A DNA stretch of 64,000 bases, taken from positions 22,320,001-22,384,000 of the forward strand of contig OZ260667.1 of NCBI GenBank assembly GCA_965285935.1, given 5' to 3'. Shown one piece after another: positions 1 to 64,000 of this stretch. This DNA is from Ophelia neglecta. Its lineage: Eukaryota. How positions within the stretch are numbered: position 1 is the first letter of the stretch; the number at the start of each line of letters is the position of its first letter. The notes under the pieces are model-generated. The model was not told the origin of the DNA, searched no databases, and saw nothing but the letters and a program-made list of their open reading frames with translations. Position numbers and translations under genes: made by a program.

Positions 1-325
1 AACGGCTACGGCGATCTGACTTGCGCAAAATATAAGCAATTGAACATTCAGTTACCTGTTTGATTTCGATGGAAATTGAGTGAAAAGAATTTCTTTTGCT
101 AAATTCCTTTCGCTGAGATATATAGGAAGTCACGCGGCCTATACACTTAAGCAACGTTGTTCAATACATTTTCTGGACTATGTATACGAGTTTCCACAAG
201 GCCTATTTGATATGTGTATTAGGCTTATTAATTAACGGTTAAATGTCCGTATCATGTTATTATAAACTGTTATTTGCCCGTAATTTATTTTGGTAAATAA
301 ACGAGTTAATTATCCACTTTTCAAG

Positions 326-497
326 GGCACAACCAGCAATACGGTTTCAATATGGGAATGCATGACCCACGGAAAATGTTACCACCACCCAACAGGGAAC
401 AGAGAGACAAAAACATCAAAATCAACCTGGAAAACAGAGAACTCTGGACCAAATTTCACAGTCTCGGAACAGAAATGATCATCACAAAATCCGGGCG
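326..497 (+). CDS. T-box gene exon (start of T-domain)
   Basis: ttttcaag acceptor and gtgagt donor; encodes [57 protein letters not shown]. An in-frame stop at 307 means either an upstream exon exists or ATG 352 is the start. Confidence 0.9.
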
Positions 498-3400
498 GTG
501 AGTGCATTTACTTTTATGAAGGAATTGGTTTATGACCGATGAATCGACGGAGAAATCTTTTGAAATCCACCTTCTACAGTGCATGGTGGTCTTTGACCGC
601 GAGAAATTCTTCGGAAACCAGTAAAATAAATTGCTTTCAGACTTGCATTGAACGTTGAAACTTAAATTTGACTAGAGCATGAAAAAAGTATTTATTTAGA
701 GGCAATAAATCAATGCAGGATAAAGAGATACATTTTATATAAATAGATATCATTTAAACATAGGAAATAATGACTGTCCCCCAAGTTGATGAATTGATTC
801 CGGCAGACTTCTTTCACGTAATTTTACACCGGTTTTAACAATTAATATTGACAGTTTTGAGAACTTGGTGACAAATTAAGCAATGTCCCATTGATGATGG
901 TTATAGACGCTTGTCTTAGGAACCGGACAAGATCCTATAAGCTGACACGGCGCGTTTGTTCAGGCGATTGTCCCGGTAACATTGTGCAAGAGCACTTCAT
1001 TATTTTCGAGAGTCAAGTGGGTATTCAGCCTCGCTTTCCGCCCCTTTCTGACCCACCAATTAAGAGGGATCGGCCTCCTCTCTTAGTTTACAATAACACT
1101 CCAATACTTGTATCAAAACCCCCTTAATACTTTAAGATGACATCTTTGCTCAGCCGTACAAGTTTGATGCACACCTACAAGATGTTTCAAGTATATCTTA
1201 GTGGTGATTTAAGGAGGTATACCCTTGTTGAAGACAGAACTTCAAGTGCCTTTGGTTTTAACTGCATATAGGATAATGATTAATCATCGGGAAAAAATAC
1301 AAGCCTCCGACACCTAAGATTTCGTCACCTTCCTTCGGATTAAGCATACTTTAGCAGCACAAATTCTTTTGACACTTTTGAAAGTTACTGACTCCGATAG
1401 TTTAGCTCTATGCCTATTTAATTAGTGTCGTAATATGGATTTCCTAACTATTATTACGGCGTGATGGTTTGTTCTTTGTAGGCTTCATCAATACAAAGTT
1501 AAGAGTGAAAGTTCGACTTAATAGTGGGATGCGGTGCCTTTGTTCAATGGTTCTAATGTAAATGCGATGTTTCCCAATACAAGGTCCTTGACTAATAATT
1601 AGCTGAATTAAGAAACAACCGACAGAAACGAGAGTAAATTAAATATATAGCGGCACCAAAACAGTATATTGAATCGTCAAATCTAAAGTAATTCAATTTC
1701 TCTTCTTTATCTGCCAAATCCTTTCTTCTTGCATTGCCAAGAAATTCCTCTAAGGAAGAATGCATTTCTTTTACCTGTCAGCGACTTTCCGATTTCTTTT
1801 GTGGAATTGAATACTAAATTATTGTGATAACAGGCCTAGGATTGTGGCTTCTATTCCCCCACTACGGGAAACCACAAAGGTGTTCTGGTTAGTTGATAAT
1901 TTATATCCATTAGAGTCTAAGTTATCTGCCTTTCCCCCGGCCTTAACACTTTGTCGCCGACCATTCCAGGCTATAATCATGGCGTCATTAGAATATGTTA
2001 GAGTTTGTTGGCGTTTTGAGGCCTCTTTATCCATGAATATCTTATTTCGTCTGCCTTAACTTGTCTGCTGTCCCCGGGACATGGGCCTTTGACACATGTC
2101 CCACCCACCCCCTCTAATTTGCTTGAAAATTCGCTTTCCGCTACACTCATTAAGTATTTTATTGGATGAGAAATTATCGTTTTTATTTGTGGTGTTCGTA
2201 GAGAGCGTGTCGGTGTAAAGTCGGGATGTTTGGCCCGAGGCACGCCAGCGTTTCCAGGCAGAGAAAGTCATATAAGTACGTAGATTGAATAGCCCCCTTC
2301 TATATTACAACTTGGTTGCCTCCGGTATATTCGACCTAGGCCTAATTGTATATAAAATGATCACTGGATGCTGTACCTTAATGAGTATTTAGCAGGTGCC
2401 CTGTCAATAATGAACAAGTGTTAAGGATAGTCGCTGCTCCCGTAGATTTAAAAAAAATGGATGGAAGATATACGTAAAATCATGTAGGTAGGGGCCCATA
2501 ACATTGGCTTAAAGTTTTACATCATATAGGCCTCTGATCTTAAATTGCGACAGAGAATTTGTATGTCCTATCTTCCCTTTACTGACATCAACAGACGCAT
2601 TGGAGGTTATCACATCTGCACGATTTTCTGTTTGTCATTATATATATATAGGCCTTTTTGACTTTGATGGAAAATTTGCTGACACCCTGCCCGTTGACTG
2701 CAGATTTAAGCATTTGGCAATTGAATTGAATTTCAGAGACGTTAAAATTTCAACACTACCGTGTTTAATTATAAAGGAGAATTTGACTTTACGACAATGC
2801 TTTGTTTTCTGTGAATTTTCCCATCATGACACTTTTGGAGATATATTTTCGGGTAAACCAGAGCCGAGACAAAAGGACGCGAGGTGCGAGGGAGACACGA
2901 GGACGTCAAGTCGATTGTAGGCTCTGATTTGTCTGAAAACCAACAGCAGCCAATAACTGTTATCTCCATAGTGCTAATTTCTTCTGAGATTCTTCAAAAG
3001 TGGCTGTCGTGTTTGAAGCTTAATGGTATCTTGTTTGGCGCCCCCCACCGCCTCTGTAGTGTCCTGTCTCTGGTCTTCTCTATTGTTTTAAGGTGTCTAA
3101 CGAGCACAGTGAGGCCTTGGTCCGTCGGGGGCTCCCATACAACGGGTTTTGTCATTTTTACGCGCCAATGTTCATAATGGCGGCGCATCTTTAAACTCGG
3201 AAGCTGAAATGGAGCTAATGTACTGGGTTGTTCAGTCACCGTGGTAAACAACGAACGTTCTCACGTCGGAGTTAATCAGCCACTTTTCGCTCGGTAGCCA
3301 TTGCTGCTCGGGGACATACAATTACTTATTGCCGTTTGAAATTCCGTCAATTAGCTAATCATTGTGTTTGAATACAAAAACAAAGTCATTGGGGGATAAA

Positions 3401-6400
3401 ACAAAGATTGTGATATTCATTTGAGTTTGAAATACATGGGGAGATATACGGGCCGTTATCACACCATTTGAATTGAATGTAGGACAGATTTCAACTTTGT
3501 TCCGTTGGATAAATAAATAAATTCCACGAGGTATTATTGATTATACTTTAATACATTGAATACACCAAATTTCTTAAAATGACACGTTTTAGGCCATCCC
3601 TTGAATTTAAACTGTAATTGTGCGTCGCCGTATCTGCCTGCGGTAAAGATGTTCTTGGCGGTAAAGTCTGCAGTGTAGAGTGCAATTGGCCAGTGCTGCT
3701 CTTTTGATCTCGGTTGTTTCATTTTATATGAATTGGTTGATATTTTCTTGCTTGTAATCTACTAGACTACTGACATAAATATCCGCCCAAGACGGACGCC
3801 ATGTAGAGAATTACAATGATATTCGAATATTGGCCAATTTGTACTTTAATTTATGACATCGGTGACCCAAATGATAGTAACTAATCAAGGTTGCCCTACA
3901 AACGGAACAAATGCGAGTGCTTCCACCCTATGGTATCGTTTGTCATATTGTTGAAACCATTTTTATAAATAATACAAAGAATTGAATCCTTTCGCAAAGA
4001 AAATTGATTCCTTTTCTCCGCTAGCTGCTGTTGTATTTGCATTCTTGGTGTAACATAATAAAATTTAATATAGTACTGTTTACTGATACAAGGCGAGACA
4101 AAATTGAACATCTGTTATCGAAATAGTTAAGGATTAAATAAATTACATTAAGGCTTATACTATTATTATAATTGGATTTCCACGGTGTGGTATGGTCCGA
4201 TGATTGCTTTCGCATAATATAACAACTTGGGTGCCAGTTAGCATGATCTTATCCCTGGTGCAAACACATAAACATAGGCTCCGTGCTAGGCGCAATCCCT
4301 TGTGGTCACTCGCCCCAACTGATGAATTTGCCGTGCTCGCTTTCCGGAAATATCAGTATGAGTCGAGAACAAAAACACCCAAAGGCGATAAAACATTGGC
4401 GCTGTCATTGGAGGTGGTAAAATGGTAAGGATTGTTTAGGATGCACGCCAAACGAACAAAATATAAGGCACGTAAGGTATTATCGAGGCTGGCGGGCGTC
4501 GGATGGTGAGTCGATGGACTGCCTTTGATCTTCTCGTCTGCAGCAAGCAAACCAACCATTAAGGCGCTCTTGCTCGATGGCAGAAGACGAACCAGCCAAG
4601 ATCGCCTCACCTTCGCTCAATGTGTGCGTATTATCTACGGCCATTTAGCACGTACTCATCAGACATCTTATCTCGAAAATAACAACGACAAGCCGTTCAT
4701 TAATGCAAACTCGGGCACAAGTCACTATTGACAGGGTCATTGATAACATCCGCTGTTGGCAGATAAAATTCATTGCATTAGACTCTATAATTTTGTATTC
4801 AAATGTTAAACAGACGTCGTACATAGATTATGCTACACATAATTATCATAATGTGTTTACCAACTGGCATCAAACTTCCGGCCTGCATATGGTCGGGGTT
4901 ATTTAAACAATTTTAATTTGTGCGATTTACATTCCACCATGTCTTCAGATATATAACTATAGCCATTAAGCTTTGTATGCATTCGAAGTGTTGAAATTTT
5001 ACAAGGATTCCACCTTTTAGTAGCAGCCAAAATTAGCGCTCACGGAAACACGCTATATTCTCATTGTTTCAGGCACCCCTTGTGGCCCAACTAGGATTTG
5101 ATTATTGCAGAAATATTGCCCTAATTAGCCTAATTGTTTAGAATAAGCTTGACGACCGTTTGATAAACTCTCTGCATAGAAATCTCAACTTTATGCCAAC
5201 GAACGTTAGAAATTATTCGAGTATAAATGCATGTCAAGTTTGAATTTCTCTAGATTTTATGGTTTATTCCTGCAGCTTGACACGCAATGTCTTCACTTAG
5301 ACTTTAAGTATATCATCGGCAGATCTCGATCCATTATGTGGATGTCACTGTGTTGCAATTGGAAGCCTTTTAGTGCTGTTAGGTTTTTTCGCACAGACTA
5401 TACATGTAAATACTTTCTCATATAGGCCTAAATAGGGTTAAACCCCGTATTTTATCCGCAGCAGAAGACATTAGACATAATCTTGAGCCAGGCCAAACAT
5501 TCTCCTTTCATACTCATCTTTCAAGATGAACCATGCAGGGTTGAATTTTGACATTCGTATATTGAGACTCAAAACGAGGCCGTATACTAGATACAAATTT
5601 CCTTCCGTTGCCATATATGGTATGTGCACGTCAAATATGTATAGGTTATGAAGAACCTATTATAATCCTTCATCCGATAGGCCTACTTAATCGAGTAGAT
5701 TGCCATTTCAGGAAAATGTTTGGTAATCTAATGATGCCTTGCGCAATAAAAGAGAATCGGATAAAATTTTCATTAGCCAAAACATTGTATACGTACATTG
5801 CCTGCCGTATGTTCTTTGTTGCTGTCTTTCGTGATATATAGGGGGATTATGAATATTGCCTGTTTCGGTGAAAATCAATAGTAGAAATTGTTATGATGCC
5901 TTTGTTTGCTCCACGTGTTTATTCCATTAATAATGAGAAGGTGAATTGATCGAGAATGCGAGCAGAAAATTGCCACGCACACGAATTTCGTCCGTCTTCA
6001 TCCTACTAAAACACCCGAACGATTTTCTTTTCATTGAAGATAAAAATGTCTTCTTGTTTATGGACATTCATCGTCCCCCCGAGAATGCGACTTGCGGCAG
6101 CTTATGGGTTTGTGCAGTATGCAAATTTTGAATGATGTATCCTGCGGGGTATGACCATTGTAAGTTCAATAGATAATTGAATATAAGCGGCAAAAGGACT
6201 TAATCTGTCGTTCATTAGTTTGGTTTTTGGCCAGATACATTGATGTGATCTTGGATAACGATGGCAGTTATTGCTGATCGCTCCTAATCATCCATCAGCC
6301 CGAGGCTCAGTAACAAAATGTTTGTGTACTTTTTGTTTCGGTGACATTTATGTCCGTTCCAGGCACAAAAAAACCAGCGGTTAAAACAGATAAGAAATAG

Positions 6401-9400
6401 AAGCTTTAGGCCACATTGATTACCGGGGCTTTAAATATTTCTTTTATCGAAACACAATTGAAAAGACATGCAATGCTAAAAACGAAGGCTCCTATTTCTC
6501 TATTAAGTATGCGCTGTCATATAGGACCATCATTAAGCATCCAAAGCCCAGGCTTTCAAAGAGGTATTTTCTATATGAATTCTGCAGGACGAATGCGGGG
6601 GGGGGGGGGAGGGGGGGGGGTTCTTAACACATATAGGCCAATAATTCGCCAGTAAGGTGTGGTACAAGGCCAGTGGGTAAATCCAAGATCCTCACTAATC
6701 AATTTAGAATGCCTTTCCATTTTCCTGTCTTTAATCAGAGCTCGATTGTGGGCTTCCAATGACCCCTTTGGCACTCCATAAAGTGATCACGGGCTCATTA
6801 GTTCATTATGGAGTGTACTCGGTGGCCATAAAATCTGATGGAGTTGAAATGTGTAAGAATTTGGACATTAATACATTCCTGAGCCGCCCGTGTTCACAAG
6901 AGAACTGCCCTCGATGTTAAGGCAGACGGCGCCTGATATGGTGTCACGGAGAATAGCTAAATTGTGAATTGTGTATTGGTTCAACAAAGCTCAACACTTT
7001 ACGTGAGAATCTGCCCGCGTCATTGTTACCGTATATTTGTATTGCTGATATACAATTCAATTGCGCAACTTTTAACAATAAAGTAATATGGTAATAAAAC
7101 TGCCAAATAACAATTAGTCCAACCACCCAACAGGTTGTAGGCTAATTGGACGAGTTCGGTTAAGCCTCATTGAAGAGCACGTAGTTTATTAGTCTAAAGG
7201 TGCCAATCGATTATCAATGACAAATCATTGATATAGTTTACAAATTGAATAGTTCGCAATATTCAACTTAATGCAGACATGCAACTGTTTTGAACAAGCT
7301 TTATATATGGCATTGTTTCAACGTCCTTGAATGTACATTAAAGCGCAAACCTCTATATTAAAAGCGTCGCTATTCCTAATTTCTTTTTGTTTTTTTGCAG
7401 ACGGATGTTCCCGACATATAAGGTTACTTTGGAAGGGCTGGACCCGCACGCCAAGTACATCCTCCTTATGGACCTTGTACCTTTGGATGACTGTAGATAC
7501 AAGGTGGGTTTTAAGTCACTGGAATTTAGCGGGAAATGGTCGGAACTCACGGGAATGTGACAGAAAGGGAAAGGCATACGCTTCCCTTATTTGACCTTCT
7601 CATTTCTAAATCTTAGAGTTGTACCATCAACCCTTCCCACTCCGTAATTTGCCCCTAGTCTCTAATAATACAAAAACCCTGACCTCTAAACACAATATAT
7701 GAGAGATTGTAAAAGGTGTAAGGTCTTGATTCTTATTCCGTGGGTCTTTAACGAGGATCAAAAGAAATAGATTGGCCGCCGCGTGTAGTCCGCTATCTCG
7801 GTATTCATTTAATTGTTGGCAGTGTTAGATCCTTGTTGATTTGAATTTTACTACATTATATAAAGTCATCGACCACCCTTATCACCGTTGTCTTTTTAAT
7901 GCAGCACAATTGTTAGGGTAATTCCTATCGCCGCCAAAGCGATGGTGTTTGTTTTTCCCTTTTAGTCACTTAGTATTTATGAGTTTGTCCGCAGAATTAT
8001 GAGTGTTTTATTTATGTTTTCAGTACCACAACTCGGAGTGGGTGGTGACGGGCAAGGCAGAGCCCCACATGCCGGGCAGACTCTGCATCCACCCGGACTC
8101 GCCAGCCAGCGGAGCTCACTGGATGAAGCAGCCAGTGTCCTTTCACAAACTCAAACTCACCAACAACAATCTCGACCAAAACGGACATGTAAGTCGCCCC
8201 ATTTACCAATGCTTTGCCTTCAAATTTTGCTGCACAATATAAATGCAACAAAATGGGTTTCTTTCCTAATTATCCTTCAAATTTATGGATAAGTAGCAAG
8301 TTGTGAATTGTGGTATTTACAATTTGTTGACTCCATTGGTCTGCGTTTTACAAGACAACCATATATGCATGTAGCCCTCATGATTAGTAAGCCTTCGTAA
8401 AGCTGATAGCCCTATATCATTCTTCACACAAGAACCACTCGCATAAGACACCCTACAAGACAATGCCATTGCAAGACCTATGCTGAAATGGCCAACCTGT
8501 TTGCATGAAGTTCTTCATCTGAATTTAGTGAGGAAGACTGAAACCATTTCTTAGATTATTGGCTACCTCCAAACCTAGCTCGTATTCATACTAGTCTGAC
8601 TTAGCTTAATGTGGCCGGGATCAGGTGAACGTCGGGCGACAAGGTGTGAAGATTAGCCACAGTGAGGCACTTCCGGTCCCCGGGGAGTATGATTTTGGGA
8701 AAGAGAATGGCTGGGCGTCCCTCGGCACGTGGCTTACGATCGTTTGGTTCCCCAAGGATACTTTAAACTACAGACTGGCGGATAGAGTCGGGCGTAGCAA
8801 TATCTTTACTGCAAAATGAGCTCATTAAGTTAGCAGAAGCGTCTTGAATTTAAATGCCAACGTTGCCCATACAATTTCTGCGGCAATAAAGAGCGCTTCA
8901 GAAATTCTATGACTTACACATATTTCTTCATTTGGCAATCCACCACTATATCAAAGAGAGGCAATTTGTGCCAATAATTGTACAGGTGTATTTTTGAACA
9001 TAAAATAATGTAGTATAATTTCTTGCAATTACAGATAATTCTAAACTCCATGCATAAGTACCAGCCCCGTATACATGTGGTCCAGGCTAATGACATATTC
9101 ACAATGCGATGGAACTCGTTCAACACATATGCCTTTGAGGAGACCACCTTCATCGGTGTCACAGCCTATCAGAACGAACAGGTAGGTTTTCCCATTCTCA
9201 TCACTGGCAACACACACGTAAATGACAATGAGCAAACTAGCTGATCGATTTATACACAGAAATAAGTTTTATTCGCTTTTACTCAACAATCTCTTTGCTT
9301 TGTCCTGCAGATCACACAGTTGAAGATAGATCATAACCCGTTTGCCAAAGGCTTCAGAGACAACGGAATGGGCAGAAGGTAAGCATCAGAATATTTCTGC

Positions 9401-10661
9401 GAACAAAAAAAAACATCTTTGAAACCCTTATTATGCTAAAAGCCATTATATTTCAGTTGCTTCTTACTTTCAACTTGCTTAGATTTTCTTCATTTAATGC
9501 TTCAATTCCCTGTACAATAACCAAGAATCGCACCTCATTGGGCTTTCGTCCTCAAATGGACATTGCTGTTATCAGTTTGTGCCAGTCGGAGCCACCTAGT
9601 TGCATGGTAATGCATGTGTTTGTTTTGTTTGCTAGTATGTATTTAGTTAACCCCCGTGCTTTAATTCACTTCCAGTCCATCCAATTGCAGAGACCATCGT
9701 CTCCATCTCAAGCGTCCAGTCGTCTCTCTGGACTCTAGTCTGGACAAAGACACGGACACAGACAAAGGTGAGACTGAGAAAAAAGTCATTTATTCCATTT
9801 AAACAACTGATGGCATTTTCAAATTGCTGCTCAATGTTGAAAGGCTTAATCGCTCTGAATTTTTGTTTACAAAGCCTTTACAAATGACAAATTATTTTTT
9901 CAGATGAACCCGAAAAGAAACATGTCAAGAGAGAGGATGATGTATCGCGAGGAACAAGTGTCCAGCCGTCAAGCGGGAAGTCCCTCAGGTTACCCCATAC
10001 GTCTTCACATGGAAGCGACAGGTCACATGGTCACAGCCAGCAGGGTCATGTGACAGGAAGTCATGACCATAATAAGAGCGCATCGTCCGATTCCGACGAT
10101 TTGCCCTCGTGTCAGGTGGTCAACAAGTCACGCACCTCCATCACGCAGCCAATCACCTCAAACAAAGCAGGAGGAGTTCGAAGCCCGCCTGTTCACTCCC
10201 GGAACCCTATTCAGTTGTCTCCGCAGTGTCAATACGCCGGACAGAGCACGTCGCCCTACTTAGGAGGCTCGGGGTCATCTCCTTCCTGTGAGCAGGTCTA
10301 TTACCCCCACCATACCGCCGCCAGTAACATGGCCATGCAAATGGCTAACTCGGCGGGTCTTCTCCAGTCGGTCTCCTCGGGATCGGGGCTGCTTCAGCCC
10401 GGAGCCGGTCTGCCCACGGGACTCAACCTCTCTCATATGAGTCAGCAGATGTCTGCCTGTCAACTGGCAGGGCAAAACAGCGCCTGCGCTCTCAACTCTT
10501 CCGGCTCACAAGGCGGATATGGACTTTCCGGAGCGGCGCAGGTACATACGTCACTTCCTTCCTGCACATACATGCAGAACCAGAGTTACCCAGCGCACAT
10601 AGCTAATATGGGAGTCATGAACCTCGCTTCGTCGTCACATTTCTCAAACCCCATGCTATAA
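326..10661 (+). CDS. TBX6: T-box transcription factor, Tbx6/16-like (subfamily tentative); 7 exons in window, probably 5'-partial
   Basis: join(326..497,7401..7503,8024..8188,9035..9181,9311..9378,9691..9767,9904..10661). All introns are GT-AG, phases are consistent, total 1490 nt. Spliced T-domain: [32 protein letters not shown]...[26 protein letters not shown]...[10 protein letters not shown]...[25 protein letters not shown]. The T-box identity is essentially certain. The subfamily call rests on remembered similarity ([24 protein letters not shown] resemble Tbx16/VegT) and needs a phylogeny. Confidence 0.9.
6597..6620 (+). repeat. poly-G tract in T-box intron
   Basis: G13-A-G10. Confidence 0.9.
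7401..7503 (+). CDS. T-box gene exon
   Basis: ttttgcag/gtgggt; [34 protein letters not shown]. Confidence 0.95.
8024..8188 (+). CDS. T-box gene exon
   Basis: ttttcag/gtaagt; [55 protein letters not shown]. Confidence 0.96.
9035..9181 (+). CDS. T-box gene exon
   Basis: ttacag/gtaggt; [49 protein letters not shown]. Confidence 0.96.
9311..9378 (+). CDS. T-box gene exon (end of T-domain)
   Basis: cctgcag/gtaagc; [23 protein letters not shown]. Confidence 0.95.
9691..9767 (+). CDS. T-box gene exon (basic/acidic linker)
   Basis: ttgcag/gtgaga; phase 2 in and phase 1 out bridges the flanking exons; [25 protein letters not shown]. Confidence 0.8.
9904..10661 (+). CDS. T-box gene last coding exon (S/G/Q-rich C-terminal region)
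   Basis: tttttcag acceptor; in frame with the 203-aa ORF 10050..10661; ends [12 protein letters not shown]. Confidence 0.88.
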
Positions 10662-11253
10662 ACTATAGCTAGTGACAATTAATGGACTGAAAACACAAAC
10701 TGTTTTGCATTTGAAAACATTCACATTCCTGTGTTTGGCGACAAACAACTACCCCATACTGGCGTGTTTAGCGGTAAAGATAACGTGAAAGGACACACTA
10801 TGAGCTTATCAGAATGTCTGTATACAAGGGGAAATAAGGTCTTGAAAGACACACATATAGCCTGTTGGGGGAAAACGGTACGCATGGGTAGCCAGTCGAT
10901 CTAAAATGCGGGAAGATAGTTACAGCAACGAAGTAGATGCATGTCACCTGTGTTCTGCATGGTTCGACTTCTCGCCGTTAGGTTGTGCTATGGTTGTTTG
11001 AGCTCCAGTTTGTGTTGGACTAAACTTGTTTGCATCTCTAGTGTCAAACGTATAAACTGTACTTTGAAATTGAATCGAACTGTGTATTTGTTGGTTTCAA
11101 CTTTTATAATATATAATTGTATTCGGCAGGTTGGCGAGTATTCTTTTGCTTCATATTACTGCTTATAAGCTCGGAGTAATGTGACATAGATATGATGACT
11201 TTTGATTATTGCCTAATTTATAAGCGGTTTTAATGTTTACATCCCGAAATGGA

Positions 11254-12295
11254 AATAAAATAGATTGGTAATGATAGAACTGAATTTTGCAGAATAATGT
11301 TATCTCAAATTCGTATTAAGTAAATGTACGAGTAAAGGAGGGCTCTTTGTTGTTACAACAGATAACTAGAATTAAATTCATTCGTTGAAAAGTTAAGTCG
11401 CTAAAAACATAGGGCTTATATGCATTGAATATGTGACTTTTCCTCGAGAGTATCCCCTTCCCCTCTGTCAATCTGTTAATCTGTATTAATATTGTATTTC
11501 TATTGACACAGGTGTACGAAAGTGTACAGAACTGTAGAAATATATATATTTCGAGGAAGCAGAACATTTCTTGAAAGTCGCTTAATTTTCCTGCACCCAA
11601 AAATTCATTGCATGAAATTTTCTGACTAACTCTTTATTTGCTTAGGAGACAACTTATGTCAGTGTCGAAATTTCAAGTCGCAAGATATAACGTGTAATGT
11701 TACCGCGACATTATTTTCCCACATTACTTGGTTAAAAGAAGGACCATTTACCTGGAATCATTCTCAGTGGTGCTGCCCACTCCAATACTTTCACTTCAAG
11801 AGGAGGTCGCGCGGATCATAATCTGACCCCCGCCCCTCGCAGTGGACCCCCCCCCCGCCCCCATGTACATGTATTACCCTCTTAAGCTTATTAGGCCATG
11901 TGTTGTCTTTGCAATTGATGTATCACATCATTGAGAGTGGACAGCACCACCGAGAAAGGTTCTATAACTATAGTCATCAACTCGCAAGCACACTGCCAAA
12001 GGGAATAATTCATGGAAGAGAATTCGATTATAGTAAATGGTAATTTATTTATAATGTTACGAGTCTTGTTACGTGTTAAATGACAGATTAAGTCGAATTA
12101 TGTGCTTATTTGTGAATATTTGTAGAACTGGAGTGTATAGTGGTCAATATCAGTCTATATATAAAGGTCGAAGCACACAAACTATTGTATAGGCAGACGA
12201 TTATTATTTGATAAATGTATAAATATGTATGTATAGTCCGTACTTTCTGATCTCTACATGAAATTAAATGTTTAAAATATACTACCTGTGTTTTT
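11254..12295 (+). terminator. candidate polyadenylation signals of the T-box gene
   Basis: AATAAA at 11254-11259; ATTAAA at 12263-12268 with upstream TGTA elements and a downstream GT/T-rich tract. Confidence 0.35.
11753..11964. mobile_element. degenerate MITE-like / foldback element
   Basis: About 30-bp imperfect inverted repeats: ttctcagtggtgctgcccactc at 11761 versus gagtggacagcaccaccgagaa at 11935; no coding capacity. Confidence 0.5.
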
Positions 12296-15200
12296 ATTCA
12301 TTACGACTAATTCTTAACACTAAGGGGTGATCATTTTCTAAAGAGAGGAGGGCGCAATTTCTTGCTCCAGTGTCTTTAAAAATTATAGAACTCTCTCCCC
12401 CCCCCCCCCCCAGCCTTGCCAATTCTGTACCCCCCCCCCCCTATTAGAGACCCCGCTGTTTCTTTGAACCCCCCTCCCCCCATCAACATTACCGGGTAAA
12501 ATTCAAGTTGGCCCGTAAGCACCCTTTTGTGGCGTTAAAAACTGTAGTGATGAAGCATTGAAGGAGAATGAAGCAGCATTGTTGCTAGCAAAGACAAGGA
12601 ATATTGTGGTACTTTTATTCATAAATTTAAGCGAAGCCAAAATATTTTGGCACTTTTCTTTATAAATTTATTTATATAATATGTTAATGTTTATGGGTAA
12701 TTTTTCTTTTATGACCCGGGGTAATCTACTTCCTATTGGCAGGTCTATTACCCTATCACACCGCATCCCTCCACCCCCCCCCACCCCCCGAGTAAATCAC
12801 CACATCTAATTGATACAAAATAGCTCGAATGACTTGTTCATAGTTTTGAAATAACCGAAAATAACTGATTAAATTTGTCAACTTAACCCATAAACATGCT
12901 TTTATGATATATTTTTTTTAGACTTTTTGTACAGGCTTTTTCATAAGAAAATTGCTGTTTATACCAAAAGATTTATCTTGTTCTATGATTTTGTTAGTAA
13001 GGTCATATTGAGAACACGAAATATATGATTTAACATACAAACAGCCTAAATGCCAACGGCGAGAATTAAAATGACCTAAGTGACTTGGTTGCACAGTTTG
13101 AATGACCCAAGATACATCAAACGATGAAAAATGGTCCGAATGACACCGAGAAATGGCCTTAAAGATAAAATAGCCTAATTGGCATGGTAGATGTTTCAAG
13201 CAGTGATTCTAAAGCCTGTTTATTTCATATAAGTCCTAGTTCGGTGAATCCTTTAAATTTCGAACACTTTCAAACACGATTTTTAATACAGTATAATTTA
13301 TAATACAGAATGTATTTATAATCGAATTGGATATTGTCTATTATTAAAATAATCAATCTCCTTCATGTTCGGGGGCAAGGAAGTTCATGGCCAATATTTT
13401 AAGTTTAAAAGTCCTCTTGAGGCTTCGCGAAAGTTGAGATCAGGGTCTGATAAATTTCAAATCCAACTTTCCGCCCACAGTTAAAATTAATGAGATGCTT
13501 GCTACACAATGGGGTGTTAGGCCAACCAAAACTCTTCAATTAAAAAGTACATTTTAAAGGTGTTAATTATAAGGTAATGTCGCGTCGATACATTACGTCG
13601 TACAATTAAGATAATAGGACTAGATTCTAATTGCAATACCGTGATATTTCAGTTCGCCCACCAATTGCTCTATATATAAACCTTTTTACTCGAACTTTTA
13701 ACAACAGGCATAAAGATAAAGGTATTTAGATTAAAGTATAAGTTAGGAAAGTGACAGGTGTATTTAACTCAAAGTATATACCTGTTGCATTGTGGAGTGA
13801 ATCGTGTCATTTAGGGTTTATATTTTTGGGAAGATGAACTGTATTGCGCTAGGGTCTGTTGCATGAACTGACACCTGAAATACCTGGCGACAGCATTCGC
13901 TTAATACGATAGTTAATGTTCATACATTGCCAATTGAGAAAGACCTGAAAGTTTGGAAAATTGTTAGAATATGTTACTCTGTTTACCGCAATCCTTAGAT
14001 ACAACAAAAAGTAAATCTTTCTCAATGGATTAGGTCGGCCTTTTTGATTCAAGCAATAAGATTATCAAAATATAGGAATGTTTTACAAAATAACACATGG
14101 TGCCATCATCAGTAAAAGAGAACTATTAATTAGGGTCTACTTAAATATTGATTAAATACTCCAAATTTTCAGGTCCATGGCAAATATAATATAATCATTG
14201 TATTTTTAATTAAATTTCCTCGGCTGAAACCTTATAAAATGTGAATGTGAAAAAAAGTGGGTATACAGTGATAAGATAGTAAATAAGAGGCATTACCCCC
14301 CCCCCCCTCTATCCCCCCCCCCCCCTATCCCCAACGGCTACTCTCACACCTAACCACAACTGCCCTATCAATTGACAGGTTATTCATAGCAATAGCAATT
14401 ATGCATCATTATTTTCTGTAATAAGAATTTGTCACTTTTCCGATTTTCGTAGCAATGCTTACTTTGAAGGCCCACTGCTACATTGTATTCGATTTTCCTT
14501 ATATGGCTTGGGATATTTCATCAATAAGATCATAGTTATCAAAACACATTACGTTAGTCACGTTAAATTCATATTCGCGAGTTCTTTGCTCTCGTGTATC
14601 AGGAGCTTCTGGTTGTAAAACCACCTGACGTTTAAGATGAATGACTGAAAGTCCCACCGTCACTACGATGCCCCCTCTGCATTCTCTTGTTGTAACGTTT
14701 ATCAACTCTAAAGCCAAGGCAATCTATGGAAATGTTGCGCTTAAACAGGAAATCCTGCCATGGAGATCCCCTTCATGGGAATTGAAATAAATTGTAGGAG
14801 AAGAACGCTCAACTTTGCGACCTTTGTTTTCATGCAAGGTAAATGAACTTTCGCTAAGTTTGGAAGTTGCTCTATGTCACAACTATAAGTAATAAATCAA
14901 TGTGATTGCAATTAAAGAAATCTTTCTAAAACAGTGCATTGCATGCAGGATAAAGTGAGTAAATTTGCATTTGCTCGACATTTTATACCGTAATACCGCT
15001 GTGGATTGGCGATTAAAAGTCAATAAGATTGAATAAACTTCAATTTCTTATGTGATAAAACCGTAAGAATGGTAACTTTCAGGACTTTTTTTGATTAAAA
15101 AGTCAACTTGAATAAATAAATCTACAATTTCTAATAAAATTAAACATCACCGTGAAACATTCAAAAACCTTCCACTTCGCAGGGATTATTTCAACACTGC

Positions 15201-16454
15201 TTTTACATTTTAATTTGACATTAACCTAGCCTAATAATGAATGTAAATTGTTCAGTTGTCAGTATTTAATCCAATTGTCAAACCATTGACCACATCATAC
15301 GTTCTGCCACATACCCAAACCAAAATAAAGATCTATTTTCAAACTTCCAGCGAACCTGAATATGTACCAGTGTTTTACATAAATCATTGTTTAGATGAAG
15401 TAGACGTTTAAAACCGGCGGTGGTCAATACCATCTATCTATTAGTATGAATGTTACAGAACTCAAGTGTTCCTGACCTCCCACAGAATGTAATATTGACG
15501 CCTAGTCTAAGACCGCCTTGAGCGATAAGTCAACATTCAAGTCGTCTAATTATTCAATTAAACGATTCAATTAAACACCTTTAATGTAGCAAATGCTTTA
15601 GTCTTTGATGTGGGACGGTGAGTTTTATAGGATGGTTTCGTAACGTAGATTTGAATAAAGTGACTCTCCGTTAATGGAACATCACTGAGAAAAACACTAA
15701 ACAAATGAAACTCGCGGAAACGGTGCTAATTAAAGCTATAAAGTGAATCTGTCAGTATAGATCTACTGCTTGTTATCAACATAATAAATCTTGGTTCTCT
15801 TATCAAGATAGTAAACCGGCTTGCTTCTTGTATATTGCCTGGCTGGTAATAATTTTTTTAATTAAAATGGGCTGGAAAAATGTAAGAATACATTTGGAAG
15901 AGCAGTACAATACAGGCCGAAACTGGATATTAACCAGTAATAAATCAGAATTATACAGCTTCCTGAACTTTTCTATCCAGATAGGCTATCTCCTGACTTT
16001 AACATTCCCATGGTGTTTCTTCTATTTCCACAGTGCAGTACTCCAATGACCACTTAAAATCACATATCACTGGAGCGTTTAGAGAAAACTACTCTATGTT
16101 TACAAAAGACTCCTCGGCAGTTTAACAAGGACCATTTCAATATTAGGTCTATCATTATTTTGTCGTTCTGCACCGAAGAAGTAGAAACATTGTTAGTGAT
16201 GAGGCAGAGGTGTTCGGATTTAGCATTAAAATTTGTATTAATGGTCACACTGGCTTACCAAATAATTAAGCTTGTTATATTCAGCTTTGATCACACACTT
16301 TTAACAGATCTTCACGTATATTAAAATATTAAGGAGTCGGAGAAAGTGTAAAAGGTACCGCTTCATCTATTGTAAGGAACAGCACTCTAAGTAACAACTA
16401 GAAGGAATTTCTTTTTCTCGTGCGATGCATGCAACATTCTTTTTTAAATGCAAC

Positions 16455-16488
16455 AAAAAACGACAGACCTTGGATAATGTTGTTTATT
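16455..16488 (-). terminator. candidate polyadenylation signal of MORC2 (3'UTR about 1.6 kb)
   Basis: AATAAA on the - strand (tttatt 16483-16488) followed on the - strand by a GT/T-rich element gtctgtcgttttttgttg. An alternative signal lies at 17059-17064. Confidence 0.45.
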
Positions 16489-18109
16489 GAAATTATGAAT
16501 ATTTCTACACAGCATTAATGTTGGCAAAAAACAAGCAACAGTCGCTTTTATGGGACTAAAATGTTCAACATAATATACTGCCTTGTCACTTAATTTATAT
16601 GCACAGTTGGAGAGAACGTATTAAAACCACAATAAAAATTATTCAACACCACTTGGTCAGCTGACTTTAAAAAACCTAATACAAGTTTATAGCATAGCTT
16701 ATTTAATAGGCAGGTATTTTGTTTTTACAAATGATGTGTTACTGTGAAGAACAAACTACAATTAATATTGGGAACCTCAAGACAATTGTTCCACATATTT
16801 ACAGAGAATGTCACTAAGTGTGAGTCTCCAGGAGACTTTTTGCAGTCAATACTATTACGTTTTAACGTACGGGGCAGACCTTTAGGGGTGCTGGTCAGGA
16901 CCTCCTTGCTTTGGAGAGGTCCCCTTACTCCCTGGGTTAGAAAAGAGGCTCAGCCCAAAGGCAGGGTCTGGAGGAGATGAATGTCTGCTCCCATACCTTC
17001 CCTTGAGCTAAACCATATTTTGCTAAATCTTGCCACCTGCTCTATTAGTGACACTGGTTTTATTTTTAATATCAAGCTATATGGACCTATTACACAAGGA
17101 CCTGTACACTACATACATCAGTCATAGTCAACTTAACATTTATCAATATTTAATGTAATACAGACATTTAATGGAGGAACAGATACAATTCACAATTGCT
17201 GCCAACAAGGATCCTCCTAGCTATATAACATAAACATACAGAGAGCATGGTTTACAAAAAAACATTGAAATCCAATATGTTCATCCTAATATGGCAGAAC
17301 AAACATTTCTAGGGTAAAGCCAGCCACTGTATTTGGTTTTATAATAACTCTCATAATATTGGTTAGAGAAATACATTATCGTTATTGTTGAATGTACATT
17401 CTTATCTAAGTTAAATACAAAAAATATCAAACATCTTCTCACCACTTAAGTCATCTCTTCTAAGTAAGTTGTTCTGGCTTAAATTGATGAGCAACTCACA
17501 AAATGTCTAACCACTTGCCTTCAAACTTAAGTTTAACAGTCTTACTCCTGAACACAACAAGATCAATTAAAAAAAAATCACTTAAAGACCTAACAGGACC
17601 TACCAGCTTAAAGATTTTAACTGTTTCAAACTACCGAGTCATCCCAGTCCCTTGTAAAGTGGAAATAGTCCTAGAGTTTTCTTTTTTTGAGATGAACATA
17701 TTGCTTTTTTGTCTTGAATTAGAACTGGGACTTGTTTAAGCTTAGTGCCTGGGCATGTTTAACATGCTACTAGATGCCATTAGTAACAAGTGTTAACATT
17801 CTGAAAGCCACGAGGAGAGCACAGCTCGGGAAAAATGACACTACAAATCTACCTACGCATTACACAGTAGTCAAATACCTGTACAATTAATTCAGCCTAC
17901 TCTACATATACAGTTGAGATGTACTCTGCCGGCCGGTGTGTCCTTCACCAGTCATAGCCTACTCCAGTCACATTCTCTGGAAAACCGGTCTGGTGTCCAC
18001 AGTCAAATCACTGCCATTTAAGTCAAACTGTCCACTGTAGGTCCTCGTCTGACTCCAGCCTCCCCATTCCGTGTTTCTGAGAGTACTGTGTGGAGTGGGG
18101 GAGTCTTGT

Positions 18110-18211
18110 TCACTCCTTGCCGTCCACCTGTCCCTGGGTGGCCTGCTTGACACAGAGGGAGAGCAGCTCGTCTACCTGGTCTGTGTCACACTCAGGGTCT
18201 ATGTCAAACTC
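18110..18211 (-). CDS. MORC2: MORC2 last coding exon
   Basis: ttacag acceptor; [36 protein letters not shown] (compare human EDIDINTDDELD). Confidence 0.87.
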   Translation of the reverse strand, partial: EFDIDPECDTDQVDELLSLCVKQATQGQVDGKE

Positions 18212-21200
18212 CTGTAACAGGAAAAATCAAAATGAATTTTACACTAACTTACAGCCAAGACCATAATTATAAAATAAACATATTATATCATACCATAATA
18301 AGGTAAGGAAATTCATTAACTATAATGGCACTTTATTAAGCAATAATTGTACTAATTCATACAGTTTAGTTTAATATAATATTAACTAATTGTTTACCCT
18401 GCAATAATTAGCCCCCACCCCCCCCAACAAGATAACCTAAAGTGGAGACCATGATATAATTATAATAATAATTTCTATTTTGCCTGTAATAATTCACACA
18501 GCTATAAATTCAGTAAACTTTAGGTGTGTGTATGATTAGAGGTATTACAGTAATACATCTCTTAAAACTATATTGTTTTCTGCTCTCAGCAATCTGTATG
18601 TTGATCTATTGTCTAGAGTTAACATCTAATCAGACAGGTAGTTTTTAAGCTTTATATGGTGTATTTTCTATAATGCAGTGTTTTATATAATGTTTTATGA
18701 GTCTTTGTTGTGACAATAGTCAGGAGGTTGCTTGCTGTCAGGCAGATTGACATTATCACATGAGGTTGACCTTATCAGTCGACCTCAGTGACAGCCCAGA
18801 ACACCTCGTGGAGAATGGGGCGGCGTGCACCCGCTCGAATGCGCTAACGGCCTGACATGCTATTACACCTATGTGTGTCCAAACCAACACAGCCAGCACA
18901 CGTCAGACCCTGAGTTTTACAATCAGCACCATTAAGTCTGCCATATATACCAGCGCCGTGGATTTTTGGGGTTGTTGATTTGCTGCCAATACAGACAGGC
19001 TGCAGCCGTTGGTGTCCGTATTCTGACACTTTCTCACTGCAGTCCTTATCGCTCCAAAACCCTTATAGTCAACGGTGTCATACCATTCCGAAATAATCGG
19101 CGCAGAAAAAAACCGTGTTCAAGCGAATAATAAAGACTGGTACACTGTATGAACACAAGGCATTCCACTTGGCTGGGAAATGACTTGGCCAGAAGTTATG
19201 GCCTTTGCATGATATCTGTTATAAAGCCAATGGTCAATTTGGAATTCTTAAAAATGCTCACAAGAAAAGTGGTCACTATAAGTTTGTTTGTATCCATTTT
19301 GTGACATTGTTCAGTTGCTCTTGTACACACAAAGCAGCATGACATGTTCTTTCTAATAAGGTCATATAAAGGCAGGTAAAGAGGCTGGCATCCATCAAAT
19401 TATTGACAATTAGGGCTATAAAAGACACAACCAAGTCATCTCCTATTAACATACCAACATATTTAGGCATGCTATCGTTTTTTCACAACTTGGGACATAT
19501 TCTTTACACCTTCATCCCTTTAGAACCTGGTAGAACCAAGGCAGAAGCAAAAGCCACAGAAATCACATAGTTGCTGTGAGAGAGTGTTATGTGTTATAGT
19601 ATAAAATGTATACGTGATATCAACATGTTGTCCAGTGCTAGGAAACACAGGCCTTAAACAATGGCCAGTGTGTAGGGCGAGGTGTGGTCCGACTCGCGCC
19701 TCGTCGGGCTCCTGGAAACCCTCGCCACCTGTCTAACACCTACACGCCAATGATACCCCACACACTGGAGAACCAGGCCAATGCCAAATCAACAAACTTC
19801 AACAGGCGTTCCTGGAACAGGGAACAAAAGTCAGCTGTCACTATGACCAAGAGCCCTGCGGCATTTCCAGACACACTCCACTCATCTGCAAAATAACCCT
19901 ACCCGTCTTGGCCCCAATAAAACCGCACCGATGTGGGCGAAAGAAAGGGAATTTTATATCCTAGGTGTGAAAATCCATAACCAAGGCACAAGTTGATTAT
20001 TTTCTACCTTAATGTGAGGCTGTCAAAGTGACTTGATAGCCCTCCATAGACAAAACTTGTATAGGTGAGATGACTTGAGAAATAATAATAAACTGACCTA
20101 GTTGGGAGCTAATACACTAACCAACAGAAAGACCCTGCCACTTGACAACACATCTGCTTCATAACAAAATAGGATCTCTTTAAAAAAATATATCCAAAGG
20201 CATGGAGTGAAACAATGTCTTCTGAACCATATGTACCAATGTATTATGGTGTTAATTAGGAATCAGGTTGTAAAGACATTCATTTGACAGTCATCGACGT
20301 GGCCTCCCTCTGTGGTGAGACAGAGTGAGGGGCAGAACATAGCCAGGGCAGGGGTCTATCTCCCTGGGGCCAGCTATCTGGCCTCTACCCCAAGTCAAAC
20401 GCTCAACATCTTTCTTTGTTGCGGGCTGTGTATGTGATACCCTGTCGACTGTCAGCGGTCTCTTTGATCAGCGGTTCCTCACACTCGCAGTCAATAGCCG
20501 AGAAGACTCATTGTCAAAATGCAAAGTTTCTATTACCTTGTTACAAATTATCAGAGTGTTCCAATTCAGAAGGAGTAATTAATTTTTGGTGGTAGGGTTG
20601 GGTTAGTTGCAGACTTGAAATGGCTGCCCGCTGAGATCATTGTAGGCTTATTGATAAAGCAAAGACTTGAAGACAAGTTGATTTAGTGACCTGTCTGCAA
20701 GGTATTTATAAAGGAGTTGAAAGTGACAACTAACTTCAATCTTAAAACACACACAGCTCCACAACTACAAAAGACACGTTTTAGGGACACAATGAATACA
20801 ACTGTGAAAGGTATATTTTCGGGGATGTCTTGTAGCTTTAACTATACCAACACAACAAAAAAACTACAGAGGAGAAAAGACAGCTACCAGGGCTTGCCAA
20901 GACTACCGGCTTGTATGTTTTATCTAATATTCTTGAAAGCACTTCATAACAAGTCCATCAAGAGTATTACAAAGATTGCTTCAGGTCTGGGGCAGGCCTA
21001 AGAATCTTGTTAGTTTTCAATTACTCAGTATAATGGTATTTAAGTCCATAACATGTTGATTAAAGCGCGTGACTCAGAAGCCAAGTGGACATGACGAGAG
21101 TCACAGAGGTATAAAATCCCTAATATGATGGCTTTTGTGGTTATTAGCCCAGCTTATATCATCCTTTGGGCTCTGAAATGTGCGTCCGCCACCATGCGTT

Positions 21201-24200
21201 ATGTGCGTTTTGCCCTGGATTGGCAGCTAATTCTTCATTACATCCTAAGCATGTCCATCAAAATCCGCCTGGTTAAATGTGCACACTCTGACCGAGACTG
21301 AACTGCCGCTGGCCGCCATTAAACAGGCGTTTTAGTTTGTCATGTTTTAAGAGGCCGGCTGACCTGTGGGGCAGGGCCAGTGGTCACTTCTCTACTCCCC
21401 CGCTAGATTGATGAGGCCTAGTCAAACACTCAAAAGAATCCAGTTGGACTGGGTATTAACTTGTTTAAGCCAACAATTACATTAACATCAAACCACTGAT
21501 TGTATTGCAAACCTCACTGAATGCTGCTTAAACAACCAAATCATTTCAAAGTTTTCAATTTCTTCTGCGAAATGGCTTCATCTTTCATTAAATTCATACC
21601 ATTTATTCTTATAGAAAAAAGCCATGAACTGCCCTTCCAAGATAGATAAATGAGAAGAGCATGTTGTGAGAGATCGCCAGGCCGGGACATCTCCCGTTAA
21701 TTGTTGTATCAATGTAATTTGTAGTTCCCCCGCCAATACCTCCTCTCTTATTAAATCTGGCACTACACGGCCATTTGTTCCTCGCGACTCAGCAGGGACC
21801 TTGACATCACAGATGGTTACCAATTGTCGTCCACCCCTAACATGTCCCCCAACGTTGTTGTTGTAGGTTTTTCAATGTTACGCTTTCCGATCCCACGAGA
21901 CGTTCGCACAATGACCGCATTTTCCTAAATTAGCTTTTTTAACACTGATTTTTCATCAAAGGACAGCATAAACAAACCTTTAAATCGAGTAGGCCAATCA
22001 TTAGAGTAAGGAATGTCTCAGTACATGTTTCATTATATCATTTCTGTTGAGAGCTTCGAAAGTTTTAAATTCTAGAATTTCCACTTTTAATGAGTCATTG
22101 ATGACAAATTGGTGAGTGAATAATTTAAAGTTATCGTAGAAACACACAAGGCCATGTTGGGACTGGATCAATGGAAATTAAACGTAATTAATGACATTTA
22201 ATTATCAATATAACTTTTGTTCTTTTGTGTTCAGATAATGGGTGGCCATGGGGCATTATTTAATCGAGACTTTGATGGTCAGTTGTCTGTGTGATAACCT
22301 CTACGAGGCTATCTCTCACCAGATCAAATGGAAATTTTAGCACTTGAGCTATAAAATAATTAGAAAGCAGTACACAGTAAAGTCAATTTCTAACAACTTC
22401 AACTTGTGGAGTCTAGCATCTATTGATTAAACTTTTAATCAACAGTTTAACGTGTTAATTCCTTAAAGATAAATTTTACAAGTGAACGAGCCTTGCAGGC
22501 GAACAGGACATGCGACTGTTGATAGTAATCCACGGAGATGACATGAGACAAGATAGAAGTGTCTGATGTGGAAGTTGAGAGGGGCTTTATCGGCAGCTGG
22601 TCATGACTTCTGTGGCTCAGGGATGACCAACTGTCAAGGTATGAAGTCAGAAGTCTATTACTGCCCCAATACCCCGACATCCCTGACAACCCCGACAGTG
22701 TGTCAAGTAGTCTATTGACACCACCCTAGTTGACATTATGGCTAGTGATGCAATATAACCCAACAAAATGTAATATGACAACAGACAAAGTGCGCTCTAT
22801 CCATACAACTTGAGGAGACAATGGAAGCGAGTGATAGTGGTCTAGTGCTGGGCCATCTGATAAGGGACTTCTAGGAGGATCAAACTAGAAATCTCCACTG
22901 ATAACGCACAAATGCCACTTAATAACGGGTATTGAAAGGGCAACCTTCGAGTTTGAATGTGTGTGACAAAAGTCAGCTTGTCTATAATGACGGAGAAGAA
23001 CCTGACACCACTCGCCCCAAGAGGGCCACAGTAATTTGAAGTTGTAATTTGGCTTGGAGTTTTTTGTTTTTTGTTTTGCCCCGGTATCTTTGTTACTGAC
23101 AGTCAGTCAAACTCTTGTTGGCCGCTGTGTTGCAGGATTTTTTAATATCTTCCATATACTTTATGTTCAGTTAACCGCCCTTGACTTGCAACTGGTTTCA
23201 TTCATTTATGGTCAGAGTCTTGGTATACCTCATTGATAGATTTCAGTAGTTTGGCTATCATCTTTCTGACTGAGGAGAGTTTGTTCTTGTGCTGTTCTGC
23301 CTCTTGCTGTCTCGACTGGGCCTCCAACTGGAAGCTGCTCACCAACTGAAAAAACAAAAACAAAAATTGTATCAAACAAAAGTGGTCATTATTTACAATC
23401 AGATAGTGCAGCATTACTCTTAGCATTTCACAAATATAGAACTGAAAACAAGAAGAGACTCTGCTTGTTTGAAGTTCATCTTTCTCAATTTTATCAATAT
23501 CAGAATCACAGGAAACATTTAGGGTCAGGTATTTAATTAAAGTTGTCAAAAGTCTTTTCCATTACCCTCTTGTTAGCCGCCTGCCTTCTACATTAAAGGA
23601 AGATTACAAGATAGACTTTTCCTCAGAAATGAAAGTCAGGAATTAACTACTACGCCAGGCAGAATAAATTAAAGCAAGCTAGTGATAAAATCTACCAGGA
23701 AGACATCAAAAGTAAGAGATCTGTGCCAGTAGTTATAGTAAATCTTAACAGTACATGACAGGCCTGAGCGTTTAGCCTGCAGGCCGCTGCCTTTTGTCAC
23801 TCTGGCAAGGGCCCTGATTACTGGGGATGGGGTAAATAGGAAAAATGCAATAACACCCCTCAGACCTGTTATTTTCCCCCTGCCTAGAGTCAATTTAACC
23901 TCCGACCCCTCTATTTACCCTTCAACATGACCATGGTGCGGTCCAGCCCCTATAATTTAATACAGGAAACAATTTAATAGACTCCATGAAAGAAAAGTGC
24001 CTTTCCCGGCAGAAAAATCACTTTTCATTTTGCCGCAGCTATTGTGAGCCGAGAGTAAATTGAAAGTGGCAATCTAAGAGATGTGCTTTTCATTTGATAA
24101 TTAATGCCCATTATGACATGTTAATACAGTGATCTAATTAATAAAGCGGGCAGACTAGAGCCCCGGGGACCTGGGGACACCGCTCCTCAACCATTCATCA

Positions 24201-27200
24201 AGCCTTTTTACAACTGTCATAACATACCGATGTTAACTAGATCACACTTGATGCTAGATGAATTTGGAATATCTGCGTTTGAAGTCTCTTTGATGTGCCA
24301 TAGCCAGGAGAAGGTGCCATATTTAACACAGCCTAGATGGACTTGGATATGGCCAAGACAATACAACAACACTTACTCCCAGAGAGATATACTCTCTTAG
24401 TCCTTTTCTTATTTACATCTCCCCATCCTTAAATTGTTTGATATGGAAATCAGTAGAATCTCTGCAGCTTCTTTGTGCCATGTTAAATTGTCTACCAAAA
24501 GAGGTCCAAAATTAAATCAAAGGGTGAATCCAGTGGAAAAGCTGAGATTCCTTTGAGAGCCTACTTGAAAAGCATCTTCTTATGGGCAATTTAATAAAGT
24601 GTCATTCATGGAAAAAAATACTGCCCAAAGACAGTAAAAGCATTTAACAGTTACTCAATCACTTCAGGTATATCATTGCTTTGACAACAGCTTAATGCAT
24701 TTCTTTAAAGATCAGGTGTCGGGGAACAATAAAGGATGTGCATGGTGTGGTCATAGTTTATTGAAAAAAAGCTGTTAGAATTATCCCTGAATACCAAGAG
24801 ACAGCAACCATTAATAGATTGGGTCAAGTCTCTTTCACACTACAGATTATTATGGCATGGAAATTGGTAAATAAATTATAATGTAACAGTTTGGTTCTAA
24901 ATAAAAGGTTGCAAAATAAGAAACTTGCCACTTTTGCAATTATCCTTTGTTACAGTGTTTCTAAAACAAAAGAGCACTGTCAAAGCCTTTTGATTTCTTG
25001 GTATAACTGGAATGTTATGTTCAAAATGTATATGCATTTTGGGATCATACTGAAAGACAATTGCTGGATAAAAGGAGGCGGACAGTTATATTGTCAGATT
25101 CTCAATGGATGTTAGACTGAAGAAGGGGTGGAAATTCAGAGCTTTACAAAAGAAGCCATGAACAAAGCAGAAACCAACAGACGGATGTCGCAAATTATCT
25201 CTGTATATTTCACACATTGGTCAACCGTTACGTCAAGAATGGTGGCAAAACCAAAGGGAGGAGATGTCAAATAAATCATTTTCCATCACAGGAGGGGTCT
25301 ACCACAGACAAAAACCCTCTCTCGAGCCAACAATTAGGGGCGGAGGTGACATTTTACGCATGATAAAAAAGGTCTGATAATCTACTGGGATGGCGAGAAA
25401 ACGGTTTAAGTTTTTAAAATATCAGCCACTGCATCATGAGCTAGGAGTGAGGGCATTGAGGTGATTACATCACTAAACACGGTGCTGGGTCGGCCGGAGG
25501 GCCAGGACACGAGTCCACAAGTGGTCTGCTCTGCTGACAGCTTGATAACATCTTCCTAATTGGGGGATAAGTATAAGACGTGTGGAAGTCCCTGACGTAA
25601 TTCAGCACAACGGAGGGGTGGTTCTCAACCTAAGCTGTATGCCAGGAAATCATGGCCTTCGTAATAATCAAAACAAACACCATACTCAGGCCACCAACAT
25701 TAAGACGGACACATACCAAGAGTCAAAGGCCATGTAGCACACAGTTCATAAATTCAAGACCGTAAGTGAAACGGTTATACACAATGAACGTGGCCTGACA
25801 GTCAAACAGGGCAAGTTCTTCTTATTTAATGAGTAACAAACATGCTTCAAACAGCAGGCAACCTAAATTTAACAAGGACCACATCAACAATCCAGCTGGT
25901 TAGCAAAAGAAAAGAAAAAAGGGGACCACTTAAAAAGACTGCTAAAATTAATATATTATTACTTTGGGCATTGGCAGACCAGAGTTCATTGTATATTCAC
26001 ACCACTTTCCAGCATAACAAGACTTTGATGAAGCATGCGAGTGCTATCACGTCTCGGCTCACATGCGTCAAAAAGGCAGAAATTCCATCAAAATGGCCTC
26101 AAGCTCCACTAACTGGATGCAAATTATATGTGAGCTAACACTCCTCAGTACGTCCCTTATAATTCAATGAAAGTTAATGTAGAGCTATACACTGATTGTG
26201 GGCGATAAGCATTTTACAATCTGAGAAGAAGACAAATGAGACACTTTCATGTGAGCTCTCCGATGGCATTCGGACTACAGGTGAATTTAAAGTGAATATA
26301 AGCAGAGAAGCCGTGAAGAGAGTCACAGCCTCCCCAGCAAACTTCACACGTCCCAGTGTCTCTCTGCGGGAGCAGGCCTCACTTGGACGTGACAGTCCCA
26401 TAGAATCTATTTCAAATGTAAACTTCTATTATTTCACTTTCAGCAATCACATTCATGATGAGTGACAGACTGTGTGGCTGGTTGACAATAACAATGATAT
26501 ATAGGCCAGTTGTCATCTAAACTACCCTTTATTATGCTATCAATACAGGAACAAAAAGTCTAACACTTCAAATCCTGAAACTCAATCTCACCGCTGTTTT
26601 GTTTTGTATTTTCTTGAAACTCAATCTCATTTTTTAGACCTTATTTTCAATCTTTAAATAAACTTTAATATTATGTTAGTTTCCTTAAATTACACTGTAA
26701 AAGTTAACTCCCATGACATATGTCAACTTTCTTTTCGTAGACTTTTAACATTTTAATTTTTTTTCCGGTCTTCTCCGGTGGTACCCAGCTCTCTGCCCAC
26801 CGTGCCCCAGCCTCTCACACTGGAGCGATATGTCTCCCGCTGCCCACCGTGCCCCAGCCTCTCACACTGGGGTGATATGCCTCCCCCTGCCCACCGTGCC
26901 CCAGCCTCTCACACTGGGGTGATATGCCTCCCCCTGCCCACCATGCCCCAGTCTCTCACACTGGGGTGATATGTCTCCCCCTGCCCACCGTGCCCCAGCC
27001 TCTCACACTGGGGTGATATGCCTCCCCCTGCCCACCGTGCCCCAGCCTCTCACACTGGGGTGATATGTCTTCCCCTGCCCACCGTGCCCCAGCCTCTCAC
27101 ACTGGGGTGATATGCCTCCCCCTGCCCACCGTGCCCCAGCCTCTCACACTGGGGTCATATGTCTTCCCCTGCCCACCGTGCCCCAGCCTCTCACACTGGG

Positions 27201-30200
27201 GTGATATGCCTCCCCCTGCCCACTGTGCCCCAGCCTCTCACACATGGGTGATATGCCTCCCCCTGCCCACCGTGCCCCAGCCTCTTACACTGGGGTGATA
27301 TGTCTCCCCCTGCCCACCGTGCCCCAGCCTCTTACACTGGGGTGATATGTCTCACCCTGCCCACCATGCCCCAGCCTCTCACACTGGGGTGATATGTCTC
27401 CCGCTGCCCACCGTGCCCCAGCCTCTCACACTGGGGTGATATGCCTCTCCCTGCCCACCATGCCCCAGCCTCTCACACTGGGGTGATATGCCTCCCCCTG
27501 CCCACCGTGCCCCAGCCTCTTACACTGGGGTGATATGCCTCTCCCTGCCCACCATGCCCCAGCCTCTCACACATGGGTGATATGTCTCCCCCTGCCCACC
27601 GTGCCCCAGCCTCTCACACTGGGGTGATATGTCTCCCCCTGCCCATCGTGCCCCAGCCTCTCACACTGGGGTGATATGTCTTCCCCTGCCCACTGTGCCC
27701 CAGCCTCTCACACTGGGGTGATATGTCTCCCCCTGCACACCGTGCCCCAGCCTCTCACACTGGGGTGATATGTCTCCCGCTGCCCACCGTGCCCCAGCCT
27801 CTCACACTGGGGTGATATGTCTCCCCCTGCCCACTGTGCCCCAGCCTCTCACACTGGGGTGATATGTCTTCCCCTGCCCACCGTGCCCCAGCCTCTCACA
27901 CTGGGGTGATATGTCTCCCCCTGCCCACCGTGCCCCAGCCTCTCACACTGGGGTGATATGTCTTCCCCTGCCCACCGTGCCCCAGCCTCTCACACTGGGG
28001 TGATATGTCTCCCCCTGCCCACCGTGCCCCAGCCTCTCACACTGGGGTGATATGTCTTCCCCTGCCCACCTTGCCCCAGCCTCTCACACTGGGGTGATAT
28101 GTCTCCCCCTGCCCACTGTGCCCCAGCCTCTCACACTGGGGTGATATGTCTCCCACTGCCCACCGTGCCCCAGCCTCTCACACTGGGGTGATATGTCTCC
28201 CACTGCCCACCGTGCCCCAGCCTCTCACACTGGGGTGATATGCCTCCCCCTGCCCACCGTGCCCAAGCCTCTCACACTGGGGTGATATGTCTTCCCCTGC
28301 CCACCATGCCCCAGCCTCTCACACTGGGGTGATATGTCTCCCACTGCCCACCGTGCCCCAGCCTCTCACACTGGGGTGATATGCCTCCCCCTGCCCACTG
28401 TGCCCCAGCCTCTCACACAGGGGTGATATGTCTCCCCCTGCCCACCATGCCCCAGCCTCTCACACTGGGGTGATATGTCTCCCCCTGCCCACCATGCCCC
28501 AGCCTCTCACACTGGAGTGATATGCCTCCCCCTGCCCACCGTGCCCCAGCCTCTCACACTGGGGTCATATGTCTCCCACTGCCCACCGTGCCCCAGCCTC
28601 TCACACTGGGGTGATATGCCTCCCCCTGCCCACTGTGCCCCAGCCTCTCACACAGGGGTGATATGTCTCCCCCTGCCCACCATGCCCCAGCCTCTCACAC
28701 TGGGGTGATATGCCTCCCCCTGCCCACCATGCCCCAGCCTCTCACACTGGGGTGATATGCCTCCCCCTGCCCACTGTGCCCCAGCCTCTCACACTGGGGT
28801 GATATGTCTCCCCCTGCCCACCATGCCCCAGCCTCTCACACTGGGGTGATATGCCTCCCCCTGCCCACCGTGCCCCAGCCTCTCACACTGGAGCGATATG
28901 TCTCCCCCTGCCCACCATGCCCCAGCCTCTCACACTGGGGTGATATGCCTCCCCCTGCCCACCATGCCCCAGCCTCTCACACTGGGGTGATATGCCTCCC
29001 CCTGCCCACCGTGCCCCAGCCTCTTACACTGGGGTGATATGCCTCCCCCTGCCCACCATGCCCCAGCCTCTCACACTGGGGTGATATGCCTCCCCCTGCC
29101 CACCGTGCCCCAGCCTCTCACACTGGGGTGATATGTCTCCCCCTGCCCACCGTGCCCCAGCCTCTTACACTGGGGTGATATGTCTCCCCCTGCCCACCGT
29201 GCCCCAGCCTCTCACACTGGGGTAGTACATCCCCCAGTGATATTTCATCAACTCCCTTGTGGTGTTTATAAGCAGTGTGAGCACATTATCCATCTAATGA
29301 CTGACCATGACACTAGCTAATTAGGAGTCAAGTCCTTTTGGCCTGCTGTGTGCTACCAACACCTACCGGGAGACGCTAAAAAACAGGATACTAACCAAAA
29401 GAAAAGATTGGCCAGGGGCTGGCAGTAGTAATTTAACCAGCAAGGGCAATTTCATGCCTTTAGAAGGGCTGGACAAATATTTCAGGCCATCAGCATGGGA
29501 GCTAGAATGGTATATAGAGGCAGGGCCCTTCAGTCAGCCCCGGCATTTGGTCCTCAGAGCGGACAGCGAACCCCTGGGGCCTCGAGAACAAAACCAGCAC
29601 ACCTGTACACTGTAAGTCAAGTATGGTTCTCCAGGGGGCTCATTATAGCCAGGGATAGGCTGAACTTCCCCGGCTAAAAGTCAAGTAGCCATGCCATCTT
29701 GACAAGGTATTATCACAATGGAATTAAAACTGGTTATTACAAACTAATTAGCTTTTGTCTCTGCAAGAGACTTAGAGTCATTAGGATAATGGTGCCATCA
29801 ACAGAAACACAAACACCATGCTTAATGACATTAACAGCCTCGTTACACACTGGGTTTACTGTATGAAAATGATATGTTTGGTCGGTAATGTCTTTTTTAT
29901 TCTATTTTCACGTATTTCTCACCTTTCTCAATCCTTTTTCGTAGTGGTCAAAGAAGTCGTCAAGCGGGAAGGAGGCCAGTTCTTTGAGGGTGAGCACGGA
30001 GACCACCTCCTTGTCTATCACCCACTGAGGTGGCAGAAAATACCGCAAACAGGTTCTACAAATACAACACAGTAACAGACATAAATAACAGTAAATCATG
30101 GTAATCTAACAAGTATATTATAACCACTACATTAATACTCTAATCAGGCACCTACCTTGGAATTTAAAGAGACAACTAATGTTTGTTAACATTGAAAAGG

Positions 30201-33200
30201 TTACAGGATAATTTTTCTACTTTATATTTTTGGATATAAACTTTTATTCTTTTTTTTTTCAGTATTCGTAGTACATTTCTTAGATTTTGAGGTATTTGAT
30301 TTTAGTTTCAACAGGCATGCCGTCCCTGCAGCTATGCTGTAGAGATATATTTAGTTTGAGACTGATGATGTTCACCCTTTACATTCACAGCCTGTGGGGG
30401 CACACACCCGCTCATTGATCAGGTTCAGCCTGTAGCAGCACACACCCTGCTCATTGAGCACAGTTTCCTGTGACATGGCCGGGCCTCTTTACGGCTGTAT
30501 TAACAAGTCTTTCCTGAGCCTTGGTCACACTTAATGATCCAGACAATCATTACTAGTACCGCTCTTGCTGCCTTTTTCTTCAAATCTCACATGTATCCCC
30601 ACAAAGGCGTGCCTTAAAACTTGACTTCTGACTTTTGTGCGGAAAATGTGCTCACGCAGGGGTGCAAAATACATCATAGAAGACGCCTGGAGGTTTCCCT
30701 GCTGGCTGTATACTAATGATAGAGGGGAGATGGGGGCGACCTAACTAGGGGAGTGGGCAGGTAGAAAGACAGCAGGGTCACCGCCGTCTGCTCTTAATGA
30801 CCAGGCCAACATACCAAACTGGCGTTACGCACTCAGCAACACACTTCCGTCATACTGACAGCACTCCTAGCTGTTTCAAAGCTTAATTGCTACTTCTATT
30901 AATTAGCAATATTCTGAATTGCAAGTTTTGCTCACTAATGATGCCTTTGGGCTAGTGGTTTTAGAAAATTTTCATTCAAAGAATTGGATAAATGTTCATT
31001 GCCCTTTCATGCTAATAATAGCCCTATATTTTCTCTTTTAGGGCTATGATTCAGGGTTATAGGGTAAATTTGTGGTCATATGGTCCTGGGTTTTACATAG
31101 CTGTATATGTAATGTACCTGTAGCCATTGGCAATGTCCTCTGTGAATTGGGCTGTGGTGGTCGAGCCGGAGGCTGTGGAGGAACTGGGAATCTCACTGGA
31201 TATGTTGTCATTGGTACGACTCTCCGCTGTAGAGACTACCTCGGCATGATCCAACTAAAAAACACCATAAATACACACATGTTCAAGTCGGTTTTAAAAC
31301 ACAGAACGGAGGAACATCATCAAAAACGACAGTGATTAAGACAGTAATCTGTCATGCTTTGTTCAAATCTATTATTATATTGATTAATTGTGTTCTATTG
31401 ATACAAGCACAGGAAATTACTGAGGTCAAAAGGCTAATATGGCAGCCATTGAGTCCAATGAGGGGTTATTGACTTTTTAAATCCTGCCATGTTATTTCTG
31501 ACACCTAAGATCTGAGCTGGTTACTTGTCTAATGGGATACTTATTAGCCGTCTCTGTCTTAGCCGTGTAAGCCCTAAATTGCTGCTTGTGGCCCATTCAG
31601 GGCTCACAATGGCCAGATTGGGGATTAGGACTGAATACAGCGCTGGCATGTGCCTCTTTGTGAGAGGAGCTCTCATCTGGCCCGGCTAAACAAGCTGGGC
31701 GCGTTGGCCGGCCCCGGCTGATGGAGCAGCAGACGGAATGCTCTGTGACAGGGCTCCCCGGCAGATGTTCCCAAGAACACCGCCGTAAGGTATTGACATA
31801 ATAAACCACTAACATCCAACCATCCTATAATAGCCTGCAAAATCACATCAACTGGAAAGCAATATTTCACTGAGGGAGGCGACTGATGCACTGAATTTAC
31901 CCCAGACAAAAGACTCTGGAAATCAACAGCAAGTTGAATTTTCTCCCTACAATCTGTTGATTAACTTTCCATAGAAATGCATTTATTGATTTAATAATGT
32001 GTTTACTGAACAACATATCCTTATTTGCCATAAATCAAATTTAAGGGAATATTTACTTTACATAAAGATGAGTTATCCACCAGTTGATACACACAAACAC
32101 TGTAGAACAACAGCCGAACCACACAAGCATGGCATTAAAATTTTATCTGCCTCCATTTAGCTAATTATTTCTGCAATATACAATCTCCTTAGAGGAGTTC
32201 TCATACGCTTTCTTTCCCAAACCTCCTCTCTCAAGAAAACCACAAGACAGTTAATTTACCAGCCCAGCCCACTATTAGGAATTTTGAAGTGAGGATTTTG
32301 TTACAGTGACATCTGGGCTTAGTCAAAGGTGTAGTTTTCAACAGGTTCAAACAAAAGCTAAATAATTCATCTCCTCCGGTAAGCCTAAAATTCCTCCCGA
32401 GTGGTCTTTAGTACAAGCTGGCTGAGAGGCATAAACTCAATTATGTCTTTACCCAATGTTTGTCTCGGACCTTAATTCCATTTAAAATCCTACCTCCTCT
32501 TGGGCTAAGTACTAGCATTTTCTGGTGGTATACAACTCGAAGATAATGGCCACATGGAAAGGTCTAATTAATCATAATTGAGATCAATAGAGAGTAGTCT
32601 TCTTGGTAATCTTGTCTTACTAGGTGGTTATATCTTAGAGTGACACTTTACAGTAAGTTGACAGGTTGACTCTTATTATCATTTTCTAATCCAGTCAGCT
32701 TACTTACTTTATGAAGTCTTACGTCTGAACTGTCACTTTCATACCTGGAAAGACAAATAAACATTAATGTTTGATACACAAAATGAACTGTCATACTCTT
32801 AAATAAGCTGAAACAACATCAGTAATCAATTAAACTAATTAAATGGCCTACAGACAAATGAACCAGTCACATCATTTTGGGCTACTTTCAGATTTCACAA
32901 ATAATTTTCGCACATAAACGGATGCAGGTTGTTTTCTTTCACAAATGTCATTAATGACTTGTCGTTTAATGTGACAAGCGTTATCTGTCGGGTGTTAGAA
33001 GCCGACCGGGGTCTTCAGGAAGGCCCACACCAAGCTCGTGATGCCAACGAGTCTTAGTAAACACCCAGAAACAAAAGGTGGCGAGTGGAGTCCATCAACG
33101 CTAACAGTATCTCCGTAATAACCTACACCCCACACTCGCTAATTATCTACACTTTTGTTCTCGTCAGCGACACTCGACACACGTCCCGGTCCACGGCGGC

Positions 33201-36200
33201 CATGATTATTCCGGCCGAGCGACGTGGTTGTGTCATAAAGGAGATAATAGCCACAGACATACGTGGCCATTGTGGCAGCCGTGTCAAACTCCTCTTTAAT
33301 ATCTGCTAATCCCTCTTCACTCGGTGAGAGTAGGCCGATGGTCTTGTCGCCTGCCTCCCGACATGGGGCAATTAACACAACATCAAGTACTGGCCACCTT
33401 TAATACCACGGTAACTCTAATCTAACAGGGAGAACATTGGAAATTGACCTTCCAATACTACTTCATAACAGATCATGTTTTAGTCAAAGCAAACAAGCAC
33501 ATGTTTAAAATGACTTCTTTAAACAGCTTAGTAACAAACCTGATGCTCCAATAAAGGGAGGCATTCATGTTTTCTTTGCATTTTTAAGTTATTGTCGTTA
33601 GAATCTTACTCATGATGGCTAAAGGTGGGCGCGAGCATAAGTTGATTAGGATTTGGCCCGGCCTCATTAATAAACCATATTACAACTGATCTCCAATAGT
33701 GGAATTCACAGGGCATTTAAATTTAATGAGAGTTTGATTTGATGCCTATTATACTGTTAGATAAGAGCCATATCCCTCTCGCTATGATCCCGCCGGCGGT
33801 CCCCGGAGACCCGAGCCACGAGTAGGATCGCTGTGTTATTGTGTAACAAGGCATATGGTCAGCGCAGTGCTCAAGGAGTAATAAGGCAGGATATTCTCCT
33901 CTCGATCAGCCATGAAAAGACGATTTTGTGCAATTACCCAAAGCAAAAGTGGAGGCAAAACCAAAAAGGAAATAGAAAAATCAACACTATACACCATTTT
34001 ATACTCCAACCCTAACAACTCATCCCTTTTTATATTGGGTATACACAAGTTGGATATATGTTAACATTACCTTCGTAGATAGTAGCTACATTTATGTCAG
34101 GACTACGCCATGAACACAGTCTTGACTTACATCTACCATGGTTAACTTAATTTATATCAAAAGGACTCCTTGATTTGAATGATTACAAATATATTGGTTC
34201 ATATCAAAGGCCAACTGTCTGTAATCTTTATCATTGTAGATTTAATTTTATCCACATATTAGCAAAATATAGACAGCTGAATATAAAATTTAAAAGCAAT
34301 GAAAACCACATGAAAATACACAGGCAGTATGTTATCAGGACAGCACAAAATGTATAAAACGTGAACGTCACAGTCAAAACTTATTATTAGTATTTGAGAA
34401 TGAAAAAACATATTGGGAGTATATGTATCTTTGAAGATAAGTACATATATGTACTGGGTGACTTTATGCCATCAAAAGCCCATAATATACGGAAAGAGTG
34501 TAAAAAGAATGCCACATCAGAAGGCAGTAAAACTGCCAGTAAAAAGCAGTCGACAGCCTTTGCCACAACACCATTTACCTTTGTCAGCTAAACCTGGCAT
34601 GACCGGTGTAACTCAGTAATGAATTTATGATTGGACGAAAATTAATTTTAAATTGATCACAAGAGGCAACTTAAAGGTGTAGCCGGCTGGCTGGAGTCGG
34701 TCATATCGTGTCTATTATATGAACACAATTGTAGTAATAGTGTTCCTGGTCTAATTGGTTATCATTGAAAAGCGTTAGTCCAAGCAAAACCATTTTATTT
34801 GTGCCTAATACATAGTAGTGGAATGTTAACTGGCTCAGAGCATGGTGAATAACTGTTTAAACAGGAATCAACCCAATAATCTTCCATTTAGGACAATGTA
34901 CTGGACTACTTCCAACTACTAATGCTCCAATATTAAAATACTGAGGCAATCCAAAATTCAACTTAGGTTAATCTGTTGGGTGAATCAAACACTGGGAAAC
35001 AATTAATTTGCTCGGTTACATTTGAATTTTATAATAATTATTATTAAAGGTACCAACCTATTATATATTGCATTCATTTTGCATTCATTCAATATAGATT
35101 GAATGTGTATTGAAAGAACGCAATATATAATAGCTCTGTGTATTGCACACTAAATTGATGATATCGCCGAGTAATGTCACCATTAAGAATTTTTAATGTT
35201 TGCAAACGTTTTGTGAACTTAGAAACATGATAAGTATATGATACTGCCTCATCTACTGAGGTGGAATCTTATATAAAAATAAGGTTCAAGCTGGTATGAT
35301 TTTAATATACTAGGTAGGTAAGGTTGGGTAAAGTCTGGGGCGAGTTAACACCTTTGGGAGGTGATCAAACGACAGGTGGAGGGCTGATGAGGGCCATTGA
35401 AGGGCCGGCCATATTCTTAATCATTTGGCCTTCAAAGGTGCACACATATAATGCAAGGCGCTGTGAGGGACACCTCGGTGTTAATCCGTCTGCTAGGGCC
35501 GGGAAGAGAGCCGGCTTCAAAGGCCTGAACATAGTTGTTGGAGTGAAGACCACATGTGACTTTGGGGACCAACCACCACTGTACTTGCCACCTGATACTC
35601 CACACATACTCCTCACCTACACCATATATACCTAATGTGATTGGTTCACATGAAGCAATAATGCAGGATTCTCCCACCAAAGCATAATTAAATAAATCAA
35701 ATTGGATTTCATGTGAACAGTTTTGTTTAAATACCACATGTATGAAAGTCTTTTCCAACCATATCCTCAAGCCTTCCAAATGCTAGCATAGAGCTGCATA
35801 AGCATGTAAATAAGCCAGTGTAGGGCTCAAGGCTCTTTCTACAAATTTTAAAACAGTAATAAATACATTGAATTTTCACACTGTAAAGGGCGACTTTTGA
35901 TACTTTTGATGGCACACAGAACGCTGAGCTACTGACAGCTTCTTTGTAAGTAAATATGTTTCAATCTTATCTGGGCAGAAAGTTGCTGGAAACACAAGAG
36001 TGCTTTTATCCCCACCACAAAAGCTGTGAGAACAGCACAATTGGTGAATAAATACAAATTTTTGTTTGGAATTTCATCAGATTCAGTTACCCCACAATGA
36101 CAAATGCGTGTTTGACACGGTCATGATAAGGCGACCTCCGACCTTTCCGGGCAGACGTCAAGTGTGAGTGGCGGCTATCAAGAAAGTCGCTACTTCTGCT

Positions 36201-39200
36201 TTTTAATTAAGCCACTCATCAAGAGTATCACTAGCATGGAGGTAAGACCAAATGAGGGTATTGGTTTCCTGCCCTTATTTCACACGTGACGGCCTCGACG
36301 AATGCCACGGCGCCCGGGCCTACAGCCACAGATCAGGTACAACCCGAAGCGCTTAAATTACCGAATTCTGCACGGAGATTGTGCAAAAATGTTCAGTTGG
36401 CTACTGAAATTTCCAAGTACGGCATCTTAAATAAGTCTAGCTTTGTCAAGGAAACTTTGTTTATAGATGCCCGTTGTAGCTTATCTCTTTTTCTGAAGAT
36501 AGTGAAAACAAGTTATCTGGTACACCTATCCAAGAGATTCATTCACTGTAACACTAGCAATATTCTCTACATTATTTTTCATTCTTTATTAACATTGACT
36601 CTTCCCAAAAATTGATGTGGTCTACTTCACATACTTGTAGTTTTAACTAAAAATGAAACTAACAGTCAATTAACTATCACATCTTAGCTAAAAGCATCAA
36701 CTGAACACAACTTTTAGTGTAATATTTTCTGTTTGCTTGGAGAGTTGGTGGGAGGGCTGGTCCTACGGAGAGAACTGGCTGGTGAGGTTCCCAGCATGTT
36801 GTCTATTATGTCCTCCCCTCCTGGAGGAAGTCAATAGAAGACTAGCCCAAGGCCAGTAACCCTACTCCCTAGCATGGCTCTGTTTGAGCCCACTATTCTT
36901 ACAGTGTCCAGCTTAAATTGCAACATCGATAAATTAAATGCTTAGAGTTGACCACCTCGGCGTATCAGAGGGGAGTAAATTATATGAAAATTACTGTTTT
37001 CAATTGCCAGCCATACAATCAACATTACTGTTGTGAAAAGTGAATTCTTGACTTAAGTTTACACTGAGGATAGCTAATTTATAGCAGTAAATTATAGGAA
37101 TTGTTGCCAGTCGAAGTTCCACACAAACACCGAAACATAGCCATTTACTCTAGGAGCCCTACCAGCACACACAGAGTAAAATACAAATTAGTTAATTAAA
37201 ATACACTGGTACTTAAAGAGTCTGCACTTGTTCCCCCTTAGTTGCACTTCACATGGGGAAACTTCAAGGGGTCTCCATCATCAGTGTATACCACAACATT
37301 TCAATTTAACTGAAATTGATTTCTACCTACCAGCTGTAATTGAAATAAATTGGGCTTGACTGTCATTCACCAAAACAGTGCTCAGTTATGTCCCGAGGCA
37401 AAACATCTGAACAAAACCCTCAAGTTAAGTGATTTTGTTATTTGAGAAAGATTCATGTAGAAACCCATTTCAGTGAAACAAAATTTGCTCAGGACAATTT
37501 TCCTAACTTTAAAGATGCCCAAGATAAAACAGTGAGGTTTACATTCTACATGTTTAAAAGGAAAACGGCAAACATTTTACAACCGTTCTGTCTCCTCAGT
37601 TCTATTAAAAGATGCTCGACAAGATACAACATTCTCTAAGCAATAACATAACAACTTTTGAAGCATAATAGTTGTATGTTAGATATAATGACGGCAGCTG
37701 AGATCAAAGCATGCTGGCCTCTTTAAATGTACTTGCGACATCTTGAGAGATCATTTATAGGCAATTTGACCACAATTTGCGAGCTATAGCCACTTGCCCT
37801 GCAAAGGCCCGCCTGCTTTGGTATGTTGCTGTGGCAGTCGTGTTCCAGGAGTTGCTATTGTTTACGAGTCAACCCATAACAGTTTTATGCCCAACTTGGT
37901 GTCGCGGAGTCTGCGGTTTTCAGTCAAATCTTCAGCCGGGCTGGTTGTACATTCACAGTTTGCTGCCAAATTCAGCCACCATGGACACAGTTTTGCATGA
38001 AATCTGACGGCCAACAAAGCGGTGATGTGACATGATATGCCTACATTGTGCGACATGGAGTGCGGGACCATAAACTCATTTTTCAGACAAATTCACCACT
38101 CGGTTATGGCATGGCCATTGTCCCACATGACTCCCGCACCCATTGTAATCTCGATATAGAATGCAGACGGGGAAGAAAATTTGATTTTAATTGGCCCAAA
38201 TTATATCAAATACCATGCAATGGTAGATATTGCCAGGCCCCACACCCGGGCTAAGCCATTTATACCAAAGGCATCAAAATCTCGCCCCCTTTCTAATGGG
38301 CTTGTCTGTGCAGTGCATGATTGGGAGTACCCGTGTAGATCAGCCTGAGCTCCAAGTCAGACCCTACGCTCACAAACCCATTCTAACCTGATAGGAACTG
38401 CCACAAAATACAGCCAATCGGCGATATACATCCCATTTATCAGGACACCCGAACAATAAATTGTACATTACTTTCATCTTAATTCATGACAGGCCCTTCG
38501 AGCATAATCTCAAGTTGCTTTCATAGCACCTAACCACAGCTGTTTGTTTGAACAAAACTTGGAACATAGGCCCGAATGTGTTGTTTTTGTACAATACAAA
38601 TTATTCCAATTATTCCAGCACCTGGTCCTTGTTTGTAAAAGATTCACAATCCAACCAATAAGGGCTTAAAACATGCGATAGAAGAAACGCCATCTCAAGG
38701 AGATAATGCTTTTTAGGTGCTTCGACGTATCATTTTTTCACGGCTATTATATTTATAGACTAATTATCCAATGCAGGTAGAGACTTTATCAGTACGGCCT
38801 GACACATGCCAGATTTTAGTTCTATGACATGCGCTAGTATTGGTCTAGTAACAATTGTACAAGGCAAAGGTGTTGAAATCATCACAATTGAAGAAGTCAA
38901 GTAATATTTAGGAGTTGTGAACTTTATTTCCACAGTTTTCCCCTAAGTGTTGGCTATGGTGTAATGATAAATCTGTGTTTTCAGCGTGTGGGTAGCAGTG
39001 TGCGGGTAGGTATCACCTATCACAGGAGAGATGTGAGGAGAGAGACGCTCTTGTCCTACACCTCTCCCAGCCCTCCTCGCCACCTCCCCACACCAACAAA
39101 CAGACCCACACACACACACAATAAAACCTGTACATTTTCACAAATCATAAGGCCACATGGCCCCATACTGTCAATTCACCACCCAGCGGTGTCAACACAA

Positions 39201-42200
39201 ATTTATTTCTCACAAGAGCCCGGGTAAGACAGCCCTAGCTAAAGTGGCCAACAATCAACACCAGCTTAAAACACGACAAAATGAACACCTACTAGGTAAA
39301 AAGCCCACTCTACATACAGTCATACCTATACGAAGACTTTCTCAACTATAGCCATCCAGGCAAATACAAATCACATATGTTCTTTAAAGGAGACACTGAA
39401 ATTTTCTTTGGCAATTATATTCACAGTTTTACAGGTAATCTGCAGGTGCAGTTAATAATATTTATTTTTGGGCCAATGCAATTTTTTTTGTGCTTGACTT
39501 GAGATTGGCTACTAATTATTGATTTAACATACCAAATTTGGACATTTCAGAAAGGATTCAGCAATTCCATGCCGTACAAGAAGCCACAACAGCCAGCTTA
39601 GTGCAGACAATTATACCAATTACTTAATTAATCTGCTTCAAATGAAGAAGGTCCATGCCGTGCTAATCACTGTAGAATCAATAACAGACATGATCACCGA
39701 GCAACGACTGCTCGACATGGAAGCAGACACATCTCCTCCGCAACCAATATTCCCAATCTGAGACCGCAAAATTTTTTTCTAAGCAAATTATTTTTTGCTG
39801 GGACTGAAGAACAGGAGTCTTAGTTGCTGTCCAATCCTAATAAAGACCTTAATAGGATGAGACTGAAAACTAAATGAATTTCACAGAATCCTTCCTACAT
39901 TAGGTTTTCACTCCATAAAGAAGAGCTCTAGATAATTGAGTTTTCCTAGTGAGACCTAATATGATTACTCCGGAGAGTCAGATGATTATATACCTGGACA
40001 GGTGGGCTCATATCAGGGCTACTCCTCTGACAAACAATGGAGTCAGTACAATTCATCCATCTTCCCTTAATTCCCTGATCTACACTCATGCCATTTTTAC
40101 CCATAACACGTTTTGCTTCATCTTCTACATGCTAAAACATATGCTTATTATCAAAGTTTTAAATTTGCTTCAACTGCTAATGTTTAAGCTACATTTAACA
40201 CTTTTGCTGAACATATTATCTTTCTAATGTGTCGTTTGAGATTTTTATCCTTGGGAGGATCTCAATCTTAACGATCATCTAGGCACTTAGACTAGTGATG
40301 ACATAAAAGTACAGCTTATTCAATTTCTCTTCTAAATGTATGTTTATAATTTAAATCTATCATTCTGGTCGCTTGTTATTCAGCAGATACAACATTTTTT
40401 AACTAACACATACAATGCTTATTGTGGGATTATATTGTTTTGAACTTACATTTTAGCATATTTATCCTGGGAATAATTGTTTTTTAATAATTTTTTAATA
40501 ATTAAAGTTTAGGGTATTATGCAATTGTTTTTATCTTCTGTTTCATGTGTTTGTTTTGGGTATTTGATTACTTTCACCAATCATTTACCAGGGGTCTACA
40601 CTAACTTTTCTCAGCACTTGCCCTGAGGGCAAGTAGCACCAGGAAACTACTAGCCCGCACCATAGGCTTACTGTCCCAAAAATATTTGTACATATAAAAT
40701 ATACAAGATATCCAACAATCGGCGATTTGGAGAATTTTAGCAGGTTGCCCAACGGGAAGTTAGTAACTAAAACCTTTGTGCCCACAAGCAGATTTGAGGT
40801 TCCCCAGGACGTCGGGCAATAGTTAGTGTAGACCCCTGCATTTACCATGTGTTTTCTTGAGGAGGATGTTATTTGAATCACTTTCAATGGTGTTGCTATG
40901 CAAATATTCTGATTAATCCTACCATTTGTCGTGTTTATCCTGGGGATGCTTGTCTAATTTGACTTTCCACTTTCCCAGTTTCTTGTTCACCTCTACTATA
41001 ACGCCATTTGACCTGAAAATAAAGAACACAAATATTTAAAGTCACACACACAGTTTTTTAAGCTGTTAACAAGCGATAGTTGACTAAGGTTTTTGTTATT
41101 TTTCATTATTTTAACATTATTATTTTGTTTTGAATATTGAATATTTTAACAATTTAAAATGTTAATTTTTTAACATCTGCATTTGTTTTTCCCTGGATTT
41201 AAGCTGATTTAGGACTCATGATGAGATGGGCTGGCCAGTGGCTGGCCAGTGGCTGTCCATGGCTCATGGACAAGATTAACTGTCTTGATTACTGGGGTGT
41301 GTCTGCATGTCAATATCATGATAGCCGTGGTTTACTGGATGGGACCAGATCACTGGGGCGTGTCTGCCTGTCTAACTCCTGATACCCCTGGATTACACCG
41401 ACAAAACAGGCTGGACAGACAAAACAGACTGGACAGACGACAAATGACTCACTGAATGAAATATGAAAAGGACAGTGTTCTTTTAGTCTGCCTCATCTGA
41501 TTTTACTAACTCATACCAGGATCTAAACCTAACTTTTTTGATAAAAATTTGCTTGGGGGGAAACACACAAAGCATCAGGTATAAAAATATATACAAGTTT
41601 TATCCTGCCACAGTTTCCATGATGATGGGATCAGGCCATATGAGCTGGCCCTCTCTTGTGGCCTCCCTGTACGTAAATGTACTAAGGATGTTGGAGTTTA
41701 GTACAGTATACACAGAAAACTCTACCGGCCAGCCAGGCCTGCCCTAACCAGGCCCTAACCGGCCAGGCGCCGCTGCTCTGACAGGCCAGCCTCAGCCCAC
41801 ATAAATCCTCACTAATCTCTCACACCTCCACCAGAGTAAATCATAGCACCCTGATAGATTCTGCCAGTCACCATAGCCACGGCCATTTGCAAGACTGGCT
41901 CATAACAAATTCTTAAAATGGAAGCAGCAGGATTTTCTCAGGGGAGAGCTTGCTGTATGAGGGTCAAGGGAGAGGCTTGCTGTAGGAGGGTCAAGGGAGA
42001 GGCTTGCAGCAGGAGATTCAGGGGAGAGGCTTGCTGTAGGAGGGCCAGGAGAGAGGCTTTCTGTAGGAGGGTCACGGGAGAGGCTTGCTGCAGGAGATTC
42101 AGGGGAAAGGCTTGCTGTAGGAGGGCCAGGAGAGAGCCTTGCTGTAGGAGGGTCACGGGAGAGGCTTGCTGCAGGAGATTCAGGGGAGAGGCTTGCTGAA

Positions 42201-45200
42201 GGAGATTCAGGGGAGAGGCTTGCTGAAGGAGGCTTGTTGTAGGAGGGTCAGGGAAGAGGCTTGCTGCAGGAGATTCAGGGGAGAGGCTTGCTGAAGGAGG
42301 CTTGTTGTAGGAGGGTCATGGGAGAAGCTTGCTGCAGGAGATTCAGGGGAGAGGCTTGCTGTAGGAGGGCCAGGAGAGAGGTTTGCTGTAGGATGGTCAC
42401 GGGAGAGGCTTGCTGCAGGAGATTCAGCTGAGAGGCTTGCTGAAGGAGGCTTGTTGTAGGAGGGTCAGGGGAGAGGCTTGCTGAAGGAGGCTTGCTGTAG
42501 GAGGGTCAGGGGAGAGGCTTGCTGCAGGAGGCTTGCTGTAGGAGGGTCAGGTGAGAGGCTTGCTGTAGGAGGGTCAGGGGAGAGGCTTGCTGAAGGAGGC
42601 TTGTTGTAGGAGGGTCAGCTGAGAGGCTTGCTGCAGGAGGCTTGTTGTAGGAGGGTCAGGGGAGAGGCTTGCTGAAGGAGGCTTGCTGTAGGAGGGTCAG
42701 GGGAGAGGCTTGCTGTAGGAGGGTCAGGGGAGAGGCTTGCTGCAGGAGATTCAGGGGAGAGGCTTGCTGAAGGAGGCCTGTTGTAGGAGGGTTAGGGTAG
42801 AGGCTTGCTGCAGGAGATTCAGGAGAGAGGCTTGCTGTAGGAGGGTCAGGGGAGAGGCTTGCTGTAGGAGGGTCAGGGGAGAGGCTTGCTGTAGGAGGGC
42901 CAGGGGAAAGGCTTGCTGTAGGAGGCTCAGGGGAAAGGCTTGCTGTAGGAGGGCCAGGGGAGAGGCTTGCTGTAGGAGGCTCAGGGGAAAGGCTTGCTGT
43001 AGGAGGGTCAGGGGAGAGGCTTGCTGTAGGAGGGTCAGGGGAGAGGCTTGCTGTAGGAGGGCCAGGGGAGAGGCTTGCTGTAGGAGGCTCAGGGGAAAGG
43101 CTTGCTGTAGGAGGCTCAAGGGAGAGGCTTGTTGTAGGAGGCTCAGAGGAGAGGCATGCTATAGAAGGCTCAGGGGAGAGGTTTACTGTAGGAGGGTACA
43201 AGATCAGGTTTGTTTGCTGCAGTATTCCTTACATATGATAACACTGACCATGCATGCTGGTCATTGTAGACCCCTCAAGGACCTGACATCTAGGTCAAAC
43301 ATACATCCTGTCACATGATAAGACTATTGCATGCTGGTCATTTGTGACCCCTCATTTAAGTAAAACCCAACATGGTTCTCTTTTCCAATTACTCACAGTG
43401 GCTGGCTATTCCACATAGTAATCTTTTCCAATCTTTTCTCACCACCTTTCGGACACTAAATGATGGCAGACCTACATGTACATTCAGCCAGCCATTTTTC
43501 ATTCCACAGTGACGTTAATTCTAAGAGTTAGTAAAAAGCAAAATGAATCTTGCCAGCATGACTTTTGCGAAAACTTGGAAAGATACATATCAAAACCCTG
43601 TAACTGAAATAAGTTTTAAATCCAAAAGTATCAAATTAATGCAGAAATTAAATAGATTCAATTTTGACTCTGCATCATGGTAAAAAAACAAGGTAAAACA
43701 GAAAATTTGCAAGAGAAAATCAATTAATTACTTAACAGCCAAAAATTTTTTTTTTACCTGGCATACTCTTCAAAATAAAATCCCAGAATAATTTGAAGCA
43801 ATCAATGTCTTCCACAGGCCCTAGTTTGTACAAGAACAATTTTTTTAAATAGTGTGAACATTCCTGGAAAAAAAAAATATTCTGCTTGGCTGTAGACCTG
43901 CACAATACAGGATTTGAATGTTGTGACTTGTAAATTTGTACTTCAGTAGAAAACTATTTTCCTCTTTTGAGTGCTAATAGGAGATACCATTGGCTTCAAA
44001 AAGAGCAGAGGACATTGTTCTTTTGTTTTGGTAGTTCCCATTTGTGTAGGTAAAGCCCCAGTGTCCGTTTAGGAGTCTACTCTGGGTGGCAAGCTATCAC
44101 TTGAGCTAGCTTTCACTTCATAACTCAAGTGAAAGCAACCCATATTTTTTGATAATAATAGATCTATCAGTATTTTAAATCTTGCTCCCTTGCACCCTTT
44201 GTCATGTTAGGCAATGGTTGCAGGATTGTTAACATCATTCAACTATTCTAAATTATTTCCAGAATGGTCTCAAGGTGAGCAGAGATATCTCTGGCCACTA
44301 GGTGGCTCTGACGGCAGGTTGGTCTGCACTCGGCCGTCTGTACTTTAGGGTAAAGCACTACATACATGGTGCAACGTTGATTCTAAGCCAACCAGTTAAT
44401 TCTTTTTTAAGGAAAAAACGACTGGATAGCTATTTACCAATCCATCTAATTTAAATACAGAGTCAAATCATTGTTCGTGGCTTTTAGCTTGAAGACATTC
44501 TCAAATATACCTTCTCATTATTTCTCATACAAAGTAGGTGATCATTTTGAAAAAAATGATCTACAACCAATCAGAAAATAATAGACTACTCATTCATTCA
44601 AGCAATAGCACTGTTTTCTTCTAAATATTCTTCCTTGCAAATTGTAAATTTTAGTCAATTTTTTTCCATACCTGACTTGTTATCTTCACCAGTCAGAATA
44701 AAAACTGTTTCGTCTTTTGTTAAAATATATAATCATTGGCCAGTGGGCAAGTGGACATGGCCACACTGTCAGTGTGGATAAATTGACAAGCAATGAAGCA
44801 ATCAGTATTAATGAAATATCTTAAAAATAAAGACAATGAGTTTATTTTTAATGCTATCATGGTTTAATGCTTTCATAAAGCATGTCATACTTATTGGTAG
44901 TCAACACACACAGCGATAAAAAGCATTTTTGTAGATAACTTTTCTCTACCACCATTGAATGCCATGCATCACTAGGGAGAGTCTACCAGTATTAATTGTG
45001 TTGGGCATCATTTCACCAAAATCAGAGGAAGTGACAAGCACATTTTTCAACAACCACATATGAATTTAACATTTAAGACCGCTTTAAAATCCAGGATTTT
45101 CTACAACAGTTGACTTGCGTTGAGTAATACATTGTTAAAAGTTAATACTCAGAAACAGTCTCAAGTGTGTCAATATCATTTGTATGTGTTGCAACTGGTA

Positions 45201-48200
45201 TTTTTAATGGTCAACTCATGTTTGTATTTATGTGTCTGTATTTATGGGTGTATTAATCTATGCCCTCCATCCTAGATTTTCCATTTTTGGCTGAAAAAAA
45301 AAAACCCAGTTCAACAAACAATGGCCTTATTTACGTCAAAGAAATAGTTTGTCAGTATGTTTATCTTAATGCTTCCTTCGAAACTGTAAAGGAATCACAA
45401 GATGTCCAAAGTTCACTTGGTTCAGTAATAGAATGTCTAAACTGGTTTAGCTACAAATAATGGCCCAAACAAAATTTATTTCAGACCATGAAACCAAATT
45501 TGTCAAGACTTCATGTTTTTTGTTGCATTGTTCAGTTATCTACAAAAATTTGGAGTAAATCACTGACATTAAAGCTTAATTTACAGAGGAAATTGAGAAC
45601 AAGGCAATTCCACACAGACTAGAGAGAAGTACCACTAACGTCCTTTCCTAGTGGCACGCCAACTGCTAAAGACAAAGGAAGAAAGGTGAAAATATTACGA
45701 CCATCAAGGGAATTTGGTCAGCCATTCATCGCTACAGAAGACATTACAAGATAAACAGCTTTGGCACCTCACTCCAATATCACCCACAAAAAGTGAAATG
45801 GAATCCATAAAGCTCTGTCATTTTCATGACAGAGGTCTTGCAGGTTACAGCGAAAATTGTCTAAATCACCAATGATCAATAACATTAGTGTGATCCTTTT
45901 ATTACATCTGGGAATGTACCCCTGCCGGGGGCTGAAATTTGTAAATTATAATTCACACATCTAGGAGACCCCATACTGAAATCTGCATATTTAATACACA
46001 CCATAATTCTCTCATGTGGTCATATGGACTTGATGGTCTTTCATTCCTTTGAAACATTTTAAGCGTCAATTTTGCTAAGAAAATATCCCTAGCTTGACTG
46101 AGAACACAGCGAAAACGTCAACAAACTCGCTTCAACCTACAAAAGATATATTATCTAATATTCTGAAGAAATTTCTAGAACACAGCCCCCTTGAGATGAG
46201 GAAGGAAGGCATTAATCTAACACTCTCTTTCTATTGGACGCTTCCTCCCTGAAATAGATTGTCTGGCTGACAGGTCCTGGCAACTCGGATGTTGAGAGTA
46301 ATTTTCCCTACTCCGGTATTCATGAGTTTCGGGATGCGTGTGCTGGCATTTTCTAACTAACGGTCACCCATCATGCCAACCCGCAGTGGCTGGCAAGTAA
46401 GAGGTATGTCCGAGCGCAGTCGGGGGATGGCGACAACCATTTCCCTCACGGACAGCGCCTTGTCGACGACTACAGATTACCAAACACCTGCCAGGCAATC
46501 TATTCTCCAGGAAGCCGTAGAATACAGAGTGAGTTCTAACTTCCTCAGGCCCACAAGTCTCGGACAGTCCTCTCCGCATAACACTGACTGACAGTAACAG
46601 ATTCTGTCGGAAACGTATATTACCAACATCCATGAACACATCCAAAAAAGGAGACTTAAAAAAGAGAAAGTAAAACAAAATGCATGATCTCAACAACTCA
46701 TCTCAAGAAAGGACCATAGCCCCATTTCAAAGCCTTGGCCCCACTCCACAAACACATACGGTGACAGCTCACAACACCCTGACCTAAGTTAGAAGCCGGG
46801 CGATCTGCTGGAATGACTACAGCTATATGTTAGACTGGAAAGCTGTGACTGTCAGGTGATAACTTGTGTGCTGGAATATTGTCTCTGACTTGTCAGGTGT
46901 CTACCTGTCGGTCTACCTTTCACACTTGTTCAGTGTGATATTTATAGAGCTTCACACAGCATACAATACCCATAGCTCATGTCGCCACATAACGGGAGAC
47001 TATTCATCCAAAAATATATCAATTCATAGATAGAATTTGACATACTGGCCATGTACATAAAATCACTAAAACGGCTGAAACTTGGCAGTTTTCAAATATT
47101 ATTGCTGATTTGACTAATCTCTGACTTGCCTCATTTCCCTGAAACTGTTTAACCTTAAAAAGGCTGCATTTATTTAGTTTTTAGACACTTTAATATTAAT
47201 TTATTAAGTATTCAGATGATAATGACAAAGCATCATACGTTTTATTATTATTATTAAAGACAAAAAGCAATGCATTTCTGTTTAAGTTTTCACAATGGAC
47301 CTGTCTACACATTACAAGCAAATGGATAAAACGGACATGGCATGGAGAAAACCAGCCAATCCATTAACCCTAAAATATAATATCACCAGCTGGGTATATA
47401 GTATCATAAGGCAATAGAATATCAGCCACCTGGATAGAATATCACAAGCCAATCCTACCCTATCACAAGCCAATCCTACCCTGAATAGAATATCACAAGC
47501 CAATCTTACCCTATCAGAAGCCAATCCTAACCTGAATATCATATCACAAGCCAATAACCACCCAAATAGAATATCAGAAGCCATTCCACCCCTAAATAAA
47601 ACATCACAAGCCATTCCACCCCTGAATAGAAGATCACAAGCCAATCCTACCCTGAATAGAATATCACAAGCAAATCCTACCCTATCACAAGCCAATCCTA
47701 ACCTGAATAGAATATCACAAGCCAATAACCACCCAAATAGAATATCAGAAGCCATTCCACCCCTGAATAGAAGATCACAAGCCATTCCACCCCTGAATAG
47801 AAGATCACAAGCCAATCCTACCCTGAATAGAATATCACAAGCCAATCCTACCCTTATCAGAAGCCAATCCTACCCTGAATAGAATATCACAAGCCAATTT
47901 TACCTTATCACAAGCCAATCCTACCCTGAATATCATATCACAAGCCAATAACCACCCAAATAGAATATCAGAAGCCATTCCACCCCTGAATAAAAGATCA
48001 CAAGCCATTCCACCCCTGAATAGAATTTCACCAGTGGCAAGATCCGTTTTTCATACCAATGTAGAATTAAACAAACTTGATTCTGCTTTTGCTGGCAAGG
48101 GGGAGAATTAATCGGCAAACTTGTTTGCTAATTGATTTTCCCCACAAATTAGCAAAGTAAGGCATGCCAGCTAATTATATCGAACTTTCTTGACAACCTC

Positions 48201-51200
48201 AATGGCCAAAATAACCAAAAATGGGTATTATAAGGCAGGCAAACCTCCTCTATACTCTGTGTTAATTCTGTTGACATATTTAAACAAGCCAATAATCAGA
48301 GCATGAGTAAATCAAATCATAACAATATAATATTATAACTAGTTAGAGCAAAATTATTATGCAGTAAACAAAAGGTCTAATTTATTTTTTGAAGTAAGTT
48401 TCATGGCTCTGATGTTGTAAACAATGTACTTAATACTACTATACAAAATGGTTCATAAGGGGGAATGGCTCGCAAGTGATGCCACCTAGTGAATGTGGGA
48501 AAGGCAGAACGTCTTTCAACATACTACTGCTAAACAAACTCTGTAATTTGTTCTACACCCATAAAAAAATATCTGTATTTTTCTCTCTCAATTTAAGTAC
48601 TTAATTTTGAGACTCAGTATGAAAGACACAGGATTGGATGGACACACAATCTTGGGTACAAATCAAAGATGGGGCTACAGGCAAACCACTGGTTAACTGC
48701 AGATGAAAAATGTCAATAACCTATCAGCACCCTCATTATACAAAGCTTAGATTTAAAAGGTGAGTGGGTCAACTTAAGTCATTTCTGTATATAAGCTATT
48801 GCGTTTTCTTGTGGATCAGTTCTTTTGTAAATGGTATAATGTAAATGAATATCAATAGTACAAAAACTGAACTGTTATACTGTACTTGCCTACTCAGATG
48901 CCTAATTTAAATCACAATATGATGTGTTCATAACAAGGCTTGGTGGGGGCTTTCCTTTTTTATGCATCTCCGCCTGATAGTGAACTCAAAGACTATTTCT
49001 GTTTCTAATAAACTGACTGCTCATGTCATTGGTCAAGGCAGGCATGATTATAACTCATGATCTCTAGAGGCAAGAAGATAGGTGGGTGGACTCCTTCTCG
49101 GAGAGTTTTATTGTTACTCATTTCTTGCCTGTCTTTTTAATATATAAATCAGTCATGATCCAAATAAAATTTCAAACTAAAAGCTAAAAAAACAACAACA
49201 ATATATTCCTGTGTCATTAGAAGTTGGTAATTACCATTTGCCAGAGACTTTAACTTCAACCTTTGACCCCACACTTGCGGTGCTGTTCATGGGACTGCCA
49301 TCATCCGGCTCGGCATCATCCAGATTGTCATCGGTGTCGTCTAAGAGGCCGCTTGTCTGACATACAAAACAAAATCTATCAGGAGAGTTGTCAAAATGGC
49401 TCAACAATTTTTACAAGAATTAATTCAAATACCTTCCTTAATATAAGAAGTATACTTATCATTTACTAGTTTGCATATTGTCAGCTTAGATTCACAAGTT
49501 GTTTTACCAATAATCACAAAATGTCTCCTTGAGGCTGTTCATTGCCTCACACTCTCCATCATAAAAATAAAATAATGTCATCTCTAGTATGCCAAGCTGA
49601 GAAGTAGTTAAATACTCAAGAATCAAAGGTATACTAGATGAGATGTTCATATAGATTTTTTGGTGGGCTCTATGAAACAAGAGGTTCATAAATTTTTGGG
49701 GGTGAGCTATATGGTGGGAAAATTTCATAGACTTTTGGGCAATTTTATGAGACGATAGGTGGATACAGTTCTTCTTAAGGCTCTATGATACAAGAGATTA
49801 ATAGGAGTTTTCACTCTTTTACCTCTACAAGACAAGGTCATACATTTTTCATAGGGAGCTCTATATGGGAGAGGTTCATACAAGTTTTTTATGTGGGCTC
49901 TATGAGACAAGCAGCTCAGTTTTTTTTTAGCTGAGCTCTTGATGGACAAGCGGCTCTTATGTTTTTTTTAGTCCAGCTCTATGAGACGAGTGGTTCGTAC
50001 AGTTATTATCAGGTGCGCTCCATGATCAAGAGGTTCAAATGATTATTTTTATGTTGTCTCTATGAGACAATCAGGTCATACAGTTCTTTTAAGGTGGGCT
50101 CTGTGAGAGGAGAGTTTCCTACAGTTTTTTTTAGGTGAGCTCTATGAGGTTTCCTGGGTTTCTTTTCCTCCTCCTCCGAGTCATCTGTGCTGTCTTTACG
50201 ACTGGACCGCTTCCTACTGCTCCTGGGAGACTTGATGGTGCTGAACACTGATTTACGGTGAAAGCCTGCATTCCGGGAGCGCGGCTAATGAACAACAAAA
50301 ATATATATATAAATATATATTTATACCATACACACATTTGATATAATAATTCTACCTTTATAAAATGAAACATGAAAATGCAGCTCATTTTAATCAATGT
50401 CTCCTCATGGCTGTTGTTTTTTTTTCTCCTATCTTTTTCTCCTTTTTTTTCTCCTATCTCTCCTTTCTCCTATCAGCCTAGAATATAACTCAAGCAATGG
50501 TGTTTATACTTTGTAGCTTGTTTGCCTTTTTTAAGCAATAGTGCAGAGATGTTCTATCTCAATCAGTACCTGATAGAGATGTATATGGCAGTAGAGATAT
50601 CATCAGAAAATCAACTCTAGTAAACATCCACAATGTTAATATTATTGGCTGGGGAGTAATTTTAGGAGTAAAATTAAGTAGTTTCGGACTTATGGTAAGG
50701 TTAGTGCCAACAGGTTCTGAAAGTAGTATGGTTACACCGACCATTTCTATACAAAACAGATAAAAAACATAGTTTTGACTGCAAACTTTTGTTTAATTCA
50801 ATGAAACTGTAGGTTCCCAAGCAGAGAGCGTCAGGTTTGGTTCTGATGTGACTAGGTAAGGGGTCATATCTGTTTATAAAACCAAGTATATGAATATCTG
50901 TTCTAAGTGCTGGTTAAAAGAACAATCATAGGAAAGTGTAGTCTTAGAGTTGTAGTGCATTCTTACTTACAGTGACAGTGAGTTTTGGGGGTGGAGTGAT
51001 TTTTTTGCGTTTTGTCGTCTCTACGACGACTTCTCCGTCACTGAAGTCGTCTTCCTCGTCATCACTCTCGGACACATGTCGGATACGTTTACCAAAGCTG
51101 CCTTGCCCTGTTGGCTGTTACGAGTATCAAAATATCTTAGCAAATAGCAACTACTAACAAAGATGTTCAGAGGAATGGACCAAAGTTAATTTTACCATTT

Positions 51201-54200
51201 CTTTACTTTCAAAGTGGTCCAGGATCATACTACTGTGATCCTCTATATAGTGATTTTGCCAGTTATTAATGAATTCTATATATGAGTAACATACTTGTTA
51301 TAATGGCATAATATATCAATGTGGTACTCTGAGGGACCACAACAATTCAAAGCAATGCCTCCCAAGTCCCATATTTGTCAGGCTCAGACACTAATTGCCT
51401 AAGCTGGATGGCAGATTACATTTTAATTGGACTTCTTGTAATCAATATATTCTACATTATTTTGAGACAATTTATTAAATATCATTTTATCCAAGAATTG
51501 CATCAATTTCTTAATAACAAAATACATTAAGCTGTTGTTAGTACCCTGGCTGGAGATCTTGATGGAGTGTTGTTCGTAGAACTCGATGAACGATAATCGG
51601 GCTGAAAAAAGAGCAAAATTCATTTGATAAAAGACAGTAAACAAAACAATGCATTTTTTGTACTATTGCCATAAAAAATAAAGCTGATGACTTTAAGAGC
51701 TCAGTTAATATGGAAACTTAATATTCCCTTTTAGGATGCATAATGGTTTCTTAAATCCTTTCTTTATATAATATAAATAAGAAAACCAACAAAGAGTACA
51801 CTTAGTGTATTCTCTTAAATAGACATTTGTACCCTTATAGCAAATTGCTCTGTTTAACTGTCAATATACTGACAGTACTGCCCAATTGAGAACAGTGACA
51901 ATTTCTCATTGCTAATAGTGAGTTTTCAGTATCAAAAGGATGCAGCCTGTGGTCAGAATGTCTTCAGGGCAGATTTAGGCTGATAACCATAGCATATATG
52001 CATCACCAATGGAGTTTGTCAGATAACCAAGAATGTGTCGTGTAGTTACCTTGGGTCTGTTGGCATCATATTCCCTTAATTCTCTGCCTGGTGGTAACGA
52101 TGGTTTAGTTTTCTGCACATAAAAGATGAAAACGCTCCAAGTTTAATGCAATATCTAAGTAGTACGAGTCCATTACCAAAGTGGCGCTTACTACTTGAGA
52201 AGTATAAATCCATTTCCACAGCAGTGCTTACATAAATTCTATTACATTAGATTTGTCTGTTAATACTTCTTACACACCTGTATTTTTTCCAACTGTTCCT
52301 GCTTTTTTCTAATATCCTCCTCTAAATCTTTCTCTTTTTGTTCTCGACTCTTTGTCTCCTTCTTTAGTAGTCCTTCTGGTAAGTTCATCTTCTGTTCTGG
52401 AGCAGAACATCTGGGTGAACAGAGAAAACAAATTAATATTGTAAATGTCCCCTTCTAAATTACACATTATATGTTAAAGTAATGAAATAATTATAACCCA
52501 TCAAGTTAAAAAATATCAATCTTACAGTAAATATTTGTTGTTATTTAATTTATTGAGGAAATATGTATAAGTAGCTAGTACTGATTATAAAAACAAATGG
52601 CACGGTGTGGTTCCAGTAATTCAACCTGCGGTGGTGTGCCTGGGTTACCTGTTATGAGAGGGCTCCGGGTTCATGGAACACACCCAGTCGTCAGGGAATG
52701 TCTTACCAATGTTGTTAGCGGAGAACGGCAAGATTCGCCACTTCAAACACAAGTCTGAAATGTTATCAATTGATTTTACTTTTAAAATTAAAACAAAATT
52801 GACTCGGCAAAACATTTGACAGAAGGTACAAAACACACTCTTACAAGGTTGTCAATTTTCTACAAATATATCAATTTCATGTTCTACAACAGCCACTCTT
52901 GCCTCTTGTGGCTCGCCAGCATAGAAAAAGTCCAGCAGTGTTTTTTACCAGCCTAAGTACTAAAGTTTATACTAACCACACTGAAGTGACACCTGGACTT
53001 GCATTGCCCTCTTTCTGATGAACTTGGGGTCAGCCGAGGGTTGGTCTCGCCAGTTCGGACTGATGTAGCCAAAATTCTCCCTGAAATATACATAAATCGC
53101 TTAATGAATGAAAACACCCATAAACAATATGTTTAACAAATATGTTTGCCCATTCCATACTATTTTTAATAAAGGCTACAAGCATGATATGACTTGATAC
53201 ATGATATTAATGTTAATACCAACCAGAACTTTGTGACTCCAGTCTGCGCTATGCCCAGGTCTTTCCAGTACTGCACCATGTGTTCGCCCATAGCTTTCTG
53301 TAAATGTCGGTATTCTTTGGCATCAGCAAAATCCTGCTTATTGTGGGTAGGTTCCAATACCAAATATGGCACATCCACCAGTCCTGAAAAAATAACACCA
53401 AATATGTCACTAAAAGATTATTCAATGAAAACAAAGCCCTGAATATGTAACAATATTGTAGTTTTGCAAAACAGCATTTGCAGATTGGTTTTGTAGTCTG
53501 AAGGAAGAGGCAATTACTGTCAAATTTTAACCTGATGAACAGCCACAGTTTGTTACATGAATTTCTCTGTTAATAAAACACCAGGAATATGCAACATAAC
53601 TGCAATTAAAAATCTACAAATGAAGGGAATCCCTCCTATGACAGATTGTTTTTAATCCTCATGTCATAGGTTTCCATTGATGTCAATCTGAAGAAGGTAC
53701 ACCTTCTATGTACAGACACTTTTGTGTCCCTACATCACAGGGACCCCTGAACATGTATATAAATTATCAAAGTCATCCATAAGGTTTCCTTGTACCATTG
53801 TAATAAGTAAACAAACAAAAAACATGTATATGATTGACTGACCTATAACACCACTACAGAACACCCCTCCGTCTGCCTGGGGTCCCACCTTCTGGTACAT
53901 TTTAATCAGTCGGGAACAGTTGTAAACAAACATCCCATCCTGATTACGATTGTCAATGTTCAACCCAAATATAAAGTTGAGGGTTTTGGGCTCTCTGAGT
54001 GACCTGCAAAAGTAAGTCCCTTAATAAATTCACATCTAAATTTTTTTGAACCACATCTGTTAGAAAGAAATTGATTATGTTAATAATAAGAAGTTAAATA
54101 TTTAGCTTTGAAAAAAATAACAGATAAAATTCATTGGCCCTTACTTTGCTTTGCGATCGGCAATCTGTTTCTTGATCTGTGCCTCCTTCCTCAGCTCCGC

Positions 54201-57200
54201 AGCTTGTGCCTGAGATCTCCGTAATTCCGCCTGAGATAATAAACAGGTATTGATTTAGCATTTTAGCCTTTACGTGACAGGGAATATACCATTCTCAAGT
54301 TCACATCATAGCACTGCAGTTAACGCCGACTCTGCGGCCTAGTTCCTACTTGTAAATGATATAATTATAGTACAAGTAATATGGATTTTTTTGTCCAACT
54401 GATACAATGTAATATTGTTAATAGTAATGAAGTGCAGCACTTTATTTTTTACAGGCAAAACTTACCCGCTGTTCTTTTGTGCCTTTGTCACCTATTTTAA
54501 TTTCCAGGTTCCTGGCTTTACTTTCGGCTTCTTTGGCTCTATTATTTGCTGAAATAAAAATGGTGTTCAACTATCAAACATTCCCACACTGGAAGGAAAT
54601 ACTCGTTACCATATTTCTGCGTGCATTACCCAAATTGATAATATGCACCTAAATATTCACTCAAATAAGGCCAGATCCTGCACATGGAAAATTATATCTC
54701 TAAACTTATTGGTAGAAATAAATTGAGTATACCAGGCACTTTTTAATCTTGTTGTGATCTATTGACAAGACACTGTATTATTGCCCATCAACATAATTTT
54801 GGCTTATCTGACCACTAGAAAAATTGAGAAAGTTTAGTATCTGTCAATTATCCATGGTCAAAAGTATATGTAATTTTAGCATAAAAAATGCAGATCAAAC
54901 ACAGAATTACAGTACTTAATTTGTATAAATGTCTGTTACATCAGCTAGCTTGGTTTTCTAAAAAATCTTTTCAAGATGGATTGAGAAGGCCCAATGATTT
55001 CTGCTGACCAATTCTTTTTGAAATACAGACTTCTCTTAAGGACATACATTAAGATCTTTTAAATTCTCACCAATTCTAGATTCTTCCTCCGCCTTTTTCA
55101 CCTCATTTTCAGATCTAGTCTTGAACCTGCCTGATGAATATTTGTACATTCGAGGTTTGAAGAGGCAGCTAGCAAGACGCTTAGTCCGAACCTACATGGA
55201 TAAATAATGTACAAAGTTAGACAATCAATGTTCTATATACTTATTAGTTTAAAAAAATTGCCACACATTGTGAGTAATATTCAGATACAATTAGGATTCA
55301 ATGTACATGTAGATCCCTTTGCATTGATTAGATCACAACATTAAAGACAGACAAATTACAAATAAAGTCAACCAAAGAGGACCACAGCCCAAGTATCAAG
55401 TAGTAATGGATAGTAGTAACTTAAGAAATTTATGAAACTTAAAAAAAAAATGATGTAGGCACAAAATCACAAGCCTGAAAGGCAGCCTTTCATTGTTCAT
55501 TGTTCATTGTCTTAACACAACAGGGTGTAACAGCAACAGAGTGCTCTACATTGGCTTCTGTTTTTCAACAGTGATAATCATACGGATTGTGAGAAAAAAG
55601 GTCACCTTTTTCCCTTGTATGTAGATTCTCATTCTTGGGTCGACATACAGAATAGATGCATACGCTCTGAAGGACTTTCTCTCAGGCATCAACCTGCAAA
55701 CAGATACATATTGTTAATGTTTGTTAACAATTCAAGGCAAAGGGTGCTGTCTTGATATTGTAGATACATTGGTAGTTAGCCAAAATCTTCAGATTAATTC
55801 TGAAATTACAGAAGGAAACAGGAAAATTCGATTAGCCTGTTCTGGTACTTAAAGAAGCGTACAATTCATTAATTAAGGAATTGTCGCAATAAATTAAAGT
55901 CCAATAGAATGATTTTAAAAATAAATTACGTCACACACTCATACCAAATATAAGCTACTACAACACATACAAATAAAAATCATAGGGCAGCAGGCTTTGA
56001 AGCTAATTTCAGAATACTAGAATTGAGTCTAGTTAAAACATGGCCAGTCTAGTAAACTTCATGGTCAACTTGTCCAATAGTATATGGGAAGCATAGGCCA
56101 AATCTCAATAAAGGATGTCTCAGTCTAGTAAAGGAAAAGGTTAGCTTCAAAGCCTGGGGTAGTTATGCTAAATTAAATGACAACTTGTCAAGGTTAAAAC
56201 AGGTAACTGCATCATGAGAAAGGGAGGTAAGCAAATAAATATACATCAAAAAATATAAAGCTGCAAGGTGTGTCATGCATGCGCCAGATTTTGATGCTTC
56301 TAAAAGATAATCATAAGAAAGTGGGTCATATAATGGGGAATTTTTTTTTAACTCTGCTTAATTTTTTTTCATTTGAGAAGGTTACAAGTCAGCTTGATAA
56401 AAGAGGGGATTAATACCAAAAGTAAGCACCATATTGCTAAACAAAAGCTATGATAAAACCACAATTTACCATAGATTTTGCAATTCCCAGTACTGTAAAC
56501 AGACAAATGTTCACGGTTTTTTAAATTAGCATTTTCGTGCCATTGATCATTTCCCTAAGTTCAAGTTCGCAAACCAAAGGTCTAGAGGGATCCCGCGTTT
56601 AATCAAAACAAGGGCGAATATTATTGTTTTTCCATTCACACAACGCCAATTGAACTGCTTCGAATAATTTGTCGTTTTACAGTAAAAAGCAGCAAACCGA
56701 TTAGAAAAGCGAATATGGATTGTGAATCAGGGAGGCTTCAAATGATGAAGAGAGGTCATGGAATGAAACAAAGTGTAATGTACGCTGCTGCACAACTGGA
56801 TAATAATTAATTAATATACATTAAAAACTAAGCTGGCTGAAGGTGGAAATAACAGACAGCTGATAGGCAGTGTGGAGATGATCACTGGGAGAAACGGATG
56901 CATGGCGGGGGTTGATTGGCCACTGTCATAACCTTCATTTTGATGTTCTACTATACACTAGACCTGGTAACAACAGACAGTGTTAGGTAGTCAGGACAGG
57001 TGCCAGCTTTATACAGGTTGGTGTCAAGTCAAAAGTGAGAAAAGGCACTGGTGGCATTTATTGGGGTTCTCTTCTTAATAATTTACCCTTCTTCAGCATC
57101 CCAGTTAGGCGGCCAATTGTTGCTGACAAGATATTTAGATTGATACTTATCGACCTAATCTATCCCTAAATAGCCTACTATAGTCATTATCTCATTTTAT

Positions 57201-60200
57201 TTCTCATAAATGTCCAACAAAATGTGAATGATATGATGAAAATGAACCAAAATGGGCCTGACAAAAATACTCAGAACAAATGAAGATGTCAATGTGCAGC
57301 ATTGTAAGAAAATGTTGGAACAATATTAACCTACTTAAGATGTACAAAGAACATGCTAGGCCAACTGAATTTAATAAAATTTCACATTCTGCAATTTGCC
57401 AAGCTTGATACAAGAACTATACAATTTACCTTGGTCCTGGCTGGTTCCTAAAGAAAGCAGTAAAGATTGGTAATTATATTTTCTGCTCTGCTACTATACT
57501 ACTCTGATCTGACTCACACCAACTATCAGCCATACCATTCTTACAGTTAGTAAATGAAAATGGGTAGGATTTATGCCTTAGTATATACTACTCACTGGCT
57601 AAGCCTTCAACACAAAGTTACAAATAATATGAAGGTAAAATGAAGGACTTGTCTACCCCTTTCTCAGTGTTGCCAAAAAACATGCTGGAGGTTTCTACGA
57701 AAGTGTAAAGGGGCTGTATGATTGACGGGATTGTCTATTAAACAACTGGGGGAAAGGGGCCACATAAAAGTCCCAGGAGTTCAAAAGCATTTTACAGTGT
57801 GGTTGCCAAGGACATGACAAGTTGAAACTGTGGTTCAAGTCGGCACGTTCAGAAAGCTAGGGGGGTGGGGGGGGGGGGGGTGGATGGGACAACACACATG
57901 GACCATTTATTATCAAACACCTTCTTTAACAAAATGTGTTAGCATTTTTAGTGACAACGTCAAGTTTTGTCAACTATAAATTACCTTGCCCCCTTATAAT
58001 TTCCTTCTATGAAGTGTCACAAGTTGAGTTGCTACAGCAACTGCCAGAATATTTCACAGGTAGCTTATCATATGAGTAGTATATATATTAGTGGCATTCT
58101 TGCCTGTATAGTTGGGATAGCCTATTGTGATTTAATAGTTAAATGTGTTGCAAATAGTATTAATGGTGTAAAGGGATTTAATTCCTTGAGATGAGAAGTA
58201 TATAGTTAATTTCCTGTTTATTTTTATTTATTTCCTCCTTTAACTATAGTCAGTTTCTATCTGTATTTGTCTTCTATTTTATTTTGTCCATTGTTTTGTA
58301 GCGAATTTATTGGTGCTGCATGCTGATTAATCGTGTGTGTGTCAAGGGCATAGCCGGGGGAAACTCGGATAGGTGTGCAGATATACATCCCAGATTCAAC
58401 TTCTTATGGCCTTACTGCAGTGATCTATTATGGGTATAACGGGAAAATTCCATATACACTGAAACCTGTGAATTAAGACCAACCAAGTGACTGAAAAATA
58501 CTGGTCTGATTTCAGAGGTTGTCTGTTTAGAAAGGTTATTTTCCACTTAAAGTATACATCATGGTCATCATTTTAGTGATCTGAATTTGCAGATGGTCTT
58601 ATTATAGAGGTGGTCTTTAAGGCAGGTTTCACTGTACATGTACTAGAAAAGCATGGAAGCTGGGTCCTGATTCTGGAAGCAGTTTTAAGTCAGATTAATA
58701 TCAGGAATGAAGGGCTTAATCAGGCTCAATTTGCTTATGATGGCTTCTGGAAGCTGGACGTGGTTCTAAGCCTATCCATTTTGGTCTGGAACTTACTCCT
58801 TGTCAATGGAAACACCAAATAACTCATTCTAAGCTCAAAGGCTAATCTAATCCTTATACTGTTTCTAGAAAGCAGGCCCTGGTGAATACTGAACCTGTCT
58901 ATTTAGAACAGGGTTGGGTCAGTCAGTCTGGATAAAACTTAGGAAATTCCTGTATTTTACCTTCAAAAGTAGCTGATACTTTGGCAAATCTAGCACTTTG
59001 ACCAAAGTGCTTATTTCACAGTTATAAATACAGAAGACACACAGAACATCATGCATAAATATTTATAAATCAGTTAATGCATTTCAAAACATTTTCATTT
59101 TCTTTGCATGGGGTTTTAGAATCATGGTTAAATATTGATACATATTTATTAACACATATTGTTGACATTAACTTATTTGGCAGTATTTTTCTGCAAGGGT
59201 CTGCCAATTGGACAATGGGACTAGTCTACCAGACATAAGTTCCCTTTTTAACTGATTAAAAAACATCAGATTGTCTTAATGTCCTGTAGAAGGGGACTTG
59301 TGGGAGAAATTAACTGTTTTAATGAAAACAAAATTGTGTTATTATGTCATAACAAACTCTCCTGACAATGTAACTTCTGAATTCATCACCTACAAATAAC
59401 TGAACTCAGAAACCCAAATAAAATCAAATGGCTGGATAAACAAGTCATTTCATTTTATGCTGAGGTGATCATGTCTAAGCTAAGCAAAATGTTACTATTA
59501 AATGCATGTAGGAGTGAAATAAGCCACGTTGTGAATGCATGAATAAACATTTACACACATTTTGTGAATGTGAAAATGATGCAGTAGAAAAAAGTGATAA
59601 AAATTAAATTCTTTTAGTCACACCATAAAATATGGTAAATTATGAACTTTTTCAACCATCAAATGCATTCATGTGGCTTGCTTATTTTATCACAAATAAC
59701 AAAGTATCAATATTTTTCATCTTCATTTAGTTGAATAAAATATTTGCAAATGAACATAGAAACTTAAATCAATGTAATACAAATTTAAAAGAAACATATC
59801 ATAGATTACTTGCCAGGCGGCATAAAAAAAAACAAAAGTTTAATATGGAAACTTTAACCTTTACTCCTCTCAAGTTACTATCAGTCGAACTGAGAATTCT
59901 AACTTACCCCTCATCGGAGTCAAAGTCTCCGCCTTCTGGATTGGAGAGAAGTATATCATAGGCATCTGTCTTGACGTCCAACTCTGATATACCAGAGTCC
60001 AACAGCTTCAAGTTGTAGACTGTCACCAGTGTACCTACAATAGAGTTAAAGCCCTGAGTTATACTTTTACTCTATTTTCTACTGCTGCTTTCACCTTGCT
60101 TTCAGTGTCTCTACCAGAAGTAAAATAAACACATAATGTTATAACTATCACAAAAGTGTTAATGTTTAAAGTTAAGAAATTGGTTTAGCCCCGTCATCCT

Positions 60201-63200
60201 ACCACTTAATGTTCCATCATTACCCCTACCCCCTCCCCCATCACATTTAAGCTTTTCAATCCCCCCCCCCACCCACCCACCCACCCTCTGGGACATTTTT
60301 AAATGTAATAACCCCTATAAAGTTCTTCAACAAAGATCTCCTGCTTTTTATTTTGACAGAAAAAAATAAAAGTAGAATATTATCCTCCTTATTTCAAGAA
60401 ACCAAACTTTTAGGGTCGAAAAAAATCAATAAAATCTACTAGCAACATATCTTATAACAAAATAAAATTTGAAACAATACATAAATCATCCCAATGACTG
60501 ACCTGAATTTCCTTCTATCTTGTCAAATTCTTTCATAAATTGTGCTTCTGTTTTAAAAGGTGAATACTTCAGAATCAGAGACATCTCAATCTGGTGCTGA
60601 AAATGAGGAAGGCAAAAAATCAAAAAACTTGTGAAGAATGCATCGAACATCATCATTGAACTAAAGGGAAACATCAAATTAATGTCAGAAGTTGATAACA
60701 GGTCACTTCCATCAGTTAATTATTGATGTCAGCTGCTAATCATTCTAATTAGTAGTAGTACACACAAACATACACACACCCACCCAATTAGATACCAGTA
60801 AAATTCTACTAGAATGGGTTCTACAACAATAACTTCAGGATTTACATTATTAATGACTACAATATTTCATCAGTGAGACTATAAACGATTTCCCAGAATC
60901 ATAGGTTTAACACACACTTACTGGGCTAGAACTTATATTAATAATGAAAAATGATATGAAAAATAATATTTATTTTATCATATAAAGTGCACTGTGAAGT
61001 GATGTGAAGTTTATTTATAACATATCATGTATCATATATATACAGGCATCACTCTAAAGAGGGCATTGAGCCCACTGTCACAAGTAGGCACTGTGGCGAT
61101 ACGACCGATAAGTGTTGAAAGCCACATAAAACCCCAAACAACAACAACAACAACATATCATATACATAGAAATACATACTTTCAGTCATATATTGAAAAA
61201 CAATACATAAAAGTCAAAGGAGAATAATATGGAAGCTCCAAGGAGCTTACTGCATCCCCCATGGTGGGTAATTATGAACCATAATTTACATATATGGTAT
61301 ACAAGGTATCTGTGTTATCAGATACTATATTCATCCACAACCAAATACCTGTATCATATGGTATTTTGAGCTGGGTATCGAGATACGTGTGGGATCATGA
61401 AAAATTGTTTCGTTACACCCCTAGTAACATATAAATTTAATATTAGATTTTGCTACAATTCAAGTTAAACTTAAAGCTTTAAAAATTCAACACATTCTGA
61501 CAAATTCATGTTTACTGTTAGTTATTAAATTTTAGACAAACAACCCAACCTGACAATACAAAACATCTGCAAATTCAGGACAAAAATCATCCCTAAAGTG
61601 TCCCTTATTTCAAGGTTTCATTTACGTCCCCAAAAGTGAAAAAAGTCACAAGGGGCATACAAAAAGGAAGGTGCCTGAATATCTACAATTTTTCTTTTGC
61701 TTTTTAAATACAGAGCACCTATATGCAATATTTACCCGCTCTTTTTCTCTTGGTGAACGTGTGATTGGTTTCTTTGTTTGGGAGTCAAAAGAAGGCATAG
61801 GCACCACAATCTGAAATAAACCACAATGTGGAACAGAGAGGTCATGAATAATACACAAATTCTTGCTTCGCAGCTTAAATGCTATTCAAATCATTTTTAT
61901 TGGCAAAGGGGTATCACCTTTTCATCAAAATGATGAATATTTTTATTGTTATGACATATCTGTGAATAGCAGGTTAAAAGTCATACCACATTTGGATTCG
62001 CATACAGATGAATACTGTTTAAAAATTCTCAAAGTAATGAAAAAGTAAGGCCCTATCACTGAAAATCCAAAATTTGAAGCCAAATGTTCATAAATATTTA
62101 TTTCAATTAAATTTGGTTTGAGTATTTTGACAGATATCTGAATCAACTTTTCAGTTTCGAATCATACCTCGTCAATACCTTCTTCTTCATGAAAAGTCCG
62201 ACTGAGAAATACACAGGTCATTGTTGGACCTTTCTTGGTGAATAGAATGAAGTCGTTACCAATGCGCATTGAGCCTCTGTAGAGATACGAGATATATTAC
62301 TAAAGTTATTTTAACCAGTGGTTACAATTCACAGTCAGTATATGACATATCTATTTAATCTGTCTTAATCCAGAATGATACCATTCTATGACAAATTATT
62401 TGGTGCTTATTACTTGCAAGACATAGTTTATCTAACTTCAATATTCAAATAGATCCAATTAAAATGCTGTAAAAGTAAAACCATGTTTGCATGGTAAAAT
62501 TTAAGCTTTTACACAAAAAGACATTCTTCTTTTGATTATGTAGCAAAAAGTTATGTTAGACACTTATTTAATAGAGGGATCTATCTTTTTTTGTCTTAAA
62601 ATTCACAAATTTAACCTGCACAAACATTTTACCATTACATCATTTAGCATATTCCACAGTGTCCTCCAATAAGAAGTCAAAAATTTAATCTGTTTCAACA
62701 GAGTATTTTTCTTAAATATTTAAAAAAGCTGAAGCTCTAAGGCTACACAAATTAGTTGGTACATTGGACTTACGATTTCAGGCCGTTTCCGTACATGCCA
62801 ATCATCGAAGACTCCAGAGATTTCTTTGTAGATTTGCCAAAGGTGATAATGTCAGCAGCTTCATCTATCATTAACATCAACTTGTTGATTAAATATTGAT
62901 GTTAATTTTTCGAACTAACAAGAAATTAAAGGGCTTAATAAAAAGAAAGATGCACCGGGTCTCTCAGGGTGTTATTTTATTTTATTTTCCGCACTTTTTC
63001 CTTTCTTTAATAGTGGAAGATATAATTTATAGTCTTACAATCAATACTATATATTTAAAATATCACTTTTCAATATCCAGAAACGTGTTTAAAGATAAAA
63101 CACTTTCTACTGGCAGTGAAGTAATTTGCCACTTGTTAGACTCAGACATACAACCTACCCTTCAAAGGTTATTTGTGTGGGTTATTTTTCTTACATTTAG

Positions 63201-63524
63201 ACTAAATAAAATGCAAAAAGTAAGAAATGTAAATTGGAAAATAGATTAAAATATTTTATTTTATGACTGAGTATTATATGAGTATTTAAATAGGACCACA
63301 GGTAAAAACATGCCTGGTGACATTCCTTCCCCATCATCCAAGAAGGATAGAAGATATCCTCCCCTTTCCGCTTCATCAGGAACTGAAATTAATAAATAAA
63401 TATTGATAGCATGGATATTTAAACAAAAATAAAGGAACAGAGCAATATCAGATATAAGCTCACAAAATAATAACTTATAAATATCTTACCTGAATATATG
63501 TTGATTTTAGTTGCAGAAGCATCC
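18110..63524 (-). CDS. MORC2: MORC family CW-type zinc finger ATPase (MORC2-like); 27 exons in window, first ~40 aa off-window
   Basis: complement(join(18110..18211,23229..23345,29923..30055,31118..31254,32708..32744,40923..41012,49235..49356,50123..50284,50971..51114,51545..51601,52050..52112,52278..52410,52649..52754,52977..53080,53224..53383,53843..54003,54145..54230,54466..54548,55071..55191,55606..55693,59908..60034,60503..60596,61736..61810,62168..62276,62774..62864,63314..63382,63490..63524)); 2806 nt with an open frame throughout. Diagnostic motifs: [59 protein letters not shown]...[15 protein letters not shown]. Confidence 0.95.
23229..23345 (-). CDS. MORC2: MORC2 exon (C-terminal coiled coil)
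   Basis: [39 protein letters not shown]. Confidence 0.9.
26793..29223. repeat. 47-bp minisatellite, about 52 copies, intronic
   Basis: Unit ggggtgatatgYctccccctgcccaccgtgccccagcctctcacact repeated head-to-tail with few variant positions and no spacers. Confidence 0.97.
29923..30055 (-). CDS. MORC2: MORC2 exon (C-terminal domain)
   Basis: [44 protein letters not shown]. Confidence 0.93.
31118..31254 (-). CDS. MORC2: MORC2 exon
   Basis: [46 protein letters not shown]. Confidence 0.82.
32708..32744 (-). CDS. MORC2: MORC2 small exon (end of chromo/Tudor-like domain)
   Basis: 37 nt, ttccag/gtaagt; [12 protein letters not shown] (compare human SEDVRLMK). Confidence 0.85.
40923..41012 (-). CDS. 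MORC2: MORC2 exon (chromo/Tudor-like domain)
   Basis: 90 nt, phase 2/2; [30 protein letters not shown] (compare human WKVKFD...DRW). Confidence 0.88.
41925..43198. repeat. 27-bp minisatellite with interspersed 15-bp subunits, intronic
   Basis: Unit gaggcttgctgtaggagggtcagggga; truncated unit gaggcttgctgaagg. Confidence 0.95.
47415..48030. repeat. 30-bp minisatellite with 21-bp deletion units and higher-order structure
   Basis: Unit aatatcacaagccaatcctaccctgaatag; the short unit lacks 9 nt. Confidence 0.93.
49235..49356 (-). CDS. MORC2: MORC2 exon (start of chromo/Tudor-like domain)
   Basis: [41 protein letters not shown]. Confidence 0.85.
49645..50150. repeat. degenerate ~39-bp tandem repeat (about 12 units) overlapping a MORC2 exon end
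   Basis: Recurrent core ttttaggtgRgctctatgagacaagaggttcatacag. Confidence 0.8.
50123..50284 (-). CDS. MORC2: MORC2 exon (linker; donor position uncertain)
   Basis: [54 protein letters not shown]; the phase-0 donor act|gtagga lies inside the first unit of a degenerate repeat. Confidence 0.65.
50971..51114 (-). CDS. MORC2: MORC2 exon (acidic / NLS-like linker)
   Basis: 144 nt, phase 0/0; [48 protein letters not shown]. Confidence 0.8.
51545..51601 (-). CDS. MORC2: MORC2 exon (disordered linker)
   Basis: 57 nt, phase 0/0, ttttcag/gtact; [19 protein letters not shown]. Confidence 0.7.
52050..52112 (-). CDS. MORC2: MORC2 exon (disordered linker)
   Basis: 63 nt, phase 0/0, tgcag/gtaac; [21 protein letters not shown]. 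Confidence 0.75.
52278..52410 (-). CDS. MORC2: MORC2 exon (end of CW, coiled coil)
   Basis: [44 protein letters not shown]. Confidence 0.94.
52649..52754 (-). CDS. MORC2: MORC2 exon (CW zinc finger)
   Basis: [36 protein letters not shown]. Confidence 0.96.
52977..53080 (-). CDS. MORC2: MORC2 exon (start of CW finger)
   Basis: [34 protein letters not shown]. Confidence 0.95.
53224..53383 (-). CDS. MORC2: MORC2 exon (S5/transducer)
   Basis: [54 protein letters not shown]. Confidence 0.96.
53843..54003 (-). CDS. MORC2: MORC2 exon (S5/transducer)
   Basis: [53 protein letters not shown]. Confidence 0.96.
54145..54230 (-). CDS. MORC2: MORC2 exon (coiled coil 1)
   Basis: [29 protein letters not shown]. 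Confidence 0.93.
54466..54548 (-). CDS. MORC2: MORC2 exon (coiled coil 1)
   Basis: [28 protein letters not shown]. Confidence 0.93.
55071..55191 (-). CDS. MORC2: MORC2 exon (start of coiled coil 1)
   Basis: [40 protein letters not shown]. Confidence 0.95.
55606..55693 (-). CDS. MORC2: MORC2 exon
   Basis: [29 protein letters not shown]. Confidence 0.95.
55991..56156. mobile_element. MITE with perfect 16-bp TIRs
   Basis: caggctttgaagctaa ... ttagcttcaaagcctg; flanks gggcag / gggtag (possible 6-bp TSD with one mismatch). Confidence 0.75.
56491..56684. mobile_element. MITE with TACTGTAAA...TTTACAGTA termini
   Basis: tactgtaaacagacaaat versus the reverse complement of the right end, tactgtaaaacgacaaat; locally CpG-richer than its flanks. 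Confidence 0.65.
58457..58634. mobile_element. Tc1/mariner(pogo)-type MITE with TA target-site duplication
   Basis: TA|cactgaaacctg...aagacca ... tggtcttt...caggtttcactg|TA, with internal repeats of the agRtggtct motif. Confidence 0.75.
59908..60034 (-). CDS. MORC2: MORC2 exon
   Basis: [43 protein letters not shown]. Confidence 0.93.
60503..60596 (-). CDS. MORC2: MORC2 exon
   Basis: [31 protein letters not shown]. Confidence 0.93.
61300..61423. mobile_element. possible hAT-type MITE remnant (right end only)
   Basis: Ends in tcgttacaccccta (reverse complement TAGGGGTGTAACGA, a hAT-like terminus) preceded by gtatc/gatac subterminal motifs; left end not recognisable. Confidence 0.3.
61736..61810 (-). 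CDS. MORC2: MORC2 exon
   Basis: [25 protein letters not shown]. Confidence 0.92.
62168..62276 (-). CDS. MORC2: MORC2 exon
   Basis: [36 protein letters not shown]. Confidence 0.95.
62774..62864 (-). CDS. MORC2: MORC2 exon (GHKL ATP lid)
   Basis: [31 protein letters not shown]. Confidence 0.95.
63314..63382 (-). CDS. MORC2: MORC2 exon (GHKL DxGxGM motif), GC donor
   Basis: 69 nt, [23 protein letters not shown]; donor CAG|GCATGT. Confidence 0.9.
63490..63524 (-). CDS. MORC2: MORC2 exon (GHKL)
   Basis: 35 nt, [11 protein letters not shown]; cag/gtaag. Confidence 0.9.
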
Positions 63525-64000
63525 CTGAAATTGATGGAAAGGAATTATTTCCCAGCAGTCAATCTACTAGTATGTCATTAGAATTAATTGTTAGTCTACT
63601 TGCACTAAATAAATAAGTTTTTTTCTCAATAAGGTTTAAAAGAATTCATATGTTCCTGGCAGCCTAACCTTTCCCTTAGAAAACAGGGCGAACACTAATT
63701 AAGTTTGCTTTCAATGTAAGACTTGAACTTGGCCTGATAAAATTAGCCTCCATTATACTGTCCACAGACGTGGCAATCCAGACAATTCTGCACAACATAC
63801 AGATTAAATTCCCTTATAAAGGTTCTCCTATGGTTGCAGCATAATTTTGTGCTATAAAAACCATATCAATTTGAATGTCTCGGCTGAAACCTTTGACTAG
63901 CCCCGACTGTCTAAACTAAAGTAGGCCTGCCGGCCAGCCACATTGTTGGCTCACGCTAGCACAATCAATACAGGGAACAAGTGGTTTGTGAGCATGGGTA

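Follow-up and report, generated by a model that had tools for sequence, protein, structure and literature searches.

The gene pair and its layout

Why does a MORC2 gene that fits 21 exons into 14.3 kb spread its last six introns over some 30 kb, on the side that faces a T-box gene? The window, which is the whole 64,000-nucleotide stretch of the Ophelia neglecta contig OZ260667.1 analysed here, had been interpreted in a preliminary description as a possibly ancient block in which MORC2 is the bystander of a developmental T-box gene. This interpretation is partly supported. I regard the locus as a good candidate genomic regulatory block with putative enhancers (probability about 0.6).

The T-box gene lies on the plus strand, with coding exons 2 to 8 at 326..10661 (326-497, 7401-7503, 8024-8188, 9035-9181, 9311-9378, 9676 or 9691 to 9767, and 9904-10661). 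Exon 1 is outside the window, about 0.2-0.3 kb before its start. Judged from its sequence, the gene appears to be complete and of a developmental transcription-factor type, and its T-box is 93% identical to that of a Lamellibrachia protein. Its 6.9-kb intron (498..7400, plus strand) has a CpG o/e of 0.91 and is nearly free of repeats, and the gene has ample space of its own upstream, a point against the regulatory-block reading.

MORC2 lies on the minus strand. A total of 27 coding exons (63524 to 18110) are inside the window, the two outermost exons lie just beyond it on the same strand (window-relative 64425-64372 and 64749-64684), and the joined reading frame is open across 934 codons. Exon-by-exon tblastn revealed that the match to orthologues is full-length and extends to the TCLRY and coiled-coil exons at the C-terminus. 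The best named matches are MORC2 or MORC2-like proteins, and in the query exon those of annelids, Tubulanus, and Lingula reach 84-92%. The 5′ neighbours of MORC2 are SLC6 genes. The gene models bear out the tail-to-tail arrangement described earlier, and the distance between the two stops is 7.45 kb. The T-box 3′ UTR and spacer (10662..16480, unstranded) have a CpG o/e of about 0.76, which drops sharply at around 16.3-16.5 kb, where the likely poly(A) signals of MORC2 are found (16483 and 17059). This switch may be a methylation border. Since the MORC2 body is CpG-depleted (intron o/e 0.24-0.44), this gene, which is adjacent but unrelated to the T-box gene, may be a methylated and broadly expressed bystander.

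To which class does the T-box gene belong? In a tree of 36 rows (the other 34 of 70 were omitted; the 70-row version was distorted by a long branch), it joins a spiralian clade with a support of 98/95, while the Tbx2/3, Tbx1/20, and Tbx4/5 clades (100/100, 97/96, and 99/93) form without it. The same genome has a separate Tbx2/3, a Tbx1, three Tbx20-like genes, and two others. A single clade with amphioxus Tbx6/16, vertebrate Tbx6/16, and Dorsocross was not recovered and was not rejected (AU p 0.256). A grouping with Tbx4/5 was likewise not rejected (AU p 0.406), and the free tree places the gene with Tbx2/3 at a support of 11/19. A Trp-bearing segment after QPR, lacking the Tbx4/5 or Tbx1 insert, is present in the window gene and in the amphioxus, ambulacrarian, Dorsocross, and vertebrate Tbx6/16 rows; this criterion derives from the alignment itself, and a Ptychodera Tbx2/3 row also has the Trp at the same place. 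The window gene is probably a Tbx6/16-class gene. The evolution of tbx6/16 is reportedly treated by Ahn et al. 2012. Compared with the Tbx6 class (amphioxus Tbx6/16, vertebrate Tbx6, Tbx16/VegT, and Dorsocross; PMC10809584), the T-box of the window gene is closest to mollusc and amphioxus proteins labelled TBX6-like or TBX6L. That paper likewise reports no supported clade for the class, and in chordates and an onychophoran it describes roles of Tbx6-class genes in patterning the mesoderm and the posterior growth zone. A literature search found no expression paper for the Owenia or Capitella gene of this class, and nothing on the regulation of Tbx6-class genes in annelids or molluscs.

Length and content of the MORC2 3′ introns

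The 5′ part of MORC2 encoding the GHKL ATPase, S5, and CW regions is compact (20 exons at 49357..63524, minus strand). The 21 upstream exons occupy 63524-49235, and their 20 introns measure 107-1139 bp with a single exception of 4214 bp. The final seven coding exons (49356-49235, 41012-40923, 32744-32708, 31254-31118, 30055-29923, 23345-23229, and 18211-18110; span 18110..49356, minus strand) are separated by introns of 8222, 8178, 1453, 1062, 6577, and 5017 bp. They add up to 30,509 bp, in agreement with the contrast first noticed. Four of the six are 5-8 kb long, while none of 44 housekeeping introns reaches 5 kb (median 336 and maximum 2591; gaps between adjacent exon matches in 14 genes, excluding 29 further gaps with unseen exons, four of which exceed 4 kb). 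When the 28 MORC2 intron lengths were shuffled 200,000 times, a run of six introns this long arose in 0.13% of the shuffles, assuming that introns are exchangeable.

What fills these introns? The 8222-bp intron 23 (41013..49234) contains a 27-bp tandem array (41938-43197) and a 30-bp array (47440-48031), and the 6577-bp intron 27 (23346..29922) contains a 47-bp array (26793-29223), all on the minus-strand gene. The arrays measure 4283 bp, matching the earlier estimate of about 4.3 kb. Dispersed repeats make up 0.9% of the long introns. The short MORC2 introns contain 6.4%, and 51 random 10-kb pieces have a median of 5.6%. The measure detects abundant families only and the contrast is modest, about one-sixth of the random pieces being equally repeat-poor. 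Transposon depletion is a feature of genomic regulatory blocks. Read depth is single-copy across 29400-41500 (about 12 kb), save for a small bump near 38.7-39.5 kb and a young, very abundant MITE of 250 bp (40589..40838, unstranded; 21-bp terminal inverted repeats and a 7-bp direct flank). The 8178-bp intron 24 (32745..40922, minus strand) is single-copy by read depth outside the MITE. An old dispersed repeat (18348..18552, unstranded), 69-88% identical to copies on other contigs, lies in the last intron (18212..23228, minus strand; 5017 bp), and low-copy repeats may exist in the long introns outside the depth-checked region. The view that everything besides the arrays is unique sequence therefore holds for the depth-checked 12 kb, apart from the MITE and the bump, and fails at the old repeat. 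The introns are not made of recognisable transposons.

CpG-richer patches are present as previously described, in intron 24 (32.7-34.0, 36.0-36.6, and 38.4-38.8 kb) and in the last intron (18.8-19.2 and 21.5-22.2 kb). Their frequency (7.6% of windows) is that of the background in other gene bodies, 15 of 39 CpG-poor controls being equally high, and the patches were rejected as evidence of enhancers. The abundance of TAAT and TGACA words, which were chosen in the preliminary description from this very DNA, was partly confirmed. The raw densities match those of the short introns (17.7 vs. 18.4 per kb for TAAT and 4.2 vs. 3.8 per kb for TGACA), but after composition correction a clear excess was found only in intron 27 (TAAT o/e 1.36, TGACA o/e 1.92) and in the last intron (1.50 and 1.94, respectively). 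In these two introns pooled, TAAT ranks first among 136 four-letter words, and none of 63 control pieces is as high. The two 8-kb introns show no excess of TGACA, and twelve further transcription-factor words gave no dependable signal. The last intron is the best first target for enhancer tests.

Are these introns long in other animals? The locus L071, from a distant animal whose protein is about 69% identical to the best named matches, has introns of 8.8, 0.17, 4.8, and over 5.1 kb at matching places. The same positions are long and the intron between them is short. On the other hand, intron 27 has a median length of 638 bp in 52 measurable loci and exceeds 1.7 kb only in L071, although this set includes many near-duplicate loci and is biased towards short introns by its short contigs. 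Thus, long introns are not universal. The suggested alignment of MORC2 introns yielded no conserved non-coding element: the local scores against L071 (32, 26, and 28) compare with control means of 27-30, and no significant match was found in any of the 80 loci, L071 included, all of which are distant from the window species. As a circumstantial observation, the public MORC2 models of Paralvinella and Capitella are interrupted or go wrong at these introns. The last exon upstream of the first long intron is already missing from a Bradybaena model, which ends immediately before it.

The T-box and MORC2 pair in other animals

Is the pair kept in other lineages? Accession numbers of the two genes, which say nothing about orientation, were compared in 14 spiralian species. 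They are consecutive in five: Owenia (CAH1800726/727), Lingula (XP_013379419-423 and 417-418), Ruditapes (XP_060607922-925 and 926, on a 184-kb contig), Mactra (KAL4224083/082), and Bradybaena (identifiers BsWGS_21695 and 21696-7). In two species, Haliotis rubra and H. rufescens, they are within 4. They are 6-13 apart in four, including Mytilus (6-12 apart, where other genes may intervene), and uninformative in three. This largely favourable outcome suggests, as far as database numbering goes, that the pairing is common to annelids, a brachiopod, clams, and snails. No T-box exon was found in the 80 metagenome loci. Just 6 of them continue for more than 5 kb beyond the last exon, the longest for 7.7 kb. 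Since the nearest conserved T-box exon of the window is 8.7 kb from the last exon of MORC2, these loci are uninformative on the adjacency.

The preliminary description left it open whether the pair had been described. The linkage stands, without comment, in a published supplement. Block 634, classified as 'Bilateria novel' (Robert et al. 2022, PMC8851819), places MORC2 in the company of MNT, TMEM248, and a gene of a T-box orthogroup in Capitella, Lingula (g5247/g5248 for the pair of MORC2 and the T-box gene), and Euprymna. The table was compiled automatically, with no entries for subfamily, orientation, or introns, and the main text, in its available part, names neither gene. In the listed rows, amphioxus has MORC2 without a T-box gene and the sea urchin has T-box genes without MORC2. 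The proposed antiquity is therefore supported for Spiralia only, where both the numbering and block 634 favour it. In Spea, a TBX6-like gene, which groups with Tbx6 and not Tbx16, and MORC2 are on different chromosomes. No MORC2 was found for marsupials, the source of the only full-domain Tbx16-type proteins compared, and the comparison yielded no MORC2 accession from an invertebrate deuterostome. Unlike in block 634, MNT-TMEM248 and TRMT10 have departed in the window genome, where the junction of the T-box gene with MORC2 has persisted. TMEM248 and an MNT-like bHLH exon map together to C12:53.60 Mb, 31 Mb from the window, and TRMT10-family matches are on three other contigs. A bacterial era profile gave no ERAL1 match in this genome, which is uninformative. 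A literature search found, among the papers listed, none on a tbx16/morc2 pair or on a genomic regulatory block with morc or tbx6, although the supplements of PMC3514665, outside that search, may list the pair. The available parts of PMC2877776 and PMC3296468 do not mention MORC.

A candidate regulatory block and its alternatives

How may the long introns and the lasting pair be connected? I propose that the four long, repeat-poor 3′ introns of MORC2 likely hold enhancers for the T-box gene, whose regulatory landscape would take in a roughly 70-kb gene-poor stretch upstream and, downstream, some 30 kb of MORC2 introns. Separation of the two genes, or loss of DNA from the 3′ introns, would deprive the T-box gene of part of its input and would therefore be selected against, while the 5′ side of MORC2 would be free to rearrange. 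The pair would have been kept together across spiralians because of these enhancers. In the ancient genomic regulatory blocks of Irimia et al. 2012 (PMC3514665) and Touceda-Suarez et al. 2020 (PMC7530604), too, a developmental transcription factor stays paired across phyla with an unrelated neighbour, a few of whose introns are very long, and long bystander introns are a hallmark of such blocks (PMC3514665). The published blocks have conserved elements, some with tested enhancers, whereas the T-box-MORC2 pair has putative enhancers and is known from Spiralia only. The T-box pairs among the catalogue matches listed are TBX2=BCAS3 and TBX5=SBDS, and none of the three 'morc' matches falls in the pair table (PMC7530604).

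Alternatively, the pair could have survived passively where genomes rearrange slowly, as a remnant of an older block of several genes, with MORC2 3′ introns that grew by satellites and by old insertions decayed beyond recognition. Lophotrochozoans retained 93% of bilaterian-novel blocks (PMC8851819), block 634 is larger than the pair, and MNT-TMEM248 likewise survives as a pair here. The arrays, the MITE, and the old repeat, the CpG patches at background, the failure to find a conserved element, and the short introns at most related loci are all in line with this. I consider it doubtful, since the T-box-MORC2 junction outlasted the break-up of the block, recognisable repeats are fewer in the long introns than in the short ones, and L071 is long at the same positions with a short intermediate intron.

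It is improbable that the introns serve MORC2 itself, through alternative 3′ ends or splicing control, or that they contain a nested gene, non-coding or unrecognised, with the T-box gene as an incidental neighbour. The early end of the Bradybaena model would fit the former, but the kept adjacency would be unexplained in either case. Scans of 120 frames from the introns and the spacer gave no Pfam match above the cut-off, and 23200-50000 gave no match to Rfam, although exons under 58 codons, which would leave room for a nested gene, fall outside the Pfam scan. Even less credible is a functional linkage that does without enhancers, the MORC2 3′ end acting as a chromatin boundary or buffer at which the T-box domain stops. 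Such a boundary does not call for 30 kb of intron, and gene-body methylation alone predicts the sharp CpG switch at the likely transcript end that would speak for it, as would the higher GC and CpG of the long introns relative to the short ones.

Returning to the regulatory block, a wider version is possible but tentative: a spiralian-wide block more than 500 million years old, with Tbx6/16 enhancers in the methylated 3′ half of MORC2 and an intron length that tracks the linkage, long where it is kept and short where it is reshuffled and lost. As the concept is well known and the linkage is in a published table, the gain is a testable target rather than a new mechanism. If the block is real, the four MORC2 introns named here are the place to seek Tbx6-class enhancers. 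A human-centred catalogue may miss such a block, which would have outlived the loss of its older neighbours. If the spiralian-wide reading is true, it would supply a ready-made map of how Tbx6 is cis-regulated in annelids and molluscs, and the dismantling of such blocks could be followed as a natural experiment.

Layout of the locus and size of the MORC2 introns

The window belongs to a 762-Mb genome, and annelids give the best matches of a MORC exon (88-92%). The T-box gene on the plus strand starts just upstream of the window and ends at position 10661, with 7.45 kb between its stop codon and that of MORC2. MORC2 has 29 coding exons, 27 of them inside the window; joined by their coordinates, the exons read through 934 codons without a stop, and at exon 22 the donor was picked so as to preserve the frame. 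Exon 7 of the T-box gene has two possible in-frame acceptors (9676 and 9691), and a similar choice may lie behind the Mytilus records of 525 and 521 residues.

As the preliminary description had it, compact 5′ introns are followed by greatly expanded 3′ ones. The first 21 MORC2 exons of the window enclose 20 introns of 107-1139 bp, save one of 4214 bp, while the last six introns measure 8222, 8178, 1453, 1062, 6577, and 5017 bp. When intron lengths were shuffled, a six-intron run this long arose in 0.13%, with or without tandem arrays. Exon-by-exon mapping of 14 housekeeping genes yielded 44 gaps between adjacent matches, none of which reaches 5 kb (median 336), a baseline that excludes 29 further gaps with unseen exons, four of them above 4 kb. 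The 3′ intron expansion is genuine and, by the standard of this genome, unusual.

Three tandem arrays in MORC2 introns, with units of 47 bp (26793-29223), 27 bp (41938-43197), and 30 bp (47440-48031), total 4283 bp, in agreement with the earlier estimate that arrays account for only about 4.3 kb of the expansion. The 47- and 27-bp arrays are GC-rich and almost without CpG, which is consistent with long methylation. The remaining intron sequence had been called unique. Read depth (two runs of one sample, 85% likeness) is single-copy over 29400-41500 and rises only at a 250-bp MITE and in a small bump. Compared against a 963-kb genome sample, the last six introns have a dispersed-repeat content of 0.9% and the first 20 one of 6.4%; the median for 51 random 10-kb pieces is 5.6%, and about one in six of these pieces is as repeat-poor as the last six introns. 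This comparison detects abundant families only, and an old repeat at 18348-18552 escaped it. The MITE (40589-40838) has 21-bp terminal inverted repeats and a 7-bp direct flank. Since its copies are 94-97% alike and the depth in its bins is about 3000 times single copy, the family is young and very abundant. No Pfam match over the cut-off was found in 120 frames of at least 58 codons, nor any Rfam match over 23200-50000.

The long MORC2 introns have a CpG observed/expected ratio of 0.44, against 0.24 for the short introns and 0.91 for that of the T-box gene, with a switch point at about 16.4 kb; judged from composition, this pattern probably reflects gene-body methylation of MORC2. Seven CpG-richer patches are present in the MORC2 introns as described, but their share (7.6%) equals background (mean 7.7% in 39 CpG-poor controls, 15 of them as high). 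The reported wealth of TAAT/ATTA and TGACA words does not show in raw densities, which are alike in long and short introns. After dinucleotide correction, the observed/expected ratio of TAAT rises toward the T-box gene (1.05, 1.19, 1.36, 1.50), and for TGACA only the last two introns stand out, at 1.9. With these two introns pooled and two satellite pieces removed from the controls, TAAT ranks 1 of 136 words, a level that none of 63 controls attains, and TGACA ranks 8 of 512. The excess is suggestive, since the words were picked from this very DNA.

Identity of the T-box gene

In a phylogenetic tree, the T-box gene falls within a spiralian clade (support 98/95) outside Tbx2/3, Tbx1/20, and Tbx4/5, and besides it the genome contains distinct genes for Tbx2/3 and Tbx1, three that are Tbx20-like, and two more of the T-box family. 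The analysis did not recover a Tbx6 clade but could not reject it either (AU p 0.256); PMC10809584 also reports weak support for it. The name is supported by a tryptophan-bearing segment that this gene shares with amphioxus TBX6L, Dorsocross, and vertebrate Tbx6/16. The gene is probably Tbx6/16. Contig C12, which carries the window, has T-box genes at 11.45, 18.09, 19.63, and 22.32 Mb (Tbx2/3, probable Eomes/Tbrain, Tbx1, and Tbx6/16). In Lingula and Ptychodera, too, Tbx2/3 and the Tbx6/16-like gene share a scaffold or chromosome. Another contig (C5:82.50-82.77 Mb, L129-L131) carries three Tbx20-like genes that closely resemble one another within 270 kb, and no Tbx15-type gene was found among 29 matches. 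Database names within the Tbx6/16 subfamily are unreliable, with TBX2, TBX3, TBX20, and TBX6 all in use; of two marsupial Tbx16/TBX6L-type proteins (P0175, P0208), one is labeled TBX2-like.

Linkage and introns in other animals

Accession numbers of both orthologues served as a proxy for adjacency in 14 species. They are consecutive in five (Owenia, Lingula, Ruditapes, Mactra, and Bradybaena), within four in Haliotis rubra and H. rufescens, and 6-13 apart in H. asinina and three Mytilus; in Tubulanus, H. cracherodii, and M. californianus the numbers differ widely, both genes being on chromosomes of equal length, and these species were counted uninformative. Accession order, from which orientation is not readable, appears to track genome position, and the Lingula gene numbers g5247 and g5248 in a table of PMC8851819 agree with this reading. 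Numbering and table point to adjacency in annelids, a brachiopod, and molluscs, in line with the possibly ancient linkage proposed earlier.

The linkage is already in print as rows of that table. For Capitella, Lingula, and Euprymna, block 634 in supplement file 4 of PMC8851819 gives MORC2 together with a T-box gene, MNT, and TMEM248. The rows covered do not join MORC2 and the T-box gene in amphioxus (MNT-TMEM248-MORC2 on one scaffold, two T-box genes and ERAL1 on another) or in sea urchin (T-box genes with ERAL1 only). The main text names neither gene, the literature matches listed do not discuss the pair, and in the PMC7530604 supplement none of three "morc" matches falls in the table of regulatory-block pairs.

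In O. neglecta, TMEM248 and an MNT-like bHLH exon lie head to head at C12:53.597-53.605 Mb (L183-L190), 31 Mb from the pair, TRMT10-family matches are on other contigs, and the 5′ neighbors of MORC2 are three SLC6 genes (140 of 144 candidate frames scanned). Thus, in this one genome, the older block came apart beyond the 5′ end of MORC2, and its junction with the T-box gene stayed intact. MNT-TMEM248, the other half of block 634, likewise survives as a pair. The SLC6 (sodium:neurotransmitter symporter) genes are in tandem, divergent from the MORC2 5′ end (C12:22.399-22.429 Mb, L004-L006, L019), with a reverse-transcriptase fragment in between. Upstream of the T-box gene, no match over the cut-off came up for about 70 kb in the 150 frames scanned out of 165 candidates.

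A metagenome scan for MORC2 covered the best 80 of 83 loci (36 distinct exon-27 peptides). In L071, from a distant, unplaced animal, 8.8 kb, 0.17 kb, 4783 bp, and >5100 bp correspond to 9.7 kb, 1062, 6577, and 5017 bp in the window; L035 and L036 have introns of >3.4 and >2.3 kb, respectively. In most of the other loci the introns are short (medians 638 bp in 52 loci and 890 bp in 31), and 12 kb of L067 holds what spans 35 kb in the window. TAAT ranks 1 of 136 in the 8.8-kb stretch of L071 as well, with controls that came from the wrong genome; TGACA shows no excess there. In Paralvinella the public MORC2 model is split across introns 23-24, and that of Capitella goes wrong within intron 23 and again at the final intron, which hints at long introns there. 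Many of L023-L102 belong to one or the other of two MORC2 types, exon 27 ending EKGLRK or ERGLKK, which suggests a duplication in a compact-intron lineage; L102 has an additional intron within exon 27.

A candidate genomic regulatory block

The layout, the intron sizes, and the repeat poverty are directly established and, with the likely spiralian adjacency, favor the earlier reading of MORC2 as bystander of the T-box gene. Conserved non-coding elements had been expected in orthologous MORC introns, but no non-coding alignment between the window and the distant L071 beat controls, and this, like the background share of CpG patches, weighs against that reading. The main rival is that the pair survived passively while its introns were filled by decayed insertions, which I regard as rather unlikely. 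A genomic regulatory block with putative T-box enhancers in the MORC2 3′ introns is given a probability of roughly 0.6. The concept and, as a table, the linkage are both already known; the locus is a candidate new member. Enhancers housed in these introns would tie the T-box gene and MORC2 together and would keep the MORC2 3′ introns long.
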